Source: Monocercomonoides exilis PA203 (lineage: Eukaryota > Protista > Preaxostyla). Taken from it: 64,000 bases of DNA. Positions 1 to 64,000 of the stretch are shown piece after piece. How positions within the stretch are numbered: position 1 is the stretch's first letter; every line of letters starts with the position of its first letter. Below the pieces are notes generated by a model. That model searched no databases, had not been told where the DNA came from, and saw nothing but the letters and a program-made list of their open reading frames with translations. The stretch spans positions 1,736,001 through 1,800,000 of the forward strand of contig LSRY02000001.1 in NCBI GenBank assembly GCA_001643675.2, written 5' to 3'. Position numbers and translations under genes: made by a program.

Positions 1-1641
1 CTGAAGCATGTTTGTAATATGTGAAGATTCCTAAAATAGTTTTTCATCCAGAAGTTTGAAATTGGAGGATGAATGCTCGATGTTGCCAGGATATTTACAC
101 CATTAAGAAATGAATTGTTTCGAAGTTAGATGAAGAATAAATGCTATTATCCACTTCATTCTGTATGCAAATTAATGAGAAAATTTCTGATAATTAACAT
201 TTCTCCAAAATATCGGAATTTTATTATTTTTTTCACAACTTTTTTGAAAACAAATTCGAACATTTCCATTCTCAATAATGCCTGTGAAAATAAGTCGTAA
301 TTTTTACGCTGCTTTCATTAATTAGAAATTATTTTTGGCCAATTTCGCTAACCTTCAAAAGCAGCGATTGAGCTTGAAAATGCCAATGAAATAAAAGACT
401 CTCCTGGCCAGAAGCTGAAGGGAATATTGCTCGACTGTTACTAATAACATTTTTTATATGAATAATCAAGTGTTTGCTTTATTTTCAACACAAATTTTTT
501 GATTCATATTTTTGCCATATTTGGCTCAGATTTCTTAATAATCGATAATTCTGATTATTGATTGTGGAGACAAACAAAACCTTCATCGATTATACAAAGC
601 TACGAGTAATCTACAATGTAGCATTTGAAACGGGAATACACCGAAACATTTTCATGAAAAGGGCAGCTACAAAACAAGCAATTTCCATATCTCAACGAAT
701 TCATCAAAAAACGATGGATAAAATACTGTTGAAACATTTTTGAAATGATGGGAGAATATTTACAAAAGAAAGAATTATATTTGAATGTTTGATGAGAATG
801 TGAAGAAACGAGAGCGATTCGAATGAAGAAGTGCATTTTTTAGAACAACGAAAAAACAACATTTTGTTGAAAACAATGAAAGCCATGTTGAAGAAGAAAG
901 AATTACGAAAACAGTCTCAGATCTGGAATCAGAAAGGGCAAAAATGAAAGCCAGTCACGTGAAACGTATTTTCCACTTGAGAAGATAAAAAGAAGAACTG
1001 AAAATTAATTATGAATAAAAAATTGAAATGAGAAGGAAAAAAGAACATGCATCATTATCTCTATTTCTCATTTTAAAAAACAGGAAGATCAATTTCAATG
1101 GAAAATGGAGCTTGAAACTACAAATTTGGATTCAGGGGAAATGATTGGGGAAATGCTGCTGAAGAGACAAAAACAACAATCCGCCGTAACAACAATTCCT
1201 TGAGACTTTTGAACATAAAGAATATGATTCATGGTATTTTTCTTTTTCTTCTTTTCATTTTTTTGTTTTGAAATTTCCATTATATTTTCAATTTTCAGGA
1301 GCTGTTGAAATCTTGCTAAGGAAACAGATGGATTCAATGAAAGCTTAAAAATTTCATGAAAATGGTGATTGATGGAAAATGAGCTGAAAAGATGAGGCAT
1401 TTCATTCAAACAGAATCTGAAGAGAAATATGAGAATGAAAAAAAATGCGAATAAAGAGAAAAAATATATTTTTGCAACATTTTCGAAAAGAAATAATGAA
1501 ACAGTTTCTGAGTACATATTTATGAAAAAGCCGCAAGCAGAAGCTCAATTCGAAATTATGTGGGTTTGAAAGATTTATCAACATGATAAGAAATAAATAT
1601 CAAATATGGTTTATATCCATGCCCATAATAATCTTTGTGAA

Positions 1642-4600
1642 ATGATTCCTTTTGTTCTGGTTTTGCTTTTATTTTCACCTATTTGTGGAAAAGAAGAAAA
1701 TGATATCTTACGCACTGAATATGCTTCATTCGATGCTTCTGTCTCGATGAAACGTCAAGTTTCAACGAAGGGAAGCGTAATTCGGATGTTCTGCGAAATA
1801 CACAACTCGACAGCTGAATTGAAGGGGATATCACTTGAAACGCCAGAAGGTTGCTTGATGTTTGAAATAAGAGCAGGATCATTCTTAAAGGCAGAGGATT
1901 GCTTGCTGATGAAAAAAAGCAGTTTTGGCACACATTATATCTGCAATGAAGGAGCTTGCGAAATGGCAAACACTTCGCTGAGGATTGAAAAAGACAGTGA
2001 TTGCGGCTTGATGGAGGGTGTTGTGAAGTTGCTGTCAGAGGGGTCATCGCTGCTTGTGAAGAATAGCGAGTGGAAGAATGTTGCGTTTGGAGGGAGTGGA
2101 AGCATTTTGAGAAATGGAGAAGGAAGTTATGAAGGAATCAAAAACTGTGTGTTCACAAACATAACAGTGAAAAATGATAGAACAGATGAATTGCTGATCG
2201 AAAAAACTGGAAGGATGAGGAGAAGCGAATTGGAGGATTGCTTTGTTGAAAGATCGATGAATGTGCTGGAGGGAGAGATTGTGAGCGGAACACAGGGGTC
2301 TGTTTTCTTTTGGTGCAACAATTGCACATTCCTTCAAAACGAAAGAACTGATCGGAGAATGAGAAACACAGAAAGAAATTCTACAACTGAAACACAGAGC
2401 TTTATGAACGCTGAATGGAACGGATGTTCTGCTGAGTGTGGCGGAGCGCTCTATGTCCATGACAATCCTGATGCCACACTCACTGTTCTGAATTCATCTT
2501 TTGCGAAGTGCAATGCAACATCAACCAGAGGAGGTGGTATTTTTGCTTTGAATATTGCAGAATGCACCATAAAGCATTCAACATTTGTTGAGTGCTATTG
2601 CGCAGCATCTAATCACTATGGAGGAGGAGGAGCACAATTTCAAATAATAACAAATCAAATGCTTATCAACGACTGTCTATTTGCTGATGATTGGTCTGAA
2701 GATGATGGAGGTGGCTTGGCGATTGATTCAATTAAAACCACCAAATCAAAAGATTGTGTGCTGGATTCTTCATTTTATAACTGCAGCGGGCATGATACTA
2801 GAAGCACGGAGGGTGGTGCATTTCTAAATTGGGGCCCAGTTGATAAAGTTGTCACAAGAAATTGCCTTTTTCACCGTTGCAGCTCTGATTTTCGGGGTGG
2901 GGGTATTGGGATTAATGCATCGAATTATTACGGTGATCTTTTATGGTTTTGTTTTTTCCACGATAATACAGCTCCATATGCAAGTGATGTATATATATCA
3001 GATATATTATCAATTTCTCAACTTTCTTGGTGCTATTCAACTGGAGCAGACGAAAGCAGATGTTATGCAGGTGGGAACAAAGGCGAATGGCTTCCGAACA
3101 ATGGAGGGAAATGCAGGTTTGTTGGTCCAGCTCAAATTCAGACAAATGCAAAAGACACATTTAGCTGTGGGCTGAATGAATCTTGTGCGTGCCTCACAAT
3201 CAGCCATTGCATGTCCCAGTTGATTGTGGGGTTTGTGGAGGAAATGAAGGTGGTTGCTGGAACAGTTGTGGAAGAAAAAGGAGTAAATATTGGAGAGAAA
3301 ACGATCAGTGTGAAAGGGGCTTCCTCATCTGGCTCTGCCATTGAAACAAAATTCGGAGCAAATGAATTGAGTCTGTTTTATGTTGGAACAGGGGTGCTGA
3401 GCATGAGTGATCTGTCTGTGGTTCACAACACATCGCTTGAAAACAGCAGGCAATGCAGACTGTTTGAGATTGAAGGGGATGGAGGGATCAATTTGGAGAG
3501 ACTGAACATTTCGATGGATACTTCTCATTCAGAAGAGAGGAGGATTCAGAACTCGCTGGTGAAGATGGATGGAGGAGAGTTGAAGATGCAAGGTGTGAGA
3601 TGGGGTCGAACATTCGGCACCACAAATATGTTTTCTCTGCCTCAAGGATCGTCTGTTTCATTGTCTCTGGATGGCTGTGTGTTCAGCAACATTGTGAGAA
3701 CAACAGCAGGGCCATCGATGATGTGTGTGGGTGAAGGGTCACATTCGATAACTCTTGAAGGATGCACATTTGATGGTTGTGGAAGTGAGGAATCTGAATT
3801 TGGAGGGGGTTTGATGGCTGAAATAGGAAATGGTGGTTCATTAACAATGAATAGAGGTGTTGTTCAAAACTGCTATGCTTCGATCACTCAAGGGAGAGGA
3901 GGAGGAATTGGGCTGAAAGTGAAAGATACAAGTGCAGACTTTCTGATTTCATCAAGTTTTGAAGGAAACAGGGCCAAATGGGGAAGTGATATTTTTGCTG
4001 ACTCGATCGATCTGGAATTAACAGCAAAAAGTGGAAAGATAACATGTCTGACAGCTTCATTTGAAACAAGGAGCAAAATACAAGGATTTGACAAAGGGAA
4101 TGAATCAACACCAATTCCACTTTGTGCTTATCTGATTCCTTTGCCAGATGAGATTATTGTGAGCAATGCTGATGCATTTGACAACTTTTATTGCGGATAC
4201 GCTGAGATTCCATGCATGACCCTGAAGCATTCGCTGACAAGGCAAGAAGAAGAAAAGAAGATTGTTGTCAGTGGACTGATTGAAGTGAAAAATGAACTGA
4301 CGTTTGATTCCTTCAAGCACACAATCAGAGGGCAGGATGAAAACAGTGGATGGAAAGTGATTGATGAATGTGATGGAAGTGGAGAAAGCATGATAGCAGT
4401 CAGAACAAATGCTATTTTGAAATCACTCACTTTCTCTGTTCCTTCTATTCTTCCAAATCATGAAGCATTCTTCAGTTCTTCCTCACAATTATTTTCACTT
4501 GAAGATTGCTCACTGAGTTTTCAAAACTCCCAGTCAGTATTATCATATGTGTTTTTATCAGTGTCAGCGGGAAAGGTTTCTGTATCATCTTTTGTTGTAT

Positions 4601-7600
4601 TATCCTTGACAATTGGGAATTTTCCGTTGATTTGCCTTGATGGAAGCAACGTGGATGGCACTTTCGCTTCCATGAGCATTGAAGATATTTGCAGGGAGAC
4701 AAAGAGTGTTTTGTTTGGAGTGGTGAATGGAGCATCTTTAACGATTCAGGATTCAACACTTTCAGTGAAAGCATCCACACAAGCAGATTCATCATCAGCA
4801 GGATCAATTCGAGTGATTTCGACAAAAGGTGCGAAATTGATGAAGCTGACAAACAATACGATGAGCGGATTCAAGGGAATTGGAGAAAATGGAGGAGCAA
4901 TGGAATGCACACTTGAAAGTTATTGCACTCTGGAAATAGTAGGAGGGACGATGTCTGGGTGTGAGAGCAAGGGAGGGGATGGAGGAGGGTTGTGGGTTGA
5001 GATGGAAGAGGGGTCGGCATTCACTGTGGGAAACATGACAGAGGCAGACTCAGCAAAAACAACATCTTCAAATGTTGAAAGTGGTTTGTTGCAATTTGCG
5101 AGTTGCAAGGCAACACAAAGCGCAGATGGAAAGTGTGGACATGGGGGAGGGATTTATCTTCATTTGGCTGATGGAGCAAGCTCATTCACTTTGAAGGATG
5201 TTTCATTTTTTGGGTGTGATGCCAGAGAGGGGAAAGATATTTTTATTAACGCAGATGATCTTTCAGGTGTGATTGACAGAGAATCGATCAGTTTCGGAGC
5301 CGACTTGAATGAGCTAACAAAATTGAATGGATTTGAGAGATTGGGGCTGAACGAAGCATTTGCTATTCCGCTGGTCTTGTATTTGTGGAATAACTTTTCA
5401 GCTCCAGCGTTTGTGGGAGGATCATCAAGCCACGATTTTTCGATGTGTGGGTTTGAGACTTTTCCATGCTCAACAATCGCAAAGGCAGCATCAGTGCACT
5501 TTGAAGGGAAGAAAAAGGATGTTGCTCTTCTTGAGCCATTTGTCTTTGAGGAGGAATTGACCTTGACTGGAAATGAATGGAGTGTGAAAGGAAAAGAGAA
5601 TGAGATGAAATGCGATGTTTGTGATCGAATTCCAGGAACACAAAGTGGATTGATAGAGAATACGATTCCAACATCTGTGGCTGGTCTTGTGTTTTGTTTG
5701 ACGGAATCCCTGTCTTTTCATGAAAGTGTGTTTGAGTGCCATTCAGGGAAACTCACGCTGAACAAATGCGGGATGGAAGGAGGATCTGAAGGCATTTCGA
5801 CAGTGTTTGTGAAGGCTGTTGGAGGGGTTGTGGAAGTGATTGAGTTTTCAACAAAAAATTTGAAAATTGGAGATTCATCGTTTTTCATTGTTGAGGGAAG
5901 CGCTGAAAGTGTGCCTTCGATAAATATGACGAAGAGCGTTTTTGGAGAGATCTCTTTGGGAAATGGGTGTGTTGTTGAGTGTCGCAATGGAAATATCGAG
6001 AAGATAACAGGATGCACATTTTCATCGATTACTCGTTCGAAGGGAAGTGGAGGATGCATCAGCATTAGGAATGAAGATGATGGAAGCGATTATGAAGTTG
6101 AGATGTTGAACTGCAATTTCGAAGACTGTGCTGTTATTGGGGAGGAAGAAGAACGCGGAGGCGGAGGATTCTTTTATGAATCATCTGGAAATACGAATCT
6201 GCTGATGAGCAGGTGTGAGTTTTATTGTTGCACAGCGCCATATGAAGAGGAAATTGTTGGATATGGAGGAGGAATAATGATGAAAATGCTGAGAGATGAA
6301 GAGGCAGATTTTGTGATATCCTCTCCACTTTTTTCATCTGAAAAGCCAAACAATGCGAAGTTTGGGAAGGACTTGTTTATTTCATCTCCATCGCTTGTCA
6401 AGAGCATCAAGAACGAAACTCTGCCATTTGTGAAAGATCGATTGGATTTGGTGACAGAGGACTCGATGAGAGGGTTTGATGGAGGAAACAGAGAATGTGC
6501 AATCCCGCTGATCTATTTCTGGAGAAAGATTGGATCGAGTGTGCATATTGCAAGAGGAGGGAACAATGTGGTTGTGTGTGGGCTGTTGGAGTATCCATGT
6601 GCTTCTGTGGATTATGGGGTGAAGCGGGGAAGAAACTTGGGGGTGGAGTCGATTGCAGTTCAGGGGGTTTGCGATGTGAGGAGTGAAATGAGGATGAGTG
6701 GGATGAAGCTGGAAGGAGCGAATGGCGATCGGGACAGAATCGAATTTGTTCGAGCTGTTGAAGGGGAAGGTGATTGTGTTGTTGAATGCAAAGGGGTTGT
6801 TCAATTCGAAGAAGTGGGGATGGTGATTCCGACAGCCTTTGGCAATGGGGCAGGGACTCTCATGGAGACAGGCGCTGATGCAGTGAAAACGAGTGTTGTG
6901 AGTTGTGCAATCCATATGAAAGATGATGCTGAAGGAATGCTGTCATTTGTGCTGATCAGTGCCTCGAAAGGAATTGTTGAGATCGAAGAGACAAAGATAG
7001 CAGGTCTGGCATCGAGGCACGAGATTTTGAGGATATCAACTGGCTGTGTGGTGTCAATGAGCGAAACGATATTTGAGGATATTGCATTGAGCGGGATAAG
7101 TGCATTGACAATGAGTGAAAGTGAGATTTCTGGAAACGGAAATGGCAATGGAGAAGAGGAGTGGAATATTCTATTTGAGAAATGCACATTTGCGAATGTG
7201 AAGCAAAATGAGCTGAACAATCCCTCGCTCATTTGCTGCAATGCGAATGATGAAGTGAAGGTGAAAATGGAGAATTCGACAACTGATGGTTGTGGGTCTG
7301 AAAGCTCTCATGAAGGAGGAGGGGTGTTTTTCGTTCTCAATGAAAGGGGGAGATTGGAGATGAATCACACGAATGTGACAGACTGTTTCTGCTCGAACAC
7401 TGGGAGAGGCGGAGGATTGTTTTTAAAATCGCAAAGTGTCTCGCTGAAGGCATTGCCATTTGTGTTGTCAAACATCACATTCCGAAAAAACGTGGCATTG
7501 AAGGGGAGGGATGTGTTTGTGAAGTGCACAGATCTAGACTCACAGATAAGTGAATCACAATTTCTGATAAATTTTGGAGAGCCATTTGTGAAGGAGCTGG

Positions 7601-10600
7601 CGATATGGGGGTGCACCGCAGAGAATTATGGGGATGAAGAGGATCTGCTGGGGAGGGTGTTTGTGTTCAGGAGCGAATTCATATTTGTGTCATCGATTGT
7701 GGGGAACAGCAGCAACAGCAAGAATTGTGGGGAGATGAAGGGCATGTGCTCATCATTGGATGTTGGGGTGAGCCACATTATTCCTTCAGATTATTCGCAG
7801 TTGTATGTTTGGAATGAAACCAGATTAAGTGGCTCATGCTCTGCTCAGAAGGTGACGATCAAATCGATGGAAGGAAGCAGGAGCGCTGAGATAAAGGTGT
7901 GTGAAATTGAGGTGGCAGGTGAGGATGGGATAACAAGTTCAGAGTATGTTCGAGTTGAGAAAGTGTCATTTGTTTTTGGTGGAATGGAGAATGTTGTCTG
8001 TTCGAGCTTAATACACCAGCTGAACGGACATCTTATTCTCGAATCTGTTTCATTTCTGTCTGAAAGCAGAACCACAGAGAATTCACGAACATCATTTGAT
8101 TCTTCTTTATTGGTTGTTGAAGATGGGATATTTGAGGCAGAAAAGTGCATTGTTAGCTGTTTGGAATTCTCGAAGCCTGTGTTCCGAGTCTTGAGCTCAG
8201 AAAGAGCAACATTTGAGGATCTTACCATCGGGAATGCCAAGTTCACAAGCTCAGTGATTGAATGCGGCTCAAGTCAGAACATGAGTGTGCTGAGGCTGGA
8301 AGCAACAAGCATCACTCTTCAAGATAGGAGCCTGATTTCATTTGAAAACCACCAACCATCTCTGACTGTTTCATTTGTGCAATCGTTGTTTGCAAACATC
8401 AGCCGAACATCATGTGAATCTTGCATTATTTGTGGAGCTCGATCAATGGGATGTTTAGAGATGCACAATTGCTCTTTTCATGAATGCACATCGAGTTCGG
8501 TGAAGGGGAGCCAAGTGGGGATATCGTCGAATGAGAATGTGTTGATAGATTCGTGTGTGTTTGAGGGAAGCTTGCTTGTTGGTGTAAAAGAAATGAAGGG
8601 GATTTTCGATGAGATCTGCAAATGGAATGGTTCTGTTGTCGACTTGTCGAAGAGCGAAGCAGTTGTGAGAGACACAACGATATGCAACTCCTCAAAGGGA
8701 GGTTTGACTATGAGTGGAGGATCTTTGATGATTGAGAAAGGAGAATTATCAAACAACAATCCTTTCATTGAGAAATTTCCCTCTCTTCGCCGAAACATCA
8801 TTTGCTCAGATTCAGCGTCATTGACCATTTCCAGTTTAAAAGGAGGTGATGGGGCGTTGCCAAATACTTCAATTTGGATGCTGGATGATGGCTGCACAGT
8901 TGGAGGGATTATATCTGAGAGGGATTCACCGTTCTTCATCCCAGTATTGGAGAGCGTTGAAGCAAGGGAAGAAGGAGCAGAAGTGGATGTTGTGTTCAAA
9001 GGGAAGCTTCTTCTCCCGTGCAACTTGTCATTCATGGTTGTGAAGCAGATGGGAGATGAAAAACAGATAGAAAAATATGAGTTTGATGAGATTGGGCATG
9101 TGTCTGAGACAGAGGCAAATGGGAGATTGCGAAAGGAGACGATTAGGGAAGCAGAAGACGAGGCAGAGGTGAGAGTGTGCATTCTGTTTGGGGGCTCTGA
9201 TGATTTGTCATCCACTGATTCTTTCATTCTGAAGAACAAAAGTGAGACAAAATTGAAAGGAAATGAAAGGATTGCTGAAAATGGAAATGAGAAGAAGTCA
9301 TGGTGGGTTGTTGTTGTAATTTCATGCCTCATTTTCTTAATTTTACTTTCAATAATTGTTGTTTTGGCTGTTCGTTGGAGAAAAGCAAAGAATGAGAACA
9401 AAGATTTGAGAGAGATTGTGAATGACACAGTGAGGAAGGATCCGAAGCTGATTGAGATGGTGACAATGGAGATGTCTCCTGAGGAGCAATGGAGGAAGGC
9501 AGAGAGGGAGGCAGAGAAGAAGAATGAAGAGAGGATAAAGAAGAGAATATATGAGACGAATATGCAACATTCTGAATCATCAGAGCATCTTCTATCTGAG
9601 AGTGGCTCCACTGAATATATTTTGGGGAGAGATTCAGACAAGATCCCCGAATGGGTGCTGGAGAAAGTTGAGGAAGAAGATATAAGGAAGAGAACTCCAT
9701 CTCCATCCACTTCATCCACAGACACTTCAGACACAGAATCCTCTTTTGTTCGAAGGGAAGATCTGTGCCCAACAACTTCGTCAATGTCAAATTTGGTGGA
9801 TGCAATGGCCTGTTCATCTCCTCATGAGAAGCTGATTGTGGATTTGAGGGATTCGCTGTTCATGCTTCTTCATGGAAAGAACAAGACAAAAGAGATGCCG
9901 ATTGGCTCCTTGAAGGAGAGGGAGCAGACAGCTGCTCAAATCCTGTTCTGGGTGGCAAATCTTGCACTTCATTCATTTGACGAAATGGACAATCCTCTCT
10001 CATCTCTTGCCAATCTCAGTCCTCACATTGTGCTGTTCTCAGAACACATGGTGATCTGCATTGTGATGCACTCTGACTTCCTTTCTTCTGATGATGATTC
10101 AGATTCCTCATCGATCTCTTCATTAACTGTTGTCTCTTCTTCTTCCTCCAATATTTCAGTGATGAGCGAGAGATTCACAGACTCACCACCTCCTTCATCT
10201 GCCTTTGAGGAGGATGATGATATCAGAAAAGAGTGTCTGAGGTGGAAAGCACCAGAACTGCTGATGAACAAGAAGATGGGGGCAACAAAGGAATCAGTTG
10301 CCTTTTCAATTGGGATGATGCTGTGGGAATGCTTGACTTTGGAGATTCCGTTTGGGGAGTATGATGGAGATGGAGCAGGGCAGAAAATCAAAAATGGTGA
10401 AAGGCCGAATATGAAGCATGCAGAGGGAAGTGAACTCTGCGATGTGGCAAGAGGATGCTTGTCGAGCGAAGAGAGCGAGCGGCCTTTGCTTGTGGATTTG
10501 AAGAAAGTATTTGTGCAACATCTCCCGAAAGATGCGTTCATATTCACGATTGCAGATGCACTATTCACCGAGAACGCGAACAATGCGAGAAGCGGAGCAG

Positions 10601-10665
10601 AAAGTGAAACAGAAAGTGAAACAGAAGGCTGGACGACTGAGCCAGCAACCATTCGAGATCGATGA
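1642..10665 (+). CDS. Giant single-pass receptor-like protein (~3,007 aa): signal peptide, beta-helix (pectin-lyase/Pmp-like) repeat ectodomain, TM, coiled coil, C-terminal TK/TKL-like pseudokinase
   Basis: Intronless ORF 1606-10665; the likely start is ATG 1642 (MIPFVLVLLLFSPICG signal peptide). Recurrent FxxC/FxxN and GG(A/G)(I/L) motifs. Five modules begin with a VS..D...CG....PC-type motif (~3112, 4153, 5407, 6541, 7681). TM WWVVVVISCLIFLILLSIIVVLAV (9301-9372) followed by RWRK. Kinase C-lobe motifs LRWKAPE, FSIGMMLWECLTLEIPF and ERP are present; GxGxxG, VAIK, HRD and DFG are absent. Confidence 0.9.
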   Translation: MIPFVLVLLLFSPICGKEENDILRTEYASFDASVSMKRQVSTKGSVIRMFCEIHNSTAELKGISLETPEGCLMFEIRAGSFLKAEDCLLMKKSSFGTHYICNEGACEMANTSLRIEKDSDCGLMEGVVKLLSEGSSLLVKNSEWKNVAFGGSGSILRNGEGSYEGIKNCVFTNITVKNDRTDELLIEKTGRMRRSELEDCFVERSMNVLEGEIVSGTQGSVFFWCNNCTFLQNERTDRRMRNTERNSTTETQSFMNAEWNGCSAECGGALYVHDNPDATLTVLNSSFAKCNATSTRGGGIFALNIAECTIKHSTFVECYCAASNHYGGGGAQFQIITNQMLINDCLFADDWSEDDGGGLAIDSIKTTKSKDCVLDSSFYNCSGHDTRSTEGGAFLNWGPVDKVVTRNCLFHRCSSDFRGGGIGINASNYYGDLLWFCFFHDNTAPYASDVYISDILSISQLSWCYSTGADESRCYAGGNKGEWLPNNGGKCRFVGPAQIQTNAKDTFSCGLNESCACLTISHCMSQLIVGFVEEMKVVAGTVVEEKGVNIGEKTISVKGASSSGSAIETKFGANELSLFYVGTGVLSMSDLSVVHNTSLENSRQCRLFEIEGDGGINLERLNISMDTSHSEERRIQNSLVKMDGGELKMQGVRWGRTFGTTNMFSLPQGSSVSLSLDGCVFSNIVRTTAGPSMMCVGEGSHSITLEGCTFDGCGSEESEFGGGLMAEIGNGGSLTMNRGVVQNCYASITQGRGGGIGLKVKDTSADFLISSSFEGNRAKWGSDIFADSIDLELTAKSGKITCLTASFETRSKIQGFDKGNESTPIPLCAYLIPLPDEIIVSNADAFDNFYCGYAEIPCMTLKHSLTRQEEEKKIVVSGLIEVKNELTFDSFKHTIRGQDENSGWKVIDECDGSGESMIAVRTNAILKSLTFSVPSILPNHEAFFSSSSQLFSLEDCSLSFQNSQSVLSYVFLSVSAGKVSVSSFVVLSLTIGNFPLICLDGSNVDGTFASMSIEDICRETKSVLFGVVNGASLTIQDSTLSVKASTQADSSSAGSIRVISTKGAKLMKLTNNTMSGFKGIGENGGAMECTLESYCTLEIVGGTMSGCESKGGDGGGLWVEMEEGSAFTVGNMTEADSAKTTSSNVESGLLQFASCKATQSADGKCGHGGGIYLHLADGASSFTLKDVSFFGCDAREGKDIFINADDLSGVIDRESISFGADLNELTKLNGFERLGLNEAFAIPLVLYLWNNFSAPAFVGGSSSHDFSMCGFETFPCSTIAKAASVHFEGKKKDVALLEPFVFEEELTLTGNEWSVKGKENEMKCDVCDRIPGTQSGLIENTIPTSVAGLVFCLTESLSFHESVFECHSGKLTLNKCGMEGGSEGISTVFVKAVGGVVEVIEFSTKNLKIGDSSFFIVEGSAESVPSINMTKSVFGEISLGNGCVVECRNGNIEKITGCTFSSITRSKGSGGCISIRNEDDGSDYEVEMLNCNFEDCAVIGEEEERGGGGFFYESSGNTNLLMSRCEFYCCTAPYEEEIVGYGGGIMMKMLRDEEADFVISSPLFSSEKPNNAKFGKDLFISSPSLVKSIKNETLPFVKDRLDLVTEDSMRGFDGGNRECAIPLIYFWRKIGSSVHIARGGNNVVVCGLLEYPCASVDYGVKRGRNLGVESIAVQGVCDVRSEMRMSGMKLEGANGDRDRIEFVRAVEGEGDCVVECKGVVQFEEVGMVIPTAFGNGAGTLMETGADAVKTSVVSCAIHMKDDAEGMLSFVLISASKGIVEIEETKIAGLASRHEILRISTGCVVSMSETIFEDIALSGISALTMSESEISGNGNGNGEEEWNILFEKCTFANVKQNELNNPSLICCNANDEVKVKMENSTTDGCGSESSHEGGGVFFVLNERGRLEMNHTNVTDCFCSNTGRGGGLFLKSQSVSLKALPFVLSNITFRKNVALKGRDVFVKCTDLDSQISESQFLINFGEPFVKELAIWGCTAENYGDEEDLLGRVFVFRSEFIFVSSIVGNSSNSKNCGEMKGMCSSLDVGVSHIIPSDYSQLYVWNETRLSGSCSAQKVTIKSMEGSRSAEIKVCEIEVAGEDGITSSEYVRVEKVSFVFGGMENVVCSSLIHQLNGHLILESVSFLSESRTTENSRTSFDSSLLVVEDGIFEAEKCIVSCLEFSKPVFRVLSSERATFEDLTIGNAKFTSSVIECGSSQNMSVLRLEATSITLQDRSLISFENHQPSLTVSFVQSLFANISRTSCESCIICGARSMGCLEMHNCSFHECTSSSVKGSQVGISSNENVLIDSCVFEGSLLVGVKEMKGIFDEICKWNGSVVDLSKSEAVVRDTTICNSSKGGLTMSGGSLMIEKGELSNNNPFIEKFPSLRRNIICSDSASLTISSLKGGDGALPNTSIWMLDDGCTVGGIISERDSPFFIPVLESVEAREEGAEVDVVFKGKLLLPCNLSFMVVKQMGDEKQIEKYEFDEIGHVSETEANGRLRKETIREAEDEAEVRVCILFGGSDDLSSTDSFILKNKSETKLKGNERIAENGNEKKSWWVVVVISCLIFLILLSIIVVLAVRWRKAKNENKDLREIVNDTVRKDPKLIEMVTMEMSPEEQWRKAEREAEKKNEERIKKRIYETNMQHSESSEHLLSESGSTEYILGRDSDKIPEWVLEKVEEEDIRKRTPSPSTSSTDTSDTESSFVRREDLCPTTSSMSNLVDAMACSSPHEKLIVDLRDSLFMLLHGKNKTKEMPIGSLKEREQTAAQILFWVANLALHSFDEMDNPLSSLANLSPHIVLFSEHMVICIVMHSDFLSSDDDSDSSSISSLTVVSSSSSNISVMSERFTDSPPPSSAFEEDDDIRKECLRWKAPELLMNKKMGATKESVAFSIGMMLWECLTLEIPFGEYDGDGAGQKIKNGERPNMKHAEGSELCDVARGCLSSEESERPLLVDLKKVFVQHLPKDAFIFTIADALFTENANNARSGAESETESETEGWTTEPATIRDR

Positions 10666-11563
10666 AAAAGAAGAAGTTACAAGCTCTGAACCAACAAAGT
10701 GAAATGGTCGTTTTGATTGCCGAAAGCCCAAGCTGTGGTCTGTTAATAAATGGAGCATGCTACGTTGGTGTTGTTGGAACCAGTATTACACACACCTGTC
10801 AGCAACAAACTTTGCCTGCTTTGAACACCAAACGGAGAAAGAGATTGGATTGCTTAAAATGATTTGGGGATATGCGTGTTGTGTGGGGAAACGTTTTTAT
10901 TTGGCCTGATGAAATGGATTGTGGTGTTGCTCCTTTGATCCATACAATTGCAGAATGGCCACAAATTTTATTGATTCTCTTTTATTATTATTTTCAGAAG
11001 AAGAAGAAGAAGAAATAGCTCGGACAGATAAGTTTTTAACTGCTGTGTGCAGTTTCAAACGTATCAATAGCCATCATTTCATATGCTTCGAGATGTTTTT
11101 TCAATTTTAAAAAAAAATTCAAAAAGCATATTTCTTATTGATATTTTAAAATGCCTCATTTTCTCAAAATCGTTTAAAAAAATATGTCGATTGCCAATAA
11201 ATGTGTGATTATTTATTTGCAATTTTGGCCTTGAAATGGAACTTTTGAATTTGAAAATAAGTGAAACAAAAATCAAGATATTATTCTCCAAGTTTATTTT
11301 AATACAGTGAACGACAAAATCATTGAAGCTTTCAAATCGTTTAATGCAAGGTGAAAACAAGAAATGGTGAAATAAGCAGAAAACTTTATTTAAAGAAAAA
11401 TGTTATGAAAAAAATGAAAAATCGAGAAAGTTACAAAAAGAAATTTCTTTCATAATTTAGAACTCATTTGAAAAACCGTTTTTAAAAAACATTCATTCAT
11501 TATTTGAACATGTCGAAAATAAAAATTGAAAAAATTTTGTGAAATGGGACAGATTTCTTTCAT

Positions 11564-11775
11564 TTGGCTGATCCTTTTTGAAATCAGACTTTCGTTCGAG
11601 TTTTGATCAAAATTTTATTCTCAATGGGATTTTGAAAAAATGAACTAAAACAGTTCACACATACAGTACATGATGAAAATTTTCAAAAAAAATATAACTT
11701 TTCACTAAATTCCATTGAGATTAAAATTTTGATCAAAACTCGAACGAAAGAATGATTTCAAAAAGGATCAGCCAA
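11564..11775. mobile_element. MITE-like inverted-repeat element (~210 bp)
   Basis: Arm 11564-11632 (ttggctgatcctttttgaaatcagactttcgttcgagttttgatcaaaattttattctcaatgggattt) is the reverse complement of 11707-11775 with about 4 mismatches in 69 bp; ~74-bp AT-rich spacer; no ORF. Confidence 0.6.
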
Positions 11776-12237
11776 TTTATGACTTCAACAAAAAACTTTA
11801 AAGTGTTATTTCATTTGAAAAAATAAGAAGAATTCAAGACTTATCAATGCAACAAAAGTTCTTGGTCAGATATAATTGTTAAATTATGAACTTCGTGTCC
11901 TCTTTTTCTGGAGATATTTTCGAACATTCACATGTTCTTGTGAAAACAAAATCACAATAAAAAATATATTTCAATGCTTATTTGAAAATAAATTATAATT
12001 TTCAAATGACAATTGTGTGTTATCCTTCAATGATTATTTTTTCCTTTTTTTGATTTCTTCAAATAATCTTTCACAGAAAACATATATTAATAATGGGCAT
12101 TTTTAATTACTTTTCTTTATTTCATCAAAAATTTATTTTTTTCTGTTAAATAGGTTTGTGCATTTTTATTTTAATGTTTTCTATTATATGCATAAAATAA
12201 ATTGATAATTTGGAAGCTTTTTGCGTTTTTTCGTTGA

Positions 12238-14785
12238 ATGACCTCAAGAATAAAACAATGCTTATCCTACATTTTGCATTATAGAACTCAACTGATTTTA
12301 TTTTTTGTTGTGTTATGTACTTCAACTCCTTATAATTTATTAACCCCGATGATGCCAAATTATCTTAGAGGTTCACTTGAATTTATTTCAACTAATTATA
12401 AAAATACATTATCATTTTAATAATTTGAATTTTTCAGAACTTGGAGGAAACACTGTTGATTATGGTCTAATTCTTGCTGCATATTCTCTTGCACAATTTT
12501 TTGGTTCGCTTGCGGTTGGAATTATCAGTGATTTTGTTGGAAGAAAGAAAACTCTTGTTGTTAGTTGTTTTGGAGTTGCTTTGTTTAATTCACTTTTATG
12601 CGTCGCCCCAAATATTACATCAATCATTGTATTTAGAGCTGCTACTGGACTTTTTGGAAGCGTTTCAACTGTTAGCATGGCAATGACATCAGATGTTATT
12701 CCTCCAGGGCCAGTCCGCACAACTTGGTTCGGTTGGTTCGGCTCGGCTGTATCACTTGGAGCTGTCATTGGACCTGCACTTGGTGGCTTGCTGGGCTCTT
12801 CATCAATTGCAGTTCCTTGTTTAACAGCTGGAGCTTTTAACTTTGTTGGAGGAGTACTTCTAATCATTTTTGTGCAGGAATCTCTCCCTCCAGAAAAAAG
12901 AAAGAAATTGCCATGCGCAAAGCGAACAGACGGAGATATTTCACACAAAAATACCAAAACAAAAACTCTCTCAGAATATAGAAAAACAAAACAGCAATCC
13001 ATATCACTCGAAGAGGAGTCAGCCAATGAATCTACAGCAGGAAATGAAACAACGGCACAAGATGCAAAGAAGCCTTCAGTTTCCAAGCAGCCTTCGGGTG
13101 AAAGGAATGATGCTTCCGGTGAGTCCATATGGAAGACCATACGCAACCCTTCTTTCCTTCTGACGTGTGTGAACTACTTTTTCGGGCAGTACACTGGAAC
13201 CACACTAACAGCACTTATTGGACCCTTGTGTTTGGACAGATATTTCTTCACGACGCAGATGGTTGGGTTCATCACAATGGTTAATGGGATCGGCATGCTT
13301 CTGACACAGCTGCTGGTATTTCCGATTGTTATTCCGAAAATCGGGGAGAGAATCCCGCTGATCGTAAGCACCATCTTCACGTCTGTTATCCTCGTTTTGA
13401 TGGGCGTCGTGCCCAACAACATAGCAGTTTGGTTTTTCTCCGCCTTGTTTGGAGTCGGCCAGGCGTTCAGTGTGCCTACGTCGACGTCGATTTTCTCGTA
13501 CTTTGGATCTCCGCAGACAAAAGGCACTGTGCTCGGGATTGGGCAGTGCATTGCAACTGCATCGCGAGCCGTGGCGCCGCTGATCTCCACAGCCATTTAC
13601 GAGTCGAACGACTCGGTGCCATTCTACATCTCAGCGTCGGCGTCGGCTCTTGCGTCGCTTCTGATGATCTGTGTGAAGTATTCGGTTGCTGGCAGCAAGG
13701 GAGAGGAGGATAAAACCGCCATTGAAGAAATGACAGCCAAGAAAGTGGCAGAGAAGAAAGCGCAACTGCGAAGGAGGATGGCAGCTATCCAGAAGAGCGA
13801 TGAAGAGATGCATCTTTCGTATCCTTCTGATGGTTGCAGAGTCATTCCGCGTGTATCGTCTGCTCCGCCGTTTGTGTACACGTGTGTGGATGAGATTGTT
13901 GCACTACATGCGCCTCACTTGGTTCGCACGTTTGGTGAGGACGAGGCGCAGAGGCAGAGAGCAACAGTGACTGAAGCACATGTGAACATGAAGGAAATGG
14001 GAGTTGGATGTGGAGTGGGTGATAAGATTGAGGTTGAGGTTGAGGTTGAGGTTGGGCTTGGGGCAGGAAGAGTGGCAGTGGAGATGAAAGAGGAGTCGAT
14101 GGAAAAGAAAGAAGGATTTTCTTCTTTGCAGGGAGCAAATTGTTATGATGATGATGATGATTATGACAATAGCATTGAAGGCGTCGATTCTGATTGTTAT
14201 AAAGAGCGTTCCAACTCTCCGATTGGATTGGATACAAATCAGGAAATTCCAATAGACACGCCCTTGTTTGACAAAGATTTTGAGAAATTGTCTGGCCATG
14301 AGGATGAGACAGTCACTCCGCCTGCACAGTTTCCAGAGGAAGTTATTGAACAAACGCAAAATAAGACTCAAATACAAACAAAAAATTTAAAGTTTAACAC
14401 GCCTTTTAATCAGACAGCAGCGTTCTTCAGACCTTCATCCAGATTGCCTTATCAGTCGCTGCTGTGCTTCCACCCTGTCAAAACCAAGTTAAATACCAAC
14501 AAGAATACATCTGCTTCATCTGTGAGTGAGCCATCTCTTTCTCCTTCTCATTCTTCTTCCCCTTCTTCTTCTCATTCTTCTTCCCCTTCTTCTCTTTCAG
14601 AAGAGTCAGAATGCCCTCCTTTTTACGATGTTCCACTGAAGACAGAGATGAAAACTGTGCTTTCTTCTCCAATTTTGGGCTGCTTCCTGTTAGCACACAA
14701 TCCATTGAGTTATATGTCGGAGCCTGATAATAACAATAGCAATAGCAGTAGCAAAGGAAATGAAATTGAAATTGAAATTGATAGC

Positions 14786-14827
<42 letters not shown>

Positions 14828-15352
14828 TCTGATTCATTCATTGAAAATGGAGTAATAAAGAACGAAAGATCATCAAATGACACTGCTTCAAGTGAATTGT
14901 GCTCAGATTCATCTTCTTCTTCCTCTACCTCTTCATCCTCTTCCTCTTCTTCTTCTTTTCCCATTGACTTTGATGACGAGCAATACCCCTCACAAGAGCA
15001 GTCATGTTCAGTCCCGTTGAATAACTCACATGAAGAAGCAATAAAATTATCTTCTTCTTCTTCCACCACCACCACCTCTTCTTCTTCTTCAATTAACAGC
15101 AACAAAGAAGATGAAAACGAAGACAGTCTTTTCCTTCTGCAGCTGCTGGACACACACCAGGCATGGCGCCTTCAGGAGCAGATTTACATGGGCAGACGGT
15201 CGAGAATAATGAGAAGAGTGTTTTCATTCAAGAGAATCATGCAGAGGAACTACGAATTGTCTGTAGGCCATTCATTGCTAAATGAACAGAAACAAACAAA
15301 TGTGAGTGAGAAAGTTGATGGGATGGATGTGCCGGAATCGGAATTTATATAA
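12238..15352 (+). CDS. MFS transporter, TetA/DHA1-like, with ~550-aa low-complexity C-terminal tail; 2 exons (12238-12370, 12438-15352)
   Basis: A GT..AG intron at 12371-12437 joins MTSRIKQ...PNYLR to ELGGNTVDYG in frame. Motif A-like GIISDFVGRKK and motif C-like GAVIGPALGG; about 12 hydrophobic segments; tail rich in S/E/D/N. Confidence 0.9.
14786..14827 (+). repeat. (AAT)n coding microsatellite (poly-Asn) in the MFS tail
   Basis: Direct reading of the sequence. Confidence 0.9.
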
Positions 15353-15853
15353 TAATCGGAATTGGAGCAAGAGTATAAGCAGGAGCAACAAGTAGCAGTC
15401 GCAATTTTTGAGGCTGAGGACGTTCCTGCTGTGAGTGCGCTGCAAAAAAAAACCAGAATTATTAAATGCAACACCTTGCTTAAACGATGAAACGCAAAAT
15501 TCAGTTTAACATGACTGATAATTTGAGACTATATTTATTTAAATTAGCTTTTTATTTTTGAATTTTTATTTCGTTGTTTTAGGAATATGTTTGTATATGT
15601 TTTTTAATTGTTTCAGATTAAGTTTTCAGATTTGTTTATAACCATATTATTTTCATTTACAAAATTTTTATTCTTTGTTTTTTATTTTCGTCATATTTTT
15701 TCATTTTTTATAATTAAAATATGAATTGTTTGATTTTTTGAGATTTTTTCTCTCTTAATAATCGGGCTTAGCTACATATAACTGTAGAAAATTGATCATG
15801 ACTTGACATGCAGTTCGCTTTCATGAAATAAAGCTTCTAACTTAATTTTTCGC

Positions 15854-18757
15854 ATGATTTTGCTTTTTGCATTTTGTGCATATTTATCATTCGAAACATA
15901 TTCGTTGTCTCAAGATTCTTTTGAATGGATTGCGTGCGAACTTGTGAAAGCAGCAGATCATCTCTATATATCCATTCCATCCACTATATCTTCGGAGCCT
16001 AAATGCCATGATCAATCCAAATTGCAAAATTCTCTTGCATTTGCTTTTCCAAGGCAATTAACACATGGACACAACTTTGTTTCAGCGGATCCATCATTCG
16101 GTTATAGAACTTCGGAACAAGGAGAAAATGAAGAAGAATCCACTCAAACATGCTTAGCAAACTGCATTGCAGCGTTTGATATTGCAACAGCTGGATGCAA
16201 TAATGATTATTATGATTGTGTCTCTCTTTGCCGCTGCAGCGAAGGAGCTGAAAAATGTTTAGATCTTTGCAAAGAAACGAGGAGCCAGTGCCAAACAGCT
16301 GCAACATCTGATCTTAGTACTTGCCAAGGTGACTGCTCTATAACGCAACCGCAATGCAGTTGTACAGATCTTTGCATTTTGGATCTTGAAAAATGTATAA
16401 ACTTGGTGGATATTTCGTATGAAAAATGCCAACTTTCATGTGGATCTGAGGACAAAGATTGCTTGACGTGGTGCAGAGTTGTTCGTGACAGCGACTTGAA
16501 TTTATGTGAAACAGCATTTGATGAATGCTTTTTGTCGTGTTGCACGCCAGATGTTGGGCTGTGCAGAGATGAGTGTATTATGGAGGAAGAAAACTGCCTT
16601 GATGTGTGCCAGATCGACTATATCAACTGCATCCACGGAGCACCAATCACAAAGGCAATAGCACCTGTACCACCTCAGCTGCAGCTTCAGACTCAACAGC
16701 GCCCGATGCAGAACGCTGTTCCAGCTGGAATGCCTTCAGGAAGATTTTTGATGGGTAAGCAAAACTACCCTCTTCAAGGTGTGAATGATGTTATTTTTTA
16801 TTCGTTTTTTCAAACAAAAAAATTTGGCCGTAATCTGATATTCATTCGTAACACAACATAAACATTGTGCTGTTTCTGTTTCTTATTCCTTATTCTTTTA
16901 TCAATATCGAACCTTTTATTTTTTATAGCTCTGCCATATCAAAAGTTCGGACAAGGCAAATTCACAACAAACACACCAATTCCGCCTCAATTTTCTTCAG
17001 GTCCTCCACCAAGCGGCTACTTTAAATCGCCCACATTCACACAGACACTGAAGCGTGGATCGCTTATGAACGCACCATCTCCTGATCCTCAATACAAAAA
17101 TGCTGGTAATGTCCATCCATCGATGATGCGTCAGCAGACACCTTACAATTCATACAGCAACAATTACGCTGGATCTTCCGTTGCATCATCATCACAATCA
17201 TCTTCGTATTCTTCATCCTTCACACGTCCCGTCAGCATCCCTTCGCCTTCTCCTTCTGGTGCAGCAGCCAATCCAGACCGCAACCAATGCCTTGTGCTCC
17301 TTAGGCTCTGCAACGACCGCTGCTTTGCCAACAGTGAGCACTGCAAAGCAGAGTGCGAGGCGCTTACTGCTGCTTCGTGCACAGATGAGTGTGAGAAGAA
17401 GCTGAGGCACTGCAACAACCAGTGCGAAGGCGAGTATTCGCATTGCTCTGCGGTGTGCTACCAGAACGCGGAATTGCTTGCAGCACAGCTGAAGATGGAA
17501 GACGAGCAGAAGATGATTGAAGAGCAGAGGAGAAGAGAGGAAGAGCAAGTGCAGATGCAGAAGCAGCGCGAGATGGATGAGAGGAGGCAGGCTCAGATGG
17601 CAATGCAAAGAGGGATGTACAGGTCGTTCATTCCCAACAGATCTGGCCAGTTCGCACCGACACAACCACCAATCAATTCTCTTTCTGCTTCCCGTTTCCC
17701 TGTTTCGGCTTATAGCTCGTCTCAGACTGCTTTTGGAAGTACAGCTCAATCACAAAATACTCAACCCACTCCATTTGCGCAGAAGACTCCGCGGGAGCTT
17801 CTTGTTGAGTGCGAACAGGAGTGCCGGAAACAAAGGAGGCAATGTTTGTTTGACTGCGATGCCTCGTTCACCAGCTGTGCCGCTGCATGTCCGACGGAGC
17901 TGCTGTCTGTATCGTTTGCGCTTTCTGAGTCGAATTGTGTGAAAGGCTGTGAGAACTCGTTTGATGTGTGCATTGCTGGCTGTGGGTGCGCAGTGGAGTG
18001 TGAAATTGGGTGCTACCAGGAAAGGAGGCGGTGCCGCGATGAGTGTGTAGCACAGCAGAAGGCGCAGGAGATTGATGCAAGTACATCGGGCACTGCTAGC
18101 GATGGAGAAGCGTCGACAGTGTGCTGTGACAGCTGCAACGAGCAGCGCTCGCTGTGTCTGATGGACTGCGATGGGAAGAACAAGCAGTGTGTGGCTGAAT
18201 GTAATGGAGATGTTGGCTGCATCCTTCGCTGCGACAATGAGGAGAGGACGTGCCGCGAGGCGTGCCAGAACAGCTGGAGAGAATGTGCATCGCATTGCCC
18301 TGGACGATGCGGAGGTGTTCATCCATCACCCCTACCTCCACAGCCATCACCTGATCCAGAACCAACTCCAGTTGAGCCAATAACACCCACACCCACACCA
18401 ACACCAACACCAGTACCTGAGCCTGAGCCTGTTGCTCCACAGCCACAGCCGGTTATTCCGGATGTGCCGCTATCGAGAATGAGGATGCCACAAAGAATGA
18501 ACATGGGGAGATACAATCAATATCCGATTAAAATGAGCCCAACGTCGTTTCAGCAGTCGCAAATGATGAAGACAATGCCTGCTTATAGACAGCAGCAGCA
18601 ACAGATGGGAGCACAAACACAACGGAACAACCAATATAACAACACTCCACAGCATATGGCGATAAATGGACAGTACTCTTCGAATCCTCAACAAATGCAT
18701 CAAAGTCCATACAACTTGCGATTTTCTTCAAAACCTGCTGTTAGAGGCATGAGATAA
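15854..18757 (+). CDS. Secreted cysteine-rich protein with C-x3-C-x6 helical repeats and Pro/Gln/Met-rich linkers (~910 aa, 2 exons)
   Basis: N-terminal hydrophobic MILLFAFCAYLSFETYS. ORFs 15854-16861 and 16865-18757 join in frame through a phase-1 intron (donor 16755 GTAAGC or 16779 GTGTGA; acceptor ends 16928). Repeats such as CEQECRKQRRQCLFDCDASFTSCAAAC; PTPTPTP/PEPEP stalk; no TM seen. Confidence 0.8.
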
Positions 18758-19819
18758 GTGAAAATTGTGCAAAATTGTTGGAATTAAAAATATTGTGATT
18801 TTCTCAATTGCTGAAAATGAAAAAATAATTATTCGTATCATTAAATTCTTTTGTAATCTCAAGATGTTGAATTCCATTTTTATAGATGATTTATAGAAAT
18901 ATTCAATTCGATAATTTTCGAGAAAAAATACATTAGTTTTTTTGAAAATAAAATTGCAACAAATACATAAGTTTAACAATTTTTCTACTCTTCTTTGAAC
19001 TTTTTGACAGAAAATGCAGTTTTGTGATGAAGCAAACATTAGCAATGACAGTTTCGGATTTTGCTGTCTGGAAAAATTGAAGATCATGAATAGAATTTTG
19101 TTTCTCTTTCATTTGAATCTATTCTTTGTTCTTCTTCTATGCTTTTTTCTCTTTAGCATTTTCAGTCATTTCTATCGTCGTTTAAACATGGTTGTTTGCG
19201 ATAATGAGGAAGTTGTGAAAGGAAGAGAAATCTCTTCTTTTCTTCTCTGTCTAGTGATTGTTCTTAAAGATAAATGTACACAAACATCCCCGAAAGTGTT
19301 TTGATGGATAATTGAAATATTTTTGGTTACAATTCTCAATCCTTTCTTGCATGATGCATTTCCATAACATTTGGCCAAAATGCTTCTTTTGTCATCTTGT
19401 TTGATGGTGAGAGAAGCTTGCTCACAGAATTTTTTCCCACCTAATTACATTAGCTCGCATTTTTTGCAGTTGATGAATAAGATATAAATTTGTCATCTGC
19501 ATTGCTTTTGTTGACTTTCAATTCTTATTTTTTCTTTTTTATTCCCTTTTTCAATTTCGTAGAAGTTTGCCTTAAATGCGCTTTTAAAAGAAATTTCCGT
19601 AAATAATTTATGAATTGACACCAAAAATACAACTTCTGACTTTAAATACTTATTTGAGTTGAAGATAGAAACATAAGAAGAAAAATAAACGAAATAAGAA
19701 AAAAGATTTCATAAAAAGCGATCAACTTTCTTCAAAAAAAAAAAAAATAAAAATTAAATGCGAATATTATTAAAGGCTTCTTTCTCTAGAAGCCCATATC
19801 AATGAAAACAGAATTAGAA

Positions 19820-19854
<35 letters not shown>

Positions 19855-20135
19855 AGAAAACAGAAAATTTTCAATTTCAAAAGTTTTATTCAGAAATATT
19901 ACAGCAATTTCTTTGTATTAATTGCCAACAAAAATGAAGAGATAACTAAAAAAATTAGCGTTCTAACTTTTTCCAAAGTGCATAATTTATTCTTCCCAAA
20001 TTTATTTCGACTCAACTTTTGTGAGCATTTTATCCAACAGAATTAAATTATAAATGATGAAGAATTGCTCGCAATGATTTATTCAAAGTTTTCAGAATTT
20101 CCTCGAATTAACTTTTCACATCAGCAAATAAACAC

Positions 20136-27727
<7,592 letters not shown>

Positions 27728-27864
27728 TTGTAAAATTAATGTATCACGTGAGCAGCCTTATTACAACAAAAATTGTTGCAAATATCAAAAAATGACAAAT
27801 AAAAAATTATTAATTATTTTGAACTAAAATATAATGTATTGGATCAATTTACAACAATCAATTC
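27728..27864. promoter_or_regulatory. Bidirectional promoter between the NDR kinase and the cyclin; contains the palindrome TCACGTGA (27744-27751)
   Basis: Divergent start codons are 137 bp apart; the E-box-like 8-mer stands out in very AT-rich DNA. Confidence 0.5.
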
Positions 27865-28746
27865 ATGTTTGTGAAGGAAACGATTAATCCTTCGCATTTG
27901 AATTGTGAACATTTACAGCCTCTGAGTAATTCACTATTTACAGATCAATACATTTATAAACAGAATCAGTTTGAGACTGAAAAAAAGAGTGTTTACCACT
28001 CAGAAAAAACTGCTGAAGTTGAGTCTTTATTATCTTTTGAGGGTGCCAACTCCTCAGCAAAGGTGTATCCTCATCCTCTGCTTTATCCAAGTCTTGTGTT
28101 ACCTTTGGATCTTTCATCTCCAATTGCAGTATTTGTTTCGCACTCGGCTGCATTTACTGAATGTTTGCAAAAAGGTGAAACACATTTTCTGAAATTCGAA
28201 TATTCTTCATCTCCTTTTCATTCCATTCGATACATCGGATATGGATTTATGCAGCAAGTTGAACAAGCATCTCCATCATTCCCAGAATTTCTCCCGATAA
28301 ATCCTGAAATTGTTGAAGCTACCCAAAAAGTCACAAAAGCAATGACAATTATAATTAATGTGATGAATCAGCGTGCTCATATTTGTGAATGTGAAATTAT
28401 TCAAGCAATATGCTTGCTTGAAAGAGCAACAAGTAAAAAAATTTCATGTCAACCAATAGTGCTCACTCTGGGAAATGTAACTATGGCTTTTCTAGTTGCA
28501 GTTATGATTTCACATAAATTTAGCAGCGATTCTCCTGTTAGAAACAAGTGGTGGGCAGATCTTTTTTCTGTTGATGTGAAGGATTTGTATCGATCTGAAC
28601 TCATTTTTTTGAAAACGATTGATTACAATCTGTACATAACTCCTGAAGAATACAACACAGCTGCTTCATCGTTGAATAGTTTGTTTACATGGCCCCATTG
28701 GAGAGACTTGGATGATCCACAACTTCGTAAGGTGCTTGCAAGTTAA
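27865..28746 (+). CDS. Cyclin, Pho80/PCL (cyclin P/U) type
   Basis: Intronless 293-aa ORF; cyclin box IIQAICLLER..LTLGNVTMAFLVAVMISHKFSSDSPVRNKWWADLFSV.VKDLYRSELIFLKTIDYNLYI. Confidence 0.88.
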   Translation: MFVKETINPSHLNCEHLQPLSNSLFTDQYIYKQNQFETEKKSVYHSEKTAEVESLLSFEGANSSAKVYPHPLLYPSLVLPLDLSSPIAVFVSHSAAFTECLQKGETHFLKFEYSSSPFHSIRYIGYGFMQQVEQASPSFPEFLPINPEIVEATQKVTKAMTIIINVMNQRAHICECEIIQAICLLERATSKKISCQPIVLTLGNVTMAFLVAVMISHKFSSDSPVRNKWWADLFSVDVKDLYRSELIFLKTIDYNLYITPEEYNTAASSLNSLFTWPHWRDLDDPQLRKVLAS

Positions 28747-30410
28747 AGAAGGCTCAACAAAATATTATAATGAATGACAGAGCATTCGCAAAAAGCCGAC
28801 GTGTTTATGTTGGCTGACGCATAACAACTCACATGTTTTCTTTCTATTTTTGGAGTGCTTTCAGATTCCTAAACACTTTATTACCGTTGATATTTCCCCC
28901 GTAAATCAAGAGATTATAATTCACAGACATCCACCAACCGCTGTTAAGAAACATCCACTCACTTATCGCCATTTTGTTGTTACTCTCTTTTTCAGTTATT
29001 ACGAGATTGAATTTCTTGATTTTAAGGACACTGTGAATTGGATGACCTGTTTTTGAATGTATCGATTTTATTATTGTTTAATTTCATTGTTTACAATTGA
29101 GAATGAACGGTTTATTTTTTTAAAGGTATCTGTAAGTGTTGTTTAGGAGCACTCTTCTATGAAATTTATTTTTATTTTTTTATTTGATGCTAGCGAGCTT
29201 ATGCCTCTATATAAGATATCTCTTTTATAAATCTTGGAGTGTTTATTTATTTGTTTATTTATGTTTATTATTATTATTATTATTTCACGTCTTTTACCGT
29301 TTGCTTACTATATGCAAATGATTCGTTTGTTGAATGCTGCCTCTGAGTTATATTTGACTGTGTGAATATGTTTTCCACTTTCCAAATTGCTTATGTGTGC
29401 GTGTGTCATGATTGCTATCATTGCTGGTGTTTCTTTTATTTATTATTGATTATTTTTTCTCTTTTATAAAAAAAATCCTTTTTTTATGTAAAAATTGCAT
29501 GGTTTGTGCCTATTGTTTGATGTATGTACATAACATACTTTTCCTCTTATTTTTTAACTCATGTTCGCTTTATAATGGCTATTTTTACAATTTTCTCTGA
29601 CATTTTTTAAAAAGCTCCAATTTGCATTTATTTATTTTTGAATTTGTTTCCTTATATATTTTTTGTTATGATTTGAAATAATTCTTCCTTTGCATTATAC
29701 TTTTCTGTGGACATTCGTTCATTGAAAATAATTATAAAAATATTTTTTTTATGTTTCATAACAACTCTGAGGAGTTGACTTTTGAATGACAGCGTTTTGT
29801 CATCATTTAGCCCACATATTTCCCGATTGATTTACTTTGTTAATCATTCCTTTTTAATTTTTCTTTTCAAGATGATTGATCAAATTCAATTTATTATTTT
29901 TTTATCACTTCTATGATTGTTATAAATTGGTGAATGTTTAATTGTATTTTTATTTGGCTTTATTGGATCTTATAAAAATTCATAAAAATGCTCTTTGAGC
30001 AATTACAGTAATTTAATCCAGTGATAAAAAGCTTGGACATTTTCTGTCTTTTTTTGATTATGAGAAATAAAGAAATTTTCTTTAAAAACTTTATTTAAAA
30101 AAAAAATGAAATCAGCTTGGCGATAACTACAACATTAAAAGCAAGGATCTTCTGGAATTAAAAACAAATAGAAAAATTGCATGAACAATAATAAAAGTCA
30201 AAAAGCAAAATTTTCTAAATATATAAATGAATAAAAGACAATTCCAAAATAAGAAAGGAAATCAAGAATATATTTCTTCTCCTCTTTCCTTTTAAAGATA
30301 TCACGGAGATGATGGTTATGTTATAAATTAGAAAATAGCAATTCTGTCAGATTTTATATCTATTTTGTAAGAAAATCACAAGGTTAGAAAATTTAGGTCA
30401 ATATAAGCAT

Positions 30411-31043
30411 CTATGGAAGTGTTGTTCCAAATGAAGCAAAAAACGGGCTTTGCATTGGGCCAGCCTTTATTTCAGCTTCTCTTTCAGCTTGCCGAATCTC
30501 CCTTTTTTGCTGTGTTATCTGAAAAAGTCAACAATAATCTTCAAAGAATTTTGCAACAAGAAAAGCAGGTGTACCATTCGATTTTGCATCTGCGTTTCTA
30601 ATAAATCTTGTTTTCTAATAATTTCTCTTTGGGCTTCTTCAGAAGCTTTCATTCTTTGATACTCACCATCACGGAGTTCCTAAATTTTTTAATATTTTTT
30701 TCTCAAAAAATGTAACAATTGTACAAACTTGTGATCTATTGTACGCTTCGTTTTGTTTTTTAAGCATTTCCTTTTCGTTTAGTTGATTTTGAAAGTCTTT
30801 AGAAATCAAAGATCTTCATGAAATAGCAAAACAGATCATTCAACTCAAAAAATTTAAAGAAAATTTTGTATACTTTATTGTTCTCTTTTCTTCTGGTGAA
30901 CCAAGATGAAGTTTTGTTCTTTCCTCTGTAAGCTTTGCCCTTCTTAACTTTACTTGTTCAATGCGCTTTGCATCCAAATCATCGATTGTAAGTGTTGATG
31001 TTTGGTTGGCTTTGTTTGGTTTTTTAATTTGTCGACGTAGCAT
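30411..31043 (-). CDS. Short RIB43A-like coiled-coil axonemal protein (155 aa, 4 exons)
   Basis: Exons 31043-30874, 30813-30729, 30679-30575 and 30518-30411 total 468 nt in frame. N-terminal DAKRIEQVKLRR...EER...RTI...QLNEK and C-terminal FFASFGTTLP resemble RIB43A signatures as I recall them. Confidence 0.65.
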
Positions 31044-31515
31044 TTAACTTTAAGTATGATTTGTCAGAAAGATTATCAATTTGATTGATAATAGTCTTTA
31101 AATCCTCGTCAAAATGTTTTCTGATCAATTTTACCAAATATTTTTGAATTTGTTGCTATTATCGTAATTTGAAAAAATGAAATAATCATTATTTCTTCAT
31201 CAAATGTTGCCTGTTTCTTTTGAACAACAAAGAAATGTATAAAATTATAATCTTATTTTTTTCTTTTTCGAATATTCTCTTTTGTCACATAAGAATTATT
31301 CAAAATGAGAATTTTTACAATCGGATTGATAATTTTGATGTTTGATATATAATTATTGTAATTTTGACGATGAAAGAAATAAAATTTTCAGATATTAATT
31401 GCAAATCTGATAAAATTTTTCGGAACACTTTTTTTCCTAATGAATCTGCATCAATTCATTATTGTTTCTTTCTTTGAAAGAGTGTGATTAATATTTGAAA
31501 ATTGTTATCCTTTCA

Positions 31516-31557
<42 letters not shown>

Positions 31558-31603
31558 AAAAGATCAAGATAAAGATAAAGATAAAGATAAAGATAAAGAT
31601 AAA

Positions 31604-32196
31604 GATTAAGATAAAATACATTCGTGTTATTTATTGAAATCATTATATTTCAAACAATAATTTTGGTTTGACTATTTTGTCAATGAACGAAAAAAAGCGA
31701 CAGTATATATTTGAAGATACAGATTTCTCATGAAATACCAGACAATATCGATTTCACAACAACTGCAAGAGGAATTATTCTGACAATTTTCCTCAAAATA
31801 TGTCTCATTAACGCAGACTCATTTGATATACAAAACTTTAAAAATAGCTTCATTTGTGTCCGAAAAAAATTAATGATTGAAAGCTCAAAGAAGCACAAAT
31901 TCCTATTTCTTTGAAATTTCAAATAATAATATTTTCTGAGCACAAATGAAGCTATTGTAAAAATTTTATATCTCAATTGAGTTAGTATTGATGAGATATG
32001 TTTTGAGGAAATTTGTCAGAATTATTCCTCTTGCGGTTGTTGTGAAATCGATATTGTCCGGTATTTTGTGCGACATCTGTGTATTAAAATATGTGCTGTC
32101 GCTTTTTTTTTGTTCATTAACAAAATAGTCAAACCAAAATTATTGTTTGAAATATAATGATTTCAATAAATAACACATATGAATTTTATCTTTATC
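31604..32196. repeat. Long foldback palindrome: two ~290-bp arms and a 14-nt loop
   Basis: 31604-31892 is the reverse complement of 31907-32196, about 85% identical by hand count with a single 1-nt indel and a 57-bp perfect run (31624-31680). Flanked by a poly-A/(GATAAA)n tract on the left and a T-rich tract on the right. Confidence 0.95.
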
Positions 32197-32576
32197 ATTA
32201 TGTTTTTCTTTTTCTTTTTCTTTTTCTTTTCTTTTCTTATCTTTCTTTCTTTCTTTTTTTTTTTTTTATAAAAGAATGAATAATTATGTCTATTGCAAAA
32301 TCATCAAAATTTCAAAGACAAATGGAACAAAATTCTTGAATTTCAGAAAAAACAATAAATTATTGAAAAAAAATATAAAAATTTAACCAACTAATTTTCC
32401 ACGTTAAAATTGCTACCTTGGCTTTAAGCTAACTCCTTGAAAATGAGAAACAAACATTAAAAAACAAAAAATTATCTGTACGTAACAACATCCATCGCAA
32501 ATTTCATTGTTCCGAATGTTGCCTCAAACATTTTTAAATTAAAAATGAATCTAATATTGATAAGTGCATTTAATGA

Positions 32577-36130
<3,554 letters not shown>

Positions 36131-36329
36131 AAATTCAGCTTACACGAAAATACGAAATATTTATTTTTTTCGAGAAAAATATCCTTGTGAAGAAATGATG
36201 GTTGGCATATACAAACCTTTTTCAGCCTTGCAATAATTCATAATATTATGTTCTCTTCAAAAACATGTTTTATTTCATTTAATTCCAACCATTATATAAC
36301 ATTCTATTTTTTTATTTCTTGTTTCCAAA

Positions 36330-37821
36330 ATGTCAAAAGAAGATTTAAACACAATGGATCAAGAAAAATATATAGAATCATTAGGAAAAATTATTGAAAG
36401 AGACTATTTCCCGGACTTGCCAAAGCTTCGCGTTTTATCTTCATTAAATACTATAAATGACGCAGCAATAGATGCAGTGAATAAATTGGAGTTTCCGACA
36501 GAAAGATCTAACAGCCCATCTGATTTACATCTTGACGAATTTCATTCAAAAGTTATCAGTGAAGATTCAGCATCGTGTGACACTTGCTAATTATTTGTTT
36601 TCTTTTATATGAAGAATTTTAATTTACTAACAGATTTAATGACCTCTTGCAGATCCAAAATGAACAGCTCAGAGAACGTTTTCCAGTACGAATTTTTTAT
36701 TTTTTGAGAAAACTTTTGTTAATGAATTTCTTAATGAAAATCTATATTTCAGTGGGCTTTTGCATCACACGAAAATAAGAAAACTAGTGAAGGCAATAAT
36801 TTAAAAGCAATTACAGATGGAAGTCATGATGGATCTGTAAAGATGGTCTGACACATTGATTCTTCTTTTATAAAAATTATGATAATAATTGTAATTATTA
36901 TTATTCCATTGTAAATCTTTTCAATTTTAGTTAACTGATGGAACTTCTCCCGCTTTTTCTGTAACATCTTCAGTGACTTCAAGTCGTCCACTTACAGAAA
37001 TCGTACTAAAAGAAACGTTTTCCTCTTCAACAAAAAGCCAATCACTTCATGATCTTATGCCACCTCCTTCAATTTCTCGTCAAAATACACATATTCTGCC
37101 TTCTGTTTTACACTCTACTCCTATTGACAACTCAAAGCTTCAGTCACAAACCGAAAAGTCACTTTCTTTATCCAGCAGCACTTCAGAGTCAGTCATTTCT
37201 TCCGAATTGCTTCATACTCCAATATTCACTCCACGAGTCCATTCATCTTCCGCTCTTTCTGATCCTTCATCTTCTACATCATCATCTACTTCTGGAGCCA
37301 TCCCTGTTACTCCGTTCATGACATGGGGAGTAATTCCAGTAACTCCTACCATTTTACCAAGCAACACTCCACTTCACACGCCACGACTTTCCGCACTGCC
37401 CGAAACGCCTTTGCGAGACGACAAGGCATTTGTGCTGGCGTTGAAAGCACGTGCAAAAGCACAAAAACGCGGTGTTGAGCTTCCGGGGATGAGTCGAAAA
37501 AGTCATTTTACAGCAGAAAAGCGGCTTGGTGCTGAAAGGACACGAGGAAAATCGAAGAGAAAAACACTTTTAGAGAAGATGGAGGCGGGTCGCGCATTGA
37601 CGGAAGGGATGATGACGATTAGGAAGGCAGAGAAAGAGGAAAACGAAGAGGCTTCGTTAAAACAAGACCAACTGGCAAAACTGAAACAACAGCTGTCTAA
37701 CAACAGAACCACTCCTTCTTTGATGAGTGGGCTGTCTCCCGCAGCGAAGCGTTTCGTGCTGACAAAAACACCTTTGAGAAGAGGGATTATTGCGAACAAG
37801 GCAAAGCATCAAACAAAATGA
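36330..37821 (+). CDS. ESS2: Splicing factor ESS2/DGCR14 (nuclear protein Es2) homolog, 4 exons
   Basis: MDQEKYIESLGKIIERDYFPDL, LDEFHSKVISEDSASF (across intron 36575-36633, which has a TACTAAC branch point), PFMTWG and LSPAAKR match ESS2 family motifs. Confidence 0.88.
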
Positions 37822-38220
37822 GGATTATTTCTATTCTGAGAGACTACAATTTTTAATTCTTAAACGCGTAATCAAAGCCCAAACAGAAGCCATTGATTGC
37901 TTCTCGAAGATGCACCAACAAACGTGCAATTCAAATAGCTTCTCAGGTTTAACTCTTTGCTTGCATTTTCAAGAACCTGAGAATCTTTAATTTGTGGATA
38001 TTGTTGATGGAGTAAATGTTGAATAAAGAGTTTTTTTCTTCTTTTGATAAAGTTATTGGTATTTCTTCCAATAAATATTATTCCACAGTCAACATTCATT
38101 TTTTCTTTTTTTCTTTCATTTATTACAATATATTCGCACAACACTCGAACAATCAAAAAATTTTTATTCGATCATTTGTATTATATTTTATTTTTCAAAT
38201 CAAACTGATTTTTATTCCGT

Positions 38221-41200
38221 ATGAGGGTGCATTTGTTCTTTTTAGCATGTCTGATTCTGGCAGAGACATTTAAATATCAAGTCATCTATGAAACAGCCAC
38301 ATTAGTAAACCAAGGTATTTTTTCAAATATAACTTTTAAATATAAATGTATTTATTTTGGTCAAGGCAACTCAAATGATGCACAATTTCCCACAAATGAC
38401 AATTATAATTATTTGTCAGAACAGAGAAAAGCATCAGGAATGGAAAGATGGAAGGCAGGAACATGCACAGCGATTTATTCATTTTTACGCTTTTCCAATT
38501 CTTCAGTTGGACTGGAAAATGTGGCAGTCGAATATTCTTCCTCGCCATTTATTCTAATAACAGATAAATCGAATGTGATGTTGGATTCCTGCATTTCCTC
38601 CCAAAAATCGGAATCTCCGTTTCATTTGCAAAGTGGGACTATCTGCCTCACAAACATGACTTTGATCCACCAAATGAGTCTTAACCCTTCCAGTCTCATA
38701 TTTTCATCTGATGACAAAAATTCAGCCATTTTGAGCAACTCCATCATGACAGACCTGGCTGTTTCAGCTTCAGACCATTTCCTGTTATCAGGAAAGAGCA
38801 AAAGCGAACAGATTGATAATTGTGCCTTCAGGAACATGTCTGTGAAATATGCCTCGAATAGTGATCATTTTGTGGAACATTCATGCTTTCGAAGTTCAAT
38901 GGAGAACAGCCTCATTTATTCGTGTGTGAATGTCTTTGAAGGAGGGATTTCGAGTGGATCGTATTCTTCACAGGAATTCATCTGCAAAAACACAACAATA
39001 AACTTTGGGAAAAGAGAAATGATTGCCCTTCAGAAAAAAGAAAAACTGATCACGACAGAAAGCCAGTCATTTTCGTTGTGTGAATGGGAAGATTGCACAT
39101 CCCCGTATGGAGGCGCTCTTTATGTTCATGACAATGCAAGTGCCATTCTCACAGTCGAGAATTCTTCATTCACAAGATGCGAAGCAACTTCTACAAGAGG
39201 CGGAGGAATATATGCACAAAGAATTGCTGAATGCATTGTGCTTCATTCAACATTTGATCAATGTGTTGCATATGGTCCTTCAGATTATGGAGGAGGGGGG
39301 ATTCAATTTGAAAATGTATATGTTCAACCGATGGTTGATGATTGTTATTTTAATAATTGTTCTGCTGCCAATGATGGAGGGGGAATAAGCATTTTAAATG
39401 AAACTACTCAAAAACAAAAAAAATGTGTGATAAACTCGTTTTTTAAATTTTGTCAAGCATCTAACTCAACAGATTCTATTGGAGGTGCAATTATTCATTG
39501 GGACTGCACTGATCAAGTGGTTGTATCAAATTGCCTATTTTACTGTTGCCATTCAGTATGTGGAGGAGGTGCAGTTGGAATAATGATTAATGCATATAAT
39601 AAGGGAGTTTTATTTTATTTCTGTTTTTTCCATAATAACACATGCATGAAAGGAGGACATGATATTATTCTGCAAAACTCAACGTCAAATAATATTGATC
39701 CAAGTTGCTATTCGACAAGACAAACATCAAACAGAGTCAGTACAAATTGGAATCTAATTACAGACAGAAGCGAATGGCTACGCAAAGATTTTGGAAATGT
39801 GAGATTTGTATCTTCAACTGATTCGCAACCAAAAGGCATAGACACATATGTATGTGGAATTAATGAATCTCATCCATGCAGCACTGTCAGCCATTGTTTG
39901 TCTCAGCTTATTCCAGACTTGGTTCCCAATGTCGAGGTATCTTCGGGAACGATTATCGAAACAAATAGTTTTGATTGTGGGATCAACACTTTCACTGTTT
40001 ATGGCCAAAGCAATATGAGCACAGCAATCCAAACAGAATTTGAAGTATCTGGGTTATCTCTTTTTTCAGTCTCAACAGGCACATTGACTGCCAGAGACTT
40101 TGTTCTTGTGCATGACTCGGCTCATCCGAATAACCGTGGGTCTAGACTGTTTGAGATAAGTGGAGCAGGAGGAATGAGGATCAGCCGACTGAACATATCT
40201 TTTGGGAGCGGACAATCAACAGAAACAGCATTTTCGACAGAACTGATAAATGTTCAGAATGGGATGTTGCAGATGGAACATGTGAACTGGGCAAAGACTA
40301 TTTCCAGAAATTCACTGTTTTCGCCTTCTTCTACAAATGAGATTTCATTGACACTTTCAGAATGTACCTTTGATGGGATTGAGAGAGCAACAAGCGGAGC
40401 AGCAGTGATGTCTTTTTCGAATGACAAGGCCAACATTGATGTGAATTCTTGCATATTTTCTGGTTGTGGAAGCAGAACATCAGCTGATGGGGGATCGATG
40501 ATGCTGTGTGTTGGGAATGGAAATGAAGTGAAAGTGAAAGGTGGATCTTTTGATGGGTGCTTTTGCTCTGCAACATATGGATTTGGGGGAGGAATTCTTC
40601 TTCGATTATTGAATGAAAATCCAGATTTCCTGATCTCCTCTTCGTTTGGCACAAATACAGCCAAATGGGGAAGCGACATCTTCGTCATTTCACCCAATCT
40701 GGAAGAAACAACAAAATCAGAAAACATCACATGTGTGACAGATTCATTGGATTCTCTTGAGAAGGTGAGAGGATATGACGATGGAAACAACAGTGTGGCC
40801 ATTCCTCTGTGCATCTATCTCCTCCCCACCCCAGAAGAAATATATGTGAGTAATACTGAGGCATCTGATCACTCACATTGTGGAATTGTCCAATTCCCAT
40901 GTTTGACTTTGAAGCACTCACTCGCACGGTTGACAGGAGAAAAGAAAGTTGTTGTGAATGGAATGATTGCGATGAGTGATGAATTAACATTTGTTGGACA
41001 GAAACATGAAATCCGAGGAAATGATGATGAAAGTGGTTGGACAGTCTCTGATTCAAGTGAGACATCCAATTCATCCATGATTTCAGCCAGTGTTGAAACA
41101 GAATTATCAAAACTCATCTTCTCTCTTCCATCTTCCCTTTCTCTTCACTCCACTTTCATTTCGTCATCTTCATCATCAATGACTCTGTCTCAATGTTCGC

Positions 41201-44200
41201 TTTCTCTTCAAAATCCATCATCAGAATTGACATTTCTGTTCTTGTCTGTTGAGTCAGGGATCCTGATAATCGACAAATTCTCAGCTTCATCAATTGATTT
41301 GAGGAGAAATCCATTGATCTCATTGTCTGGAAGTGGAACAAATAGCGAGTTAATGAGCACTCTGTGGTTGAACATGACAAACTGCAATTTCACAAAAATC
41401 GAAAGAGCAGCTGGAAGTGGAGGGTGTGTGAGCATTGACAACAGCAATGATGAAAATACAAATTCACAAATAAATATTGAAGAATGTTCATTCGATGGAT
41501 GCTCTGTGCTTGCTGATGAAAGCAGAGGAGGGGCCATCAATGTGCAGTTAAAAGGGAATACGCATTTAGATATTATTTCTTGCACATTCACAGGATGCAC
41601 AGCACCAGCTGAAGGACGAAAGATTGGGTTTGGAGGAGGGATTGCACTGAAGCTGATTGATGATGATGCTTCATTTGTGATCTCATCCCCTGTTTTTGAG
41701 GCAGACAAGCCAAATATTGCAAATAATGGAAATGATCTGTTTGTCGAATCATCGAATCTGACAAAGAGCGTTACAAACACCTCTCTTCCATTTGTGACTG
41801 GGCATCTGGCAGATATTTCGTTTGATTCAATGAGAGGCTTTGATGGGAGTGACACAACGAATGCCATTCCACTGGTCAATTTCTGGCGAGCAATTGGATC
41901 AGAGATATTTATTGGGAGCGAAGGTTGTGATGTGTGTGTGTGTGGATTCTCAGATTATCCTTGTCTGTCAATTGATTATTCATTGGATCGATTGCCAGAA
42001 GGAAATGAAAGGAATGTCAGCATCATTGGAAAAGGGTATCTTCAAAAATGTGATGATGTGAGTGGAATTTCAATAAAATCAGCTGATGAAGAAATGTGTT
42101 CTTTGGAGTGTCTCTCATCTCTTGAAGGAGCAGAAGGAGCAGCAATGAAGATTTGTCGCATCACCAATTTCGAGCTGATCAAGTTTGTGATTCCATCTTC
42201 ATTTGCAAGTGGAGTGAATGTTTTGATGCATGTTGGATCAAGCGAAGGATTGTTGACTGTGAAAGACTGCTCATTCACCAAAAAAGGAGATGAGAGAGAA
42301 GACACTATCAACTTTGGGCTGATCAAAGCAGAAGGAGGGACAGTTGTGCTGGAATTGGTGACGATGCAATTGTTGAGCTTTTCTCAGGATGTTATTTCTG
42401 TGTTGTCAACAACGGTGCTGAATGCGAAAAATCTGACGATGAAGAATATTGAGTTGGATAGAGCAAGTGGATTGAGGATATCAAAGGGATCAGCCGGAGA
42501 GAAGAGAGGGAGCAATGAAGGAGAACAAAACATTGTTATTGAGTGGAGTTTGTTTGAAGAAGTCACCCAGAACAAGACAGAAAACATTCCCGTCATTCGA
42601 AATGACAATGATGAGCCATTGAAAATGGGAGTTCGGAACACGACGATGAAGAGATGTGGTGGAACGAGGTGTGGAAAGGGAGGAGGGATGTTTTGTGTGT
42701 TGAATGAGGGAGGAAGTTTTGAGTGCTCATTTTGCACGATTTCAGAGTGTTTCTGCTCGACTGCAGGAAGAGGTGGGTGGTTGTTTCTGGAATGCACCTC
42801 GATAGCTGAGCAGCCTCTGAATTTTGTTCTGTCGAACATCACATTCAGAGACAACAACGCATTGAGAGGGAGAGATGTGTATGTTCGATGCCACTCAATC
42901 GAAACACAAATTGTTGATGAGCAATTCTTGCTGGATTTCAGAGCGCCATTTGTGAAGGATCTTGCAATATGGGGATGCACAACAGACTCGTTTGAAGGAG
43001 AAGAAGATCTTTTGTTGAGGGTTGTGAAATATCAGAGCGAGACGATATTTGTGTCATCAATTGCAGACAATCGCGCAGACAGCAAGCAATGTGGAGAATT
43101 GGACACGCCATGCCACTCATTGAGTTTTGGAATTCAGCATATCATTCCATCTCTGTACTCGCAGCTGCTGATCTTGGGGCAAACAGAAATTGTTGGGAAG
43201 TGTGATGTTCTTGATGTGACCATCCGCTCACTTCAATCTCCCTCAGCTGCTTTGGTGCATCTGAATTCAACAATAACCAATGAGGGAAATCTGATCACAA
43301 CCTCAGAAAAAGTACGGATCGAAAGTGTGAAATTCAATTTTGGTCAGTTATTTTCATATTCAGGCAATTCAATCATTCATGAAGCAAAGGGTCAACTTTC
43401 TCTTTCATTTGTTGATTTTTCTTTGGTTGGCGAATCAGAAAGCATTGAATCTGTTGTTCTGAATTCAACATTGTTGAGCATCGAAAATGGAATTCTTCAT
43501 GTTGACAACTGTTCAATATCAATGCTTTCATTCAAGAAGCCTTCATTTTTGTTAAATGGAGATGAGGTTTCAATCACAAATATGAAACTGGAACAAATTG
43601 AATCAACAACAGATGTATTTGAGATTGGACAATGTGAAAGTGTTGCATTGAATGGAGTATCTGCAGATGGAGTGAAATTGTCTGAGGGTTGCGTTATTGC
43701 GTTAAACGATTTGTCATCAGGAACAGTTTCTATTGGAATCTCCTCATTCAACAACTGTTCGAGAAATTCAGAAGGAGCTTCTGTTCTTTCAGCTTCTTCA
43801 TCATCTGCTCAAATCGTTCTTTCAAACTGTTCCTATTCAAATTGCGATTCTCTATCTGAAAAAGGAAGCATTATGGAGATGAACAATGCAAAGGATGCTT
43901 CGATGGATTTATGTCAATTTATTGGAGTGAAAACAAAAGAAAGTATAAATAAGAGAAACAGCGATTTTGAAGAAATATGTAAGTGGAATGGATCGCTTGT
44001 TCACTCAGCGAATTCTTCATTGATGATGAAGTATGTGACAATAATGAATGCTTCATCAGGTGGATTGTCAGTGTCTGCAGGCGATGTGACGATTGAGAAA
44101 GGGGAGTTTTTGAACAACAATCCATTCATTGAAAAATATCCATCAGTGAGAAGAAACATCATTTGTTCAGATTCAGCATCGCTGTCCATTTCCAGCTTGA

Positions 44201-45972
44201 AAGGGGGAGATGGACAAGAGAAGAATTCTTCTCTTTGGATGTTGAACGATGGATGTGATTTGAGAGGGATAGCAGGAGAAAGGTCATCTCCATTTTTCAT
44301 TCCCAAACTGGAAGATGTTTCAGTGAATGAAAATGGCAGCAATGTTGTTGTGAAATTCAGGGGATCTCTTTTTGTGCCATGTGATTTGTCATTCAGGTTG
44401 ATATTCAAAACAGGGGATGTGGAGTTGGTTGAGACATATCCATTTGAGGAAGACAGTTTTGTATCAGAAACAGAAGTGATTGGAAGAGTTCCATCAGAAA
44501 AAATTTCAAATATTGGAGATGAAACAGAGGTGTCAGTGATGATTCTGTTTGGAAAACAATTGGCTGCAACTTCTCCTCAGATTCTGAAGAACAAAACAGA
44601 ACCAAAGACTGGAAATGAAAAAATGGTTGAAGGAAGAAAAGAAGGGAAATCTTATTGGTTGTTGATTGTGATAATAATGGCAGTTATTCTTTTGATTGTT
44701 CTGATTGTTTCTGTTATTCTTGCAGTTCGATGGAGGAAATCTGAGAGACGAACAGAAGAATTGGAAGAAATAGTGAATGATACAGTGAAGAAGGATCCAA
44801 AAGCATTCGAGATGGTGACGATGGAGATGTCTCCAGAGGAGCAATGGAGGAAGGCAGAGAGGGAAGCAGAGAAGAAGAATGAAGAGAGGATAAAGAAGAG
44901 GGTGTATGACAAGACACTGGAACATTCAGAGTCATCAGAGCATTTGCTGAGTGAGAGTGGTTCCACTGAATACATCCTGGGAAGAGATTCAGACAAGATC
45001 CCTGATTGGGCATTAGAAAAGGAAGAGGAGGAAGAGGTGAGAAAGAGATCGCCTTCACCTTCTATCTCATCCACTTCAACAACTGATTCAAATTCAACAT
45101 TTGTTCGAGGGGAGGATCTGTGTCCAACCACTTCATCGATGTCGAATCTGGTGGATGCGATGGCCTGTTCATCTCCCCATGAGAAGCTGATTGTGGATCT
45201 GAGGGATTCACTGTTCATGCTGTTGCATGGAAGGAACAAGACAAAAGAGATGGCGATTGGCACTCTGCAGGAGAGGGAGGTGACAGCTGCACAGATCCTG
45301 TTCTGGGTGGCGAATCTGGCACTCCACTCCTTTGATGAAATGGACAATCCTCTCTCATCTCTTGCCAATCTCAGTCCACACGTTGTGCTGTTCTCTGAGC
45401 ACATGGTGATCTGTATTGTGATGCATTCGAACTTCCTTTCTTCTGACGATTCAGATTCCTCATCGATCTCTTCATTAACTGTTGTCTCTTCTTCTTCCTC
45501 CAATATTTCAGTGATGAGCGAGAGATTCACAGACTCTCCACCTCCATCATCTGCCTTTGAGGATGAGGAACTTTTCAAAAAAGAGTGCCTGAGGTGGAAA
45601 GCACCAGAATTGTTGATCAACAAGAATATGGGAGCGAAAAAGAAGTCAGTTTCATTCTCGATTGGGATGATGCTATGGGAGTGCCTGACATTGGAGATTC
45701 CATTTGGAGAATATGAGGGTGAGGTGGCAGGGCAGAAGATCGTGAATGGGGAGAGGCCAGACATGTCAGAAATCGAAGGCACGACATTCTGTCGCCTGGT
45801 GAGATCGGCAGTGGCGCAGAGCAAAGACGATCGCCCGTCGCTGTTTGTGATGAAGCGCGAGTTTTTCCAACACTTTCCGGCTGGAGTGATGATGGTGACT
45901 GTGTCAGATGCAATCGATTACACCGAAGACTCAAAAGTTGTGAGTGCCTCGTTCATCTCGGACATGCAGTGA
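38221..45972 (+). CDS. Second giant receptor-like beta-helix/TM/pseudokinase paralog (2,583 aa)
   Basis: Signal peptide MRVHLFFLACLILA; four CG..PC modules (~39802, 40840, 41905, 43045); TM YWLLIVIIMAVILLIVLIVSVILAV (~44653-44727); cytoplasmic part nearly identical to that of 1642-10665. Confidence 0.9.
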   Translation: MRVHLFFLACLILAETFKYQVIYETATLVNQGIFSNITFKYKCIYFGQGNSNDAQFPTNDNYNYLSEQRKASGMERWKAGTCTAIYSFLRFSNSSVGLENVAVEYSSSPFILITDKSNVMLDSCISSQKSESPFHLQSGTICLTNMTLIHQMSLNPSSLIFSSDDKNSAILSNSIMTDLAVSASDHFLLSGKSKSEQIDNCAFRNMSVKYASNSDHFVEHSCFRSSMENSLIYSCVNVFEGGISSGSYSSQEFICKNTTINFGKREMIALQKKEKLITTESQSFSLCEWEDCTSPYGGALYVHDNASAILTVENSSFTRCEATSTRGGGIYAQRIAECIVLHSTFDQCVAYGPSDYGGGGIQFENVYVQPMVDDCYFNNCSAANDGGGISILNETTQKQKKCVINSFFKFCQASNSTDSIGGAIIHWDCTDQVVVSNCLFYCCHSVCGGGAVGIMINAYNKGVLFYFCFFHNNTCMKGGHDIILQNSTSNNIDPSCYSTRQTSNRVSTNWNLITDRSEWLRKDFGNVRFVSSTDSQPKGIDTYVCGINESHPCSTVSHCLSQLIPDLVPNVEVSSGTIIETNSFDCGINTFTVYGQSNMSTAIQTEFEVSGLSLFSVSTGTLTARDFVLVHDSAHPNNRGSRLFEISGAGGMRISRLNISFGSGQSTETAFSTELINVQNGMLQMEHVNWAKTISRNSLFSPSSTNEISLTLSECTFDGIERATSGAAVMSFSNDKANIDVNSCIFSGCGSRTSADGGSMMLCVGNGNEVKVKGGSFDGCFCSATYGFGGGILLRLLNENPDFLISSSFGTNTAKWGSDIFVISPNLEETTKSENITCVTDSLDSLEKVRGYDDGNNSVAIPLCIYLLPTPEEIYVSNTEASDHSHCGIVQFPCLTLKHSLARLTGEKKVVVNGMIAMSDELTFVGQKHEIRGNDDESGWTVSDSSETSNSSMISASVETELSKLIFSLPSSLSLHSTFISSSSSSMTLSQCSLSLQNPSSELTFLFLSVESGILIIDKFSASSIDLRRNPLISLSGSGTNSELMSTLWLNMTNCNFTKIERAAGSGGCVSIDNSNDENTNSQINIEECSFDGCSVLADESRGGAINVQLKGNTHLDIISCTFTGCTAPAEGRKIGFGGGIALKLIDDDASFVISSPVFEADKPNIANNGNDLFVESSNLTKSVTNTSLPFVTGHLADISFDSMRGFDGSDTTNAIPLVNFWRAIGSEIFIGSEGCDVCVCGFSDYPCLSIDYSLDRLPEGNERNVSIIGKGYLQKCDDVSGISIKSADEEMCSLECLSSLEGAEGAAMKICRITNFELIKFVIPSSFASGVNVLMHVGSSEGLLTVKDCSFTKKGDEREDTINFGLIKAEGGTVVLELVTMQLLSFSQDVISVLSTTVLNAKNLTMKNIELDRASGLRISKGSAGEKRGSNEGEQNIVIEWSLFEEVTQNKTENIPVIRNDNDEPLKMGVRNTTMKRCGGTRCGKGGGMFCVLNEGGSFECSFCTISECFCSTAGRGGWLFLECTSIAEQPLNFVLSNITFRDNNALRGRDVYVRCHSIETQIVDEQFLLDFRAPFVKDLAIWGCTTDSFEGEEDLLLRVVKYQSETIFVSSIADNRADSKQCGELDTPCHSLSFGIQHIIPSLYSQLLILGQTEIVGKCDVLDVTIRSLQSPSAALVHLNSTITNEGNLITTSEKVRIESVKFNFGQLFSYSGNSIIHEAKGQLSLSFVDFSLVGESESIESVVLNSTLLSIENGILHVDNCSISMLSFKKPSFLLNGDEVSITNMKLEQIESTTDVFEIGQCESVALNGVSADGVKLSEGCVIALNDLSSGTVSIGISSFNNCSRNSEGASVLSASSSSAQIVLSNCSYSNCDSLSEKGSIMEMNNAKDASMDLCQFIGVKTKESINKRNSDFEEICKWNGSLVHSANSSLMMKYVTIMNASSGGLSVSAGDVTIEKGEFLNNNPFIEKYPSVRRNIICSDSASLSISSLKGGDGQEKNSSLWMLNDGCDLRGIAGERSSPFFIPKLEDVSVNENGSNVVVKFRGSLFVPCDLSFRLIFKTGDVELVETYPFEEDSFVSETEVIGRVPSEKISNIGDETEVSVMILFGKQLAATSPQILKNKTEPKTGNEKMVEGRKEGKSYWLLIVIIMAVILLIVLIVSVILAVRWRKSERRTEELEEIVNDTVKKDPKAFEMVTMEMSPEEQWRKAEREAEKKNEERIKKRVYDKTLEHSESSEHLLSESGSTEYILGRDSDKIPDWALEKEEEEEVRKRSPSPSISSTSTTDSNSTFVRGEDLCPTTSSMSNLVDAMACSSPHEKLIVDLRDSLFMLLHGRNKTKEMAIGTLQEREVTAAQILFWVANLALHSFDEMDNPLSSLANLSPHVVLFSEHMVICIVMHSNFLSSDDSDSSSISSLTVVSSSSSNISVMSERFTDSPPPSSAFEDEELFKKECLRWKAPELLINKNMGAKKKSVSFSIGMMLWECLTLEIPFGEYEGEVAGQKIVNGERPDMSEIEGTTFCRLVRSAVAQSKDDRPSLFVMKREFFQHFPAGVMMVTVSDAIDYTEDSKVVSASFISDMQ

Positions 45973-47219
45973 GGCTGAGTTGTTCTTTGAGCAGCAATTG
46001 CTCCACATCCTGGCTTCGTTAAAGCAATCGTCGGAACTTCTTTGCATTGTTAATATTTGTCAACACACTGGGAAAGATTCTTCAAATGCTTTCGAGTCAA
46101 TGGTAATTTTGAAAGATGTGCAGTCAAATGAGGGAGCGAAAAACGAAATCAGCATGATTGACTATTCGATTCAGACTTATTTTTCAGTTTTTATCCGCTT
46201 CTGCATGAAGGGCGAGAACATGAATCAATACAGCTATTTCATTTTTTGATTTTGATTTTGTTTTTCAGTGATGTTTGGCTTATATTGATTATTCTTTCCT
46301 TTTTCCGTGTTTTTATTTTGAATAATCAGCATTTTCAATTTTCAGTGCAATGAGAAACACCTTGAAAATTTTATCATTTTATCATTTTTCGTTTTGTGTA
46401 ATTCCATGTTTATATTTTGTAATATTGTTGCTCTCTTTTGCAATGATTCTGTTCATATTTGCAAATCAACCATTTTTCTCTCATTTTATTTTCAAAAAAC
46501 AACTCTTTTTTTATGATTATCTGTTCATCACATTTTGTATATATTCATTATTATTTTTAATGTTTGTATATTTTATGAATGATTATTCTTCTTTTTTGAA
46601 GTCAGAAGTGGCATCTTCATTTTTTTAAAAAACATTAATGATGAAAAATCAAACTCACACATTGAAAATATCTCAATATTTTCTTTTCCTTCGGGGAAAA
46701 ATAAAATAAAATAAAATAAAAATAAATAAATTAATAAAATTGTTCATTCTTTTTCTATTCTTAAAGAACACAGTTATGCGTTGAAATAAAGAAAATTTCT
46801 TTTCGCTTGGTTAAAATAATATTACAATTTCTTCTTGTATGATTATTTTATTTTATTTTTCATTTCATTTCATTTCATTTTTTTTTTTTTTTATTATTTA
46901 TTATTTTTTTAAAAAATACTCTTACAAATATTCCAATGGAATAAACAATTAATGAATGTTTTTGTTTCTTCATTTTGCGTAATATAATCATCAAAAACAA
47001 TTCAGTTATATGACTATTTCCAATGCTTTGCTATGAAATAAGGCATTTATGCTATTTTTAAAAATTTTCTTCTTCAATTTTTGCAAATAACTGAGTGAAA
47101 TGTTTTAAATTTTTGATGAAGTGAAAAAGGAAAAAATGAATATCAAATACAAAAGACATTCGTCAGCGTTGCGTTATATCTTGTTGTCAAAGTATCATTT
47201 TCAAAACGCAGATTTTCCG

Positions 47220-50200
47220 TTAATGTCTGTATCCTCCACTACCGCCGCTTCTGCTGTATCCTCCACTCGATCCACCTCCTCCATACCCACCTCCGAAACC
47301 AGAACTTCTTCCTCCGCTGCCTCCTCCTCCTCCTCCATATCGACCATGTCCACCACCGCCACTGCTTCTTCCATAGCCTCCTCCTCCTCTTTCACTGCTT
47401 CTGCCTCCACTTCCACTGCCAAAACCTCCTCCGCCACCGCCACTTCTCCCATTGCCACTTCCAAATCCTCCGCCAAATCTTCCTCTTCCACCGCTCACAG
47501 CTGAATCCTCTTCTCTAACGCGTAGTTTTGGCAGCTCTGTGACAGTTGTTAGAGACAAAAAGCGATGAGTGGCAAATGCTCTGATAAACGTATCTGTGTT
47601 TTCAGACGGAACATCAAAAACAGCCGATCGCAGATCCGCACAAAGTCTCATGTGCTGCACTGAATCGATCATTTCTGGTGGGAGCAAAGCACGAAGATTG
47701 GACCACACATACCCAGGCGACTGGATCTGGAAGGGCTTCTCCTGCCTTGCGGCGGCGGCTGCTGCAGCTGCAGAGGAGAAGCGCTGACTCACAGAAGGCT
47801 GGCGCTCCTTCACAGCAAAGAACAGAGTTGTAAGTCCAGCTGCGCTTGTAATGAGAGATCGCATTTTGATGGGTTTTGAATAACCAGCTATCAATGCAAT
47901 CGCACGAGATAGTACTGTCAGCATGTTCCTCTGCACTTTCTTCATCTCACGCCGTTCCTTTTTCGTTGTTTTGTCCTTTGCAGCAACATCATCATCTTTC
48001 TTTTCCTTTTCCTCTTTCTCTTTGCCTTCTTCCGCTTCTTCTTCATTATTTTCTTCTTCCTCAGCATCCTCATCGTCTGTATCGTCTTCTTCCTCTTCAT
48101 CCTCTTCTTTATCAGCTTCATCCCATTTAAACAGAGCAAGCTGTCTTTCCAACCTTTCCTCCTCTTCTTCCTCACTCAGCTTCTCGCCTTCATTCAGCCC
48201 AGTTCCCATCACCTGCATCACCTCCTCCCAGTTCTTCACCAGCGACCGCGCAACAGATTTGAAGAACGGAACCAGCGAACCCGAAACAGCCACAATCTGC
48301 TCTGCCGCATCTCTTCCTGCAGCTCTCATCATTTGTGCAACCGAAGGCGCAGAAATGTGCTCGAACCGAATCGCGCTCTGTCGTTCCACCATCGCCAGGC
48401 GGTACTCGTCTGTCTGGTTGTACAGCACAATGCATGTGCCTCCTCGTCCACACCGTCCTGTTCTCCCCGAGCGATGCACGTATGTCTCTGTATCTGTCGG
48501 TGCATGCGTCACAATAATCAGATCCACTTGCGGAATATCAATACCTCGCGCTGCCACATCAGTAGCAATCAGCACTGCAATATTGCCCATCCTAAACGAC
48601 TGCAGCGTCTGTTCTCTCTGTGCCTGGGCAATGTCACCATGCAACGGCTGACAGCGGAAAGACTTCAACTCGGCGCACACACACAGCTCATTCGCCTCGG
48701 CCTTCTGGTCGCAGAAGATGATGCATCGCCTGTGGATTCCTCCAAAGGCCTTCAAACAGTCTCCGATAATTCCGCTCCGCTCTGCTCGTGAGGCCTTCAT
48801 TGCATAGTGCTTCACACGCGATGGAGTGGCCAACACACCCGATCCCACGAGATCAACCCACACTGAATTGGGCTTCGGACGCAGAAAGTGCCGGCACAGA
48901 CGGTTGACCCACGGCGGCAACGTGGCCGAGAACAAAAGGATCTGTGGTCCAAAACGCTCAGCGGAGAGGTTAACAGAGGTAGAAGTTGGGCCTTGTGAAT
49001 AAGGAGATGAGGAGGAGGAAGAAGAAGATCTGAAGGGAATTGGAGGTGGCGATGGAGATGGAGCAGGTGGAGGTGGGCTCTGCGCTGGATCGGGCCATCC
49101 AAAGAATGCTCTGTCATGGTCATTCTCACCTTCTCCGTCTTTTTTGCCGCTGTTTGAAGCATCCTGAGGTAATCCAAAGGCGAATCCCATTATCTTCTCC
49201 ACATCTGGCATGAACCCAAAATCCAACATCCTGTCAATCTCGTCAATTGCAAAGAACTCTAAGCACAATGGCTTCTCCTTTTTCCCTTTGTCGCCGCTTT
49301 CTTCTCCTGCAAAAGAATGTCTTGAGCTCGAGCTGCTGTCACTTGGGTCTTTCCACAGGCAGATGCTTCTTCGTTCGATCAGATCTATAAGTCGACCAGG
49401 AGTCGCAACAACAACATCTGCTCCACTGGATATCATCCGGGACTGCTCCACGATTGATGTTCCTCCATACACCGTTGCCACCGACAGCGCAGCCTGTTTG
49501 TGGCTTCCCAGACGTTCAGGTGAAAGCGAAGGATCCGAGGACACTGCATACTGTGGCTCTTCCTGAACAACCCCAGCTGACCCAGTGGAAGAAGAAGAAG
49601 AAGAAGAAGAAGAGAATGAAGGCTTCACGATTTTTGGTCGACGTGCAATTATTGCGCTTGTGGGAGGTACGCCTTTTATAATTGATTCAAATTCTCGCCC
49701 TATTTGTATGGCAAGCTCTCTGGTGGGTGCAAGAACAAGAACGTGAGGAACAACACCACGGGATGTTCTACGTTTGCTTTTTTCTTCCCTCCATTCCTTT
49801 TCGTTCAATAATTTCTTTTTGAGGACTTCGACAATTGGAACTAAATGAATGCAAAATACAATTTTTTAATTCGCAATAAAGGACAAGAAAATTTCAACGG
49901 CAAACTTACAAATGCCAGAGTCTTTCCTGAACCGGTTAATGCTCGGCCAACAAGATCAACTCCATTCATAACGTGATCAAAAGTTGCCTCTTGAATTGGG
50001 AAAAGTGATTCAATTCCACGAGCCTTTAAACACATCTTTGTATGATCGCATAACTTTTCAAAAGCAGTTTTTTTCGCATTTTCAGTAACTAAGAGAAAAT
50101 TCGAAATTAAATTTCAAAATTTTTATAACAAAGAAATAAAACAAAATTTTCACATTTTATTAAAAATACCTTTACTCTCTGTTTTTACTGAATCATTAAT

Positions 50201-50398
50201 TTCGTCTTTCTTCCGCTTTGAATCTGTTTTCAGTGAGGATTCGTCCGTTTTTTTACTTTTACTTGATTTTGAATGTTTCTTTTCCGTTTGTTTCTCAGCT
50301 TCATCGCGCTTTGCCTTTTGTGGTTTTTCATATGCATCAAATTCGCTTATGTCATTTAATTTGAAAGGAGTATTTTCCTTTTCGCGCTGTTTAGGCAT
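47220..50398 (-). CDS. DDX21: Nucleolar DEAD-box RNA helicase, DDX21/DDX50/RH7 type, with GUCT-like domain and RGG tail
   Basis: Exons 50398-50170, 50088-49906, 49840-47220. Q motif LFPIQ, TGSGKT, PTRELA, TPGR, DEID, SAT, ARGID, HRSGRTGR, AVFDVP, and a Gly/Arg-rich C-terminus. Confidence 0.9.
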
Positions 50399-50553
50399 TT
50401 ACTCAGTATAAAAATATGACGAATGGTTGTTCGATCATACACGAAGGTTTCAAAAACATAATTTTGGAATAATAACATTAATATTATTTGAAGGAATCCC
50501 TTCAGTGAAGTTTTTCAGCAATGAGAAGATCAATTTATCTGTATTAAATTATA

Positions 50554-51029
50554 ATGGAGTATAAAAATAGTTCGATTTCTCCCGATGAAAGGTTAAGATT
50601 AATTCTATCAAACATAAAAGAATGGTCGAACCATCATGTAAGCTGCCATTGTGAATCTGAAGACAAACCAGTTACTGACGCAGAATCGAAAGAATACAAA
50701 ACAATTAGTTTTGCTATCGAGAGTTTGCATATTTTTGGGTTTATATCCAATTGCTTTGATATAATGATAATATGTTAAGATAATAGATTGGATTATTTGA
50801 AGGAAAAGCAAGCTGGAAGATCATTTGAATCAGAATATCCAAACAAGTGGATTGCTTATGATTCAGGCAAAGTTGTAAATTTTTCAGAAGTGTATGCTTT
50901 CAATTAACATTTATCATTTTTAATAATTATATTTCTAGTTTTGAAGAATGTATATTTGAATCACCTGAAACTTCTTTCGTTGTCTATCCTTCAAATGAAG
51001 CAATGGCTCCTCCAGGAATCATAGAGTGA
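50554..51029 (+). CDS. Small protein (123 aa, 3 exons) with a DUF5678-like segment
   Basis: Exons 50554-50722, 50780-50891 and 50939-51029 total 372 nt in frame. Segment NNRLDYLKEK...SEYPNKWIAYDSGKVVNFSEVFEEC...SFVVYP. Confidence 0.6.
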
Positions 51030-51832
51030 TTCTTTTATAACATACATCGCAAATTTACATTGTTAATAATATTCATGCTTTTTTGTTCATGAGCTTCAAA
51101 GATTTTAGAAGTAGTTCTTTATTGAACAGATTCATTGAACTTTTCGTTTTTACTGGAGAATTGATCAGTAATACTTGTCTCACTGTATCTATAGGCTGAC
51201 TACAATTGGTGCTATTACAATAACAATTGTCACATCAAGAAAACTCGTGTCATTCTATACCAAGATTTTTTATTTTTTTGAGTTAATAATTATTTTTCAT
51301 TATTTCCTTTGCGTTGAAAAATGGTTTTTCATCTAAATTTGTTGAAAGTTTAGCAAACAATAATGCATTTCAAGCAACTTCAATGCATTAAGCATTTATG
51401 AAATAATTCTATTTTTAATTGAAAGATATTACGAAAAATGAAGTTGACAAATGTTATTATCTTTGAGTTTTGTGCAAACAAAATAAAAAATAAAACAAAG
51501 AAATGAACATCACAAATTCTACAATCAAAATATTTGAATTCAAGTCTTTTCATGTAAACTATGAACAGATGAATTTAAAATATTCTTAGCAATTTCAAAA
51601 AAGAAAGAACCTCAAACAAAAAAGCCAAACAACAACTTCAAAAAATAAATAAATAAATAAATAAATAAAAAATACTGCAATTACTCATGCTATCATGAAT
51701 AAAAATTCACTTCAAACAGAATAATGGAGTTTTTGAAAAATAACCACTCTAATTATCTATTTCAAATAATTAAAATTTAATATCAATTATTTTTAGAAGT
51801 CTAAAAAACAATTTACAGTTAATTCAAAATGT

Positions 51833-53179
51833 TCATCTTTCTTGGCTTCGGAGTAAAGGTTGTCGATATGAATGGGACTCATCCTTCATTTGCCCATACG
51901 GAGCTGTTGCATTTGCTCCTTCTGAATCTGGATCAATTTTTGTCGAAGAAGATTTAGCCGAATCTGATGAAGAAGTTGCAACAGATGGAGGGCTTGGCTG
52001 GTAAAGATGAATTGCAATAAATACACCAACAAAAGAAAGCGTTTCAACAACTTCCGTAAGAAAGATACCAAAAAATCGCATTACGAAATAGTTTCCGCTA
52101 ATAACATTTAAATCATTTAATAAAAGATATGAAGAAAAGATATTATTGAAATTTTCAGAAAATATATTTTTCGACAAAAATAATAATAATTGGATATTCA
52201 ATAAAAAAGAAGAAAGCGCAAAAATAAAATGAAAGAAGAATAATTCAAATAAACAGTCTGAAGCCAATTTCTCTTTATTGCATTTTACAAACCAATCATT
52301 GATATCATCTTGCAGGCAAATATCTAACTGCTTTTTTGCAAGCCCAAGAGAAACACTTCCGTTGCATATATCCACAATACTGCTAATTACTTGAAACAAA
52401 AAGGAGCACGTCATCACAAGAAGCATAATAAGAAGTAAAAGCATTTTTTTAGCAGCAATTTTGATCAACTCAGATTTCAAGCGTGACTTAAAAAATTTGT
52501 ATGTGAGCTGAAAGACAATAATTGTGAAAATAAGCATCATTATAAATAATGCAATGTTAAATATCAGCAATGTAATATTTGATCCAGTTACAAAACTCTG
52601 AGTTCCTGAAGTCACAAACTAAAATTTAAAAAATTTATAAAAATTAAATACAATCGTTTAATTTGAAATATCGCACACCATTGAACAAAATTTCAATATG
52701 TGATAAAGAATAATCAAAACAAATACAAAAATGTAAATTAAAACTTGAGTAACAGTTTTGTGTGTATGATTTTTAATTTTCGGGAATGCTGTAGCACTCC
52801 CCAGCCACATTGCACTAAAATACCACATTAAATAATACGGTGCTTTGTACATTGTATGACATACATAAACCCATGCTTCATTCGAAATTGGCAAAGGAAC
52901 AACAATGTAAAAACATCTTTGAACAAAGAAAAGAAAAGTGCAAATAAGTGATAGTTTCTTTTGTATATCGCTCTTCAGTGAGGTTATTTTTAATTCATCA
53001 ATGATTAGATAAGTACATGACAAAAGTCCAATAAAAAAGAAGATAAAAAGACCAATCATTCCACCACTTCCATGTCCGTAAAGATCTATGTCATTTTAAT
53101 TATTATTTTTTATAAAGAAAACTGCAGTATAAAGCAAACTTGGGAAATTATGAATAAAAACTTCTTCTTTCAATTTCAT
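51833..53179 (-). CDS. Seven-transmembrane protein, THH1/TOM1/GPR137-like
   Basis: Likely start at 53179 (MKLKEEVF), spliced to NLYGHGSGGMIGLFIFF; intron 52619-52678; seven hydrophobic helices and a Ser-rich cytosolic tail. A possible further in-frame intron near 52100-52255 is unresolved. Confidence 0.65.
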
Positions 53180-53409
53180 GAAACGAAAGATGATTTTCCA
53201 ATGAAATGATTAAATAATGGTTATAAAACAGAAAAATTTTTTAAATTTTGTTTTATATTTTTAAAATAATGAGGTACTTTTTATTTTTAGAAAAATACTT
53301 TTTCTATTAATATAGAGAAAAATGGTTATAAATTCATCATGTTAACAATTTATTTAAACAAAAATGAAAAATCACAATATGAATGAAATGTGGAAAAAAA
53401 AAGCTTTGT

Positions 53410-53781
53410 TTATGCATTTGACATGTATTTTGTCACAGATTTTGTTCCCTCAGAAACAGCGTGCTTTGCAAGTTCACCAGGAAGAAGTAAACGAACAGCT
53501 GTTTGAATCTCCCGAGATGTGAGAGTGTGACGGTTGTTATAACGAGCAAGACGAGATGCTTCAGTTGCGATTCTTTCGAAGATATCATTGATGAAAGAAT
53601 TCATGATTGCCATGGCGCGATTTGAGATTCCAGTTTCTGGGTGAACAGACTTCAACACACGGTAAATGTAGCTGGAATAGGTCTCATGACGCTTCTTCTT
53701 TCTCTCTTTCTTATCTCCAGCAACTTTTGCTGCTTTGTCAACTTTGGGAACTGGTTTTGTTTCAGTGTTAACTTGAGACAT
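53410..53781 (-). CDS. H2B: Histone H2B
   Basis: [82 protein letters not shown]. Confidence 0.99.
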
Positions 53782-55637
53782 TAATAATAATTAAATATTT
53801 ACAAAAATATTTATTGAAAAACAAAATTTGATGATCATATTTATAATAAATCAAAAACAATTTCTGACTTTTAGTGCACAAAAATATATATTTTATGTTG
53901 GGATAAAGATCAATATTTCTTAAAAAAGTTTTTCCTTCTTCATTTTGTTTTTTTATTTTCATTACCATGTCTTGCGTTATTTTCCATAAAAAAGTGTAAA
54001 TATAGAAACAATATAAAAAAATATTTATCATGATAGTCAGTCTTTTTTCAAAATTTTGTGAATTTTTTTGAATATTTAAAAGAATTCATATGATTGATTG
54101 TGTTTTCAAATTTGCAAAGCTCTCCAGGATATAATCATTGAATGAATTATTCACCTTGAAATAAAATCAAAATTGAAAATTAATATTTTGTTTTTCATTG
54201 ATTCAAGCAAAATACTCTTGAAATTCTCTAAAAGAATGTTATAATTGCACTTGAGAAAAGGATAAACCAATATCAATTTATTGTTTTTTTGTTATTTGAA
54301 AGTTTTCTTTCTTTTTAATTTTTTACCTGGAACACACTAAACAATAACAGAATTCATTTTTCGTAAAAAATGTAAACATTGATATAATTGTATCAATATT
54401 AATAACAATAAAAATTAGTTTGACAACCTTTTGAAGGATATACAAAACCAAACATTTGTTATAATCAAAAATTATTGAAAAATCCTTTCAAAGAAAAATA
54501 AAAATAAAACATCTGAATTTTGAAGTGTTAAAAGAAAAATGTGATGTTTGAACTGAAGACGACTTTAAACTCCAGAACTTTAATTTTCTTATAAATCAAA
54601 AAGAAATAACGCTTAATTATCAATAGTCATTAAAGGGAACACTGGACAAATTATCCAATGCTCAACGAATCTCATCAAAAATCCACTTGTCACAAACGAC
54701 GCAAGCGCAATTTGATAAAAATGTAAATAAAATAAAAATAAAAATTTTAAATGAATTGAAGAAAGTTAAGAAATATTTGTGAAGATTCAATTTATCGATT
54801 ATGACTATTTTTTTTTTAAAATCTCAAAATGTCACATTCAAAAAAAAAAACAAGAGAGAGAGAGAGAGAGAAAGAGAGAAAGAGAGAGTGAGTGAGTTAG
54901 AGAGAGCGAGCGAGAAGAAGAAGAAGAAAGAAAAAAAGAAAGGAAAATACACATGAAAGAAATGCAGTTGTTAAAAAAAAATACTTTTAACAACAAACAA
55001 CAAAACCAGTTAAAAAAGCATGTTCGTGCAAAATGGCACAAAAGAGCTTTAAAAAAGCTATCTATACAAAAAAAAGAATATTTATGCTTTTATTTAATTT
55101 CTTTCTTCGACTTTTTTTTTTACGTTTTTTTTTAAAAAAAAAGAAGAAGAAAGAGGAAGAGGAAGAGGAAGAGGAAGAGGAAGAAGAGGAAGAAGAGGAA
55201 GAAGAGGAAGAGGAAGAAGAAAACAAAACAAAACAAAACAAAATTATTAATAGAAGCATTCACAAGTGAAGACACAAAGAGTATTAATTTATAAATTTTA
55301 TAATTCGATAATCGTTCCATTCCTCATAAAAACAATCAAAAATTCAAAAATACAAAACAAAACAAAATTTGAAAAAATGATTTTTTTAAAAAAAAAAGAA
55401 AGAAAAGAATCAAATAAAATAAAATAAAATAAAACAACCCATCAAAAAGGAATTACAAAATTCTGTTCTTTAACTGCCTTCGCTCTTTAGCGAATTTGTT
55501 AAAAGCAGAATGTCTTTTCTTTTAACTGACAACCTCAATTATAAGCATTTTCAGTGTTCTCCTCATCGTTAAACCGATTTTTCCTCCTCTTTCTTTTTCT
55601 CTTCTTCTTCTCCTCCTTTTCCATCCTTCCAGCCAAT

Positions 55638-60700
<5,063 letters not shown>

Positions 60701-61049
60701 TGACAAAGTTTGCCTCAAAATGTTGTTGATCAAACCGTCAACAATATACATTTTCAACTGATGAAATGACAATTTTTTTGAAAAAAACTGAAAGATGAAC
60801 AATCATGTCAATTGGCACATAGGAATCAGATAGAAATATTTGAATTTTTCAAAATGTGAGTTATTTTCCTTTGAGACGATGTGATGGAATCTGAAATAAT
60901 CTTATTCTTAAAGCAAAGAATATTTGTTGTCCAAATTGAATGCATCTTCGTTCTTGTTGAAGATTAACAAACATATGATGCCTTTTTTTTCCAAAAAAAC
61001 ATCACTTTAAGCATCCTCTTATTTCACATATCATTGCTTATCAATTTCT

Positions 61050-63960
61050 TTTATTTCAACTGCTTTGTCTGCTGATGATCTCAGTTCCACTTCTTCACAA
61101 TGTACGATATTTAAAAAATGCAGATAAATAATCAGTTTTTTTCGAAGGGGACATGAAATCTACACATTGATCGACTGAAATCGAATCTTCGGATGTTTCG
61201 GCAAAGCCTGCATAACGCACATCTTCGGAGAAATGCATAGCATCGAGAGACGTCATTGAATTATGGAAATTTGCTCTTTCGAGCAGAAAGAGAAAAAAAA
61301 CGATTTTCATGAGATACACAGAATTCATTAATTATTTCGGAAACATGAAAAATAAAAAGATGTGGCTGAGGATGTTGAAGAAAAAGGAATTAGTTCTGCA
61401 AATGAAGAAGAAAAACAAGAATTGCTTGTTTCATTGTGCATTTCTTTTGATGAGGTATTTGTTTATTGTTCGAGAAGACCTGTTTCCAACACTTCGAGAT
61501 GTTTCAGCGCAGATGCGAGCAGACGATGGGCTGTTGATTGCACCGGTGAAAGAATACAAGCACTGTTTGTCATTGTCCTCTTCACATGCACACAGAAAGG
61601 GCTTTTGACACGAAGATATGAAGCCTGGTGACAAATTGAATCTGCCAGCGAAATGAGTCCATATCTCGTTTCAAGCAACTCTAATTGCTCAATATTCTTC
61701 TTCTTCTTCTTCTGTTTATTCAGCGACAAATGAAGAATTGAGGCGAGATTAATTCTGAGCTGAGGTTTTCTTTTCCTTTTATCTATATGATTTCAATTTC
61801 GCTGTATCCATCACAAAGAGGAAACAGAGATCAAAGCTCCACATCAGGCGTCTCTTTTCAATCGGTGTGTGGAAGCGATGATGGGCTGTGCAATCAGACA
61901 GAATACAGACACTTGGGCAATGAATTGCATCGCGTTTTGGACACCAACAAAGAGGATTCTATTTCGATGGAAAGCAAACAATGAGATTCTGAAACAGATT
62001 CAGGAGACAAAGTGAGTGCAGCCAAACAAGCTGAGGAGTGAAAGAAATGAGTTACAGATGAACAGGAAAAAAGAAAATACTTTGAAGATCTTTCAGCTTA
62101 TCTTTGATCCAACCACGAAGGCGAAGACCACAAAGATGATTGTTTGCTCGTCACGGAAGATGCCAATTCTCAAAATGCTGTTTGATGATGGGCTTTCTTC
62201 TCTTCTCTCTGTGAAATCTGGTGCAAACTCCTCTGAAACGGCTTGCAAGCTGAAAAGAGAAGACGAACAGCTATTGAGCGACCTAGTATCATTCGTTGAA
62301 GGTTGACTGATGCTCAATCTGCACATGCGCGTGATTGCTGAAGATGCAAAGGACTGCCAATTCATCAGCCAAAGAATAGCACAGTTGACGACTAAGCAGA
62401 AGAAGGCTGAAATGACAGCGGTTGGAACAGAACATTCTTCTGCCTCACTTCGAATGCCTGCTTTTCTGTTTCAATCTTATTATTATCTTCTTCCCTTTCT
62501 TCTTTTTTTGAGAATTCTTCAAATTCTTCAAATTCTTCATTTTCTCGAGTCCTTCAGCATGCAACAGACTTTGCTTCTCCTCTTCAGCACCTCAACAATC
62601 ATTGCTGTCTTTTGACTCACCTATCTTCTCCATCATGATCTTCTTTCCTCTTCCAAGGCTGTTTTTGTTCTCATGATTGTCTTTCTTGTTGAAGTAGGCT
62701 TGCTGATGAGCATCCATTCGAAAGCGATCAACACGATGAACCGTGAAGAAAAAAAGAAATGTTTGAACACAGCATATGAAGATTGCGGAATGCAGTAATG
62801 GGCAATTTGCACACTGGAAGTGAGTGTGCCATCAAGCAGACAGCTGGCGAAAGATACAGAACGGTCAATGAATTGAATGATGGAGACGGTAATGTTTCAA
62901 AGAGCAGCAGAAGATGCTCTGCTAATTCTGCAACAGCGTCTGTATTGAGGATGAGCGGAAGATATATATCAAAAGAGAGAGAATGAGAATGAGAATGTGA
63001 GAAAGAAAAGGTTGAAGCGATCAAAGCACATGGTTGCGATGAAGAAGTTGGTGAAGAAAGAGAATGCGATCGTGATGGGCACCAAGTTGCTGTTCATGTG
63101 GTGCACCATCGAAGCAACCTTGAGAGATGTCCCATTCCACAAAACACCCATTGTCTCAGTTTTCATTATATCCGTCTTTTTCAAACAAATCACGATCGAT
63201 GAAAGTTTCATTAAAAATGTGTTGAAGTTGGCAGTGGGGAAGATAGCTTTTCTTTCTTCTCTCCCTCTCTTCGACTTTTTTCACAGAGCATATCTCAACA
63301 AGAGCGAGAGGAGCTTCATCAAGTGCGCCTGTGATGGGGAAGAGTTTATCACGAACAACAACACAGGAACCTCCTTTGATAATTCATATCCTCTATCTCA
63401 CACACCGAAAAACTTGTCTGAAATGGCGAATGCGACCATCCATTTTAACTAACAGCTCATCTTCACAGCTGGTTTAAGGAGCAAAGAGCACTTCCACAAA
63501 AAGCCTCAGCTGTCTCTTGAGTTGGATGTCAGTCTTGTGTTTAACTTTGCAGACGGGATTTTAACCTTCCACAAACTTCATTTGAAGCTCGAGAGCGGAA
63601 AAGAAGATTTTAAAGGAGAGGCACTGAAGGTTCAAAGGTTGTTCTTGCAGATCTATTCGAACAAACAGAGGGAGAAAGAAAAGAAGGGCTAATTTGTTTT
63701 TGGAAAGGGGAAGAATGCTGTGAGACATTAACAACAAGCAACTTCTTCTTATTTCAATTCGTCTCTATCATTGTTAATTGAACACTCGTCCAACCTGTTT
63801 CACAAAGTGAACATGTTTATATACAGTCACCAAAGACAGGCACTTGGGAGATTTCACAAATTCCTCGTTTTGTGTTCCATTTCTGCTCGCAACTTCAGCT
63901 CAAGTGGACTGAAGAGATGTGGGATCATTTCTTTGTTCGAGGCACCTATCTTGGAATAAT
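61050..63960 (-). pseudogene. Decayed coding-like region of unknown family
   Basis: GC content is higher than in intergenic DNA; protein-like minus-strand fragments (62969-63211, 62728-63024, 62093-62365, 61463-61729, 61095-61328) are broken by stops and frameshifts without clear AT-rich introns. Confidence 0.4.
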
Positions 63961-64000
63961 AACGATAAGGAAATTGAACAGAAGAGGGGAATTATTTGTA

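Follow-up and report, generated by a model that had tools for sequence, protein, structure and literature searches.

The window, i.e. the whole stretch of 64,000 nucleotides of Monocercomonoides exilis DNA analyzed here, contains two genes, A and B, whose reading frames had been proposed in a preliminary description and prove to be real: both are stop-free and intronless, and each encodes a hydrophobic signal-like N-terminus and one transmembrane helix. The features to which we refer are the following:

1642-10665, plus strand: gene A, intronless ORF of 3007 aa for a beta-helix receptor-like protein with a half-kinase tail, identical to database protein P0017
1642-1692, plus strand: signal-like N-terminus of A, as judged from the sequence
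1693-8934, plus strand: ectodomain of A with six beta-helix modules, modules 5-6 being folded by a model and modules 1-4 proposed from motifs and a weak Pfam match
8935-9246, plus strand: membrane-proximal beta-strand 'stalk' domain of A, swapped among paralogs independently of module 6
9307-9363, plus strand: predicted transmembrane helix of A, aa 2556-2574
9409-10401, plus strand: tail core of A, aa 2590-2920, comprising most of the pseudokinase along with charged helices and an S/T-acidic linker; zone of family-wide conversion
9787-10536, plus strand: TKL-type pseudokinase remnant of A, comprising the C-lobe, the hinge and the last two strands of the N-lobe; LAN stands at the HRD position, and both DFG and the P-loop are absent
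10096-10184, plus strand: 89-nt run of A with an exact counterpart in B; it lies in the Ser-rich activation segment, which is predicted to be disordered
10402-11500, plus strand: C-terminal end and 3' flank of A, type-specific, common to its sister L002 (92% over 880 nt) and to the chimeric L003, not to B
38221-45972, plus strand: gene B, intronless ORF of 2583 aa with five beta-helix modules
44662-44718, plus strand: predicted transmembrane helix of B, aa 2148-2166
44764-45753, plus strand: tail core of B, pieced together from segments of 20-80 nt whose best matches lie in many paralogs
45448-45536, plus strand: B copy of the 89-nt run, an exact match to 10096-10184

An alternative genetic code for A and B was rejected, tables 1 and 6 giving the same reading with TGA at the end of both genes. 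The public model of B (MONOS_5031, 2215 aa) lacks two parts of the open frame in the region 38221-39700, aa 1-266 with the signal peptide and aa 366-495; many paralogs in the databases also fall short of their ORFs. Pfam identifies as neighbors an MFS transporter (12377-15352), an exon of a conventional protein kinase (26152-27036), a cyclin-like ORF (27865-28746) and a DEAD-box helicase with a GUCT domain (47220-49808). No Pfam match was returned for the long minus-strand ORFs at 20136-25391 (1751 aa) and 55638-57938 (766 aa), nor for two plus-strand ORFs of 335 and 630 aa at 15854-18757, which share one frame, are separated by a single TAA/TAG stop (16859-16861) and could reflect an intron, a pseudogene or an error. 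At 11564-11775, 0.9 kb 3' of A, two inverted arms of 77 nt (91%) enclose a spacer of 58 nt; a sequence of about 215 nt resembling this repeat (76-81%) follows the paralogs L007 and L015, and the repeat is possibly a small MITE-like element. The 730-nt near-palindrome at 31534-32267 has inner arms of 203 nt (82%) around a 14-nt spacer, and AT-rich outer arms.

The module boundaries of A lie near aa 20, 492, 834, 1252, 1629, 2012 and 2432, and a CG..PC cap opens modules 2-6. The AlphaFold (AF2) model of aa 1630-2545, corresponding to modules 5-6, has a pLDDT of 87 and is almost entirely beta, its coiled parallel strands being those of a right-handed parallel beta-helix. The top Foldseek matches to this model are all right-handed beta-helix proteins (PL6 alginate lyases, glucanases/glycosidases, phage tailspikes), and since their TM-scores are low (~0.2) they indicate the fold alone. 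Pfam barely detects the ectodomain (Beta_helix, E 0.01-0.04); this weak match, together with the motifs, suggests that modules 1-4 of A are beta-helical as well. Membership of the Pmp family was considered and rejected, strict GGA[ILV] motifs being too few (1 in A, 4 in B) and the Pmp Pfam domain giving no match in either protein. DNA contig depth within the ectodomain of A peaks at 5397-5593, 5988-6184, 7564-7760 and 8943-9139, and these peaks mark conserved islands that many paralogs share exactly and at which modules may be exchanged.

The model of the tail of A contains a kinase C-lobe, predicted with confidence, as well as two strands, charged helices and an S/T-acidic linker that is disordered. 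Its structural matches are kinases (Z 15-18.6 overall; CTR1 18.6, ILK 17.9, TAK1 17.5), and in sequence the tail matches TNNI3K, TAK1, RAF and ILK, with E 1e-14 to TNNI3K and TAK1, so that fold and sequence agree on a TKL-derived C-lobe. Only the last two strands of the N-lobe are present in the model, and most structural matches start there. Alignment to TNNI3K places LAN at the HRD position of A; of 159 paralogs, most have LAN, LSN or LSS there, and no HRD, DFG or GxGxxG P-loop was found in any of these 159 tails. An active TK/TKL kinase was rejected, as the complete N-lobe, the P-loop, HRD and DFG are all missing; given the loss of the catalytic motifs, the tail would be a half-kinase unable to act as an enzyme. 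The activation-segment position is taken by a Ser loop of 42-53 aa that is predicted to be disordered. Of the preliminary description, the beta-helix ectodomain, the pseudokinase tail and the gut-protist source are supported.

Comparing A and B, their first ~250 aa, said to barely align, do so weakly (25% identity) yet with a score of 113 versus -39 +/- 13 for shuffles, and hence are still homologous; matching ectodomain modules are, as described, diverged (35-43% identical). That the cytoplasmic region is almost the same in DNA was an overstatement: the tail core has 84% nucleotide identity and a dS of 0.65 (versus 2.6 in the ectodomain end), 27% of its synonymous-capable codons differ, BLASTN gives 76% over 1.7 kb, and the DNA of the last ~55 aa is only 46% identical. 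The tail of A reaches 81-89% identity with other paralogs, B being ninth among the non-self matches. The 89-nt identity itself is exact and exceeds the chance length for this pair (permutation p=0.005, uncorrected), and the best match to this stretch of A in the whole genome is B. It could be thought that the 89 nucleotides are a constrained cis element, either an RNA structure or a protein site, which would explain silent identity in a low-complexity loop. This is extremely improbable, since across the family the Ser loop is not invariant but has the same median silent difference as the remaining tail (0.37), its length varies (42-53 aa), and the A-like allele occurs mainly on contigs 1 and 49. 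A homogenization specific to A and B was likewise rejected, tail exchange being a family-wide patchwork.

Tail DNA searches of the genome (82.3 Mb, 101 contigs) yielded 1,045-1,060 first-look candidates, which include fragments, so that ~1,000 copies is an estimate of the size of this family, the largest of M. exilis. The named top homologs are MONOS proteins. The M. exilis literature counts 332 'tyrosine kinases', of which 320 belong to TKL (PMC6759080), and reports a kinase expansion overlapping 'unclassified repeats' (PMC8767320). The A/B family is almost certainly this published 'protein tyrosine kinase'/TKL expansion (Pfam PF07714; PMC6759080, PMC8767320). Whereas it was published as 332 kinases, we find about 1,050 tail candidates that are dead, lack most of the N-lobe, carry beta-helix ectodomains and undergo conversion. 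None of the papers and passages that we searched describes the family as pseudokinases, with beta-helix ectodomains or with conversion; evolution driven by conversion is a known mode for gene families, but unpublished for this one. The same architecture occurs in at least 52 genes of Blattamonas nauphoetae. HRD was not found in 46 Blattamonas tails, and these tails are divergent (median 32% identity), while those of M. exilis form one tight species-specific group. The architecture therefore does not require a locked tail pool, which among the data seen is particular to M. exilis. A 1792-aa intronless homolog of the same architecture with a short loop (L031, Logan SRR13490893) is perhaps from another oxymonad.

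The evolution of the tails was analyzed at the DNA level in 28 loci chosen by likeness to the tail of A, using the last 480 ectodomain codons, the transmembrane segment, the tail and the 3' flank. In the 12 closest pairs the silent difference is 0.04-0.15 in the ectodomain end versus 0.19-0.39 in the tail core (Fisher p 7e-4 to 1e-18). The sister genes A and L002, for instance, differ by 0.04 in the ectodomain, by 0.19 in the tail and at 0 of 48 sites in the C-terminus, and their 3' flanks are 92% identical. Tail distance plateaus near 0.34 regardless of ectodomain distance (rho -0.08), while the distances of ectodomain and C-terminus correlate across the tail (rho 0.35). The same picture emerges from 111 proteins, in which tail identity (median 84%) is uncorrelated with that of any ectodomain module (24-44%); the ectodomain is mosaic too, stalks and C-terminal ends being paired with unrelated modules. 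Within the tail, the PHI test is significant (p<0.0005), and the distances of the first and second halves are uncorrelated (0.12), those of odd and even codons agreeing (0.65). Improbably long identical runs (p<0.01) occur in 30 of 378 pairs, A-B among them, where about 4 are expected. At four-fold sites the difference is 0.43 in the tail against a saturation of 0.645, compared with 0.57 against 0.61 in the ectodomain. AU tests (IQ-TREE), run with few replicates and accompanied by a warning, reject the cross-segment trees among those listed. Shared polymorphisms can also come from recurrent mutation, and the conversion tests are to be read with this caveat. No fixed break points were found, tract starts being spread over the whole tail. 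Regional silent homogenization, mosaic tracts, linked flanks and incongruent trees, the marks of concerted evolution, are thus all observed. Uniform dS with congruent trees for ectodomain and tail, the outcome which the preliminary description had set against its own proposal, did not occur, dS being uneven and the trees incongruent.

Single genes illustrate the exchange. L003 (C49:604315) is chimeric, with an ectodomain end 91-92% like L005 and L008, and a C-terminus and 3' flank 91% like A; L008 and L021, 40 kb apart on contig 49, share an identical tract of 507 nt and a tail core 97% identical next to unrelated ectodomain ends. GC at four-fold sites is 0.43 in the tail versus 0.35, but as it is also high in the unconverted C-terminus (0.42), we do not count it as evidence of conversion.

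Tail likeness depends on chromosomal position. For non-sister tails located less than 100 kb apart, less than 500 kb apart, farther apart on one contig, or on other contigs, the silent distance is 0.24, 0.27, 0.32 and 0.35, respectively, and identical runs of at least 60 nt are found in 44%, 29%, 9% and 2% of the non-sister pairs. Leaving out A gives the same trend (rho 0.64), as does leaving out contig 1 (0.57) or taking contig 1 by itself (0.69); the ectodomain has no positive trend with chromosomal distance. Eight of the 12 best matches to the tail of A are on contig 1, compared with 2 of the best 12 for a contig 8 tail and 3 for a contig 33 tail; of 86 matches to the N-terminus of A, by contrast, all but A itself and its sister lie on other contigs. 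In genome-wide DNA searches the same-contig enrichment is only moderate in size. Identical tail tracts elsewhere measure 102, 114, 180 and 507 nt. Given that tails become less alike the farther apart they lie, the 89-nt run is an ordinary local conversion tract of recent origin between neighbors 37 kb apart, either direct or via a third copy. Tails of contig 49 share alleles with those of contig 1 about as often as same-contig neighbors do, which may mean that both contigs are parts of one chromosome. Several family pairs 3-22 kb apart on opposite strands have identical or equal-scoring tails: L023/L024 (C10:1444150-1448276), L025 and C8:644333, C5:1012010/1034379, and C38:642912/653058.

Such patterns could in principle arise if short-read polishing had mixed the tails of paralogs. 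The assembly went through ten rounds of Pilon (PMC8767320), and tail words are common to very many copies. We nevertheless hold this artefact to be very improbable indeed, for contigs from two DNA runs (of one sample, probably the assembled one), taken at 98% likeness, contain no majority difference in the tail of A. Their summed depth climbs from ~100 to 4,000-10,000 over 9337-10321, which is massive word sharing outside the assembly and not copy number. The annotated protein of B is identical in EukProt, which appears to hold older gene models, and in NCBI; polishing is, moreover, blind to chromosomal distances of 100-500 kb, and most ORFs remain open. A collapse of the tails in the assembly, raised in the preliminary description, is likewise unlikely: tails differ from each other, A's shows no majority differences, and the distance effect acts at 100-500 kb.

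The tail has a dN/dS of 0.06-0.12. For the ectodomain, sister pairs give 0.25-0.38 over its last 480 aa, this part being under moderate purifying selection; averaged over these 480 aa, dN/dS gave no sign of positive selection. It is purifying selection, and not conversion, that keeps the tail protein constant. Of the earlier proposal that gene conversion holds the tail constant while the sensors diversify, conversion in the tail stands, but its role in keeping the tail constant does not, sister tails diverging more than the ectodomains. Could selection, combined with a recent burst of duplication, account for everything without conversion, protein constraint and biased codon use explaining the likeness? 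The low dN/dS of the tail (~0.1) and the tight species-specific group of M. exilis tails would agree with this. Such a process, however, cannot give sisters up to 5 times more silent divergence in the tail than in both flanks, and it yields neither PHI significance nor a decay with distance specific to the tail, so that we find it very unlikely.

The reading that we prefer, and consider probable as a whole, is that of a dead-tail beta-helix family whose tail pool is recombined by homology-driven conversion and whose members would be receptors or adhesins. Strong purifying selection on the tail leaves all copies with ~1 kb of 80-85% identical DNA; the homology thus results from selection on the protein and then permits conversion. 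Ectopic conversion by short tracts (tens to a few hundred nucleotides) trades tail variants, more often between chromosomal neighbors. The tails make up a single recombining pool that is linked neither to the ectodomain before it nor to the C-terminal end and 3' flank behind it, and because conversion mixes this pool of ~1,000 tails, recent sisters differ more in the tail than in the ectodomain. Exchange within the tail, or within islands of conserved ectodomain sequence, also yields chimeric genes. Conversion would here be ordinary homology-driven repair and not a programmed process. The proteins are type-I membrane proteins and probably act at the cell surface as receptors or adhesins, with beta-helices that recognize a variety of ligands; polysaccharides on the surface of bacteria, either prey or gut flora, seem the best candidates, with about an even chance of being right. 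The tail may serve as a scaffold, its S/T-rich loop and linker being phosphorylated by other kinases, and would thereby lead all receptors into one pathway.

A selected or programmed diversification comparable to VSG or var genes, with targeted conversion, one receptor expressed per cell and a repertoire that evades or tracks partners, appears quite unlikely. In its favor, the repertoire is very large, and chimeric genes such as L003 exist. In contigs from two metatranscriptome runs, the tail pool and the ectodomains of some paralogs are covered, but little of the ectodomain of A; as these contigs carry neither level nor strand, they provide just a hint of uneven expression. Against a programmed process, conversion tracks homology and distance, sister tails diverge instead of staying constant, and dN/dS in the last 480 aa of the ectodomain is that of purifying selection; the genes are dispersed over many contigs with mostly intact ORFs, and in Blattamonas this architecture goes with tails that are divergent. 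No expression site, recombinase, fixed recombination boundary or programmed switching was seen at the gene ends examined. A more ambitious version, in which the ~1,000 receptors form a clonally varied repertoire for gut bacteria, a subset per cell, with an interchangeable pseudokinase scaffold and with exchange favored for reshuffling ectodomains and C-terminal ends, is a speculation that we judge unlikely.

The largest family of a model amitochondriate eukaryote is redefined as ~1,000 giant receptor-like half-kinase proteins instead of some 330 tyrosine kinases. The tail pool becomes a natural read-out of ectopic recombination, whose decay along contigs could gauge the range of homology search and conversion, which is of interest in a protist with no described sex. 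Tail alleles may also help to join contigs into chromosomes, and the contrast with Blattamonas allows tests of why the tails became locked together in one lineage.

Among known systems, the clustered protocadherins come closest in their mode of evolution: according to PMC1852091 (citing Noonan 2004), conversion among nearby paralogs homogenizes their membrane-proximal part, the N-terminal specificity domains remaining divergent. Both families thus combine divergent outer domains with a membrane-proximal part regionally converted among neighbors. In that same source, however, the converted protocadherin regions are >99% identical and lie in small tandem subclusters, whereas the A/B family comprises ~1,000 dispersed genes with ~16-20% nucleotide differences, short tracts and decay with distance, and the folds are unrelated. 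The transmembrane kinases of another gut protist, Entamoeba histolytica, form an expanded ectodomain-TM-kinase family with near-identical, selectively expressed subfamilies (PMC2880585). They resemble the A/B family in layout, but the latter is not a member. EhTMKB1-9 is an active kinase, and EhTMK ectodomains are Cys-rich and not beta-helical. The Pmp adhesins of chlamydiae and trichomonads are right-handed beta-helices with GG-(A/G)-hydrophobic and FxxN/FxxC repeats (PMC11166332, PMC6701047). A and B share this fold and these repeats, but have few strict GGA[ILV] motifs, no autotransporter barrel and a pseudokinase tail. The tail, finally, has the TKL C-lobe fold of the pseudokinase scaffolds ILK, KSR and MLKL. 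These scaffolds retain a full N-lobe, whereas in A and B two N-lobe strands are left and an S/T-rich loop of 42-53 aa stands in the place of the activation segment.
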